From Laetmonice hystrix (lineage: Eukaryota), in contig OZ249452.1 in NCBI GenBank assembly GCA_965235115.1, forward strand, positions 21,080,001 to 21,144,000: 64,000 bases of DNA. Reading direction: 5' to 3'. Both the position numbers and the translations under genes were made by a program. The notes under the pieces were generated by a model. It did not search any database and was not told the origin of the DNA. It saw nothing but the letters and a program-made list of their open reading frames with translations. Shown here piece by piece: positions 1 through 64,000 of the stretch; position 1 is the first letter of the stretch, and each line of letters opens with the position of its first letter.

Positions 1-3000
1 CCAGAGGAATTCTCAGCTTTTGCAGTGTACTTCCCCGCGTCTACAGCTGTGGCTTTTGTGATTATCAGAGTGTACAGATCTTCCTTCATGTCCCAGTCTT
101 CCTGGATCCTTTTGTCCCACTTCTTTGGTTTAATCAGACTCCCATCCTTGGACCATGAGACGTCAGGGTCAGGATCGCCCGCAACCTTACAAGACAGTTT
201 AATGGTGCCGTTAATGTCCACAATAACTGATTCAGGCTGCTGGATAAACTTTGGTGCGCCATCTTCCTCTTCCGATTCATCCTTAGATTCACTAGCAGAG
301 TCCTCTTCGTCTAGAGACACGGTTTTAATCCCTGTTACTGTTTCTTTAATCTCTTCTAGCTGGAAACCTACAGCTTCCTTTTCTGTAGTGGTTGGCTTTT
401 CTTTGGCATCCGATTTCTCACCGACAAGGACTATAACTGAACGCTTTACTGAGCCTTTCTTGTTAACTGCTATCACCTGATAATCTCCCGAATCATCACC
501 AGTGGTATCTTTAATTGTTAATGTGTAGAGGTCTTCAATAATATCCCAATCCAACTTTACTCTTTGGTCCCATTTCTTTGGCCGAATCGGGTTGCTGTCT
601 CTGTACCACGTCACATCGGCTTCAGGGTCTGCTTCCACTTTACACGTCAGTTTGATCGTCTTCCCTACATCTACAGCTACAGGAAGTGGTTCTAGGACAA
701 ACGTGGGAGCCCCCTCTACCATCTTGACTGATTTTACTCCCTTGCTAGTTTCTGCTGCATCTTTTTCCTGATTAGGAATTTCCTCTGATAGTCTAGTGAC
801 CTCAGACTCAAACTGTACTTCTGTTGCTACTTCCTGTTTAGCCTTTAATATAGTACTTTCTGCCTTTCTATCTGCCCCACCCGGTACCTCTTCTACTTCC
901 TCCCTTTCACTTAATTCAGTTTCTGTAATTTTCATTTCAGTTTTCTGATCTTGAGATTCTGAAATGCTTTCTATTCTGCCTTCTTTCTCACTTATCTGAC
1001 TAATTTTAACATCAGCAGGAGAATCTATCGAGGATTTAATTAACTCGTACACCTGGGAAGGTGTGTAGCTACCTACATATGTGGAAACAGTGAAGGTCGC
1101 ACTTCCGTGACAGTTCTTGGCTTTAACTGTGTACTGACCTGCATCTTCCTTCGTTGTTTTCATAATATTCAGAATATACTTCCCATCGTGTTTCATCACC
1201 TTAAGCCGTCTATCCCACTTCTTGGGTTTTAGTTCCACACCCTCTTTGTACCAAGTAACCTCCGGTTCAGGAGAGCCAGAGACTTTACAAGACAATCTTA
1301 TTGCCTTATCATACTCCACCACACAGGGCTCTGGAGGTTGGATAAATGTTGGTGCAGAACCTTTCCCCGCCTCTGTCTCTCCTTCCTTAACACTGGTCAT
1401 AGTGTCATCTTCAGTGGGCTTTTGGTCCTCAGTCGCTACTTTAACTGTTACACTTACTGTATATTTACAGAAACCTTTGTAGTTTTCAGCCTTTGCTGTG
1501 TAGTCTCCCGAATCATCTGGCGTGGCTTTCTGAATGGTCAGGACAAACTGATCGGTCTTCAGGGTTCTCACTCTGTGATCCCATTTGGAGGGTTTTATAG
1601 AACTCTCCCCTTTAAACCAACTGACTTCCTTGGGTTCAGGATCACCTGAAACTTTACAGGTAAGCCTTACGGTTTTACCAGCAGCAACAGTAACTGGGGT
1701 AGGGGGTTCAGTGAAGGTTGGAGCCCCGTCCACCATCTTCGACGGTTTAGGAGCAACTTTTGGTGGCGCCTTAGTCTCTTCGCTTAATGGTGTCTCTTGT
1801 ACTGTGACATCATCACCAGGAACAGGACCTGCTTTCCCACCTTTGGCAACATCTTCGTCATTCGAATCTTCCGAATCAGATGAAGATGACTCAACCGTCT
1901 TGGTCTGCTCTTTTGCAAGAGTCTTGGATAGTGTGGCCTTTGTCATCCGAGTGTCTGCATCGGTCAAAGATTGGGTAGCGTCTGCACTTGGTGATGCTAC
2001 TGCTGCTGGCTTGCCTACAAGCACTTGCACTGTAAAGGACGATGAACCATTACTGTTACTGGCAGTGACTTTATACTCTCCGGCATCGCTGCCTGTGGCT
2101 TCACTGATGATTAGAAGATAAAGATCTGTAACAATGTCCCAGTCTAACTTAATGTGTTTGTCCCACTTCTTAGGTTTTATGAGCTGACCATCTTTGAACC
2201 ATTCAACATCGGGTTCCGGATCGCCTTCAACTTTACACTGGAGTTTTACTATTGCACCAACATCCACCACAGCAGGCTCTGGTCGAACAATAAACCTTGG
2301 AGATGCTTCATCTTCTTCAGATTCACTTGGTGATTCTACGCCCTCTAGTGATACCGTTTTGAAAACTTCCCCGGTTTCTTTAATCTCTTCCAACTGGAAG
2401 GAAACATCCCCTCGAGATGTACCTAAATCTGTGTTTTTGCTCTCAACTGATTCCACAGGCGATTTCTCTTTTGGATGAACGACTGCTGCTCCCTTCTGAG
2501 CAACAGGAAGCTGTGCTGGAGAAGGTGGAGGGGTCGGGGGATGACCACCTACACGGACCTTTACCGTATGGGAGGAGGACCCTTTGGAATTTTCAGCTAC
2601 AGCCTTGTACTGCCCAGAATCATCCTCAGTTGCGTTGTGTATTATGAGACTGTATACGTCGTCTGCGATGTCCCAGTCAATAAGAACTTTTTTATCCCAC
2701 TTCTTTGGCTTAATAGCGTTCCCATCCTTAAACCAAAACACCTCGGCCTCAGGATCTGCTGCAACTTTACATGACAGCTTTACTGTTTCACCAATGTCTA
2801 TGACCTGAGGTACCGGAAGACGTGTGAATTTAGGGAGATCCTCATCCTCATCTTCGGATTCGTCTGATGATTCTGGTCCTTCTACCATCACCGACTTCAA
2901 TACTGCAGCAGCTCCTGAAACTTCTGCTACACTAACCTGACTCTCTTCAGCTTCCTCGTCGACTTGAGGCTCTAGATCTTTATCAAACTCCTTTATTACA

Positions 3001-6000
3001 GTCTTTTTTATTTCATCCACTGACACGATTTCCCTTTCTTCCTCCTCAGGTTCAGAAGCGGACTCGTCTGCTATAACTTGTATGGATGTAACATCTTCCT
3101 TCAGTGTGTCTTTAGCCATTACTGGTAATACTGGGACGTCTTCTATCACAGCTTTTCCTTGCATCATTCCTTCCTTTACTTCTGTTTTTACCACCTCTCC
3201 ATGTACTATTTTCTCCTTTGTTTGTATCACACTTTTCGTGGTCTCAACCACTGTGGGAGCACAGGGTTTTCCCACAATGACTGTAACAGAGAATGATGCT
3301 AACCCATGTTTGTTCTTGGCTTTGACTGTATACTGCCCTGCATCTTTATCAGTGGCCATTTTAATGGTAACACTGTAAATGTCGGTGCTGATGTCCCAGT
3401 CTGTCTGCACTCTCTTGTCCCATCTTGCAGGCTTGATGGCTTTGCTTTCCCTGAACCAAGTTACTTCAGGACTAGGGTCCCCTTCCACTTTACACGTCAG
3501 ACTAATTGTCTCGCCAAGCTCCAAAATAACTGGCTCTGGGGGTGTCGTTATTATTGGTGCTCCATTTAAAGCACCTTCACCTTTGGCAACTTCAACGTCC
3601 TCCATGTCAATGGCACAGGCAGATACTGCCTTGGCTTTTTCTGGTTCTCTAGCAAGATCTTCTACAACAGTAGTTTCAGTTGTCCCTTGAATCACTTCAT
3701 TTTGTTTCGTAACAGTGACTGTCGTGTCTTTTACGAGGATCTTTTCAGTAACTTTTGTTTCCATTTCTCTGATTGCTTCCTTAGACTGTGTAAGTTCAAG
3801 AATTTGGGCTGAAGTATATGTTCCAACATACACAGATACAGTGTAGGTTGCGCTACCATGGATATTTCTAGCAGTTACGGAATATTGCCCAGCGTCGTGC
3901 CTGGTGGATTTGAGAATGTTTAGGATGTGCTTATCTTCATGCTCCATCACTTTTATTCTCCGATCCCATTTCTTAGATAGGAGCACAATGTCTCCCTTGT
4001 ACCACGTGACCTCTGGTTCAGGGGACCCTGAGACTTTACAGCATAACCTGATGGCCTTGTCCTCCTCTACCACACATGGTTCAGGAGGGTTGGTAAACAT
4101 AGGAGCACTTCCCTCTCCAACTGGCCGTGAAACATCTTTACTAGCTCCAAGGACCACATCAGCTTCCTCTTTCTCTTCAGGTTTCCGGCTTGTTGTATCC
4201 GCAACCACCACCACCGAGACTGTCTGTTTACAGAAGCCTTTGTAATTTTCAGCCTTTGCCGTGTACTCTCCTGCATCTACAACTGTTGCTTTTTGTATTG
4301 TCAGCACAAACTGCTCTGTTTTCATTATTCTGACCCTTGTATCCCACTTGCTGGGAGTTATTGGTGAATCCCCCTTGAACCAGCACACTTCCTTAGGTTG
4401 TGGATCACCAGAAACTTTACACGCTAGCCGTAATGTTTTGCCTGCCTCTACAGTAACTGACTCAGGAGGAGCCGTAAATAATGGGGCTCCGTCGACATTC
4501 TTCTTGGCAGGTTTTGGGGGGACTTTTGGAGGTACTTTAGCAGTCTCACTTTCAACTTCCTCTGCTGCGTTTGCCTCACTCGCCAGTTCCACTTCAAGCT
4601 TCTTTTCTGCCACTACGGGTTCAGAACCATCTACTTTTGTGTCCTTGACCTCAGATGTTAAATCTTCTGGTTCTACCTGCTCCTTTGCTGTTTTGGAAGG
4701 TTTGGGGGGAACTTTAGGAGGTAGTTTTACAGCTTTACTTTCAACTTCAGTGGTTGATTTTGTGTCAGCTGCCCCTTCCACTTCAACCTCCTCTTTTGTC
4801 TCAACTGTTTCAGAAATTTTCACTTCTCTTTCTTTCATCTCTTTTTGACCTTCTACTTTTTCTTTGACTGTCACCTTAACCTTGAAGGATACTGAACCAT
4901 GAGGATTGCTAGCTGATATCTTATACTTCCCTGCATCAGATTCGGCTGCTTCAATAATTCTCAAAGAATACATGCTGTGCGCTGTATCTCGGTCAACTTT
5001 CATCCTGGGGTCCTTTTTCTTTGGTTTGATTTTGTGGCCATCTTTAGACCAAGTCACCTTGGGTTCAGGGTCACCTGTTATTTTACAGGACAGCTCTATG
5101 ACACTACCAGCATCTACCGCCTGAGGCTCTGGAGGCTTTACTACAGTTGGTGCCGACCCTTCATCTTCCTCCTCAGAAGAAGATTCAGTAGACGACGATG
5201 AAGTACGGTCTGGTGCTTTTTTACCTACAGGAGTGGGTTTAGAAGTAGTCTTTTTGTCAATGGCAGCTGACACTTTTGGCTTTTCTTTTCCCTTAACCGC
5301 ACCAGCAATGGTTGTTTCCTGAATCTCTGTTACTTTCTTGGTCTCAACGACGACCGACGGATGTGGCTTGCCGATAACTACACTCACTGTAAAAGAGGCT
5401 GAACCACGAGAGTTGTCAGCTTTTACAGTGTACTCTCCAGCATCAGTGCTTTCTGAATCTGTAATAACGAGTGTGTATAGGTCGGTAATCACATCCCAAT
5501 CTGTCTTAACCCGTTTATCCCATTTCTTGGGTTTAATTTCCTCATTATCCTTGAACCACCTAACATCTGGATCAGGATCAGCAGACACCTTGCAGCATAA
5601 TTTGATTGTGCTTCCCTTATCAGCTATAACAGGCTCGGGAGGCAGGAGGAATTTAGGTGCTAACCCGCCCTTTGCCTCATGTGAAGCTGAAGCAGTGGGT
5701 GCTGTTTTTGGTCTTGCTGACCGAACTTTTGCTTCCGTTTCCACAGTCTTGTCTGGCACTGTCTGCTTCTTGACCTCCGCCATGTCTTTCTGCTTCGTTT
5801 CCATTGGGGCGGAGACTGAAGGTGTACCCACCACCACAGTGACTGTATATGAAGCCGACCCAACTGAGCTGGTTGCCTTCACTGTATACTCCCCTGAGTC
5901 GGTGTTTGTGGAGTCTGTTATCACCAAGCTGTAAACATCACTGCTGATGTCCCAGTTGGTGGTTATCCTCTTTTCCCATCTCTTTGGCCTCACTTCCTCT

Positions 6001-9000
6001 CCCTCCTTGTACCAAAGAACATCAGGTTCAGGATCTCCACTCACCTTACACTGAAGCGTCACTGTTTCTCCAACCTTAACAACCGTAGCTTCAGGAGGTT
6101 GGATGATTTCTGGGGAACCTTCTACTTTGCATTCAGCTTTAATTTTGTGGACCTTGCGAGAAATGTCAGCCTCCTCTTCCCTCCTGATTTTAGTTTTGGT
6201 TTCCAATTTGGAGCTCTCAGATGTTGCAACTTTGGTTTCTTGAACAGATCTTTGAACTGTCTTCTCCTCACTGCTTTCAACTTGAGTCAGCTCAAGAATC
6301 TCAGTTGCTGTGTAATCACCAACATAAACAGAAACTGTACACTGACAGCTACCGAGGCTGTTACTGGCGTTGACAGTGTACTCCCCAGCATCTTCCAGGG
6401 TAGTCTTAAGGATGTTCAGAATGTTTTTCCCGTTCTGTTTCATAACCTTGACTCTTCGATCCCATTTCTTGGGTTTTATCAGATCACTGCCTTTCGACCA
6501 AGTAATGTCAGGTTCAGGGATTCCAGACACTCTGCAGGTGAGACGGATTGCTTTACCCTCTGCAACCACAGTGGGTTCTGGTGGTTGCAAGAACTCAGGC
6601 GCAGTCCGTGCCTCCTCTGCTAATGTCTGTGAAGATTCTGATCCCACTGTTCCTGCAGCCTGAGCATGAGCACTGGCCTCTGGCTTATCCTCTATGACTG
6701 TGACACTGACAGTACATTGGCAAGATCCTTTGGGGTTCTCAGCCTTTGCTGTGTAATCGCCAGCATCATCAGGGGTTGCCTTCAGGACTGTCAGGACAAA
6801 ATGATCCGTTTTTACCATTCTGATTCTGCGGTCAACGTTTGAAGGCGTAAGTTTAGTGTCCCCCTTGAACCAAAGTACCTCTCTCGGTTCTGGGTTGCCT
6901 GACACTAAACAGGAAAGCCTAATTGTTTTCCCAACCTTGACTGTGATTGGTTCTGGGGGAACTGTGAAGACTGGGGCACCTTCGACGGATGCTTCACCAC
7001 CTGGATTCCCACTTGAACTTCCACCTGGATTTCCACCTGAACCCCCCTCAGCACCTCCACTTGCGCCACCTGTACTTCCACCTGAACTATGACCCGGATT
7101 TCCCCCTGGAGTGTGACTAGAGCCGTGGCCTCCAGAGATGCCGCCTGGCTTACCACCAGGATTCTGTCCTGAAGTGCTACCAGGATCATCCATGACTTTG
7201 TGACAAGAGTTATCAGGATTACGAGGCTTCTTTTGAGGAGTGTAACCAGAATTATGGCCAGGAATGTTTTCACCAGTACTAAAACCTAACCTGTTATAGC
7301 CAAGACGGTCTGGGCGATGCAGATACAGAGCATAATCATCAAGGACACCGTATCGTTTGGACTGGACATAATCTCCATGTCCATCTGGAATAGGTTGGAT
7401 GTAGTCAGAATTGAAACTTTTCATTTTCCTGTCTCGCTCCAAAAATGACAGAAAGTTCTGTTTCAAAGAATCCACTTTATCTTCTGGTTCTTTACCAAGT
7501 AATGCTGCATAGAGATCTTCAAATTCATTGCTGGATTTCTTGTCCTTGTGCCAGAATGGAGTACCTTTAACACCAGTCAATGCAACCCCATCCACAAACA
7601 TAAACATCCCTCTTGCCCCTCTTGATCCTGTCATCTTCCCCCAAAACTTTGACTCATCTAGGTCTCCCATCAACCTGCTTGTCCCAAACATTGCTGATTT
7701 CACCATCTTCCCAACTGTTACAGTCACTGTCAAAGATGCAGATCCAAATTTGTTCCCTGCTTTGACTGTGTACTCTCCACTGTCAGTCTCTGAGGCGTTC
7801 GCTATAGTCAAAGAGTATACATCATCAATGACATCCCAGTCAAGCCTCACCCTCCGGTCCCATCTTCTCGGTTTGATCACCTTGTCATCTTTGTACCAGA
7901 GGACCTCTGGTTCAGGGTCGGCTGAGATTTTACATTGGAGCTGGATGGTTGCCCCAATATCCACGACCTGAGACTCTGGTTCCTTTGTGAACTGCGGGGC
8001 ATTGCTCAAGTCTGGAGCATTAAAAGATTGACAGTCAACATTCTTACCATCAGAGATAGACTTGTGGGTTTCAGTGACTGTGCGGGTGGTCTGAGAAATA
8101 CCTGAGGCTTTCCCAACAATCACAGTGACAGTGAAGGACGCAGAACCACTGCAGTTTTCTGCTGTTACTCTGTACTCCCCAGAATCCCTACTTGTGGCAT
8201 TCAGAATTATGAGACTGTATAGTTCTTTTGTTACGTCCCAGTCAATCTTAGTCTTGCGGTCCCACTTCTTTGGCTTAATTTCTTCTCCATCTTTATACCA
8301 TGTTATCTCTGGGTCGGGATCAGCTGAAACTTTACAATTCAGTTCTATTGTTTCCCCTTCATCAACAACCTGAGATTCAGGGTGCTGCGTAAAATGTGGC
8401 GCCCCGTTTTCTTCAATCTCGCCTTCTTCCATAACCTGGACAGATATTTCAAGGTCGTCTTGTGCATCGACCCCCTTGATCTGTTCATAGATAGAGCTTG
8501 ATTCTCGGCCCCCGTCAGCCAAGCATGCATCCTCCTTTACGACATCACTTGGAACCGCAACAATTTCTAGTGAAGCCTTCCCCACATTTACCAAAACTGT
8601 AACCTCAGTTGACCCACATGTGTTACTAGCCCTAACCATATATTCCCCTCCATCGTCCTCAGTTACAGTCCCTATGGTCAAACTGTATATGTCGTGCGTG
8701 ATGTCCCAGTCAACTTTGATCCTTGTATTCCACTTGGAAGACTTCAACCTCTTGTTGTCCTTGAACCATTGCACCTCAGGGTCGGGTTCGCCTGTTACCT
8801 TACAGAAGAGTCGGATTGTATCTCCCACCTCTACGGCCAAAGGTTCTGGAACCTGGAGGAACACTGGCGCGCCACTGTCTTCCTCTTCTGATGTTTCCGG
8901 GCTGTCCTTAGCCTTCTCCATCCCGATCTTCCTGGACTCTCCCACCGTTACCTCCTGGTACTGCTGGGTTGCTGAACCTGACGGCTTGCCCACAGCTACC

Positions 9001-9712
9001 GTTACTGTGAAAGAAGCTGACCCCTTGGAGTTCTCAGCCTTCACAGAGTACTCTCCAGAATCTGACCCAGTCGATTTGTTAATGATCAACAAATGAGTAT
9101 TACTTTTAGTATCAGTTTCTATTTGGACTCTACGGTCCCATTTCTTCGGCCTGACCTCTGTACCATCCCTGTACCATGTGACCCGTGGCGATGGATTAGC
9201 AGCTACTTTACAAGAAAGCTTTACAGGTTGACCAACATCAACAACTACGGGTTCGGGGGACTGTATAAACACAGGGGCACCAGGAACCTCCCCCCTAACA
9301 CTGCGGTTCTGATTTTCTATCTCGTGTCTGACCTCAACTCGCACCTCCTCTTTAGATTCATTAACCTTTCCCTCACAAGATAACACCCGTGCTGACTCAT
9401 ACTTTGCCTCATCACCTTTTACACCTAGAGCTGCCTTATCTGCATCTTCAAACCTAGCAGATATTTTCCCGGATGCCTGTGCCATGACTGGATGTAATTT
9501 GCCTACTCTGACAGACACAGCCACATCCACCTCACCATTGGAATTTACGGCCCTGACTTTGTAAGTACCACTGTCTTTTTCAGTGGCGTTCTGTATGGTA
9601 AGAGACTGAAGGTCACGTGCAATATCCCATTCAACCTTGACCCTGCGGTCCCACTTCTTGGGCTTGATGGGAATGTCCTCTTTGTACCAAGTGACCTCAG
9701 GTTCTGGAGTGC
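1..9712 (-). CDS. Exon W33: giant intronless exon (>=9712 nt) with a rear Ig half, 17 complete Ig, 1 partial Ig and a unique insert
   Basis: Acceptor CTACAG. The reading frame is the same at 9710 and at position 5, and the ORF track has no minus-strand ORF terminating in this frame, so it is open to the window edge (hence absent from the track). Confidence 0.92.
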
Positions 9713-12700
9713 CTGTAGTAAACGTTGATCACAACACTCACAAACATGTTTCAACTGTGAACAAAGTATCAGTCACATGTTTCAACTCTAAAACAATATA
9801 CCAGACAGAGAGAGGAAAACACGAGTTTTAACGCAATTAGTGCAAAAGCATTAGGTGTAAGAACTAAATAGCAGCCAAATAAAAGTTTCTCATTTCTTGT
9901 TCGGCTCTTAATTTTCGTTTCTTTTTTAACACATACGAATAATATATAAATTATAAATAATACCTGTGTGAGTAAAGTATTTTTAACTATAACTAAAAAG
10001 GAAAAAATCTAGTGATGTTAACTAGAGAAGGATGAGGTTGGTCATTATGGTAAGTTTGGACTATGATGAAAGGTTTGGGATGGGGTTAGGAAAGGTGGGT
10101 GACAGGTATTAAACCAGAGGTGACGATGGTTTCAATTATTTAAGGAACCACATGTGTTGGTGAAGATTTGGGTGTGTTTGAGATGAGCCAGGTGTACTGA
10201 TGTGGACTTACTTGTGTTGTTTCTCACCAAGGTATACAGAAACAATACGATCAAAGGTCAAAGGTTAAACTCCACATGGACCCAACAACATCAACATGGC
10301 AAACACTGGCAAGCCAGACCAAAAGGGGTGAGATGGCCCAGAAGAAAAGTTATGAATGAGAGAAGCAGTGAAGACATGAAGGTATCCCGGGAATGAAAAG
10401 AAAGGGAATTCTTACTGAAACCTCATGTCTCAGAATTTAATCTTGTCGATTCACTTTTCTTTTTAAAAATATTTTTATTTTGCCATTATGTCACCTTAAA
10501 TTAATGTATAATTTATGGAACACATATTTCCCAAGTAGTCGTATGCCTCCTATCTCTAATGACAACTGAAGTTTTGAGAAATAAAATGGCATAAATGCTG
10601 ATTGTTAAAAGACATTGGCAATTTTTTATAATCAATGATAACTTAGTTACGCGTGGAGTGTATGCCAATATCCCAAAATGCTTTACTCCATATTCATGCA
10701 GTGTCTTTTATTGTTTTACTTAATCTTTCATATTGAATTTCAAAATGAAAGTTAGTGTTTGAGATACTCACAATTCATAAACTTTGACGGAATCAAATCA
10801 AATTTTTAATGTTCACAATACCAGCTCTTATACTTTCATGCTGCATAGTTTGACCTTGATACCACAAACTAATAATAGAATAGCTGTGGCTTGGTTGGCC
10901 ACCATTCTATTATGTAGCACTCAAGTGACTGTGTATAGATCAATATCATTCAATGTGTTGTGGTTTTATGCTTTATAACTGTCTAACCTGTGACTAGGCA
11001 CGAAATGGTGATAGTTTCTCCGGGAGTCACCGCCACATACTCAGGGAATCCAGTCACTTTGGGTTCCAAACCATCTTCTGCCTCACAGTCATCACATTGA
11101 GAGGATGCTCCAACTTCTTCCAAACGGCTTTCTGCAGTGGTTACTAGGGCAACTTCCATTGGCAGGTCAGCATCATTTGTAACTTTGGCAGGTTCGAAAT
11201 TTGTGCTGACGTCAGCAACATCAGCTTTGACGTCATCATCTTCTGTCACAGTGGGAAATTCCACATCTGTGCTGACGTCAGCAACATCAGCCATGACATC
11301 AGCATCTTTTATAACAGAGGGAAACTCCACATCTGTGCTGACGTCAGCAATATCAGCTGTGACGTCATCATCTTCTGTCAGAGTGGGAAACTCCACATCT
11401 GTGCTGACGTCAGCAACACCAGCCATGACATCAGCATCTTTTATAACAGAGGGAAACTCCACAACTGTGCTGACGTCAGCAATGTCTGACGGGACGCCAG
11501 CATCCTTTGTAATATTGGGTGACTCCACAACTGTACTAATCTCAGCAACGTCACCAGTTACGTCAGGATCCATTGTAATAGTAAGGCACTCTGTATCTGT
11601 GCTGACGTCAGCAAGATTAGCCATGACGTCAGTATGCTGTGTAACAGAGGGAGATTCTCTAAAAGAGGGAGATTCTGTAACAGAGGGACATTCTGTATTT
11701 TGGTCAAACTCAACATCAGCTGAGGCATCAGCATCCTTAGTAACCTTGGGAGACTGCATGTCTGTGCTGACGTCAGCACTTTCAGCTATGACGTATCTGC
11801 TGACGTCAGCACTTTCAGCTATGACGTACGTATTCTCTGAACCAGAAGAAGATTTCGCAGCCACATTTACTTCATTATCTGTTACAATAGGAACCTCTCC
11901 ATTAGTGCTGGCGTCAGTGGTTTTACATTGCTCCAGTGGGTTTTGTTCTGTGGATACCGCCTCTGGCGAGGACCTGGTGAGGCTCCTGCTTGGTCGGCCC
12001 TTGTCCTCACCCACACTGACCACTACTGTGGCAATCTCTGAGCCATGCCTGTTACTGGCACTGACCGTGTAGTGACCACTGTCTACAGGCCTTGCGTCCT
12101 TCATTGTGAGGATGTAGAGATCCTCTCTAGGGTTCCAGTCTATCTGTATACGTTTGTCCCATCTTCTTGGTTTCACAGGGACGTCGCCCTTTGACCAGGT
12201 CACCTCAGGTTCAGGGTCACCTTTATGTGTGACGTCAGCAGGTGGAGTAAGCAGCGTAGGAATAAGTGTGCTACGGTTAATTAATGGTTTAATACGATTG
12301 TCTATGTTACTGTTTAGTTGCACTTTAACTTAAACTACTTTTAATAACACATTTACTTAAAAAAAAATAAAATCGATTATTTCAAAAAAGAATGTTTGCA
12401 TGGTAAAACTACATCCAAAAAACCGTTATTTTGATTTATTTTCGGTTCTAATGTATGATTAAACAGAGTGATGTATTAAATGACAATGAAAGATCCGACA
12501 GCTACATACATGAAACGTGTACAGGAAACAAATTAATCATGACGACAAATATGTGGAGTACGTTAGAGAGACATACAGAAAGGGATGATAAAAGAAAATT
12601 TCAAGTCAAGAACATAAAATTGTTCTGTGATAAGACGTGATGAAAGTGGTGAGAGTACAGCGAACAATTCTGACATCTTAAATAAATTTTGAATATAGAG

Positions 12701-15700
12701 AAGCATGCTGTAGAGTTTGTAAACGCTCACAAATAGGATATGGATGTGAAGAAACACACCTGGTTTTCTCCTATCATAATTTCATCTTTTTATAATGATT
12801 GAAAGGTGACCTGCATTATGAATGTGTTGATGTACGGCTTGGTATCATTCCATGCACCATTAGCTACACATGCTTCAAGTGTTATGAAAAAAACTTTCCC
12901 TCTGGACATCACTTCAACAAGGTGACAAACAGCTCTGCTAACCTGTGACCTTGCAACTCAGCTTGATGGTTTCGCCGACATCGACTACGGTCGGTTCAGG
13001 TGCAATCACAATTTGTGGACCTTCTGCATCCTCATCATCTTCTTCCTCACTGTCCGATGGTTCCTGGATCGTGAAACTCTGCCTTGTCTCGACGGCAGAT
13101 GCCCCAAAGTCTGTGTCAGCGACCTCCTTGACAGCGAGTCCCTTGGGCAGGCCTTCTTCCCTGAAGGTGGTTGTTGTCATGCCTCCCTTCCCTACCGACA
13201 CCTGCTCCTTCTCAGAACTCTCGACAACTTTGCCATCAACAATGGTCTGTGTGAAGGATCTGACAGTGTGACTGGACTCGTCGACAGACTCGGTCGGGGC
13301 GGATTTACCGACTAGCACGCTGACGGTGAAGTTAAAGCTTCCCTTGGAGTTGTGGGCCTTCACCACATAGTCTCCAGCATCATCTTTGGTGGCATCCTTG
13401 ATGACCAAGGAATAAATGTCAGACTTCATGTCCCAGTCTGTCTTCATCCTTCGGTCCCATTTTCTTGGCTTGATTTGCTTGTCATCCTTATGCCATGTGA
13501 CATCTGGATCAGGGTCACCTATTGTAAGGTCAAAGACGCACGCTAAAGCACAACGATTCTAGGCAACCACACACAGAACACGGCAGTCCATATTGGGATC
13601 GGCTGCTCAAGTTAAATAATTATAGTAAAGTTTGATGTGATAAGGGATGATAATATGTCACTCTAAAATCTGGGAGTACAAATTTATGATGAGGGAATGA
13701 TTCGTCTCAATTAATGCGAAAAAGCTATAAGAGTTCTATAAGTGAATTAATGGGGGATATATAACCTAATAATTACAGGGCATGAGATAAAAAAAAACCT
13801 GAAAAATACTAGACAAAGAGAGAAACCCGTATTACCATATGACATTATAACCGTATGCATATATACATCTTTACACAACTGAAATAGCTTTGAGGTGAGT
13901 GTAGCTGTTTAGTAGACGGCATGCACACAAAAGTTCACAACTTCAACACCATCCCTCCCAACAGCAGTTCTTCCCTGACCGAAAATACAGACAAAACACT
14001 GAAGCATTCAACAATGAAGACAACAAAAAACAGAGAGAAAAGATTCAAAACCTGCTCCTTCAAAAAAGGTAATAATAAAAAATACACCCTTGACGAATTT
14101 CAGTAATCATAAAACTGATTCCTAATGCCATTATCATCGCTATTCCCCCTTAACGTTTGGTGAGCTTTCAAAACTAAATAACTTCTTCGCTGCTAATTTC
14201 GCTGATTAAAAAACACTTTGCGAAGTTTATCTACAGTGGAGTTAATAATTCCACCAATGCTATTCAATCTTTACAATGTAAATTATATTAGATCAAAGCG
14301 TAGAAGCTGGATTTCGTCTACTGCACTCCGTAGAGTATATTCACTGGTGGGGAATAAGAAAGTTGGTAATAAACAGGGGAAGCATGGATGTACGTATAGC
14401 AGTATTGGGAGGACTGGGATTATAAAATTAATGGGCGAATACTGGCTCCTTGATACCTTGGCTGAGTAAGCTTCTTTTTTTACAGCCAGCAAGGTATCAA
14501 AGGTATTTGTTCAGTAAGCTTTCACAGACTCGCAGGAGGAGGAGGTATCGTCCACATTCCTGGAGTGGAACCTGGAGCAGGGTGCAGCATGTTGTTGGTA
14601 CATGATGCTGGGATGATTCGCATTGAATCGGAACATCTGCCTAACCTGAGACTTTGCATGTCAGCTTGATGGTGCCTCCCACATCCACAACTTGTGGTTC
14701 AGGAGCCTGCGTAAACTTTGGGCTGCTGCCTTCATCCTCCGAATCGCTGGGCGATGAAACGCCCTCTAGTGTTACAGTTCGGAACTCTGTGACCGTCTCC
14801 TTGACCACTTCTTGAAGCAGCTGTGTTGGCTCTGTTTTAGCCTTCAATTCTGCCTTGGCAGCCTTAGTCTCTTCAGCAGGAACCGTTTCTGTTGATACTT
14901 CTTCTATGACTTCGAGTTTGTCATCGGTCATCTTTGTGCCAAATTTAATCTCAGACACTCCAGCTTGCCTTTCACCAGTACGTTTTTCAGAAACAGCCGT
15001 GTCAATGACCTTTCCATCTACGACGGTTTCTTCTATGACAGTGACAGTTTCACTGAAGTCTACAGCCTTTGGTGATTCAGGACCACTGTCCGTAGATTTG
15101 GGTATCTCAAGGGTTGTATCGGAAACCTTAGCTTTGGCTGCCTTAGATTCAGCCTTTGCCACTTTGACACTGTCTTTAGGTTTGGCGGCTTTAGAGCCAA
15201 CAGCCTCTGGTTTGCTTTCGGTCTTAGGCACCTTAGCAACGAGAGGCTTGCCAACAGTAACACTAACAGTTTTGGAACAGTCGCCTTGTCTGTTTTTGGC
15301 ACTGACTTTGTATTCACCCGCGTCACGGGTGTAGGCCTTGTTGATTGTTAGCGTGTAAGTATCCTTGGTCAGGTCCTTGTCAACAACGATTCTCCGGTCC
15401 CACTTTTTGGGCATGATGACAACCCTCCCTTGGTACCATGTCACTAAAGGTCGAGGTTTCCCTGAAGAGTAATACTCAGATATTCAAAAAAAGACAATAT
15501 CATACAGTGGGAATACGGATTTTTTTTTCAAGTCCTTTTGGCTCCCCCGAAATTTTCCTCCTTTTTTCTGGGCAGGCCATTTGGTTTTACGACTTGAATA
15601 CCAAGGAGGTCAGAGGGAATTAAACTGTATTGAGGGTTTACAACAAATTTTATAGGGAAACAGTACACAGAACGTTACAAATTTCTCCTTACAAAACTGG

Positions 15701-18700
15701 AACGTTGCACAACTTACAAAAATTGAAAACAGAACACTGTCCTACCATCTGACATATTTTTGGCATAATAACAAGAATGTTTGAATGGTGAAAAAACAGA
15801 AACCAAACCACAAGACCAGGAACTTTCCAAGCAGAAATTGATTAGATCTGAACAGTGAGAGGGAGGGGGGGGGGAGGCTGGAGTATAAAGAGATAACACT
15901 AACGTGGGTTAGACCAGTCAGACTGCCTAAACGTACTCTGTTAGCCATGATTACCACCAATTTCATTGGGAATCACTTCTAGCAAGTTGAACAGGGGAGA
16001 AGGTAGAAACATCTTTAGTGTAGGTACGATCATCCCACGGTTAGAAGGGTATCAAACTCATCAAGAGACACGTCAATCTGTCCAGTTTCAGACTCAGAGT
16101 TAAGTAAGCATATTAAGTCCACTGCCAAAGGTAATAAAGAGTAAGGGTAACTTAGAGCTAGCAGCAGCCATCATTGCCTCCTGACCTGTGACTTTGCAGG
16201 AGAGTTTGATGGTTCCCCCAACGTCCACAGCAACGGGCTCGGGAGATATCTCAAAAGTTGGAGCTCCTGGGACTGCCTTCTTCTTCTCTGGGACCTTCTT
16301 CTCGGTCTTCTCCTGGACCTTCTCGGTGACCACCTCAACAGATGTCTCCATGGCAGCAGCAGACGCTGTCTGGGATGACTCCACAGTTGACTCAACCTCG
16401 GATGTCACCTTTGACTCAACTACTGGTTCAGCTGAAACTGCCCCTTCAGAGGTGGTGGACGACACCGTTTTGGTAACAGTCATTGACTGGGTTGATTCTA
16501 CAGTTTCAACTTTCTCCGTGGTAGGGGTAGTCTTGCCCACAACAACGTTAACCTTCAGGGTAAACCCACCGTGACAGTTTTTGGCTTCCACGGCATATTC
16601 ACCAGCGTCACTGTCTCTGGCGTTGTCAATCGTAAGGACATAAAGGTCCTCAGCCATTTTCCAGTCTATCTGCACGCGCTTGTCCCATTTCCGTGGTTTG
16701 ATGGGTTTGTCGCCCTTGTACCACGTTACTTCAGGTTCTGGGTCGCCTGTTTCAAAGTAGTCAACCAAGTAACCCTATACGAAAACCCCAACTAAAATAG
16801 TCTACAGGTAAAACAGGTCTTACGGTTGCCCCAGAAATAGAACTTAAAATACTGCGCCAGAGACTTCTCACACCATAATGTTAAGTTTGCCTTACAACGG
16901 TAAGGATAAAAAATATGGTACAACCGAAGCTGCAATTCTTGCACGTTATTCTTCGATTTCCTTTGGTAATACAAGTTGATGTTTTTGCCAAGATATGTGA
17001 AAAAATTAAAGAGATGCAATAATTAAAATAAAACTCTGAGGCACCAATAATAGAATAAAACTTTCGGTAGCATAACCAGCAGTACATCAGCAATTGTCAA
17101 TTTAACTTTGACAATTCAAAGGACAATGAACAGCAAATTATTCCAGATAAAACTTCCGTCAGACAATATGAGAACAAGTCAGACTGTTAACTCTGGCCGC
17201 GACCCAATAGGGATGAGGGAAGGGTTGAAATAGGACTGTCAATGTCAATATAAACACAGCACACCTCTAGCTTCACTCAGTCATGTTTAACCATAGCCTC
17301 AGTCAATGATGAGCAGGATTAGGAGGAAGGATTGAACAGTAACAATGTCAGTATGAACCTGGTAAGGTTTAACGAGAACACGGTTTATGTGTGTGACGAA
17401 ACACCACAAGAAGACCGACAACTTCAGGTTGAGCATATGATGATGGCATTCCTCAGTGGGGCAAACAATGACACACAATAAATCTGTATGGGTAATAATG
17501 AGATCATGCCTTACGGGAATTCACTCCTCATTTTGAACATAACAATCACAGATGCCACCCCAAACCATCGAAACAACATTATGAATATATAAAAGCATTC
17601 AATCTAACCTGTAACTTTGGTGGTCAGACGAATGGTTTCCCCGAGGTCCACACAAACTGGCTCCGGAGCAACTTCAATGGTCGGAGCGCCAGAATCCTCT
17701 TCTTCCTCTGATTCAGAAGAATCAGGTTCTTCCACCTGTCCAACCGTCTCTTCTTCAGCCCCCGGTTTGATTTCTATTTCTTTGACCTCCTCGACCAACA
17801 GTGAGGCTTGTGTCTCCTCAACTGGAGCGGTTTTTATCTCCTGGACAGATGTTTCCTTTGTGACTGTTTCACCGTCAACAGTTTCCATAACCTTCTCCTG
17901 TTTGCTGACCTTCTCCATTTTAACTTCTCCATCCACGACGGTTTGCTGCACTGTGGTCACTGACCTACTTGATTCTAGGACCTCCGTGACCTTGGGCTTG
18001 CCAACAACCACACTGATTGTGTATGTGTAATGACCAACTGAGTTTTCAGCCTTTATTGTGTATTCGCCAGCATCCTCCTTCCTGGCACATTTTATGATTA
18101 ATTCGTACTCATCAGTCTCCATGTTCCAGTCGATTTGAATGCGTTTGTCATATTTCCTGACTTTAATTTGCTTGTCAGCCTTGTAGAAAGTGACATCTGG
18201 GCTGGGATCTCCTATGATAAACATGACAAAGCAACCATTTAATGTCAGTCTCTCTACTATCAGAGCAACTATAGCAGACAAGATGAGAAAACACCAGTAT
18301 TATTACTACACTACAGTTATTCAAGAATACAAACAGTGCAGCTTTATATCAAATTTTAAAAGTGGACCATTATTTACTTTAAACCAAATTTACTTTAACC
18401 CAAGTGTTTCACCATTCATTTTAACATATCGTTTTCATTGAAGAGGTTATATATATTTTTTTACACATTTTATGGTGACCTTACCTGAGAATTTACATTT
18501 GATGTGGATTGTTTCGTCAACATCAACGATAACAGGCTCAGGAGTGATCTCCATCTTTGGGGCCCCTGATGGCACTTCCTCGACTTCAGCAATCTCCTCG
18601 CAAACAGGGACAGACGCTTCCTGGGTAACGCTCACTGAAACATCCTCTGCAACATCTCCTGAGACAGTTACAGTGGCTGAAACGTCTTCCGTAACAGATG

Positions 18701-21700
18701 AGGAAACACTTTCTGAAACCTCCTGGGTCACAGTTGCCAAAACCTCCTCGCTGACAACTGCTGAAACTTCAATGGTCTCTTTTTCCTTGGTCACTTCCTG
18801 TTCAGCCTCCTCAACAGTGGCTGAAACCTCAGCTTCCTCTTTCTGTTCCTGAACAGTGACTGAAACTTCAGCTTCTTCTTTCTCGACAGTGGCTGAAACC
18901 TCAACTTCCTCTTTCTGCTCTTTAACAGTGGCTGAAACCTCAGCTTCCTCTTTCTGTTCCTGAACAGTGACTGAAACTTCAGCTTCTCCTTTCTCGACAG
19001 TGGCTGAAACCTCAACTTTCTCTTTCTGCTCTTCAACAGTGGCTGAAACCTCAACTTCCTCTTTCTGCTCTTCAACAGTGGCTGAAACCTCAACTTCCTC
19101 TTTCTGTTCCTGAACAGTGACTGAAACTTCAGCTTCTTCTTTCTGTTCCTGCTCTTCGACAGTGATTGAAGCCTCAGCTTCTGCCTCAACAGTAGCTGAA
19201 ACCTCAACATCCGTCTTCTGCTCCTCAACAGTGGCTGAAACCTCAGCTACCTTTTCCTCTGCTGTCACTGACACCTCAACCTCTTGTGTTACCTCCTCAG
19301 CAGTGACCTCTGCTGTTGTTTCTAATACTGCGACCTCCACAGAGGTAGAGGTATCTACCTCCTCGACTGACAGTGCTGCTTCTGCCTCCTTGACGCCTTC
19401 CACAACCAGTGACGACTCTGTTCCTGCCGTGGACACTTCAAAGGTTTTGACCTCTTCAACTGCAGGTTCCTCTGTAGAAGAGATTTGAATTGTGGTTGCA
19501 GTCTCGACCACGCTTTCTTCCACCTGCATATCGGCAGTTGATTCCTGTGTGACGGACACAGTTTGCGACGATTCAACACTTTCTGTTATTTGAACCTCTG
19601 CAGCTTTACCAACTATGACGGTAACGGTGAATCGGGCTGTGCCGCCTTTGTTTGTGGCTATAACGGTGTATTCCCCTGCGTCAGCGGCAGTGACGTTCTT
19701 GATGACTAGAATGTTGAGGTCTTCAGCCATGTCCCAGTCGATCTTTATTCGCTTATCGTATTTCTTGGGTTTGATCTGATCTTCGCCTTTGCACCAGGTG
19801 ACCTCTGGTTCGGGGTCGCCTAATGGGTGAAACACCGTACTCATCAAGTTCTCTCCTGTAACTTGCTTTTTTTGATAGATTCAGCAGGAAACTTAGTGCT
19901 GTGTCTATCAGGCTGAGGTCTCTTGATTATGACTGAAAACTCTCTAGACCTGGCAAAATATTCTTCAAGTATGATTGGCAAATAAGAACATCAAGCATAG
20001 CTCTGATTGATATGGTAATATATAAGTAAAATATTCCCTGCATTATGGTTCCATGGGCACGAGGTTTACAATATTGCACGCTAAGGTTGGACATCCTATG
20101 CCAGCAGGAAAACATCAAATACATAATGTAACATATTTACATGATGATTGGCTAGCCACCATTTATAGAGATCATACAGAAAAGTTGTGGAAATACATTT
20201 GTAAGTGTTTGCATATGGAGTCACCAATGTATCACATACTGGAACCTGGAAAAGTGAAACACACCTTGGAATGTTTATGAGGAATGGGTAATGACATGAT
20301 GAAACTTGTCTTCATGAAACCACTGACAGTCAGTCATGTTACAATCATGTTGTTTCTTACTTGTATGAGGGAGAAATCACACGCGTTCTATTACACAGAG
20401 TCATGCTTAAAGGTGAAGACATGTTGCTCCTGAAATTGCAGAGAGCGCTTGCAGGCGCATGAAGATATGACATATGTTCAAGATCAACACTGAAAACAGC
20501 GCAATCCAGACATATGCAATACAGGCATCATGGTTCCTAATGCAAGTATTATATTACACTCTAAAATAAAACACTGACTCAAGTATTTACAGGAAGTTAA
20601 GTCAAGGAATGAGAACTATGGTTATAGTGCAGCTTCATCCTAACTTGATGTCAGTATAGTAATAACACACTCACACCTAAACATTGATCCTCTGGGTTGT
20701 CCAATGGCCAATGTTTGAAATGCTACCTCATGCGTACCCAGGTAACCCTAGCTGTTATAACAACAGTAACACAGGTCTGCAATAGAAGCACATTTTAGTA
20801 ATAACCAGCAGCTTTTATTTTTAGACATGTGCGTAGGGATCTTCTTGAGCTCACATATAGCATTTGAATACCAACTGTATTGAGTACCGGTTTGTTATGA
20901 ACGCATGCGCCTATTGAAGACTGTATCCAGGGGCACTGTGCACCGATATCCAAGTCAACCAGTGACTACGTAAGCAACCAATAACAACAGATGCACATGC
21001 AGATGCAGGTTGCCTGCAGTGGATATTATAATGATGAACAGTGATGATAATATACAGTAGAAATCACGGGATGGAATGGTTTGAAGAAGGAAAGTTGTCT
21101 AACCTGAGACTCTGCACGTCAGTCGAATTGTTTCTCCGACGTCAACGACTGTTGGTTCTGGCGGAATGACAATCTTTGGTGCCCTCTTGTCCCCTTCAGG
21201 CTCTTTGGCTTCAGCTTCTGGGGCCTTGATGTCTTCGACAACCTCTTCTACTACTTCCACAGTTTTGGCGACTTCTTTTGCTTCTGATACTTCGACCTTT
21301 GACTCCTCGACACCTGCTGTGACTGTGACTTTTTGGACTTCTTCTTCATCTGCCTTTTCAACCTGGACGTCCTTCTTCTCAACACGATCCACAACCTCAC
21401 CATCAACAATCGTCTCTTGAGTAGAAGTTGTCGTCCTGGTAGTTTCCACAATCTTGGCACCTTCAGGCCTGCCGACTAGAACACTGACAGTGAATTTGAA
21501 GCTGCCAAACTTGTTCTCCGCTTTGACGGTGTAGTCCCCGGCATCCTCTTTAGTGGCTTCCTTGATGGTCAGAGTGTAGAGATCTGTTTTCATGTCCCAG
21601 TCAGTTTTTATCCGCTGGTCGTACTTCTTAGGTTTCACCTGCTTCTCACCTCGGAACCACATCACCTCCGGCTCTGGGTCACCTACAGGGGAGGAGCACG

Positions 21701-24700
21701 CACTGAGGTCAAATACAATTCTACCTTTTTCTTTAATACCAGATAATAACAAAAAGTTTTGTTTCTCTTTGCTTTGTCTCAGCAGTATTATGCCATAATA
21801 TTATTCAATTTAGGCCAATGTTGTAACCCAAACCAATATCACAAAATTTGGAGGCATTTGCTAAGAGTGTGACCTTTAATGTTGTGACTTTTATAGGAAA
21901 TACAACATCATTGTACCCACAAATATCCATCAAAAGGTCTTCACGTGGATATTTCATTGATCATGTATTATCTTAGAATTCGGGTCTAGAAGATCAAACC
22001 ACTTATTTAAACATTGACCTTTGCTGTAAGTTGTAGCTGGAAATATGTTTTACAATAACAATTTACAGAGCTGAAATGGAACGCTGCAGTTAGGAACAAT
22101 AAATCATGCTTACATGCACCACAAAGAAACCACAGTAGAACAAAGAGTCATCACTTCATTTAAAATAAATAAATATATGAGATCTACTGTAACATAACTA
22201 ATTTCATAGGCTGCGACTAAGACCTGTTGCTGAAAAAAAGGAAACATATTGTCTAAAATGTATAAATTAATTATTATGAATAAAAACATATGCCTAATAA
22301 AATCAAATAAATGATGTCCACTATCACAGAATCATGTAAATCAATGGAAACAGCAGAAATAAGGATTTGTCTGTATACTATGTCCACACAAGCAGGCCCT
22401 TTCAAGCTTGTTTACTTTCCATCCTAAGTAGCAATCACACTCGTTCAGTTTAACCTGAGATTTTGCAGGATAAGATGAGGGTTTCTCCAACGTCAACAAA
22501 CTTGGCCTCGGGAGGGATGACAAGCTTGGGAGCCTGGCCCTCTGGTGGAGACACTGCAGCCTCGGAGTCTTCGGATGATGACTCTGATAAAGATTCAGAA
22601 TCTGATGAAGAGCTAACATCGTCCCATGGTTTCTTTGTTTTCGTTGGTGGCTCGTCCTCTTTGACCTTCTGCGTTTCCTTACCCACTGACTCTTCCTCCT
22701 CCTCTCTGACCTTTTTGACCTTGACAAGAACCTCCTCTAGGGATGAGACTTCTGGACTCATCTCAATCTCGGGAACATACTCGGAGGTCATGACATCTTG
22801 AACTTCATAAGACACAACTGACTCTGTGGTGGTGACGGTCTCACTACTCTCAACTTCAGTTGACCTTTCAGCTGACCTTTCTGAGCTTTTCCTGTATCCT
22901 AGAGGTTTTCCTACGACCACAACCACTGTAAACTTGAAGCTGCCATGTGGGTTGGAAGCTCGGACTGTGTACTCTCCTCCATCATCTCGAGACGCTTCCT
23001 TAATGACGAGACGTGCTAAACCCTGTGTGACGTCATAATCTGTCCTCATTCGTTTGTCTCCTTCCTTTGGCGGTAAGAGTTCTCCGGCCTTGTACCAAGT
23101 GACCTTTGGCTCTGGGTCACCTAAATATGGACATGTCATGTAGAGAGTTGTAAATGAAAATCAGTAGTACTTTTTCACTAATTATTTTCATTCTACCATG
23201 ACCTTTAAGTTTACTGTCTTAACTTTAGGAATTCCACTCTAGTGTGGCGAAATATTGCTTTCTATATCTGTTATAAAATTCCCCTCAATCCATAACTAGT
23301 GAAACCCTAGATTGACAAAGATACAAAGAAAATGATTCAGATAATCGTACTGAGAGAAAACCAAACAGAGCAACACTAACATTGTTGTATGACGACACGG
23401 TTGCTAGACATACTACCAAACAGAGCAACACTAACATTGTTGAATGACGAAACGGTTGCTAGACAGACTAACACATTGCAGCACTGAAATGACACAACTC
23501 TAGGTTTTAGTCGTAACTTGTCCCAAGAAGACGAGAACTTGCAACTTCATCCAAAACACGGCCTCTTTAACTTTTGTCTATTTCACTTATGAAGACGGTT
23601 CATACCTTCTATGTGCCGCTTCTCACTTCAAGACTTGCAGACCTAACACACATACACATGTCAACATTCTGGGCATAAACGCCGCCAGAAAATGTCAAAG
23701 GCCAGGCAAGTCACTAGGATCTACCTAGTAGAACAAGAACACGAAGCAACTAGTTTGTGTATTAGCAGGGACCATCCCCTTTAAATTAGCCGCAAAGGGC
23801 AGAAAGTTTCTATGAGAACATTTTCTAGTTAACTATGGCAACTTGTTATGGAAACTTGCTACAATGTCAGTCTAAGAAAAGTTGCAGAACTGACAAGGTA
23901 TTCCAACCTGAGACGATGCAGGAAAGTTGCAGCGTTTCTCCAGGGTCGACATATGCAGGCTCAGGAGGTCTGATGAATTTAGGAGGTTGGTATTTGTCAT
24001 CAGAAACCATGTCACTCTGTTCTCTCCCCTGTTTAATGGCTGCCTCTGTGATAGCTTCCGTCCTCATAGCCAGCCTTTCCGCTGTACTTTCCTCTTTTAC
24101 AGATTTCTCTTTCTTTGTTTCAGTAACTGAGACACCATCAGAGAATTCTGAAGTAGTTTTGGTTCGGACTGTTATATCATGTGACTTCAGGATTTCTGCC
24201 ATTTCCAAACTGGACAGGTCAGAGGCGGCACTGCTCTTTCTTGACCATTCAACAACCTCATCAACAATAACCGAGGTGGTCACCTCGGATGAGGAACTGT
24301 CCCTCTGTGACCTCTCGTAAACCTGGTCCACAATGACCGTCCTCTCTATACCCTCGCCGTCGTCACCAGAGGGGTAGTCATGTGGTACAGCTGGCTTGGA
24401 TTTCTCCCTGGAGGAGGAACGCTTAGAGCTCTTCCTGCCAGTGGGAGGTTTACCAACGGCCACGACAACGGTCAATTTGAAGCTGCCATGTTTATTGACA
24501 ACCTTCACTGTGTATTCTCCACCATCTGACGGCCAGCCATGTTTCAGGGACAAAGTGCTGACTCCGGTCTCTGCATCAAATCCAATCTGTACTCTGTCAC
24601 CTTCCTCTGAAATAATCTCTTCTCCTGACTTGAACCATATAACCTCTGGTACGGGATCACCTAAGACAGTGGAGGTAGTTTATACACTAATACAGGCCGT

Positions 24701-27700
24701 TTGGTCAGAATTAAAAACACCAATTACTTATGACTTGAGCTCTGATCACCAGATAAAGCACAGATAACAGAATGAGGGCCACACAGAAATAAATTATAAC
24801 TTACAAGACAAGAAAGCACAAAAATTACCTGAACAGAAAAGGTATAACCCTCAGAAAAGGGTAACTTTACAATGTACCATTGTAACTTTACAATGTACCA
24901 TTGTAACTTTACAATGTACCATTGCTATTAATGCTAGGAGATACTCGATAAGAAGCGAACCTGTGACTCTGCAGGAGAGTTTGATTGGGTCTCCTACATC
25001 AATGTAAAGTGGCTGTGGAGGTTCAAGGAACCGCGGTGGTTCACCCTCTTCTGAAGATGTCGCCTCTGAGGTAGAATCTTCTTCCCAGGGTTTTGGGGCT
25101 CCTATACGTGGTTCCTGCTGCTGGCTGGCAGCCTCACTCAACACAACTTCTTCCCCCTTACTGTCTTCAATGTTATATGGTATGGCTTTAATTTCTGCTG
25201 AGACATCACGGCTTCTCGCGTCCTCGAAATCCTCCGTTGACTGGTCTCTTGTGACGACCTTCTGGATGACTCCTCCATCAATGAGTGTCTCTTCCACTAC
25301 AGTAGTAGTTTTTCTGGTTTCTGAGACTCGCCGAACCAGTGAATGGGCCACCCCGGGTTGCTCTTTGTCAGGCTGACCAACGATAACGACAACTGTGAAC
25401 TTGAAGCTGCCAAACTGATTGCTTGCTTTCACTGTGTAATCTCCACTGTCTTCAATCTCAGCGTTTTGAATGGTCAACCGACTTAGTCCTTGTTTGACGT
25501 CATAGTCGAGTCGAATCCTTGAGTCTCCCTTCTTAGGTACTACAGGTGCATCGAATTTATACCAAGTGACCTCAGGTAAGGGGTCGCCTACATGAAAAAG
25601 GAGTCAAATTATGAACGGCTAAGCTAGGAGAGCAGTGTACATTGCAACTATTCAGTAAAGTATAGACTACATTTCAAATTAACCCTTGAAAATGTGCAAA
25701 TACTTTCAAAACTCTTAACGTTTAATTAAAATTTTATAAGGAAAATTGGGATTATCTTTTATCGTTGACCCGTTCCACAAATTAAATCGACGATCACCAA
25801 GGTTTATGTAAAAATTGATTTTCTAGCATAATGATGCTACTTCTAATGCTACTCGCTACTGATCTAATTAACCTACAGTTGTCCTGCTCTACAAGGCTAC
25901 TACATGATCCTCTGTCTACATGTCACCTAACACTGTACATGAGACAATACTAAACACGGTAGGCACTCCAGACACCCAAGTACTTGCTATACACTAACTA
26001 TTAAAGCAGCCAGGTCAAGACATCTAGCCTTCTATTTTGCTACGATAAAGTAGCAGTGACTAAAACGACGTCTCTAGACGCAAGCACAGAAAGAGCTTTG
26101 ATGGTTTTCCAACCTGAAACTTGGCAGATCAACTTGATGATTTCGCCTAAATCCACAAAGACGGGTTCTGGAGGCTGCACAAACTTGGGAGGCTCCCCCT
26201 CCTCCTCTGATGATGATTCCTCATCCCAAGGGACCGTTTTTTTCTTTGGTACCATGGGAATTTTGTCTCGTCCTTCTGGTTCAGTTGACTTTAGCCTATC
26301 AGGAGTTAGTTCATCTTCAATTTCTTCAATACGGAAACTTGATTTATCACGTGGAGTATCATCTGGTTGCTCTTCAGTGATTTCGTTCTTGACGGTACGC
26401 TCCACAACCTTTCCATCTACAATGGTTTCTTGCACCACTGAAACTGACCGTTTCGTGGTGATGGTTTTCGTGATTTTTGTCTCTGCTGGTTTCACCATGT
26501 CTTTGTCAGCAGCAACGATGACTGTGATTCTGTACTTGAAACTGCCGTGGTCATTGGCTGCTAGTACAATGTATTCTCCAGCATCGTCAGTGTCAGCATC
26601 ACGTATGATGAGAATAGAGATGCCTTGGTCAGAGTCACAGTCAATAGTAATGCGAGTATCATCGACATCGGGCACAATGGGACTCTCACCTTTGTACCAT
26701 GTAACTTCTGGCACTGGGTCACCTGGTACATGTAAAAAAAGTTAGTCAATATTAATCTCATCCTTTCTTTGTTTAAAATCACTTTAAGACTGTGTTAAGT
26801 TTCGTAGCCGTGTTATTTGACACTTATTTTTATAATGAATTATCGTCTACTCACATTACTCGCCCTGTTAAAAGTTCCTATGATTTGTACACCATTACTC
26901 GCCCTGTTAAAAGTTCCTATGATTTGTACACCATTACTCGCCCTGTTAAAAGTTCCTATGATTTGTACACCATTACTCGCCCTGTTAAAAGTTCCTATGA
27001 TTTGTACACCATTACTCGCCCTGTTAAAAGTTCCTATGATTTGTACACCATTACTCGCCCTGTTAAAAGTTCCTATGATTTGTACACCATTACTCGCCCT
27101 GTTAAAAGTTCCTATGATTTGTACACCATTACTCGCCCTGTTAAAAGTTCCTATGATTTGTACACCATTACTCGCCCTGTTAAAAGTTCCTATGATTTGT
27201 ACACCATTACTCGCCCTGTTAAAAGTTCCTATGATTTGTACACCATTAACTGTAACGTTTCTTAAATCTTGATGTGGAGTAATGTGGAGGCTAAATCAAT
27301 TGATTTCCTCACACAGCTAACAGTTTGCACCTTTCTCTGTGATCTGGACAACTTTAGAACATGTCTACATCAAAAACTACTTTCTTTCAACTCAACACAA
27401 GTCGGAAATATTCCGGAAATATTCGGAAAATATTGCTCGTGATATTAAAACAGCGTTGTTACAATGTAACAGACCATCTTCGTCATCTTTAAATTCGCTG
27501 TCTGCAGTCTGGTTTAATCACAACAGAGAATCTGAAAGGTAATGTCAGGTAAACACTGTAAAAATATCAACCTCCCTCGATATTCCATGGGAAACTGAAG
27601 AAATGTCAATCCAACTAACCAAAGATAAGAATTGGTAACTGGCCCCAGAAAATAAGTCAATGGGAACAAATAACAAATAGCACTGAATCAAGATGAAGCA

Positions 27701-30700
27701 TCTTATGAAAATGAGGAAAACATTCCAAAGAGGATGCTAAATAAACAAATACCTGAAATTAAGAATCGTTCTCATCCAAACCTTTTGAACAGCGTAAATG
27801 TGTTATAAGTAAGGTATCAGAAGTTATATGTATATGGTGGTACTTGAATTTTCAATGGTCGTGCTACATTCCTTGCCAACCTGAAATGCTGCAGGAAAGG
27901 GTGAAGGTTTTCCCAATGTCCACGAAAACGGGCTCAGGAGGCTGTATAAACTTGGGTGCCTGACCCTCTTCTTGAACATCTTCTTCCTCTGCTTCTGAAG
28001 AAGATCTAACTACCACCTCATCTTCCTTCATACGAAGAGAGTCAGCTCTGATGGTTATTTCTCCACCAGAGCAGAGGAAAGTTTTCTTGCCATTACAGCT
28101 CTCTCAGCACCTGTGCTCTCTACCACAGATATAGTGGTGGCTGCCTTGTCAAGTTGGGTCGTAGGGAAAGATGCTCGAGATGTCATCTGCGAAGCTTCCT
28201 GAGCCTCACCTTTCTGTTCTTCATCAAGTGTGATAAGTGTTGTGATCGATTGTTCTGTTTTTGTGACTGATGTATCCACCTTATGTGAAATGTCTGATGT
28301 TGAGGCGTCAACAGCGTATCTCAGCGCTGTTGACTGACCCTGCTCGGAAACAGTTTTGCTTTCTGAACGCGAGATTTCTTTAATTGACATGTCACCCAGT
28401 ACCATGACAACATCTATGTTTTCTTCCTCAACCGAAAACAGCGCCGCTGATTCCTCTGGAGGAAAAACATCAACCTGAAAGGACTCAGACGATTCTGGCT
28501 GCACTTCAAATGTTTCTTCCTTCAAGGGTTTCTCCAAGGTCTTCTCCATAACATGGGCCGAGCGCTTGCTCTCAACTCTCTGGGTCACAATCTCAGCTCC
28601 TTCAGGCTTGCCAACCAGGACAGTCACTGTGAACTTGAAGCTGCCAAACTTGTTCTCAGCAATCACAGTGTAGTCGCCGGCGTCTGCCTCAGTGGCGTCT
28701 ATAATGATCAGTATGTGAAGGTCCTGCTTCTCATCATATTGAACCTTCATTTTGGTGTCATCCTTGCGGGTTTTAAGGGCAGTTCCTGATCTGTACCAAG
28801 TAACCCTTGGTAAAGGTTCGCCTAAAGGAGAGCAACCTTGACTTATTAACAATTTTTGTTTGTCATATTGGAAATCACTTTGAAGTTGCCTTCATTACTG
28901 CAGAACATCTATTACTGTGGGTAATAAGATATGGCGTCCAAAGGTTAATCACCCGAAGATTGTAAACATTCATAAAGAAGTCAATATGATCAACTCAAAG
29001 CACAAAAGGTGCAAAGAAGCTGGCGTGCTATGGACTGTCAGTGTGGGGGCCTGCTGTCAAAACCTTGTATTGTTTCACATCACATAGATTTACACAGTAG
29101 ATTTTGCTTATAATTTCTATCGTTTACACCATTTTACGTTCCTTGTCCTATATTCTTACGCATAGAAGTCCTTGGTTTCATTAAGTATCGCTTGGTGATG
29201 GTGTGGGTCAAAATAATGTAGTGCAATATACCCAACAGCCAAATTCTTCAAAACCACGTTTAACTAGAATCAAGGTTATTCACATTGAACACTGTCACAT
29301 ACAGCCTGCCACAAATATACAAGGGGGTTATCGCTGGCTGAAAACGTGATGCAGCCAAATAACTCGTAACGAAATCAACTAATTCATAAAGAAACTAAAT
29401 AATTCAAGATAAAATTAAATAATTCATGAGGCTAGACAGTCAAGTTAATATGAACCAATGCAGTTTCAGTTCTGCAATTTCTTCTGACGTATCATACAAC
29501 AAAAAAAGAAGAAACCAAAACAGCACAAATAATCGAAAATGAGCTAAATAAACATTCTGAAAACCTTGCTAAAATCCAAACACATTTCCCAACCTGAGAC
29601 TTTGCAGGAAAGGCGGATGGTTTCTCCCACGTCAACAAACACAGGTTCCGGTGGCTGTACAAATTTGGGAGGCTTCCCCTCCTCCTCTGAAGATGACTCT
29701 TCTGAGGAGGATTCCTCAGAGGATGAAGATGAGGATTCCACTTTCTTTGTAGGAGCTTTGGAAACTTTCTCCTTCACTTCAGTAACCTTCATGGTGACTT
29801 CATCCACAGCAGGTTTTGTTTTCATTTCTAAAACCTCCACCTGAGCTGTATCAACTGACACAGTTTCTGTGGCCGACACATCCTGAGTTGTCTCCAAGAC
29901 CATTGTCTGTGTCATCCCAATATCCTGAGTCGATGACACAACTTGGGTTTCTGAAACCTCTGTCTTAGTTTCAGCTGTTACTTTGGGTTCTATGTCAGCA
30001 GACACCACTTCAGTGACAACTTCTCTGGGTTTGGTTTCTTCAAGTTTCAGCTCAATGATTTCTGGAGTTTCCTCAGCGACATCTTCCGTGACAATGTGCT
30101 CAACGACCTTTCCATCCACCAGGGTCTCCTCTACAACTTGCACTGAGCGCTTGCTCTCAACTCTCTGGGTCACAATCTCAGCTCCTTCAGGCTTGCCAAC
30201 CAGGACAGTCACTGTGAACTTGAAGCTGCCAAACTTGTTCTCAGCAATCACAGTGTAGTCGCCGGCGTCTGCCTCAGTGGCGTCTATAATGATCAGTACG
30301 TGAAGGTCCTGCTTCTCATCATATTGAACCTTCATTTTGGTGTCATCCTTGCGGGGTTTGAGGGCAGTTCCTGATCTGTACCAAGTGACCTCAGGAACGG
30401 GTTCACCTGGAGGAAATCAATACTGACCACATTACTATGGCTCCCTCTCCCTGGGATCACAAGACAAGAGCTCTAGGTTAAGTTAGAAAGCATGAACGAA
30501 CGTTAATTTAAATCAATGTAATCTACCTTTTTACGGCCAAGCTGCTCTGGCCTACCTCTGAGTTTCCCTGAGATAAGTCAACTCAATACTCCTAACTGCT
30601 CTATGTTTTCATTCAAGAAAAATATGCTTAAAACGTTTGGTATTTTTGTTGCTGTAAGAAATCACAGCAATATTCAAACTTCTTCTCGGCATCTGGCCAA

Positions 30701-33700
30701 ACCATGAGTTACCTGAGACCTTCAAATTGGCATTGGTTGATACTTTTCAGGACAAGGATTATTGGATGATATAAGTAATGTTTCAAACTAACCCAAGTCA
30801 AGAAATGCTACTGCCTTCACTTTATGGTGAATGTTGAAACATAATCATACAAGTCATAAATAAACCATTCGTGACACACCTGAAACTTAACATGCATGTC
30901 AGAATGGAGCCCGTAACAAAATTATTATTCTACATCAACAGAATAAAACTCTTGCATTCTAAATAGAAAAATGAGCAAAAATAATGTAATACTGAAATAA
31001 GCAAATAGCACCAATCATCTAACATGATGGCGCTTCATTGAAAGCAAAACCAAACTGGCTCTAATCTCAACCTCGAACAAGAGAGAAAGCTGAAACATAA
31101 CTATACAGACACGTGACAGAACAGACTTCATCCTGACAAACACAAGTGCTCATCCCATATTATAGTACCAAACCAAATGGTACAGAACCCATCAAATAGC
31201 GAATCCCATGCCAAATTCATGGTGTCATTCTTTTCAATAAAATGCAGCAAACAACTTAGAAACTGGTGACAGAAAGCCGTACAAACACTCAGGTCAAACT
31301 CATGAAAAAGGCCCAACCTGAGACTTTGCAGGAAAGTTGGATGGTTTCTCCCACGTCAACAAACACAGGTTCCGGTGGCTGTACAAATTTGGGAGGCTTC
31401 CCCTCCTCCTCTGAAGATGACTCTTCTGAGGAGGATTCCTCAGAGGATGAAGATGAGGATTCCACTTTCTTTGTAGGAGCTTTGGAAACTTTCTCCTTCA
31501 CTTCAGTAACCTTCATGGTGACTTCATCCACAGCAGGTTTTGTTTTCATTTCTAAAACCTCCACTTGAGCTGTATCAACTGACACAGTTTCTGTGGCCGA
31601 CACATCCTGAGTTGTCTCCAAGACCATTGTCTGTGTCATCCCAATATCCTGAGTCGATGACACAACTTGGGTTTCTGAAACCTCTGTCTTAGTTTCAGCT
31701 GTTACTTTGGGTTCTATGTCAGCAGACACCACTTCAGTGACAACTTCTCTTGGTTTGGTTTCTTCAAGTTTCAGCTCAATGATTTCTGGAGTTTCCTCAG
31801 AGACATCTTCCGTGACAATGCGCTCAACGACCTTTCCATCCACCAGGGTCTCCTCTACAACTTGCACTGAGCGCTTGCTCTCAACTCTCTGGGTGACAAT
31901 CTCAGCTCCTTCAGGCTTGCCAACCAGGACAGTCACTGTGAACTTGAAGCTGCCAAACTTGTTCTCAGCAATCACAGTGTAGTCGCCGGCGTCTGCCTCA
32001 GTGGCGTCTATAATGATCAGTATGTGAAGGTCCTGCTTCTCATCATATTGAACCTTCATTTTGGTGTCATCCTTGCAGGGTTTGAGGGCAGTTCCTGATC
32101 TGTACCAAGTGACCCTTAGTAAAGGTTCGCCTAAAGGAGAGCAACCTGGACTTATTAACAATTCTTGTTTGTCATATTGGAAATCACTTTGAAGTTGCCT
32201 TCATTACTGCAGAACCCCTATTACTGCGGGTAATAAGATATGGCGTCCAAAGGTTAATCACCCGAAGATTGTAAACATTCATAAAGAAGTCAATATCATC
32301 AACTCAAAGCACAACAGGTGCAAAGAAGCTGGCGTGCGATGGACTGTCAGTGTGGGGGCCTGCTGTCAAAACCTTGTATTGTTTCACATCACATAGATTT
32401 ACACAGTAGATTTTGCTTCTAATTTCTATCGTTTACACCATTTTACGTTCCTTGTCCTATATTCTTACGCATAGAAGTCCTTGGTTTCATTAAGTATCGC
32501 TTGGTGATGGTGTGGGTCAAAATAATGTAGTGCAATATACCCAACAGCCAAATTCTTCAAAACCACGTTTAACTAGAATCAAGGTTATTCACATTGAAGA
32601 CTGTCACATACAGCCTGCCACAAATATACAAGGGGGTTATCGCTGGCTGGAAACGTGATGCAGCCAAATAACTCGTAACGAAATCAACTAATTCATAAAG
32701 AAACTAAATAATTCAAGATAAAATTAAATAATTCATGAGGCTAGACAGTCAAGTTAATATGAACCAATGCAGTTTCAGTTCTGCAATTTCTTCTGACGTA
32801 TCATACAACAAAAAAAGAAGAAACCAAAACAGCACAAATAATCGAAAATGAGCTAAATAAACATTCTGAAAACCTTGCTAAAATCCAAACACATTTCCCA
32901 ACCTGAGACTTTGCAGGAAAGGCGGATGGTTTCTCCCACGTCAACAAACACAGGTTCCGGTGGCTGTACAAATTTGGGAGGCTTCCCCTCCTCCTCTGAA
33001 GATGACTCTTCTGAGGAGGATTCCTCAGAGGATGAAGATGAGGATTCCACTTTCTTTGTAGGAGCTTTGGAAACTTTCTCCTTCACTTCAGTAACCTTCA
33101 TGGTGACTTCATCCACAGCAGGTTTTGTTTTCATTTCTAAAACCTCCACCTGAGCTGTATCAACTGACACAGTTTCTGTGGCCGACACATCCTGAGTTGT
33201 CTCCAAGACCATTGTCTGTGTCATCCCAATATCCTGTGTCGATGACACAACTTGGGTTTCTGAAACCTCTGTCTTAGTTTCAGCTGTTACTTTGGGTTCT
33301 ATGTCAGCAGACACCACTTCAGTGACAACTTCTCTGGGTTTGGTTTCTTCAAGTTTCAGCTCAATGATTTCTGGAGTTTCCTCAGAGACATCTTCCGTGA
33401 CAATGCGCTCAACGACCTTTCCATCCACCAGGGTCTCCTCTACAACTTGCACTGAGCGCTTGCTCTCAACTCTCTGGGTCACAATCTCAGCTCCTTCAGG
33501 CTTGCCAACCAGGACAGTCACTGTGAACTTGAAGCTGCCAAACTTGTTCTCAGCAATCACAGTGTAGTCGCCGGCGTCTGCCTCAGTGGCGTCTATAATG
33601 ATCAGTATGTGAAGGTCCTGCTTTTCATCATATTGAACCTTCATTTTGGTGTCATCCTTGCGGGGTTTGAGGGCAGTTCCTGATCTGTACCAAGTGACCT

Positions 33701-36700
33701 CAGGAACGGGTTCACCTGGAGGAAATCAATACTGACCACATTACTATGGCTCCCTCTCCCTGGGATCACAAGACAAGAGCTCTAGGTTAAGTTAGAAAGC
33801 ATGAACCAACGTTAATTTAAATCAATGTAATCTACCTTTTTACGGCCAAGCTGCTCTGGCCTACCTCTGAGTTTCCCTGAGATAAGTCAACTCAATACTC
33901 CTAACTGCTCTATGTTTTCATTCAAGAAAAATATGCTTAAAACGTTTGGTATTTTTGTTGCTGTAAGAAATCACAGCAATATTCAAACTTCTTCTCGGCA
34001 TCTGGCCAAACCATGAGTTACCTGAGACCTTCAAATTGGCATTGGTTGATACTTTTCAGGACAAGGATTATTGGACGATATAAGTAATGTTTCAAACTAA
34101 CCCAAGTCAAGAAATGCTACTGCCGTCACTTTATGGTGAATGTTCAAACATAATCATACAAGTCATGAATAAACCATTCGTGACACACCTGAAACTTAAC
34201 ATGCATGTCAGAATGGAGCCCGTAACAAAATTATTATTCTACATCATCAGAATAAAACTCTTGCATTCTAAATAGAAAAATGAGCAAAAATAATGTAATA
34301 CTGAAATAAGCAAATAGCACCAATCATCTAACATGATGGTGCTTCATTGAAAGCAAAACCAAACTGGCTCTAATCTCAACCTCGAACAAGAGAGAAAGCT
34401 GAAACATAACTATACAGACACGTGACAGAACAGACTTCATCCTGACAAACACAAGTGCTCATCCCATATTATAGTACCAAACCAAATGGTACAGAACCCA
34501 TCAAATAGCGAATCCCATGCCAAATTCATGGTGTCATTTTTTTCAATAAAATGCAGCAAACAACTTAGAAACTGGTGACAGAAAGCCGTACAAACACTGA
34601 GGTCAAACTCATGAAAAAGGCCCAACCTGAGACTTTGCAGGAAAGTCGGATGGTTTCTCCCACGTCAACAAACACAGGTTCCGGTGGCTGTACAAATTTG
34701 GGAGGCTTCCCCTCCTCCTCTGAAGATGACTCTTCTGAGGAGGATTCCTCAGAGGATGAAGATGAGGATTCCACTTTCTTTGTAGGAGCTTTGGAAACTT
34801 TCTCCTTTACTTCAGTAACCTTCATGGTGACTTCATCCACAGCAGGTTTTGTTTTCATTTCTAAAACCTCCACTTGAGCTGTATCAACTGACACAGTTTC
34901 TGTGGCCGACACATCCTGAGTTGTCTCCAAGACCATTGTCTGTGTCATCCCAATATCCTGAGTCGATGACACAACTTGGGTTTCTGAAACCTCTGTCTTA
35001 GTTTCAGCTGTAACTTTGGGTTCTATGTCAGCAGACACCACTTCAGTGACAACTTCTCTGGGTTTGGTTTCTTCAAGTTTCAGCTCAATGATTTCTGGAG
35101 TTTCCTCAGAGACATCTTCCGTGACAATGCGCTCAACGACCTTTCCATCCACCAGGGTCTCCTCTACAACTTGCACTGAGCGCTTGCTCTCAACTCTCTG
35201 GGTCACAATCTCAGCTCCTTCAGGCTTGCCAACCAGGACAGTCACTGTGAACTTGAAGCTGCCAAACTTGTTCTCAGCAATCACAGTGTAGTCGCCGGCG
35301 TCTGCCTCAGTGGCGTCTATAATGATCAGTACGTGAAGGTCCTGCTTCTCATCATATTGAACCTTCATTTTGGTGTCATCCTTGCGGGGTTTGAGGGCAG
35401 TTCCTGATCTGTACCAAGTGACCTCAGGAACGGGTTCACCTGGAGGCAATCAACACTGACCACATTACTATGGCTCCCTCTCACTTTCATTCCACGTTTA
35501 AAAGCAAGGTATTAATGAGTCCATGCACTGTTGCAACTGAATCTATCTGGCTCCATGTGCCCTGATCATTAACAAGGTAGGCATATAGCTTTCAACGACA
35601 CTTTTCCCTGGTGAGGCCGAATTGAATTTCCACTTTAAAATCGCATACAGACTCAAAATATTCTGTGGTTTTCAAAATTATCTTGTGTAACATTACAGAT
35701 TAACGTATTTCAAAATTCAAATATTAGGTTAAAAGATTCCAAAATATATTCTGTATTCTCAAGTTCATGTGTGCCGTCACTAACCCTATACATAAAAGAA
35801 ATTATTGAGGACAGAACAGATTTTTAAACAGATAAAAGGATAAGCACGTCTCGATTACTGATAATATGTTCGCACTCTGTCAACTGCTCCACACCATGCA
35901 TTCCCTGATTGCAGGGTGACTCAACAGTGGCATTCCTTAAGAAGGCATTTCTCCCATTCTGAACGTGCAAACAAACAATGTTTGAGTCCTGTTAACAATA
36001 ATAACATACTCCAGGCACAAGACATCCTGATGTTCATTGGAAGTATGTTTAAACTGTCTTGGGCTCAACCAAACAATATATTCAAATAATCAAAAATAAA
36101 ACAGAAAGATATCCTCAAAGATAACCACATCAAGCCTAAACCAAAATGTGTAAAGCAAGTGTGAAATATCAATTAGAAGGAGCAATCTTCATGAATAATT
36201 ATGGCAATATATGCTGTATCCACCTAGACTTAAATAAATAAATAACGAGGTAACAGAACAGGAAGATTCAGTAAATATCAACTGTCGAAGAGCCCATAAC
36301 ACAACATCCTGCCACAGGTAAGGTTAATGTTATGGAAAAAGGCCCAACCTGAGACTTTGCAGGAAAGTTGGATGGTTTCTCCCACGTCAACAAACACAGG
36401 TTCCGGTGGCTGTACAAATTTGGGAGGCTTCCCCTCCTCCTCTGAAGATGACTCTTCTGAGGAGGATTCCTCAGAGGATGAAGATGAGGATTCCACTTTC
36501 TTTGTAGGAGCTTTGGAAACTTTCTCCTTCACTTCAGTAACCTTCATGGTGACTTCATCCACAGCAGGTTTTGTTTTCATTTCTAAAACCTCCACCTGAG
36601 CTGTATCAACTGACACAGTTTCTGTGGCTGACACATCCTGAGTTGCCTCCAAGACCATTGTCTGTGTCATCCCAATATCCTGAGTCGATGACACAACTTG

Positions 36701-39700
36701 GGTTTCTGAAACCTCTGTCTTAGTTTCAGCTGTTACTTTGGGTTCTATGTCAGCAGACACCACTTCAGTGACAACTTCTCTGGGTTTGGTTTCTTCAAGT
36801 TTCAGCTCAATGATTTCTGGAGTTTCCTCAGAGACATCTTCCGTGACAATGTGCTCAACGACCTTTCCATCCACCAGGGTCTCCTCTACAACTTGCACTG
36901 AGCGCTTGCTCTCAACTCTCTGGGTCACAATCTCAGCTCCTTCAGGCTTGCCAACCAGGACAGTCACTGTGAACTTGAAGCTGCCAAACTTGTTCTCAGC
37001 AATCACAGTGTAGTCGCCGGCGTCTGCCTCAGTGGCGTCTATAATGATCAGTATGTGAAGGTCCTGCTTCTCATCATATTGAACCTTCATTTTGGTGTCA
37101 TCCTTGCGGGGTTTGAGGGCAGTTCCTGATCTGTACCAAGTGACCTCAGGAACGGGTTCACCTGGAGGAAATCAACACTGACCACATTACTATGGCTCCC
37201 TCTCCCTGGGATCACAAGACAAGAGCTCTAGGTTAAGTTAGAAAGCATGAACGAACGTTAATTTAAATCAATGTAATCTACCTTTTTACGGCCAAGCTGC
37301 TCTGGCCTACCTCTGAGTTTCCCTCAGATAAGTCAACTCAATACCCCTAACCGCTCTATGTTTTCATTCAAGAAAAATATGCTTAAAACGTTTGGTATTT
37401 TTGTTGCTGTAAGAAATCACAGCAATATTCAAACTTCTTCTCGGCATCTGGCCAAACCATGTTACCTGAGACCTTCAAATTGGCATTGGTTGATACTTTT
37501 CAGGACAAGGATTATTGGACGATATAAGTAATGTTTCAAACTAACCCAAGTCAAGAAATGCTACTGCCTTCACTTTATGGTGAATGTTGAAACATAATCA
37601 TACAAGTCATGAATAAACCATTCGTGACACACCTGAAATTTAACATGCATGTCAGAATGGAGCCCGTGACAAAATTATTATTCTACATCAACAGAATAAA
37701 AGTCTTGCATTCTAAATAGAAAAATGAGCAAAAATAATGTAATACTGAAATAAGCAAATAGCACCAATCATCTAACATGATGGTGCTTCATTGAAAGCAA
37801 AACCAAACTGGCTCTAATCTCAACCTCGAACAAGAGAGAAAGTTGAAACATAACTATACAGACACGTGACAGAACAGACTTCATCTTGACAAACACAAGT
37901 GCTCATCCCATATTATAGTACCAAACCAAATGGTACAGAACCCATCAAATAGCGAATTCCATGCCAAATTCATGGTGTCATTCTTTTCAATAAAATGCAG
38001 CAAACAACTTAGAAACTGGTGACAGAAAGCCGTACAAACACTGAGGTCAAACTCATGAAAAAGGCCCAACCTGAGACTTTGCAGGAAAGTCGGATGGTTT
38101 CTCCCACGTCAACAAACACAGGTTCCGGTGGCTGTACAAATTTGGGAGGCTTCCCCTCCTCCTCTGAAGATGACTCTTCTGAGGAGGATTCCTCAGAGGA
38201 TGAAGATGAGGATTCCACTTTCTTTGTAGGAGCTTTGGAAACTTTCTCCTTCACTTCAGTAACCTTCATGGTGACTTCATCCACAGCAGGTTTTGTTTTC
38301 ATTTCTAAAACCTCCACTTGAGCTGTATCAACTGACACAGTTTCTGTGGCCGACACATCCTGAGTTGTCTCCAAGACCATTGTCTGTGTCATCCCAATAC
38401 CCTGAGTCGATGACACAACTTGGGTTTCTGAAACCTCTGTCTTAGTTTCAGCTGTTACTTTGGGTTCTATGTCAGCAGACACCACTTCAGTGACAACTTC
38501 TCTGGGTTTGGTTTCTTCAAGTTTCAGCTCAATGATTTCTGGAGTTTCCTCAGAGACATCTTCCGTGACAATGCGCTCAACGATCTTTCCATCCACCAGG
38601 GTCTCCTCTACAACTTGCACTGAGCGCTTGCTCTCAACTCTCTGGGTCACAATCTCAGCTCCTTCAGGCTTGCCAACCAGGATAGTCACTGTGAACTTGA
38701 AGCTGCCAAACTTGTTCTCAGCAATCACAGTGTAGTCACCGGCGTCTGCCTCAGTGGCGTCTATAATGATCAGTATGTGAAGGTCCTGCTTCTCATCATA
38801 TTGAACCTTCATTTTGGTGTCATCCTTGCGGGGTTTGAGGGCAGTTCCTGATCTGTACCAAGTGACCTCAGGAATGGGTTCACCTAAAGTGCAACCACAT
38901 TGGATGATATAAAACTAATACAACCTATTTTATTTTGTGGAAAGAAGCCATGAAATGTTTTCATGTAACGACTTTCGCTTCTCCATGGCAGAATTAAGCT
39001 ACACATTAGATTAACACTTGTTAAGTCACAGTGTAAATATCCCCCTTTCAATATACATTTTGTACAACGCTTCTTTGGGTTTCACAGCTTTTACAATATT
39101 ACTGACTGCACAATAGGGCTGGCCAGTTCTCGTGTCCTAGATAGGCAAACATGCGAGAAAGAGCGAGAATGGGGACAAACAGAGGGACCAGCGACTGTCA
39201 ACTTTAAAATATTTTTGCTCCCCAATGAGAGCACTTTGAGTCTTGAGCTTTACAAATATGATTAAGTAACATGTTAACTGAATGAAAAGGTACACTTTAC
39301 ATGTAAGAAGTTAAAATTTTTACACACAGCCTCATTTTAGAAATTGTTGTCACTGAGCCTATGTTAAACCTATGGGCAATTTGTGACGTCACATTGTTTG
39401 TCCCCAAAGCGCAAGTGGTTTGAGGTTATTTTACGTCATTTGCATATCCAGGACACGAGACTGTCCAGCCCTATCATCATAATGTTTTAAGTTAAGAGAA
39501 CACTGAAATAGAATAGATCGTATATAAATAATGAACAAAGCTACCTTTAAAAACAAAAGGACTTTAGTATGTAAAATTGGCATATGCAAATCAAGATAGT
39601 GTATTTGAAAGCATAAACAAACGGAAAAATGATTGTTCAATGTTTTAGGAACAAAATAAAAAAAAATTCACCATAACGAAAACAAAATATGTATTAAAGA

Positions 39701-42700
39701 ATTGTTAAAAATCAAAGTGGATTTTGTATTTTGTGCAATTCGAATCTAAAACAAGATATTTGTTCAATGCATCAAAAAGAATTGCAATAAATCACCAAAA
39801 TCCTTTAGATTGAGGCTTCCTGTCATGCACTGTCTCTTACTCAAGTACTTTGTTAGGGCCTGCCAACAAAATTAAACTTTCAACAGAAAACCCATGGTTT
39901 CTCTGAAAGTTTTCTAGCCACACATTTCATCGGCAGAGAATCATCATCCAAAGCTTCAACAGAAAAGTTGTTTTCCAACCTGTGACTCGGCATTTCAGTT
40001 CTATGGTCTCTCCAAAGTCGACAAAGACAGGTTCAGGTGGTTGGGCGAACTTTGGTGGTTTGCCTTCCTCCTCTGACGATGATTCCTCCTCTGAAGACGA
40101 TGATGATGACGACTCCTCGCTGACACTTGGTTTGCGTTCCTTGACGGGAGCCTTAATCTCAGTAACAGTTGTATCAGCACTGACTTCCATGCTGGTACTC
40201 TCCACTTGTATGGTTTGCGAAGCTTCAATCTCCTGTGTAGACTCAACTACTTTTGTTTCTTCCACCTCTATGCTAGCTTCCATTCTGACTTCGGGCTGAG
40301 CCTCTGCTGAAGTAAATTCTGTGACCACCTCTGTGGGCGTTGCTTTCATTTCTGTCACCTCTGGAGTGTCCTCTGAGACGTCTTCCTTAACAACACGTTC
40401 CACTACCTTCCCGTCGACTAAGGTCTCCTCAACCACTGTCACTGAGCGCTTGCTCTCAACAGTTTTCTTTACAATTTCAGCTCCTTCTGGTTTTCCAACC
40501 AGGACTGTGACAGTGAACTTAAAGCGGCCATATTTATTCTCAGCGATAACGGTATAGTCTCCGGCGTCAGCTTCAGTAGCATCTATAACTATCAGGATGT
40601 GAAGATCCTCCTCGGTGTCATGTTTAATGGTAGTCCGCTCTGCTTTGGGACTAACTTTTTCACCACCCTTCAACCATGTGAGCTCAGGGGTTGGGATTCC
40701 TGTATGTACAAATGAGGCCAGTCAAACAAAGCCAAAAGTAAATCGTTCATGGAATATATCTTCACAATATGACTGCATAGGATGGAAGAGATGAGAGAGA
40801 GTCAAAGTTGCTACAAATCTTAGGTGAAAGGAAATTAACAAATAAAAGAAGATTTTTCAGACTACTCAGAGTAGAGTCTACAAGAGGTACCAGTATATAC
40901 ACATTCTATGTAGATAATGCTTCTGAAAGGTTAATCCGATAACATGACTCTATCTACACATTTCCATGGAAAATATAAAACAGCTGGGACAAATCAGTTT
41001 TAGGTCGGTGCAGGTTTGCTAACCTATACTATTCTATTCTGAAAGGAGAAAAGTCATGCAAAGCACTAATTCCACTGACCATTTCTAGATCTCATGCCGC
41101 TGGATGCATTAGGTAATAATAACGCCTAACTGGCAGCCTTGTTTTCAGCTTGCTGCCATGTGTCATTTGCAAATCGCTGAGAACACTAGTGTCACATTTC
41201 ATGAGATGCTTCTTCTGCCAAGGATTTATAGGAAACCACTAAAGGGAAGAAGCAACATGACACAAAATATACGTACCCCGTGTTTATAGAAGATATATTC
41301 AATTCAGGACAGCTATTTATAACTTACATTTCCAGTGGGTGATCGTACTTAAATGTACATTAGTAGTAGAATGGGGACTACACTTAGTACTATCTAATCA
41401 AACAATTGATGTTTACTCTCAAACAGTATTAAAAACACACTAGAGCAACTGAGCTTATCCATGCAAAGCAGTGAGAAAGGATATTTCTCCAACCTGTCAC
41501 TTTGCAGGTCAACTCAATGGTTTCTCCGAAGTCCACAAACACTGGTTCTGGTGGCTTGACAAACTTTGGTGGCTCTCCCTCTTCTTCTTCTTCTTCTCGT
41601 GCCACAGATCTGACTTCAGGCACTGACTCCTTCACCACTTCGGATGTAGTTGACACTGCTACTGCCTCCACATCCTTGGTGTCTTCTATCGTAAAGGCAG
41701 CCTCAGTTTCAGTTGTATCAGCCTGCCTGACGACCTCAACAGTTTCTGGTTTCTCCTCAGAGAATTCTTCTGTGACTTTACGGTCAACAACTTCTCCATC
41801 AACAACTGTCTCTTCGATGACCTTCACAGACCGCTTACTTTCAACAGTTTTTATGATCTCAGCACCTTCAGGTTTGCCAACCAGTACGGTAACTGAGAAC
41901 TTGAAGCTGCCAAATTTGTTCTCCGCGATGGCTGTGTATTTGCCAGCATCATCAGCAGTTGCATCCTCTATGACCAGTATGTTGAGATCTTGTTTCATGT
42001 CCCAGTCAATATTAATACGTTTATCACCTTTTTTGGGTTTGATTAACTCATCATCTTTGTACCATTTCACCTCTGGTTCGGGGTCACCTAAAGGGCATTA
42101 AGGACTAACGTCAGACTAGACGCCTACAGCAAGCATTCATGTTTTTACAACTCAGAATACATAGCAAATACGACTATTCCCTATATATACGACTATATGG
42201 AAGTATTCCCTGTAACATGTATCCCTCTCCTGCTACAAATCGAGTCAGGGTAAGAGTAAAGTATCTTAATAATTAGAGTCCCTCTGCATGTATTGCTGGA
42301 AATCCTCAAGTAAATATCAAAATACTCTGGAATCAATATTTAAATAAAAGGAAAAGACTCTACTCCAGTGATAAACTGTTTTTTTCATACAGCAGTGAAT
42401 ATCTTCAATGATGCATGAAGAACTGAAGCACGGGAAACGGAGAGTGATCTTCAAAAACAGCAATTCTTACCTGTGACCTTGCAAGTGAGCCTGATTGTCT
42501 CTCCAAAGTCCACAAGCATTGGCTCCGGAGGCTGTTCGAACTTGGGAGGCTGTCCTTCTTCCTCGATGACCTGAACGACATCCTCAGCAGGTTCCTCTGC
42601 TGGCAGGACCTTCTGGACAGTCGTCTGGGGCGTGTCCTCTGTAACGTCTTCCTTCACTGTTCTTTCTACCACCTGACCGTCCACCACAGTCTCCTCGACG

Positions 42701-45700
42701 ACTGTGACTGACCGTTTGCTTTCCACCGTTTTGATTATTTCTGCACCTTCTGGCGCACCAACAAGGACGGTTACCGTAAACTTGAAGCTGCCGTTCTCGT
42801 TCTCGGCTACCACGGTGTATTCTCCAGCATCATCCGGAGTGGCGTCGCTGATGATGAGGATGTTAAGGTCATCCTTCATGTCCCAGTCGACCTTGATCCG
42901 GGGCTCCTTCTTGGATTGTGTGATAGGTTTACCAGCTCGGAACCAAGTCACCTCTGGTTCTGGCTCACCTGTTCGAGTATAACATATACATAATGTAAAA
43001 CACCTGCTCCATGTGTACATATAAACAATAAAAATCTTCTCAGATATAAACAGATGAAGAGAGCTGTTTAGAAGAAAGGAACGGGGCTATGCATTGACGA
43101 GAAGATTCCTAAAATCAATGAAAACATTTATGATGAATATTTATGTATTTACAATATTCTAAAGAGAAGTGCAACTATACTATTATTCACCAGTACTATG
43201 TACAAGTAAACATATATATATTACATATATACATTTTGTGGAACTAACATTCCTATGACCATTATTCTTTAGGTACAACTAAACTAAAGATAATGGTGTA
43301 TGTATATCTATTTGTGGAACTAACATGTTTATGGTACAAATTAGCATAACAATTTTGGAATGGAGTGTCTCTATAGAGCGATTCTCAGTGATTTTCATAC
43401 ATTCAAGTCAGCTGTTCATACATTTCGTTTGAAACAAGAAACTTCCTGTCACACAACCATGCAGATTAATAAGAAACTAAGTAAGCGAATATCATTATGA
43501 TTGCTGAAATAATTGCATTCATTGCCACATATCATAACCAACAAACTCGCATATAGCATAGCAGTATATCACAATGAAATAATATTGAAATCGCAGCGAA
43601 CTATCACAACAGGCGCATCATCATATTTGTTTAAAACCTTGTAAGTAAGTTTCACCCCTGATGCAGATGCTAAGAAAGTTACAATGAAAGTAAATGTTAG
43701 GAGAATCATTCACGTTATCAAAGTAAAAAAATGTGAAAAGTGAAAAAGGTGCCCAGTGCCTGGCTGACATCAAAGTTGTCACTGAGCAGCCTAATTCCCT
43801 TTTCGTCCGGATATATGTCAGTTTCATTGAGAAAAACAACATTGTTTGTAAACAATGCAGGAGATTGCAAACTTTGCAAGCAGGTCTGCAATACTCGATG
43901 CTTCTGTCAATAAGGAGTCAATTTTCATGCGATGGGCCTTGGAGCTGGCCAACTGTAAACAAATCAAAATATTGAAAATCCCATCTGTGCTGACCTGTGA
44001 CCTGACACGTCAGCCTGATCTCGCCGCCAACAGCCACAAGCACAGGTTCCGGTGGCTTGCTGAACCGTGGAGGCTTTCCCTCTTCTTCTTCAGAGGAGGA
44101 GGATTCCGACTCAGATGGCTCAGATCCTTCTATGGAAACAATCTGTAGGCCAGAAGCAATGTGAGTAACATCCTGCTGAACTCCTTTAACTTTAACATCT
44201 TCCTCTTCCTCCTCGGATTCCGTTCCCTCAATAGAAATAATTTTGAGGCCAGAAGCCCTTTCAGTGACATCTTCTTGAACACCAGTGAAGGATATTTCTT
44301 GAGAAACTGTTTTTGAAGTCATCTCAGTCACACTGACTGCCTCAGTGACAACTTCTTCCTTGAGGTCTGCCCTCAGAGAGACTGTTTCTTCTGTTGATTG
44401 CACGGCAGTTGATACGTCTGCTGACATTTGTGGTTCCTCGGGTTTTACTTCAGGTTTTTTAGGAGCCTCTTCAACTGGAGCCTTTTCTTCAGGCTTCACT
44501 GCAGGTTCCTTGGGAGCCTCTTCAACAGGGGCCTTTTCTTCAGGCTTCATTTCAGGCTCCTTAGGTGCCTCTTCAACAGGGGCCTTTTCTTTAGGCTTTG
44601 CCTCAGGTTCCTTAGGTGCCTCTTCAACAGGGGCTTTTTCTGCAGGCTCTGCCTCAGGTTCCTTAGGTGACTCTTCAATAGGAGCCGTTTCTTCAGGCTT
44701 CACTTCGGGTATCTTCAGTGCCTCTTCAACAGGAGCCTTTTCTTCAGGCTTTGCCTCAGGTTCCTTAGGTGCCTCTTCAACAGGGGCCTTTTCTTCAGGC
44801 TGTACTTTTGGTTCCTTAGGTGCCTCTTCAACAGGGGCCTTTTCTTCAGGCTTCACTTTGGGTTCCTTAGGTGCCTCTTCAACAGGGGCCTTTTCTTCAG
44901 GCTTCACTTTGGGTTCCGTAGGTGCCTCTTCAACAGGGGCCTTTTCTTCAGGCTTCACCTGTTCCTTTGCACTCTCCACTGCTTCCTTCACGGCCTCCCT
45001 CACAACTTCAGCTGCTGTGACCTCTGCCTTGATTGTAATCTCCCCAGAAATCTGCTCCGTCACCATTTTCTGTACGATTTCCACCTCTGCAGTGGCTTCC
45101 TCGGAAACGACTTCCGTAAAGGCCTTCTCAACAAGTTTGGCACCAACAACGGCTTCCTCAGTGACAACTCGAGTCTCCTTTACAGTTTCCTTGGGTTTCG
45201 GAGATTTGTCTCCAACTGACACTAATACACTGAACTCATTGGATCCAACGTCGTTGTATGCTTTCACAGTGTACTCGCCGACATCATCCTCAGTGGCGTC
45301 CTTGATCACCAATGAATAATTGTCTGTTTCTACATCCCAACTTGTCTTCACCCTCGTGTCGTACTTCTTCATTTTGATCTGCTTCCCATCTTTGTACCAG
45401 TCAACATCTGGTTCTGGCTCACCTGTTGGAAGGCACACCTTGTTTTAAAAACGAACTGACTCTGATCTGCTCTTATCAAAGAGTATATATCACTATCAAA
45501 TAAATCAATATGAAATTAATTGAAATGCAATGTTTGCTGTTTGGAAAGATAACATTGACCATTTTCTTAGGCCTTTCAAATCTTACAGCATAACAATATG
45601 CAAACTTTTTCTTACAGCAAGAGGCTCTATAATGTTATAATGACTCATTATTACAATTGATGGTATTCAATAATGAATTATGAACTGGTCATCAGTGAAA

Positions 45701-48700
45701 AGCAAAATTAATTGACCATGCAGCTGTACGAAAAATACAAAACACCCTTCTCTCAACAAAATGTGAAATAATTTTGCGTGAGAAATTGATCATAACATTA
45801 CACATGAAAAATCCAATGCCATGAACAAAGTATATTTGTTAGAAAAGTGTCATGCATAACCATTTCTTTCTGACTCTTCACTCAGCCTCATATCGTTTTG
45901 CGATTGTCATTCACACAAAAGTATGAACTTTGTCTCTGAAAAGTGCTCAGGTTAGTATTCAATGATAGTATCTCTTAATACACGTGATAACAACAGGCGC
46001 GCCTGCATCAACAATATGTCATCATAAATCGGGAAGAAACTGTGCATATCTCCATGCTGTAAATGCACAGTTTTAAAGACAGCATCGGTATTTCCAAAAG
46101 TGCTGACACCACATGAAACATATTAGTTTCTCAAACGTATGTCTTCTTTGAATCTCTGCAGAGCTCAAAGAAGTGAATAACAATTGAACAATTGATAACC
46201 AAGGCAATGAGTTAATTGAGCAATAGTGAACTGTGGACTAGTTCTGACCTGTTGCTTTACAGGTCAGCTTGATTGTAGAACCAGTGTCTACTCTGATGTC
46301 CTTGGTCTCCATGACAATGCTGGGGACCCCATCTTCTGGTTCAGATTCAGACTCTTCTACAGAAGCCTCCTCCTCAGGCTTCGCCTCAGGTTCCTTAGGA
46401 GCCTCTTTAACAGGAACCTTTTCATCAGGCTTCGCCTTAGGTTCCTTTGGAACCTCTTTAACAGGAACTTTTTCATCAGGCTTTGCCTCAGGTTCCTTGG
46501 GAGCCTCTTCAACAGGAACCTTTTCTTCAGGCTTTGCCTCAGGTTCCTTTAGAGCCCCTTTAACAGGAGTCTTTTCCTCTGGCTTCGCCTTAGGTTCCTT
46601 GGGAGCTTCTGTGACTGGAGCCTTTTCTTCAGGCTTCGCCTTGGGTTCTTTGGGAGCTTCTTCAATTGGAGCTTTTTCTTCAGGCTTCGCCTCAGGTTCC
46701 TTGACAGCTTCTGCAGCAGGGGCCCTTTCTGCAGGCTTCGGTTCAGGTTCCTTGGGAGCTTCTGTGACAGGGGCCTTTTCTTCAGGCTTCGCCTCAGGTT
46801 CCTTGGGAGCTTCTTTAATTGGAGCCTTTTCTGCAGGCTTTGTCTCAGGCTCTTTGGGAGTTTCGACAGGTGCTTTTTCTTCAGGCTTCACTTCAGCTTC
46901 CTTGGGAGCCTCTTCAACAGGTGCCTTTTCCTCAGGCGTCAGCTCAGGTTCCTTTGGAGCTTCTTCTACACGAGCCTTTTCTTCCGGTTCCTTGGTAGTT
47001 TCAACTGCTTCCTTCACAGCTTCTGTCACAACCTCTTCTGCCGTGATTTCTGCTGTGGTTCTAATCTCATCAGAAATCAGCTCAGTCACCTTTTTCTGTA
47101 CGATTTCCACCTCTGCTGTGGCTTCCTCGGAAACGATTTCTGTAACGGCCTTCTCAACAATTTTAGCACCTACAACGGCTTCCTCAGTGACAACTCGAGT
47201 CTCCTTTACAGTTTCCTTGGGTTTCGGAGATTTGTCTCCAACTGACACTAATATACTGAACTCATTGGATCCAAGACTGTTGTATGCTTTCACAGTGTAC
47301 TCGCCGACATCATCCTCAGTGGCGTCCTTGATCACCAATGAATAATTGTCTGTTTCTACATCCCAACTTGTCTTCACCCTCGTGTCGTACTTCTTCATCT
47401 TGATCTGCTTCCCATCTTTGTACCAGTCAACTTCTGGTTCTGGCTCTCCTGTTGGAAGCACGCACGCTCATTGTTAGAAGGGCGACGACCTCACAGTGTA
47501 AACTAAGATGTGACAACATTAAAGTACCAACACGCTCAAGTTAGGCTTATATATGCACATGTCAGACGTCTAGGTTGTAACGCAGCAATGAAATATAATT
47601 TGGGATTGAGAAAATGTTTAAAGAAGTTTTTTCTTGTTTATTTACAGTTTTAAGAGTATTTAATTTGGATCAGATATCTCAGGTATCCTAATAAGGAACA
47701 TTATCTAGACAAGGTTGTGAGGAATGAAAGCTGAAAAATTATTGAGAATGACTAGAAAGTATTAATGACGCAAAGAGAGATCTTAAAGTTGGCGCTTAAT
47801 TGTGATATCTTCTATTTTGATCTCTAGGTCTAGGATAGAAAATGTGTTAGCCTGGGTCATGTATAATTATGCTGTACGCCAACAAAATAAAATAGAAAAG
47901 AAGGGGAGACACAGAAGAAATGCAAAATTGCATGTCTCATGGCAATTTTGTAAGTTGCATTTGCTCACACGAAAAAAATACTGAAAAAGACATGTAGTGA
48001 AAACAAAGATTTCGGTAATATCATGCATAATTCGTTATTCGCGCCACATAGCACAGCTTGCCTTGGAGCTGTTACTTCCAGGTAGGCATATTCTTTCACA
48101 ACATGTTATTTCACATTTGCAGTGCATTTATCAGGCAGGGAGATCATTATAAGGACCGCCATGTCAATATCACAGATCTTGGTTTAAAACCAAACCCATT
48201 GTATTAAACAAAACCAGAGTGCGCATTTCCAAGCGATGTAGTGAGACTCTTCACCTAAAGGAAGTGAAGAGACAAGGAGATATAAAAGACCAACAGTATT
48301 AGGTTTTCTTCTTCGAGGAACCACATATCCCATGTTACGAACTGTGGTTTCAAAGAAGAGAAAACAATGGCAGCAACTGTTGCCAAATGTTAACAGTATT
48401 AGTCCATAACTCTTCAAAACTTTCAATTCCTAACCTGTAGCTGTACAGGTCAGCTTGATTATGGCGCCCACATCCACTCTTACTTCCTTTGTGGACATTT
48501 CAATCTTGGGAATATGTTCTTCTTCCTCAGATTCCTCTGTTTCTTCTTCAGATGAACTTTCCACGGGTTTCAATTTAGGTTCCTTGGGAGCCTGTTCGTC
48601 AGGCTTCACCTCAGGTTCCTTGGGAGTTTTAACGGGAGCCTTTTCGTCAGGCTTCACCTCAGGTTGTTTAGGAGCCTCTTCGACAGGGGCCTTTTCTTCA

Positions 48701-51700
48701 GGCTTCACTTCAGGTTGTTTAGGAGCCTCTTCGACGGGGGCCTTTTCTTCAGGCTTCACTTCAGGTTGTTTAGGAGCCTCTTCGACGGGGGCCTTTTCTT
48801 CAGGCTTCACTTCGGGTTGTTTAGGGGCCTCTTCGACGGGGGCCTTTTCTTCAGGCTTCACTTCAGGTTGTTTAGGAGCCTCCTCTTCGATTGGGGCCTT
48901 TTCTTCAGGCTTCACTTCAGGTTGTTTAGGAGCCTCTTCGACGGGGGCCTTTTCTTCAGGCTTCACTTCAGGTTGTTTAGGAGCCTCCTCTTCGATGGGG
49001 GCCTTTTCGTCAGGCTTCACTTCGGGTTGTTTAGGAGCCTCTTCGACGGGGGCCTTTTCTTCAGGCTTCACTTCAGGTTGTTTAGGAACCTCCTCTTCGA
49101 TGGGGGCCTTTTCGTCAGGCTTCACTTCGGGTTGTTTAGGAGCCTCTTCGACGGGGGCCTTTTCTTCAGGCTTCACTTCGGGTTGTTTAGGAACCTCTTC
49201 GACGGGGGCCTTTTCTTCAGGCTTCACTTTAGGTTCCTTAGGAACGTCTTCGATGGGACTCCTTTCCTCAGCTTTCTTAGCAGTTTCAACAACTTCCTTC
49301 ACGGTCTCCATAACAACTTCAGCTGCTGTTACCTCTGCCTTCATTGTAATCTCCTCAGAAATCTGCTCCGCCACCTTTTTCTGTACGATTTCCACCTCTG
49401 CAGTGGCTTCCTCGGAAACGATTTCTGTAACGGCCTTCTCAACAATTTTAGCACCTACAACGGCTTCCTCAGTGACAACTCGAGTTTCCTTTACAGTTTC
49501 CTTGGGTTTCGGAGATTTGTCTCCAACTGACACTAATATACTGAACTCATTGGATCCAAGACTGTTGTATGCTTTCACAGTGTACTCGCCGACATCATCC
49601 TCAGTGGCGTCCTTGATCACCAATGAATAATTGTCTGTTTCTACATCCCAACTTGTCTTCACCCTCGTGTCGTACTTCTTCATCTTGATCTGCTTCCCAT
49701 CTTTGTACCAGTCAACTTCTGGTTCTGGCTCTCCTGTTGGAAGCACGCACGCTCATTGTTAGAAGGGCGACGACCTCACAGTGTAAACTAAGATGTGACA
49801 ACATTAAAGTACCAACACGCTCAAGTTAGGCTTATATATGCACATGTCAGACGTCTAGGTTGTAACGCAGCAATGAAATATAATTTGGGATTGAGAAAAT
49901 GTTTAAAGAAGTTTTTTCTTGTTTATTTACAGTTTTAAGAGTATTTAATTTGGATCAGATATCTCAGGTATCCTAATAAGGAACATTATCTAGACAAGGT
50001 TGTGAGGAATGAAAGCTGAAAAATTATTGAGAATGACTAGAAAGTATTAATGACGCAAAGAGAGATCTTAGAGTTGGCGCTTAATTATGATATCTTCTAT
50101 TTTGATCTCTAGGTCTAGGATAGAAAATGTGTTAGCCTGGGTCATGTAAATAGGAACATCTATCCTTGTATATTCTGTACGCCAACAAAATAAAATAGAA
50201 AAGAAGGGGAGACACAATTAGAAGAAATGCAAAATTGCATGTCTCATGGCAATTTTGTAAGTTGCATTTGCTCACACGAAAAAAATACTGAAAAAGACAT
50301 GTAGTGAAAACAAAGATTTCGGTAATATCATGCATAATTCGTTATACGCGCCACATAGCACGCTTGCCTTGGAAATATTACTTTCAGGTAGGCATATTCT
50401 TTTGCAACATGTTATTTCACATTTGCAGTCATTTTAAGGAGCGCCATGTCCATATCACAGATCTTAAACAAAACCAGAGCGCGCATTTCCAAGCGATGTA
50501 GTCAGACTCTTCTCCTAAAGGAAATGAAGAGACAAGGAGATATAAAAGACCAACAGTATTAGGTTTTCTTCTTTGAAGAACCACATATCCCATGTTACAA
50601 ACTGTGGTTTCAAAGAAGAGAAAACAATGGTAGCAACTGTTGCCAAATGTTAACAGTATTAGTTCATAACTCTTCAAAACTGTCATTTCCTAACCTGTAG
50701 CTTTACAGGTCAGCTTGATTATGGCGCCCACATCCACTCTTACTTCCTTTGTTGTCATTTCAATCTTGGGAATATGTTCTTCTTCCTCAGATTCCTCTGT
50801 TTCTTCTTCAGATGAACTTTCCACGGGTTTCAATTTAGGTTCCTTGGGAGCCTTTTCGTCAGGCTTCACCTCAGGTTCCTTGGGAGTTTTAACGGGAGCC
50901 TTTTCGTCAGGCTTCACCTCAGGTTCCTTGGGAGTTTCAACGGGAGCCTTTTCTTCAGACTTCACTTTGGGTTCCTTAGGTGCCTCTTCAACAGGGGCCT
51001 TTTCTTCAGGCTTCAATTTGGGTTCCTTAGGAGCCTCTTCGACGGGGGCCTTTTCTTCAGGCTTCACTTCAGGTTGTTTAGGAGCCTCTTCGACCGGGGT
51101 TTTTTCTTCAGGCTTCACTTCCGGTTGTTTAGGAGCCTCTTCAACAGGGGCCTTTTCTTCAGGCTTCACTTTGGGTTCCTTAGGAGCCTCTTCGACGGGG
51201 GCCTTTTCTTCAGGCTTCACTTCAGGTTGTTTAGGAGCCTCTTCGACGGAGGCCTTTTCTTCAGGCTTCACTTCAGGTTGTTTAGGAGCCTCTTCGACGG
51301 TGGCCTTTTCTTCAGGCTTCACTTCGGGTTTTTTAGGAGCCTCTTCGACGGGGGCCTTTTCTTCAGGCTTTACTTCAGGTTGTTTAGGAGCCTCTTCGAC
51401 GGGGGCCTTTTCTTCAGGCTTCACTTTGGGTTCCTTAGGTGCCTCTTCAACAGGGGCCTTTTCTTCAGGCTTCACTTCAGGTTGTTTAGGAGCCTCTTCG
51501 ACGGGGGCCTTTTCTTCAGGCTTCACTTCCTTCACGGTCTCCATAACAACTTCAGCTGCTGTTACCTCTGACTTCATTGTAATCTCATCAGAAATCTGCT
51601 CCGCCACTTTTTTCTGTACGATTTCCACCTCTGCAGTGGCTTCCTCGGAAACGATTTCTGTAACGGCCTTCTCAACAATTTTAGCACCTACAACGGCTTC

Positions 51701-54700
51701 CTCAGTGACAACTCGAGTTTCCTTTACAGTTTCCTTGGGTTTCGGAGATTTGTCTCCAACTGACACTAATATACTGAACTCATTGGATCCAAGACTGTTG
51801 TATGCTTTCACAGTGTACTCGCCGACATCATCCTCAGTGGCGTCCTTGATCACCAATGAATAATTGTCTGTTTCTACATCCCAACTTGTCTTTACCCTGG
51901 TGTCGTATTTCTTAATTTTGATCTGTTTTCCATCTTTGTACCAGTCAACTTCTGGTTCTGGCTCACCTGTGAGAAGCACGCACGTATATTAATAGGAAGG
52001 CGACGCCTATCAATATCGTCTTCTAATTGACAACATTCAAGTGCCGACACAGCTCAGGCTTATATGCAAGTGTCATATTTCAACATTGTGAAAAAGAAGT
52101 ATCATTCATATCATTTTAGCAGGAGGAAACATTAATGAAACTATTTTACCGATTTTCCGTTGAAGGATTTAATAGTGTTTTATTGAAATAAGTACTGTAT
52201 AGTTCATGAGATAAGTCATTACCAAGACAAAACCTTACAGGTGCTGTTATATTATGATATGACCAAAGGGGATTGAGTATCGACATTCATTCTCGTATAC
52301 CAGAATAAGTACATAGAGAAAGGAAACATAGAATAACTGCAAAAATGCAATTTAAAAAGTCGTGTTTCATCATTTTAGAAAAATACCGGAAAAGAAATGC
52401 TGAGTAAACAATTGTTTGGTAATATCATGCAAAAGTAGTTAATCTCACAACATTGCCCAGCTTGTATTGGAAATATTAAAATCATTTCCATGTAGGCATG
52501 TACATATTGGCAACATGGAACTTCTGCAGTGTCTCCGTCAAATGTTGACATCACTGTCAAGTGCATACAGTCCATATAGCACATCTTAGTTTAAAACCAA
52601 GATATTACAGAAAGCCAGTGCGCAACGTAGTCAATTCGGCTCCTGTATGAAATGAACACCATACATTTTTTTGACCAAATATAACAGACAGTGATATTAA
52701 GTGTTCTTCTTTGACTAACCACACAACCCTCCTGTCATATTGTGGTTTCAAAGAAGAGAAAACAATGGCGACAACTTTTGCCCAATATTAACAGTATTAG
52801 TTCGTCACTCTATAAAACTGTTACGTTCTAACCTTTTGCTTTACAAGTCAGCTTGATTGTGGCGCCTGCATCCACTTTCAGTTTCCTTGTGTTCATTTCA
52901 ATCTTAGGTATTCCTTCTTCTTCTTCTTCTTCTTCTTCTTCTTGTTCCGACTCTTCAGAGCTGCTCTCCGCAATGCTACAGGGAGCCTCTTTCACAGAAG
53001 GTTTTTCTTCGGACTGCACTTCAGGTTCCTGAGGAACTCCTTCCACAGGAGCCTTTTCTTCAGCCTTGAAGTCAGGTTCCTTAGGAACCCTTTCGACAGG
53101 AGCCTTTCCATCAGGCTTTATCTCAGGTTCCTGAGGCTTCATCTCAGGTTCCTGAGGCTTCATCTCAGGTTCCTGAGGCTTCATCTTAGGTTCCTGAGGC
53201 TTCATGTCAGGTTCCTCAGGAGCCTCCTTCACAGGAGCCGTTTCCTCAAGTTTAATCTCAGCTTCCTTAGGAGCCTCCTTGACAGGCGCCTTTTCCTCAG
53301 ATTTCATTTCAGGTTCCCCATGAGCGTCCCCGACAGGAGCCTCTTCAAGAGGCTTCATCTCAGGTTCCCCAGGAGCCTTTTCCCCAGGCTTCACCTCAGG
53401 CTCTGTAAATACCTCTTCTACAGAAGCTTTTGGCTTCATCACAGGTTTCCTGGGAGCGTCCTCAACAGAAGGTTTTTCTTCAGGCTTCACCTCGGGCGTC
53501 TTGGGAACCTCTACTACAAGAGCCTTTTCCTCGGGCTTCACTTTAGATACCTTGGGAGTCTCTTCAGTGATGCCAATATCTTCTCCTTCTGCTTCTTTCA
53601 GGTCAGCCCTCACTTCTGCTTTCGCTGTAATTTCCTCTGAAATTCCTTCCGTCACCATTTTCTGTACGATTTCCACCTCTGCCTTGGGTTCCTCAGACAC
53701 CACCTCTGCAATGGTCTTTCCAACAATTTTGACACCAACAACGGCTTCTTCGGTGAGAACTCGAGTTTCCTTTACAGTTTCCTTGGGTTCAGGAGATTTG
53801 TCTCCAACTGACACCAATACACTAAACTCGTTGGATCCAAGACTGTTGTATGCTTTCACAGTGTACTCGCCGACATCATCCTCAGTGGCGTCCTTGATCA
53901 CCAATGAATAATTGTCTGTTTCTACATCCCAACTTGTCTTCACCCTCGTGTCATACCTTTTTATCTTGATTTGCTTCCCATCTTTGTACCAGTCAACATC
54001 TGGTTCTGGCTCTCCTGTCAGAATCAGGCATGGTCATTATATACTAAATTTCCATGAAAGTAAGACCACGGCACATTTGCTGTTGCTCGGTTTTCTTTAT
54101 CTTTTACTTAGAGAACCACTTACTTGTAAGTTATATTTATCTACCAATCCGAAAATACAACTACGTGTGCATAATTTCATTTGCTAATAGTGGCCCCAGA
54201 ATTGAACAAATGTATGCTTACACGTGCTGAATTGGTAGACACTGATTGTTTTGCGCATGGTTTCACATTTATGTGACTCTTTAATTGTTAGAAAAATAAA
54301 TTCTGATGGTTGTCCGTCCTCATTATGTTACCATTTTAATATTAAAGGTCGGTACATTAACGTCCTTAAACATAAAGGTCGGTACATTAACGTCCTTAAA
54401 CATGAAAATCGTTTTCAAAGGAAAGCAAGCTTGCACACATCTTGCCTCAAAATTCAAAAATCTGCACAAGGTTTCCATATAATCATATACCATATTAAAA
54501 AGCATAGCAATGATGTTTTCCTTCAATCATACATACATGCCGACCTTACCCGTGACATGTAAAGCCTGCACATATCCCAAGTATCTGCTTACAGCAAAGC
54601 ATACATTAATATCTTGCTTATATATACTCGGTGTATAATAAAGACCTCATGAGTGCAATGGTTACAACAGTGGTGACCTGCAAGGGGAGAGCAAATTTCC

Positions 54701-57700
54701 ATGCCTTATGTGCGTAAGTGGTGATAGGATTGTGCATGGATGGCGCCTTATGAAAAGACAGACTTCAAATTCTTGATGACCCCTTCTTTGAATAATTGCC
54801 CACCCTAAGGTCTTAGCACAGCATCAAAGAAGACGAATCCAATGGTGCATTCGGTAAAACAACTTCAAAAGCAGCCAAATACGTTGTGATTGGTCCTGAC
54901 CTGTGACTCTACAAGTCAGGGTTACTGTAGCTCCAACATCTACATTGGCCTCCTTGGTCGCCATTTCAACCTTGGGTGGACCTTGTTCTTCTTCACTAGA
55001 CGAGACCTCCTCTTTTACCTGTGATTTTGGTTCTTCCTGGACTAATGCAGGTTCAGTTTCTTCCTTCGCCTCTGGTGTTGGTTCTTCCTTGACTGCTTCA
55101 GATTTAAGCTCTCCCATCACCTCTGCTGTTGGTTCCTTGACTACTTCAGCTTTAGGTTCTTCCTTCGCCTCTGGTATTGGTTCTTCCTTGACTACTTCAG
55201 CTTTAGGTTCTTCCTTTGCCTCTGGTATTGGTTCTTCCTTGACTACTTCAGCTTTTGGTTCTTCCTTCGCCTCTGGTATTGGTTCTTCCTTGACTGCTTC
55301 AGATTTAAGCTCTTCCTTCGCCTCTGGTATTTGCTTTTTCTTGACTGGTTCAGGTTTCTGCTCTTCCTTGACCTCCGGCATTGGTTTTGGTTCTTCTTTG
55401 ACTGGTATAGGTTTCCCCCTAATTTCTGCCATTGGTTCTTCCTTGATTAGTACAGGTTTAGGCTCTTCTTTAGCCTCTGATTTTGGTTTTTCTTTGACTG
55501 TTTCAGGTTTCAGCTCTTCCTTCCCCTCTGGTATTGGGCTCGACTCCTCCTGGACTAGTTTGGGCTTAAGCTTCACCTCTGGCATTGGTTCTTCCTCTCT
55601 TCGTCCAGTTTCTGATTCTGATTCAGAACTCGATGACCTCAAAGGTGTGACAAAGGTTGGTGGGATATGTCTTTCAGACAATCGCAGGTCACCAACTTGG
55701 GCGGCTTCTTTAGCCTGAACACTAACCTGGTTTTTTCTCAATTTTCTGTCTTTCTTTGGCTTTGCGACTTCCTTGATATATTTTACTTGTGATTCCTCTT
55801 CACTTGAGAGGACTGTTATGTTACCAACCAAGACTTCAGCCCGCTTAAAGCAAGAACCCTTAGAGTTTTTAGCAACTACTTTATACATTGCAGCATCATC
55901 CACTGTGGCGTTGTGAATTTCCAAAATGTAATCATCTGTGTTCACATTCCAGTCAGTTTTAATACGAGGATTTCTTCTTGTTGCTCTGATCTCCTGGGTA
56001 CCTTTGAACCAGGTGACGTCAGGTTCTGGCTCACCTAACGAGTTAAATCACCAAGAAGACTGTTATCGTCAAACACCCTTATACCTTGGTAAATTAATTA
56101 TATTCACTTTCCCAATGTGGCAGTAATAAAATACACCAAAATGGAAAGAAACACATAGTCTCAAGCATAACCCATACCCATCAACGAGGTTAAAAAAGGA
56201 AAGATCGCTGCAAGATAAGAACACAGATATTGCTGTTGGTAAGTGTGTAGTAATTCAAAGTTATATACAGAGAATGCTGAAATAAATAGCGCCAGTGTAG
56301 CCATCTACATGTAAAAACTCTCTTGTGTCATGCAAACTCTAAGCAGAAAATTCCGCATAGCCTAATGACTACATATGTACCACCCGCTCAAATAATGATT
56401 CAACGTTCTACTTCACAACAAACAGTAAACAATAATAGACAACGAAAATGTTGGGGTTAGGCTATTCTGAAAAAAAAGTGAATAAAACTTTATTTGCAAC
56501 CCTGAAGAACAGAACTGAAATAAAAAAGAAACCATTATATATTCATAAGTTAGTTAACTGCAAATAAAAGTAATGGTGTCTTCATGGACATCCAGAAGCA
56601 AAAGTCATTTACTCCTTCATGCAGAAAGAGTTATACCCATCTTGCCTGATACACTGCAAGTCAGCCGAATTTCGTCTCCGACGTCTACAATAATTGCTTG
56701 TGGTTTCACTCTAAACTCTGGGGCACCCTTTTGAGCGGTAGTGTCATCAACTTGCTTGGAATAAGGCTCTGGTTTCCTTGCTGGCTCTTCATCGTCCTCA
56801 CTTGAGGAACTAAAACTGTCAAATGATACATCTATCCTTCCGTGAGGTTTCTGAGGGATTTCCTCTTTGGCAGCAGAGGGGATATCCTTCGGCTTTGGTT
56901 CGGTAGCGTCTGGTTGCAAGACTTGCTCCTTAGATTCCGTTTGCAAGTCTACCTTTATGGGCGCAACTTTTTCTTCGGGCTTTAGTTGTTTAATCACCTT
57001 TTCATCTGGCCGCGGTTCTGTGTCTGTTGGTCGGTGTTGTGCTGGTTCCTCCTCGCTTGAAGAGCTGAAGCTTTCAAACGAAATGCCTTTCTTTGTCCAA
57101 GGTTCAGGTTGCTCTTTCTCCTCTGCAGGAACAGACTCCCGCTCAGGGGCCTCCTCCGCTGAACTCTCCTCTGAGCTGTCAGTGTCCCATGGCTTCCGAG
57201 CCCTCTCCTTCAACTTCAAACTCTCCTTCATTGATTCGTGCTGTTTGCGTGTCCTTTTCAGCTTCTTGCTCCTTTTCACGCCTTCTTCCTCACCACTCTC
57301 TTCACTTGAACCTTCATCTCCACCTTCATACTTATCCGGTACTACATCTCTTGGTCTACCCTTGGCTTCATCAGTTGGTACGTCTGTCTCCTGAACAGAT
57401 TTGCTGGGAGCTTCTGAAATAGGTATTTTGCCTTCTTCAAAAGCTTCAGAGAACGGTACCTTGACATCTGCTGGAATTTCGTAACCTTTCTTTTCCTCTT
57501 CTGACTTTTCAGGCAATGGTTTTATTATAGCTGTAGCAGCTAGTAAATCAGGCTTCTCGATGACGTATGAAACTTCAGAGGGAGTTTTAATCTCAGATTC
57601 TTTTTCTTTCTCTATAATCATGATTTTCAGTTCATCAGACGCTTCTTCTTCTCTATACTGTCGTTTGATGACAGGGACTGGACTTGGCAAGGAGGCACCT

Positions 57701-60700
57701 TCACTGCTGACGCCCAACGCATTCTCAGCATAAATCATTATCAGATATTCATGGTCTTCCTTAATCTTCTCAGTAATCTTGAAGGAGAGAGTTTTGGCGT
57801 CGACCCGTCCAGCTTTGTGGAACTTTTTGGTCGAGGCGGCGTCCTTTATGACAATCACGTAGTTTGTGACTGGCGATCCTCCGTCACTCTGTGGAGCTTC
57901 CCAGTTGACGAGGATACCGTCTGGATGGGCTTCAATTACAGTGAGGTTCTGTGGAGCTAACGGCTGTTTGGCTTCAGCAGGTTCTGCTGGTTTCATCTCA
58001 TCTTGGGGTTTGTAGACTTCGGTGTCACTCAACGGTTCCTCCTTCGGGGACTGAGTTTCATCTTCCGGCTTGGATTCTTTTTCAGGTGATCTGGGATACT
58101 CCCTTTCCTCTAATGTTGGTGAGGGAAGCTCTGTAGGTTTGGTTACTGCTACTGGACCTTTCTTGGGCTCTTCCCCAGCAGCGAATTTTGGTACACGTTC
58201 CACAGGGCTCTCTTCCCTATGCGTAAGTTTACCTGCGTCATCCAACACATCTGTATAAACCAATTCATGTGGTCTCTCTACATCAGACAAGATTGCTGCT
58301 TCTGGTTCCTTAGCTTTCCCCAGAGCTTCTGAGACAAGTTCGTTGGGTTTTGTCTGAGGTTCTACCTCCTTAATGATCTCTCGAACCTCTGGTGCCACTT
58401 CTAAGGGTTTCTTAATCTCAGGTTCTTTGTCTATAACTGTGACTTTCAGTTCATCGGATGCCTCTTCAAGTCTAAACTGTCGTTTGATGACAGGGACTGG
58501 ACTTGGCAAGGAGGCACCTTCACTGCTGACGCCCAACGCATTCTCAGCATAAATCATTATCAGATATTCATGGTCTTCCTTAATCTTCTCAGTAATCTTG
58601 AAGGACAGAGTTTTGGCGTCGACCCGACCAGCTTTGTGGAACTTCTTGGTCGAGGCGGCGTCCTTTATGACAATCACGTAGTTTGTGACTGGCGATCCTC
58701 CGTCACTCTGTGGAGCTTCCCAGTTGACGAGGATACCGTCTGGATGGGCTTCAATTACAGTGAGGTTCTGTGGAGCTAACGGCTGTTTGGCTTCAGCAGG
58801 TTCTGCTGGTTTCATCTCATCTACCTCCTCTGTGGGTCCCACTTGGGTTTTTTTGTCAGCTTTAGTGTCTCTCACTGGTTCTTTCTGTGGGAGCTGAATT
58901 TCATCTTCTGGCTTTGATTCTGTTTCAGTTGATTTGGAAGATTTTTTTCCCTCTTCAGTTGCTGGTTCTGGTTCTTTAGCTTTCCTCAGAGCTTCTGGAA
59001 CTAGTTCCTCGGGTTTAGTCTGGGGTTCTACCTCCGGAGGGATCTCTCCAACCTCTGGTGCTGCTCCCAAACGTTTCTTGACATCACGTTCTGAGTCTTT
59101 GTCTATAACTGTGACTTTCAGTTCATCGGATGCCTCTTCAAGTCTGAACTGTCGTTTGATGACGGGGACTGGACTTGGCAAGGAGGCACCTTCACTGCTG
59201 ACGCCCAACGCATTCTCAGCATAAATCATTATCAGATATTCATGGTCTTCCTTAATCTTCTCAGTAATCTTGAAGGAGAGAGTTTTGGCGTCGACCCGAC
59301 CAGCTTTGTGGAACTTCTTGGTCGAGGCGGCGTCCTTTATGACAATCACGTAGTTTGTGACTGGCGATCCTCCGTCACTCTGTGGAGCTTCCCAGTTGAC
59401 GAGGATACCGTCTGGATGGGCTTCAATCACAGTGAGGTTCTGTGGAGCTAAAGGTTCCCTGGCTTGATCTACGTCATCTTCTTCAAGTGACTCAGGAGAA
59501 GCTAGTTTTTCGATAGTTTGTGTTAGAAGCTCTGAAGGCTTGGTAGCTGCATCTGGGCCTGTTGTAACTTCTTCCCATGTAGGGAGTTTTGGTACATCTT
59601 CCATGGTAAACTTTTGCTTGGCCTCTGGTTTGTCTTTGTCGTACACTTCCACAACAGAAGTCAATTCCCCGGGTGTCTCTGAATCAGGTAAAACTGCTTG
59701 TTCATGGCAAACGGGACGTTCGACCTCTTTGGGTTTGGTTCTTAAACCCGAAGGTCGTTCAACTTCTTCAACGAGCTGGATTTCATGTGGGGCGACGCCT
59801 ACAGGAGCTTTGGGTTTTTCTTCATCTTTTGGTACTTCTTGTGTAACGGGCTGTATTCTCTGTGGTTCCTCTCTCGCCAAGTACTCCTTTTTACATACCT
59901 TGACAAGGATCGTGTATGAAGTTTGGCCATTCATATTAGACACTACCAGGGTATAGCTACCAGAATCATCAGGTCTTGCGTCAGTTATGACCAGGACAAA
60001 CAGATCCTGCATGACATCATAATGTATCTTGATCCTTGGTTCATGACCTGAAGGTCTGAGCTGAACTCCGTCCCTAAACCATGCGACGTCTGGTGTGGGT
60101 TCGCCTGGAATTTCAATTAAACCATTGGAACTTACCTGCCGTTAATAACACCTGCTTAAAGCATTAATCAATGGGCTATAACATTCAGGGATTGACTCTA
60201 TNNNNNNNNNNNNNNNNNNNNNNNNNNNNNNNNNNNNNNNNNNNNNNNNNNNNNNNNNNNNNNNNNNNNNNNNNNNNNNNNNNNNNNNNNNNNNNNNNNN
60301 NNNNNNNNNNNNNNNNNNNNNNNNNNNNNNNNNNNNNNNNNNNAAATATTTACAATTTCTTTCCTGTATTAGAGTTGCGACATGCAGGTTTACAGTGGGA
60401 TATTGCAATCTTTCCTACACCAATATAAAAGTCTCAGAGCACTTCCATAGCGAGAGGATAAAATGGTAGATGATTCTTTACACGTGTAGGACTGTTAATA
60501 TATTATTATCCGAGAAACAAAGAGTATCAAGATGTTATTTCAAATTTACTTGGAGAATTGGGATTGTGTGTGACACAACAAACAGTAAAAGCATACCACC
60601 ACATCAAAACGTATACCTGTAATGAAGAATCACGGGAAAAAAACACACAGGTTTCAAAGCATAAAATGAAAGCATATTTTCTTACTCTGATGAGGAAAAG

Positions 60701-63399
60701 ATACATTTCTGAAAGAGCTGCCTGGAATAGGAACAGTAAAACACAACACAACACAGCACAAGACAGCATAGTTATCTATTTACAGCAAAAATATGAATCA
60801 TTTCATCTCAGCACTGACCTTGGACCTTTGTTGTTAGTCGAATGGTTTCACCTTCCTTAACGCTCACTGGTTCGGGTGCAATTATGATTTCTGGTCCAGG
60901 AGCCTTTCCTGCGTCAGGCTCATCCTGTATAGATATTTGGACTTCAGTTGAGAATACAAATCATTTCTCAACTTTAACACTTTCATATTTTCCTTTGACA
61001 GGATATCATATGGTAGATATTATTATTTTCTGGATGATTTTACTTATTGTATATCCCACCCCCGGATACAAATTAAACATCTTGGTGAAGCTTGCACTTC
61101 TTTTCTGAAGGTAAAAACTTTTAAACTTTGAGAATTTATTATTTCTCTCATGAACCAATTGATAACATCTTTCCCGACAGAAGGATTTCTCACTTGTAAT
61201 AATTGCCACTACTGACGTACCTTTTTGCTGGCAGTTTTCACTGGAGAAGGAGTCTCTCCTCCCTCAGGACCCAGGCCAACCTCGTTCTCAGCATACACCC
61301 GGAAGATGTACTCATGGTCCTCTTTAAGGTTGTCCACCTTGTAAGTCAATGTCTGCCCATCAACGGTACCGACCTCCTTGAACTTCTTCTTCTCTACATC
61401 ACGCATGACGATGGTGTAGGACTTGATGTCTGAGCCTCCGAGGTCAGCTGGAACCTCCCAGGTCAAGGTGACACTGGTCGTAGTGAATTCCTTACATCTG
61501 ACCTTTTGTGGAGACGAAGGTTCGGTTTTGGGCTTATCTTTCACTTCAGGAGTTGGTTCTGGCTTGACCTCCTCAACTGGTTTTGGAGCTTCCTCAGGCT
61601 TTGTATCTTCAGGCTTGGGTTTGTCTTTGACATCAGGGGCTTCTTCGGGCTTGACTTTTTCCTCAACTGGTTTGGGGGCTTCTGCAGGTTTGGGAGCCTC
61701 TGCGGGTTTCTGCTCAGCTTCTACAACTACTTGCTCAGCGACGGGTTTCTCCTTGGGTGCAGGAGCTGCTGCAGGAGCTGCTGCAGGAGCAGTAGCTTCT
61801 ATTGTGAGCTTCTCCTCCTGTTCATAAACCACACGCTTATCAGGAATCCGAATCGCCGTCGCCAACTCGGCGCCGTCATTACTGACACCAACAGTATTCT
61901 CAGCGTAGCACATGATCATGTATTCGTGTCCTTTCTTGATCTTCTCGGTGATCCTCAAGGTAAACATGTTGGAGTTGACTCGGCCGGCCTTGCGGAACTT
62001 CTTGCTGGTGGCCAAATCTTTCATGACGACGACATAGTTGGTGATCGGTGACCCGCCATCGCTCTCAGGAGCCTCCCACGTGATAGTAACGGCATCGGGC
62101 TGTGCCTCTGTCACGCGAAGACTCTTGGGTGCCAATGGTACTGATGGTTTAGCTGAAAAATATACGGATTCTACTCAGTCCGGTGGTAATCACTTCTATA
62201 ATATATTCATTAGCCTTATTCTCGATATCCGAGTTGTTAGGTTAACTTAATCCAATCATACATTAAGATAATCGTCTGTTAACTCGCTGGATAGTGAATT
62301 GAAAACTAAAAGTATTGATATCTGGGTCGTGACCTATGAAAGACCAAGAACAAACATTAGGACAGAATTTTACAGACGAGTTCCAGGACTTTACAGACGA
62401 GTTCCAGGACTTTACAGACGAGTTCCAGGACTTTACAGATGAGTTCCAGGACTTTACAGACGCGTTCCAGGACTTTACAGATGAGTTCCAGGACTTTACA
62501 GACGAGTTCCAGGACTTTACAGACGAGTTCCACTAATGTGCCAAACGATTAGTTTGATTTCTATTTACCCAGTTTCCTCTACACTATAGCTGATAAAAAG
62601 GTTTGAATTATTATGAGAGCCCTTGAATTGCATGTAGACGTGAATTTTGTCAGTGTTTACCTGGTGCAGCCTTGGGCTCCTCTGTCGGTTTTGCCTCAAC
62701 TGGCTTCTCTTCTATAGGTTTCTCAGCTGGCTTCTCAGCTGGCTTCTCAGCTGGCTTCTCTGCTGGTTTCTCAGTAACTGTTTCATCAACAGGTTTCTCT
62801 GCTGGCTTCTCCTCTGGTTTCTTAGCTGGTCTCTTGGTCCTGACGGGTTCTGTTTTCTGAGGCATACTCTTTCCTTGAGAGTTTTCGGCAGACACCTAGA
62901 GCAAGTATTTCCCTTCACAGTTACAATCACAACAAGTGTTAAAATCTGAAGATTGACTCAGTAAATCAAAAACTTTGATAATTATGCCTATAAATATATC
63001 ATACTTTCCGGAATCAATGTTTTGTGAGATACCTGGTAGCTTTCTGCTTTTATGAGCCTTATAACATATACATTAATCAAGAGAAACAGATGGCGAAGAA
63101 TCAATCAGAACCCCATATCATACATTATACTTCAATAATAACCTGCCAGTAATGTATGAAAGAAGTGCTCACCTGAATGCGGTAAACCATGTCCTGTTTC
63201 AGGTTTTTGATAGTGATCGTCAAGGTCAGAGCGTCCACCTTCTCCACAGGTTCAAACGTACCATCGTCGCCCTCCTGGATTTCAATGATGTACCCAATGA
63301 CCCTGGATCCACCATCACTGTCCGGGCCCTCCCATGTGATACTGATGGAATCAACCGTTACGTCTGTCACCTCAACACTCTTGGGTCTAGTGGGAGTGG
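1..63399 (-). CDS. Giant titin/connectin-like muscle protein gene (Ig I-set + Fn3 + PEVK), multi-exon, partial at both ends
   Basis: 33 exons with GT(GC)-AG boundaries and compatible phases. They encode repeated I-set Ig motifs (P-x-F...C-x-V-x-G-x-P-x-P-x-V-x-W...D-x-G-x-Y-x-x-x-A-x-N-x-x-G), Fn3 motifs (W-x-x-P-x-x-DGGS-x-I/V-x-x-Y) and literal PEVK repeats. Orthology to a named gene cannot be fixed from sequence alone. Confidence 0.93.
10988..12220 (-). CDS. Exon W32: split-Ig cassette with 22-aa ADVS acidic repeats
   Basis: Acceptor ATAAAG (atypical), donor GTTAGA; 1233 nt. Confidence 0.85.
11205..11810. repeat. Coding 66-bp (22-aa) repeat built on the 12-bp palindrome GCTGACGTCAGC
   Basis: Palindrome at 11205, 11271, 11337, 11403, 11469, 11601, 11766, 11799. 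Confidence 0.92.
12943..13518 (-). CDS. Exon W31: split-Ig cassette
   Basis: Acceptor CAATAG, donor GTTAGC; 576 nt. Confidence 0.9.
14646..15461 (-). CDS. Exon W30: split-Ig cassette
   Basis: Acceptor CTTCAG, donor GTTAGG; 816 nt. Confidence 0.9.
16186..16746 (-). CDS. Exon W29: split-Ig cassette
   Basis: Acceptor AAACAG, donor GTCAGG; 561 nt. Confidence 0.9.
17609..18211 (-). CDS. Exon W28: split-Ig cassette
   Basis: Acceptor TCATAG, donor GTTAGA; 603 nt. Confidence 0.9.
18485..19819 (-). CDS. Exon W27: split-Ig cassette with E/V/S/T-rich 13-aa repeats
   Basis: Acceptor CATTAG, donor GTAAGG; 1335 nt. Confidence 0.92.
21104..21682 (-). CDS. Exon W26: split-Ig cassette
   Basis: Acceptor CTGTAG, donor GTTAGA; 579 nt. 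Confidence 0.9.
22455..23120 (-). CDS. Exon W25: split-Ig cassette
   Basis: Acceptor ATTTAG, donor GTTAAA; 666 nt. Confidence 0.88.
23360..23470. repeat. Intronic 55-bp direct repeat x2
   Basis: accaaacagagcaacactaacattgttg...ggttgctagaca at 23360 and 23415. Confidence 0.9.
23908..24660 (-). CDS. Exon W24: split-Ig cassette
   Basis: Acceptor TCTTAG, donor GTTGGA; 753 nt. Confidence 0.9.
24861..24924. repeat. Intronic 21-bp unit x3
   Basis: gtaactttacaatgtaccatt x3. Confidence 0.95.
24961..25587 (-). CDS. Exon W23: split-Ig cassette
   Basis: Acceptor ATGTAG, donor GTTCGC; 627 nt. Confidence 0.88.
26114..26722 (-). CDS. Exon W22: split-Ig cassette
   Basis: Acceptor TACCAG, donor GTTGGA; 609 nt. 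Confidence 0.9.
26854..27248. repeat. Intronic minisatellite, 39-bp unit x10, perfect
   Basis: cattactcgccctgttaaaagttcctatgatttgtacac repeated without spacers. Confidence 0.97.
27881..28821 (-). CDS. Exon W21: split-Ig cassette with a -1 frameshift (stop at 28055-28057); pseudo-exon, truncating exon or assembly error
   Basis: Acceptor CTTTAG, donor GTTGGC; 941 nt (3n+2). The rear-Ig frame ends GAG AAA TAA, while the front-Ig half (APKFIQPPEPVFVDIGKTFTLSCSISG) is in another frame. Confidence 0.7.
29594..30406 (-). CDS. Exon W20: 813-bp cassette, copy 6 of 6
   Basis: Acceptor CTCCAG, donor GTTGGG. Confidence 0.88.
31318..32130 (-). CDS. Exon W19: 813-bp cassette, copy 5 of 6
   Basis: Acceptor CTTTAG, donor GTTGGG; begins GEPLLRVTW rather than GEPVPEVTW. 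Confidence 0.88.
32903..33715 (-). CDS. Exon W18: 813-bp cassette, copy 4 of 6
   Basis: Acceptor CTCCAG, donor GTTGGG. Confidence 0.88.
34627..35439 (-). CDS. Exon W17: 813-bp cassette, copy 3 of 6
   Basis: Acceptor CTCCAG, donor GTTGGG. Confidence 0.88.
36349..37161 (-). CDS. Exon W16: 813-bp cassette, copy 2 of 6
   Basis: Acceptor CTCCAG, donor GTTGGG; near-identical to W15. Confidence 0.88.
38071..38883 (-). CDS. Exon W15: 813-bp split-Ig cassette, copy 1 of 6
   Basis: Acceptor CTTTAG, donor GTTGGG; 813 nt. Confidence 0.88.
39113..39474. mobile_element. Putative MITE / non-autonomous DNA transposon (hAT-like TAGGGCTGG termini), ~360 bp
   Basis: ~36-bp terminal inverted repeats with 3 mismatches and 1 indel; no ORF; no intact target-site duplication found. 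Confidence 0.7.
39980..40699 (-). CDS. Exon W14: split-Ig cassette
   Basis: Acceptor ATACAG, donor GTTGGA; 720 nt. Confidence 0.9.
41494..42087 (-). CDS. Exon W13: split-Ig cassette
   Basis: Acceptor CTTTAG, donor GTTGGA; 594 nt. Confidence 0.9.
42471..42968 (-). CDS. Exon W12: split-Ig cassette, short linker
   Basis: Acceptor GAACAG, donor GTAAGA; 498 nt. Confidence 0.92.
43995..45422 (-). CDS. Exon W11: split-Ig PEVK cassette
   Basis: Acceptor CAACAG, donor GTCAGC; 1428 nt. Confidence 0.92.
46249..47448 (-). CDS. Exon W10: split-Ig PEVK (PEAK-type) cassette
   Basis: Acceptor CAACAG, donor GTCAGA; 1200 nt. Confidence 0.92.
47100..50950. repeat. Recent ~2.3-kb duplication of PEVK exon ends plus intron (47449-48434 vs 49734-50694)
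   Basis: Introns near-identical over long stretches; intron 51967-52832 is a more diverged third copy. Confidence 0.9.
48435..49733 (-). CDS. Exon W9: split-Ig PEVK cassette
   Basis: Acceptor CAACAG, donor GTTAGG; 1299 nt; 17/18-aa PEVK repeats. Confidence 0.92.
50695..51966 (-). CDS. Exon W8: split-Ig PEVK cassette
   Basis: Acceptor TCACAG, donor GTTAGG; 1272 nt; 17-aa PEVKPEEKAPVEEAPKQ repeats. Confidence 0.92.
52833..54014 (-). CDS. Exon W7: split-Ig PEVK cassette (paralog group W7-W11)
   Basis: Acceptor TGACAG, donor GTTAGA; 1182 nt; contains PQEPEMK 7-aa repeats. Confidence 0.9.
54343..54402. repeat. Intronic 30-bp direct repeat x2
   Basis: taaaggtcggtacattaacgtccttaaaca x2. Confidence 0.9.
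54901..56034 (-). CDS. Exon W6: split-Ig cassette with 17-aa EEPKAEVVKEEPIPEAK repeats
   Basis: Acceptor TTAG, donor GTCAGG; 1134 nt, phase 1-1. Confidence 0.9.
56646..60104 (-). CDS. Exon W5: rear Ig + three near-identical Fn3 + acidic linker + front Ig (phase 1-1)
   Basis: Acceptor TTCCAG; 3459 nt open; matches ORF 56617..60012; donor at the conserved Gly is CAG|GCAAG (alternative GT donor would end the exon at 56637). Confidence 0.88.
57660..59455. repeat. Three near-identical ~300-350-bp Fn3-coding modules
   Basis: Copies offset by 819 and 672 bp; near-identical antisense ORFs at 57751, 58570 and 59242. Confidence 0.95.
60202..60343. other. Assembly gap (142 N) in the intron between W4 and W5
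   Basis: Run of n bases. Confidence 0.99.
60819..60924 (-). CDS. Exon W4: front third of the first split Ig domain (phase 0-1)
   Basis: Acceptor ATACAG, donor GTCAGT; 106 nt; DEPDAGKAPGPEIIIAPEPVSVKEGETIRLTTKVQG; too short for the ORF track. Confidence 0.8.
61221..62152 (-). CDS. Exon W3: two Fn3 domains separated by a PEVK-like linker (phase 1-0)
   Basis: Acceptor TTTTTCAG, donor GTACGT; 932 nt; two W-x-x-P-x-x-x-GG-S Fn3 motifs. Confidence 0.9.
62369..62533. repeat. Intronic minisatellite, 21-bp unit x~8
   Basis: tttacagacgagttccaggac repeated with few substitutions. Confidence 0.95.
62661..62895 (-). CDS. Exon W2: end of Fn3 domain 1 plus EKPA-repeat linker (phase 0-1)
   Basis: Acceptor CTAG, donor GTAAAC; 235 nt; VSAENSQGKSMP completes the Fn3 begun in W1, followed by EKPA repeats. 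Confidence 0.85.
63173..63399 (-). CDS. Exon W1: N-terminal part of Fn3 domain 1 (phase 1-0)
   Basis: Acceptor TTGCAG, donor GTGAGC; 227 nt; encodes TPTRPKSVEVTDVTVDSISITWEGPDSDGGSRVIGY...VYRIQ. Confidence 0.85.
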
Positions 63400-64000
63400 C
63401 TGCAATTAGGATCGGACATAAGTAACTCCATACTCCACCATGTCGTCCCCATTATTAGGGTTGTTATATGGTCAGCAACCACTGCCCTGCAATACTTGTA
63501 CCTTTTCTGTACAGCCTGGTCTCTCTTTTTTCTTTCCTTATTAAACCAATACCAAATTACATAAAAAGAAAGTCAAGAGTCTGCTGCCAAACTAGTTAAG
63601 ATTTATATCTTGTGGCTTGGTGAATTCAACAATGTTCAACTCTCTGTTTCTGACATCTGTGTCAGAAAAAGTGCCCAAGAATATGTCACAGCGCCTAAAA
63701 AGACACTGTATGATCATTCGAATTTCAACATGTTCAACATGCAAATACATTAGGAAGCTACCATTACCTATTCATTTAAAAAAAACAAATATGAACAAAA
63801 GGTGCAACAATTCATTGCTAGAACATGCTTGCCAGGTCACAATAACCGACACTAACCGACACTGGCATTCAACAACCTCATTTTCTTTTCTTTCTCTCAT
63901 ACTCAATTTGCAAGACGTCGCGTGAGACGTATTGCAGCAGCAGCAAAAAACATATTGCTGAACAGCTAAACGCTTGAAATTGGCAACGGCCCCAACGCTG

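Follow-up and report, generated by a model that had tools for sequence, protein, structure and literature searches.

Background

Titin-type springs determine how stiff a muscle is when passive and over which length it works. In vertebrate titin one Ig corresponds to one exon, with exon borders at the domain edges. The variants of Drosophila Dscam1 are mutually exclusive, one being taken out of many through RNA pairing of docking and selector elements, and each contributes half a domain. The spring exons of vertebrate titin and of insect sallimus (sls) are known to be alternatively spliced, the sls PEVK exons between muscle types, and sallimus and other I-band titins lack a kinase (PMC12063666). 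In insect kettin, the repeat measures about 130 aa, of which the Ig takes up 95 aa, and since the whole Drosophila kettin gene has 12 exons only (PMC3207145), its modules cannot each carry an intron. The longest recorded sarcomere, about 40 µm, belongs to an annelid muscle (cited in PMC12063666), and a very long, adjustable spring is therefore of physiological interest in this phylum.

Identity and extent of the locus

The minus strand of the 64-kb window, i.e. the whole stretch of DNA analyzed, is the coding strand of an array of split Ig exons in which 29 consecutive introns lead from exon W4 to exon W33 (Table 1). The encoded protein would string together I-set Ig domains of the titin type, with long, mostly low-complexity linkers between them that are rich either in E/K/P/V (“PEVK-like”) or in E/V/T/S. 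Pfam I-set matches with an E value of 1e-129 across 999 aa of W33, the closest solved structures to the unsplit Ig copies of W33 are titin I-band Igs (3b43, E 4e-43), and the best solved relatives of the Ig domains are titin I65-I70 and Z1Z2. Based on domain type and architecture within the 264 kb examined around the window, the locus may be placed in the titin family. It very likely represents the spring (I-band-like) part of a giant annelid muscle gene of the titin/sallimus family, of duplication origin and with a geometry that permits in-frame skipping. The annelid assignment draws on the mitochondrial contig (16,826 bp), on which the called tRNAs share one strand apart from one doubtful overlapping call, and whose order, cox1-N-[cox2]-D-Y-Q-W-R-H-F-E-P-T-C-G-M-V-L...S-I-K-S, agrees with the gene order conserved in annelids.

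Fn3 exons lie upstream of the array (window positions 61212-63451, and on contig G000:C29 up to 21155068), and the W5 “linker” itself harbours Fn3 domains; these and the array appear to belong to one transcript. The upstream Ig and Fn3 exons have introns at positions other than the Gly codon used in the array. All 72 genome matches to one cassette fall within G000:C29:21026232-21140102. The array, described in the original prediction for W4-W33, does not end there: at least 21 additional split cassettes were found downstream of W33, outside the window. Near its end, around G000:C29:21025000, there are Pro-rich open frames without a Pfam domain. A second titin-like locus is 8.2 Mb distant from the array. 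Three other assemblies contain loci with exon-shaped open reading frames (ORFs) of the same design, including the quarter-domain exon offset; one of the three also has a giant ORF, with neighbouring ORFs of comparable size in matching order (215/371/211 aa vs. 200/444/192 aa here).

Table 1. Exons of the split-Ig array and the assembly gap (window positions unless a contig coordinate is given)
Feature	Position	Strand	Remarks
W4 front-only exon	60819-60924	-	phase-0 acceptor atacag|GAT; end ...RLTTKVQ + G|gtcagt (phase 1)
Assembly gap (N)	60202-60343	.	wholly within intron W4/W5 (60818-60105); no coding sequence touched
W5 cassette, 3459 nt	56646-60104	-	rear Ig, 1054-aa linker including three Fn3, front Ig; GC-type donor CAG|GCAAGA
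W6 cassette, 1134 nt	54901-56034	-	linker rich in E/K/P/V
W7 cassette, 1182 nt	52833-54014	-	PEVK-like family
W8 cassette, 1272 nt	50695-51966	-	PEVK-like family; internal repeats of ~48-51 nt
W9 cassette, 1299 nt	48435-49733	-	PEVK-like family
W10 cassette, 1200 nt	46249-47448	-	PEVK-like family
W11 cassette, 1428 nt	43995-45422	-	rear Ig of PEVK-like family; front Ig of next family
W12 cassette, 498 nt	42471-42968	-	shortest linker, 67 aa
W13 cassette, 594 nt	41494-42087	-	
W14 cassette, 720 nt	39980-40699	-	rear Ig diverged (IPTPELTW)
W15-W20, six 813-nt cassettes	29594-38883	-	mutual identity ~99%
W15-W20, individual exons	38883-38071, 37161-36349, 35439-34627, 33715-32903, 32130-31318, 30406-29594	-	
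W21 cassette	27881-28821	-	941 nt in assembly (frameshift); 936 nt, open, in other allele
W22 cassette, 609 nt	26114-26722	-	
W23 cassette, 627 nt	24961-25587	-	
W24 cassette, 753 nt	23908-24660	-	
W25 cassette, 666 nt	22455-23120	-	
W26 cassette, 579 nt	21104-21682	-	
W27 cassette, 1335 nt	18485-19819	-	linker 346 aa, rich in E/V/T/S
W28 cassette, 603 nt	17609-18211	-	front Ig without Cys (TTKVTG)
W29 cassette, 561 nt	16186-16746	-	ortholog P0001 in another assembly, 51% identity, same exon shape
W30 cassette, 816 nt	14646-15461	-	
W31 cassette, 576 nt	12943-13518	-	
W32 cassette, 1233 nt	10988-12220	-	
W33, start of 12,441-nt exon	1-9712, on to G000:C29:21077272	-	ends in phase-1 donor CAG|GTTAGG

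Intron position and exon geometry

All 29 introns from W4 (60924-60819) to W33 (acceptor at 9712) are predicted to be phase 1 and to interrupt a Gly codon, as originally claimed: the first G of the codon closes one exon and the remaining two bases open the next. The interrupted Gly belongs to the motif C-x-x-x-G|x-P-x-P in the B/C turn of the I-set Ig (Pfam I-set position 26/27). Chance is no explanation, as this one codon is interrupted 29 times within the window and 48 times or more across the 264 kb. The Cys at -4 is present in 27 of the 29 front halves and replaced by Thr in W4 (TTKVQG) and W28 (TTKVTG), while x-P-x-P is present, or nearly so, in all rear halves (variants are W19 EPLLRV, W30 KPRPLV and W14 IPTPEL). 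Intron ends are GT-AG in 28 cases and GC-AG in one, that of the W5 donor at 56646/56645. The assembly gap is flanked by the phase-1 donor CAAG|gtcagt and the phase-1 acceptor ttccag|GCG, and the frame is therefore continuous if these flanks are joined; because the gap could hide extra cassettes, the counts of 29 introns and 28 exons, otherwise borne out, are lower bounds.

Each of the 28 exons W5-W32 opens with about 64 rear Ig residues, which begin at Pfam I-set position 27 and run to 90, continues with a 67-1054-aa linker and closes with about 26 front residues. The term “half-Ig” in the original prediction is thus right in placing the cut inside the Ig and loose as to proportion. A single open frame extends from acceptor to donor in 27 of the 28 exons, W21 being shifted in the assembly; since every cassette exon can be read as one open frame, this predicted exon model requires no intron at a domain boundary, in agreement with the earlier claim, although the linkers could still contain introns of their own. 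Phase symmetry is 1-1 in all 28 exons. Exon length is a multiple of three in 27/28 (498-3459 nt), and also for W21 in its second allele, but this regularity, although correctly counted before, follows from the uniform phase 1 and does not constitute independent evidence.

The frameshift in W21 is due to a polymorphic 5-bp tandem duplication, and the allele without one of the CAGAG copies (28067-28076) is in frame. DNA reads from three runs of one sample show that the two alleles are carried together. This recalls the truncating variants tolerated in low-inclusion TTN exons (PMC4689403), though the frameshift, being heterozygous, could be no more than a recessive defect.

Splice-site class and intronic signals

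The donors of the split sites form a distinct and conserved class, CAG|GTYAG, while the Fn3-exon donors of the gene appear GTRAGT-like. A pyrimidine occupies donor position +3 at 43 of 48 split sites and at none of the gene's 13 Fn3-exon donors (p = 1e-9), which served as background and were deduced from where conserved modules end; the donors of the relatives likewise avoid +3 purines. At the split sites the residue is Gly in 51/51, compared to 11 Gly and 7 Ala at 18 unsplit sites of W33 (Fisher p = 3e-5), and CAG ends the exon at 43/48 split sites vs. 7/18 unsplit W33 sites (Fisher p = 7e-5). The splice consensus is kept at synonymous positions of split sites, unlike those of unsplit sites. 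Judged from these patterns in the sequence, the predicted splice sites are genuine and maintained by selection, and the GTYAG donor class is sub-optimal (weak). Splice signals thereby constrain a protein residue, Gly being retained where the domain is split and Ala permitted where it is not.

The same consensus at synonymous sites speaks against the “exons” being decaying repeats or an assembly construct with no working gene. The assembled W21 has a shifted frame, W15-W20 are so similar that they are hard to assemble, and there is a gap within intron W4/W5, as could be expected of an artefact; nevertheless, 27 of 28 exons are open across 498-3459 nt, the second W21 allele is open and the same design recurs in other assemblies. 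An artefact is very unlikely.

Neither a Dscam-like selector nor a common intronic element was found, as 7-mers near donors, near acceptors and in the middle of 48 introns did not exceed shuffled controls, although structured or degenerate elements could escape such a search. Recursive or re-splicing was also considered, given that the Gly codon is GGT in 25/51 cases vs. a background of 27% (p = 6.5e-4), which yields junctions of the form CAG|GTGAN. It was set aside because +5 G, near-universal in real donors, occurs in only 4 of those junctions and because GT following AG| is a common acceptor context.

Linker families and probable origin of the array

The original prediction assigned a unique linker to each exon. 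This does not hold, since W15-W20 are ~99% identical and W7-W11 constitute one PEVK-like family. The linkers of W6-W11 are 279-377 aa long, with 24-27% E, 12-18% K, 11-17% P and 9-13% V, and contain internal repeats of ~48-51 nt. The introns of W15-W20 belong to three classes that are unrelated to one another. The W15-W21 homology block (28534-38889) is bounded by rear-Ig segments and consists of 3309-bp two-exon units with 98.7% identity; the first 288 nt of W21 are 95% identical to W19, and the remainder is unique. By count of the D-x-G-x-Y motif, the giant W33 exon holds ~22 Ig-linker modules, 18 of them with a recognisable B/C site and none with an intron.

Tandem duplication of an intron-bearing Ig-linker module is the most likely origin of the array. 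The founder module would have been interrupted by a phase-1 intron within its B/C-turn Gly codon, and tandem duplication together with unequal crossing-over between conserved rear-Ig segments would have copied this intron at least 48 times. A run of ~22 modules may afterwards have lost its introns to give the 12.4-kb exon. Whether rear halves share their history with the front half in the same exon or in the same domain was assessed by a Mantel-type correlation, which across all cassettes gave 0.39 and 0.46 respectively, neither being significant once recent duplicates were left out.

Possible exon skipping and hybrid Ig domains

Splicing of neighbouring exons would rebuild every Ig. Because the exons are 1-1 symmetric and the cut is structurally equivalent throughout, the frame would be preserved however many consecutive exons were skipped; linkers would be lost in full, and a single hybrid Ig would remain. 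On geometry, the proposal that any donor can be joined to any downstream acceptor stands, with the frame kept and an Ig of normal length predicted. Structure prediction of the most extreme pair, the front of W4 (35 aa) with the rear of W33 (72 aa), modelled as two chains and not as one polypeptide, passed its controls (ipSAE 0.65 vs. 0.02 for the best control). Among solved complexes, 51/78 attain the mark applied to this score; among mismatched pairs, 2/108 do. The model has strand-like B/E and A'/G contacts, partner pLDDT of at least 79 and at least 94% of its contacts in common between runs, although the Ig fold is very familiar to the predictor. The original interpretation retains its in-frame geometry and its hybrid Ig, as modelled, and loses the 3n lengths as evidence.

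Regulated skipping of cassettes is plausible, and some block-wise, tissue-specific skipping is about as likely as not, the PEVK-like W6-W11 and the almost identical W15-W20 being the foremost candidates. There is also a real possibility that the array is purely a legacy of duplication, in which every cassette is constitutive and the common position of the introns serves no regulation today. Duplication of a single module by itself produces uniform phase and 3n lengths, no common 7-mer was detected in 48 introns, ~22 modules in W33 function without any intron, and the cassettes appear to be individually kept in order and size in one relative, as expected of constitutive parts. Against this, alternative splicing is a feature of the spring regions in known titins (PMC12063666), the donors form an unusual, conserved class in which 43/48 sites, and those of relatives, avoid +3 purines, and the sequenced animal tolerates the W21 frameshift allele.

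More tentatively, the weak conserved donors (CAG|GTYAG) could mark the at least 48 equivalent intra-Ig introns for a regulator that includes or skips cassettes and so sets spring length between annelid muscles. If true, every skip would produce an Ig that is hybrid yet able to fold, and titin would be tuned in a way not seen in vertebrates or insects. A free any-to-any choice among at least 28 cassettes, selecting both spring length and spring chemistry, is unlikely. All donor-acceptor pairs are indeed frame-compatible, and the model of the hybrid Ig with the most widely separated halves is a confident one; however, the introns contain no selector-like element among the 7-mers searched, block-wise skipping rather than free choice gives rise to the titin and sallimus isoforms known so far (general knowledge; PMC12063666), and most combinations could not be told apart, given how many cassettes (W15-W20) are nearly identical.

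Comparison with known systems

Tuning of vertebrate and insect springs relies on the skipping of exons whose limits match those of domains. In the present array, the exon frame is offset by a quarter domain across the spring, and any tuning by skipping must therefore pass via hybrid Igs. This raises the questions whether Ig halves of different modules are interchangeable in a mechanical protein, and whether dozens of exons could be regulated together through an unusual, conserved 5' splice-site class. Should all exons be constitutive, the locus would remain a clean case of an intron position frozen by module duplication. We found no description of intra-Ig introns in invertebrate titin in the open-access full-text literature searched, which is not proof of novelty.

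The exon 4 and exon 6 clusters of Drosophila Dscam1 are similar in that exon borders lie within Igs and exon choice generates hybrid Igs. Unlike in Dscam1, each exon of the array spans a rear Ig, a linker and the next front Ig, no common selector or docking 7-mer occurs in the 48 introns, and the conceivable mode is skipping. With insect sallimus/kettin the array shares the Ig plus linker module in many repeats, but kettin linkers measure roughly 35 aa compared to 67-1054 aa here. The vertebrate titin I-band, for which splicing is documented whereas the present array is known from genomic sequence alone, is likewise a giant muscle spring of I-set Igs and PEVK-like disordered segments, with phase-symmetric exons that allow in-frame skipping. 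In contrast to vertebrate titin, the exon border of the array falls inside the Ig, each exon encodes two partial domains and the intervening linker, and PEVK-like sequence shares its exon with parts of Igs.

Architecture of the split-Ig exons

A six-frame scan of the window placed all long open frames with Ig motifs on the minus strand, where W4 to W33 are consecutive exons of a titin-like gene and W5-W32 are 28 cassettes, each composed of the rear part of an Ig, a linker and the front part of an Ig. As the original prediction stated, all introns from W4 to W33 (29/29) are phase 1 and cut the Gly codon of C-x-x-x-G/x-P-x-P (slash, intron), with acceptors reading AG/GN followed by x-P-x-P-x-V-x-W and donors following C-x-x-x plus the first G of the Gly codon. 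The front motif itself holds in most cases, with Thr replacing Cys in W4 and W28. GT-AG introns account for 28 of the 29; the W5 donor (CAG/GCAAGA, a GC-AG intron) is the sole non-GT donor of the array. Each cassette (498-3459 nt) reads open without interruption between its acceptor and its donor, W21 in its shorter allele, and lengths divisible by three, predicted for every exon but W21, were counted in 27 of 28, which is not independent evidence because all introns share one phase.

Every rear part starts at position 27 of 90 in the Pfam I-set model; the Ig is therefore cut in its B/C turn, at a conserved Gly, into a front of about 26 residues (strands A-B) and a rear of about 64 (strands C-G). 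The closest structures to the unsplit domain copies in W33 are titin I-band Ig domains (3b43, E 4e-43). Linkers are PEVK-like in W6-W11 and mostly E/V/T/S-rich elsewhere, while the "linker" of W5 contains three Fn3 domains (Pfam) with repeat copies 93-96% identical. A run of N lies inside intron W4/W5, its upstream flank beginning with a phase-1 donor and its downstream flank ending with a phase-1 acceptor, so that the frame would be preserved if the flanks were joined; as the gap could conceal more cassettes, intron and exon counts are lower bounds.

Coordinates of the main features (window positions unless prefixed by G000, the source genome)
Feature	Position	Strand
W4	60924-60819	-
Intron W4/W5	60818-60105	-
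N run	60202-60343	
W5	56646-60104	-
Fn3 domains of W5	57571-59451	-
GC donor of W5	56645-56646	-
W15-W20	within 29594-38883	-
Homology block, W15 rear-Ig start to W21 rear-Ig end	38889 to 28534	-
W21	27881-28821	-
CAGAG x2 in W21	28067-28076	+ coordinates
W29	16186-16746	-
W33 (acceptor 9712)	1-9712, on to G000:C29:21077272	-
Fn3 exons	G000:C29:21153633-21155068, on to 21145085	
Tandem repeat, unit ~21 nt	62266-62532	
Tandem repeat, unit ~52 nt	G000:C29:21149160-21149732	
Tandem repeat, unit ~46 nt	G000:C29:21151369-21151800	

Splice signals and donor class

The exon ends in CAG at 43 and AAG at 5 of 48 split sites, and Gly is the residue cut in 51/51, whereas the 18 recognisable unsplit sites of W33 (the same position without an intron) carry Gly in 11 and Ala in 7 and are preceded by CAG in 7/18 (Fisher p = 3e-5 for the residue and 7e-5 for CAG). 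Gly and CAG are thus kept at split and relaxed at unsplit sites, so the splice signal constrains synonymous positions as well as a protein residue, an internal control indicating that the predicted splice sites are functional. Among codons for the split Gly, GGT is in excess (25/51 vs. 27% background).

The split-Ig donors read CAG/GTYAGV (e.g. window 52832, 41493 and 16185, and 1425 and 18220 in the relatives' loci L001 and L003). Position +3 is T in 31, C in 12, A in 5 and G in none of 48 sites (pyrimidine in 43), +5 is G in 46 and +6 is T in only 2. Donors inferred for Fn3 exons in this gene follow a GTAAGT-like pattern: 13/13 carry a purine at +3 and 9/13 a T at +6 (p = 1.3e-9 and 2e-6, respectively). 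GTYAG donors likewise occur in the relatives' loci. Because T and C interchange at +3 with purines avoided, although cassettes now share 30-60% identity and the introns are otherwise unalignable, the sequences suggest that the pyrimidine is under constraint, and the class fits a deliberately sub-optimal site that would be coordinately recognised.

Retention of the intron at about one third of in-window donors (G/GTTAG) would place an in-frame TAG directly after Gly. Exons starting with GTGAGC (window 56034, 51966, 45422 and 42968) would give spliced junctions CAG/GTGAGC, recreating a sequence that resembles a 5' splice site, of the type used in exon-junction re-splicing.

Extent, conservation and duplication history

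The window spans G000:C29:21080001-21144000. One cassette had 72 matches in the 627-Mb genome, all within C29:21026232-21140102. When 100 kb on either side was examined, W33 proved to be a 12,441-nt exon of about 22 Ig-linker modules without an intron, ending in the same phase-1 donor as the split cassettes and followed by at least 21 more of these, down to ~21026500. Upstream lie about ten Fn3 exons, typically ending ...LPYG/GTAAGT (next exon ...PP.PP.NL.V), which are phase 1-1 at domain borders, as in vertebrate titin; the gene therefore has two exon-domain registers. Two upstream Ig exons have introns elsewhere, at I-set positions 8-10, so the intra-Ig intron belongs to the Ig-linker array, not to Ig exons generally. 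Introns of the Fn3 part carry long tandem repeats, the 52-nt unit copying an exon end plus its donor (AYQ/GTAATT).

A search with the W29 protein found exon-shaped ORFs in other assemblies, starting G-D-P-E-P-E-V and ending C-K-V-T-G. On one contig (51% identity to W29) ORFs of 215/371/211/202/264/176 aa, against 200/444/192/186/271/191 aa here, are followed by one of 5178 aa; the similar sizes in the same order suggest that cassettes are orthologous one by one and that the block without introns is old. Two more loci (~37-40% identity) share acceptors, donors and 3n lengths. W33 is best read as having lost a run of adjacent introns long ago; a giant ORF occurs in a relative as well. The split-Ig architecture is real, larger than first described and conserved.

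Exons W15-W20 are 813 nt long and ~99% identical (5-17 differences per pair), with introns of three mutually unrelated classes (i15/i17/i19; i18/i20; i16) and 3309-bp two-exon units of 98.7% identity. The block fits unequal crossing-over between rear-Ig segments and points to recent two-exon duplications, with homogenisation probably confined to exons. W7-W11 form an older PEVK-like family (77-92% identity), in which five related rear halves pair with five fronts from the exons before, which are also related to one another.

W21 shares its first 288 nt (rear Ig) with W19 at 95% identity and is otherwise unique. The assembled exon (941 nt) has its frame broken between 28103 and 28058, and contigs of two of three DNA runs, all from one sample, agree with it; the third lacks 5 nt at 28067 and differs at three linked SNPs (28094, 28134 and 28152). 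With a single CAGAG the exon measures 936 nt and stays open to ...LSCSIS/G. A 5-bp tandem duplication, polymorphic and co-occurring with an intact allele in one sample, thus accounts for the frameshift.

As a separate observation, the mitochondrial genome (G000:C35, 16,826 bp, GC 32%, TGA a sense codon) has its tRNAs called on one strand, bar one doubtful overlapping minus-strand call that looks spurious, and its gene order looks like the conserved annelid arrangement.

Hybrid Ig domains and exon skipping

Uniform phase 1 at one position makes the proposed joining of any donor to any downstream acceptor geometrically valid. For chimeric Ig domains, the front of W4 (35 aa) and the rear of W33 (72 aa), the halves that skipping all 28 cassettes would join, were modelled as two chains with a complex predictor. 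The pair reached an ipSAE of 0.65 against 0.02 for the best control (the mark is reached by 51/78 solved complexes and 2/108 mismatched pairs), with partner pLDDT ≥79 and contacts agreeing ≥94% between runs, in line with the original prediction. The best-defined contacts (front 27-33 with rear 35-42; front 19-23 with rear 65-69) match the expected I-set B/E and A'/G strand pairing. This in silico result, from a predictor acquainted with the Ig fold, supports structural compatibility of the halves.

Constitutive use of the cassettes is favoured by their conservation one by one in a relative and by the ~22 modules that function without introns. Indirect hints of regulated skipping come from the donor class, the tolerated W21 frameshift allele and the precedent of titin and sallimus; no 7-mer common to the array introns exceeded shuffled sequences. 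Combinatorial splicing is a geometrically valid possibility, and its free any-to-any form seems unlikely. No description of such an intra-Ig intron array was found in searches of open-access full texts. Regulated skipping has its precedent in titin and sallimus (PMC12063666), and the truncating TTN variants found in healthy humans are concentrated in exons of low inclusion (PMC4689403).
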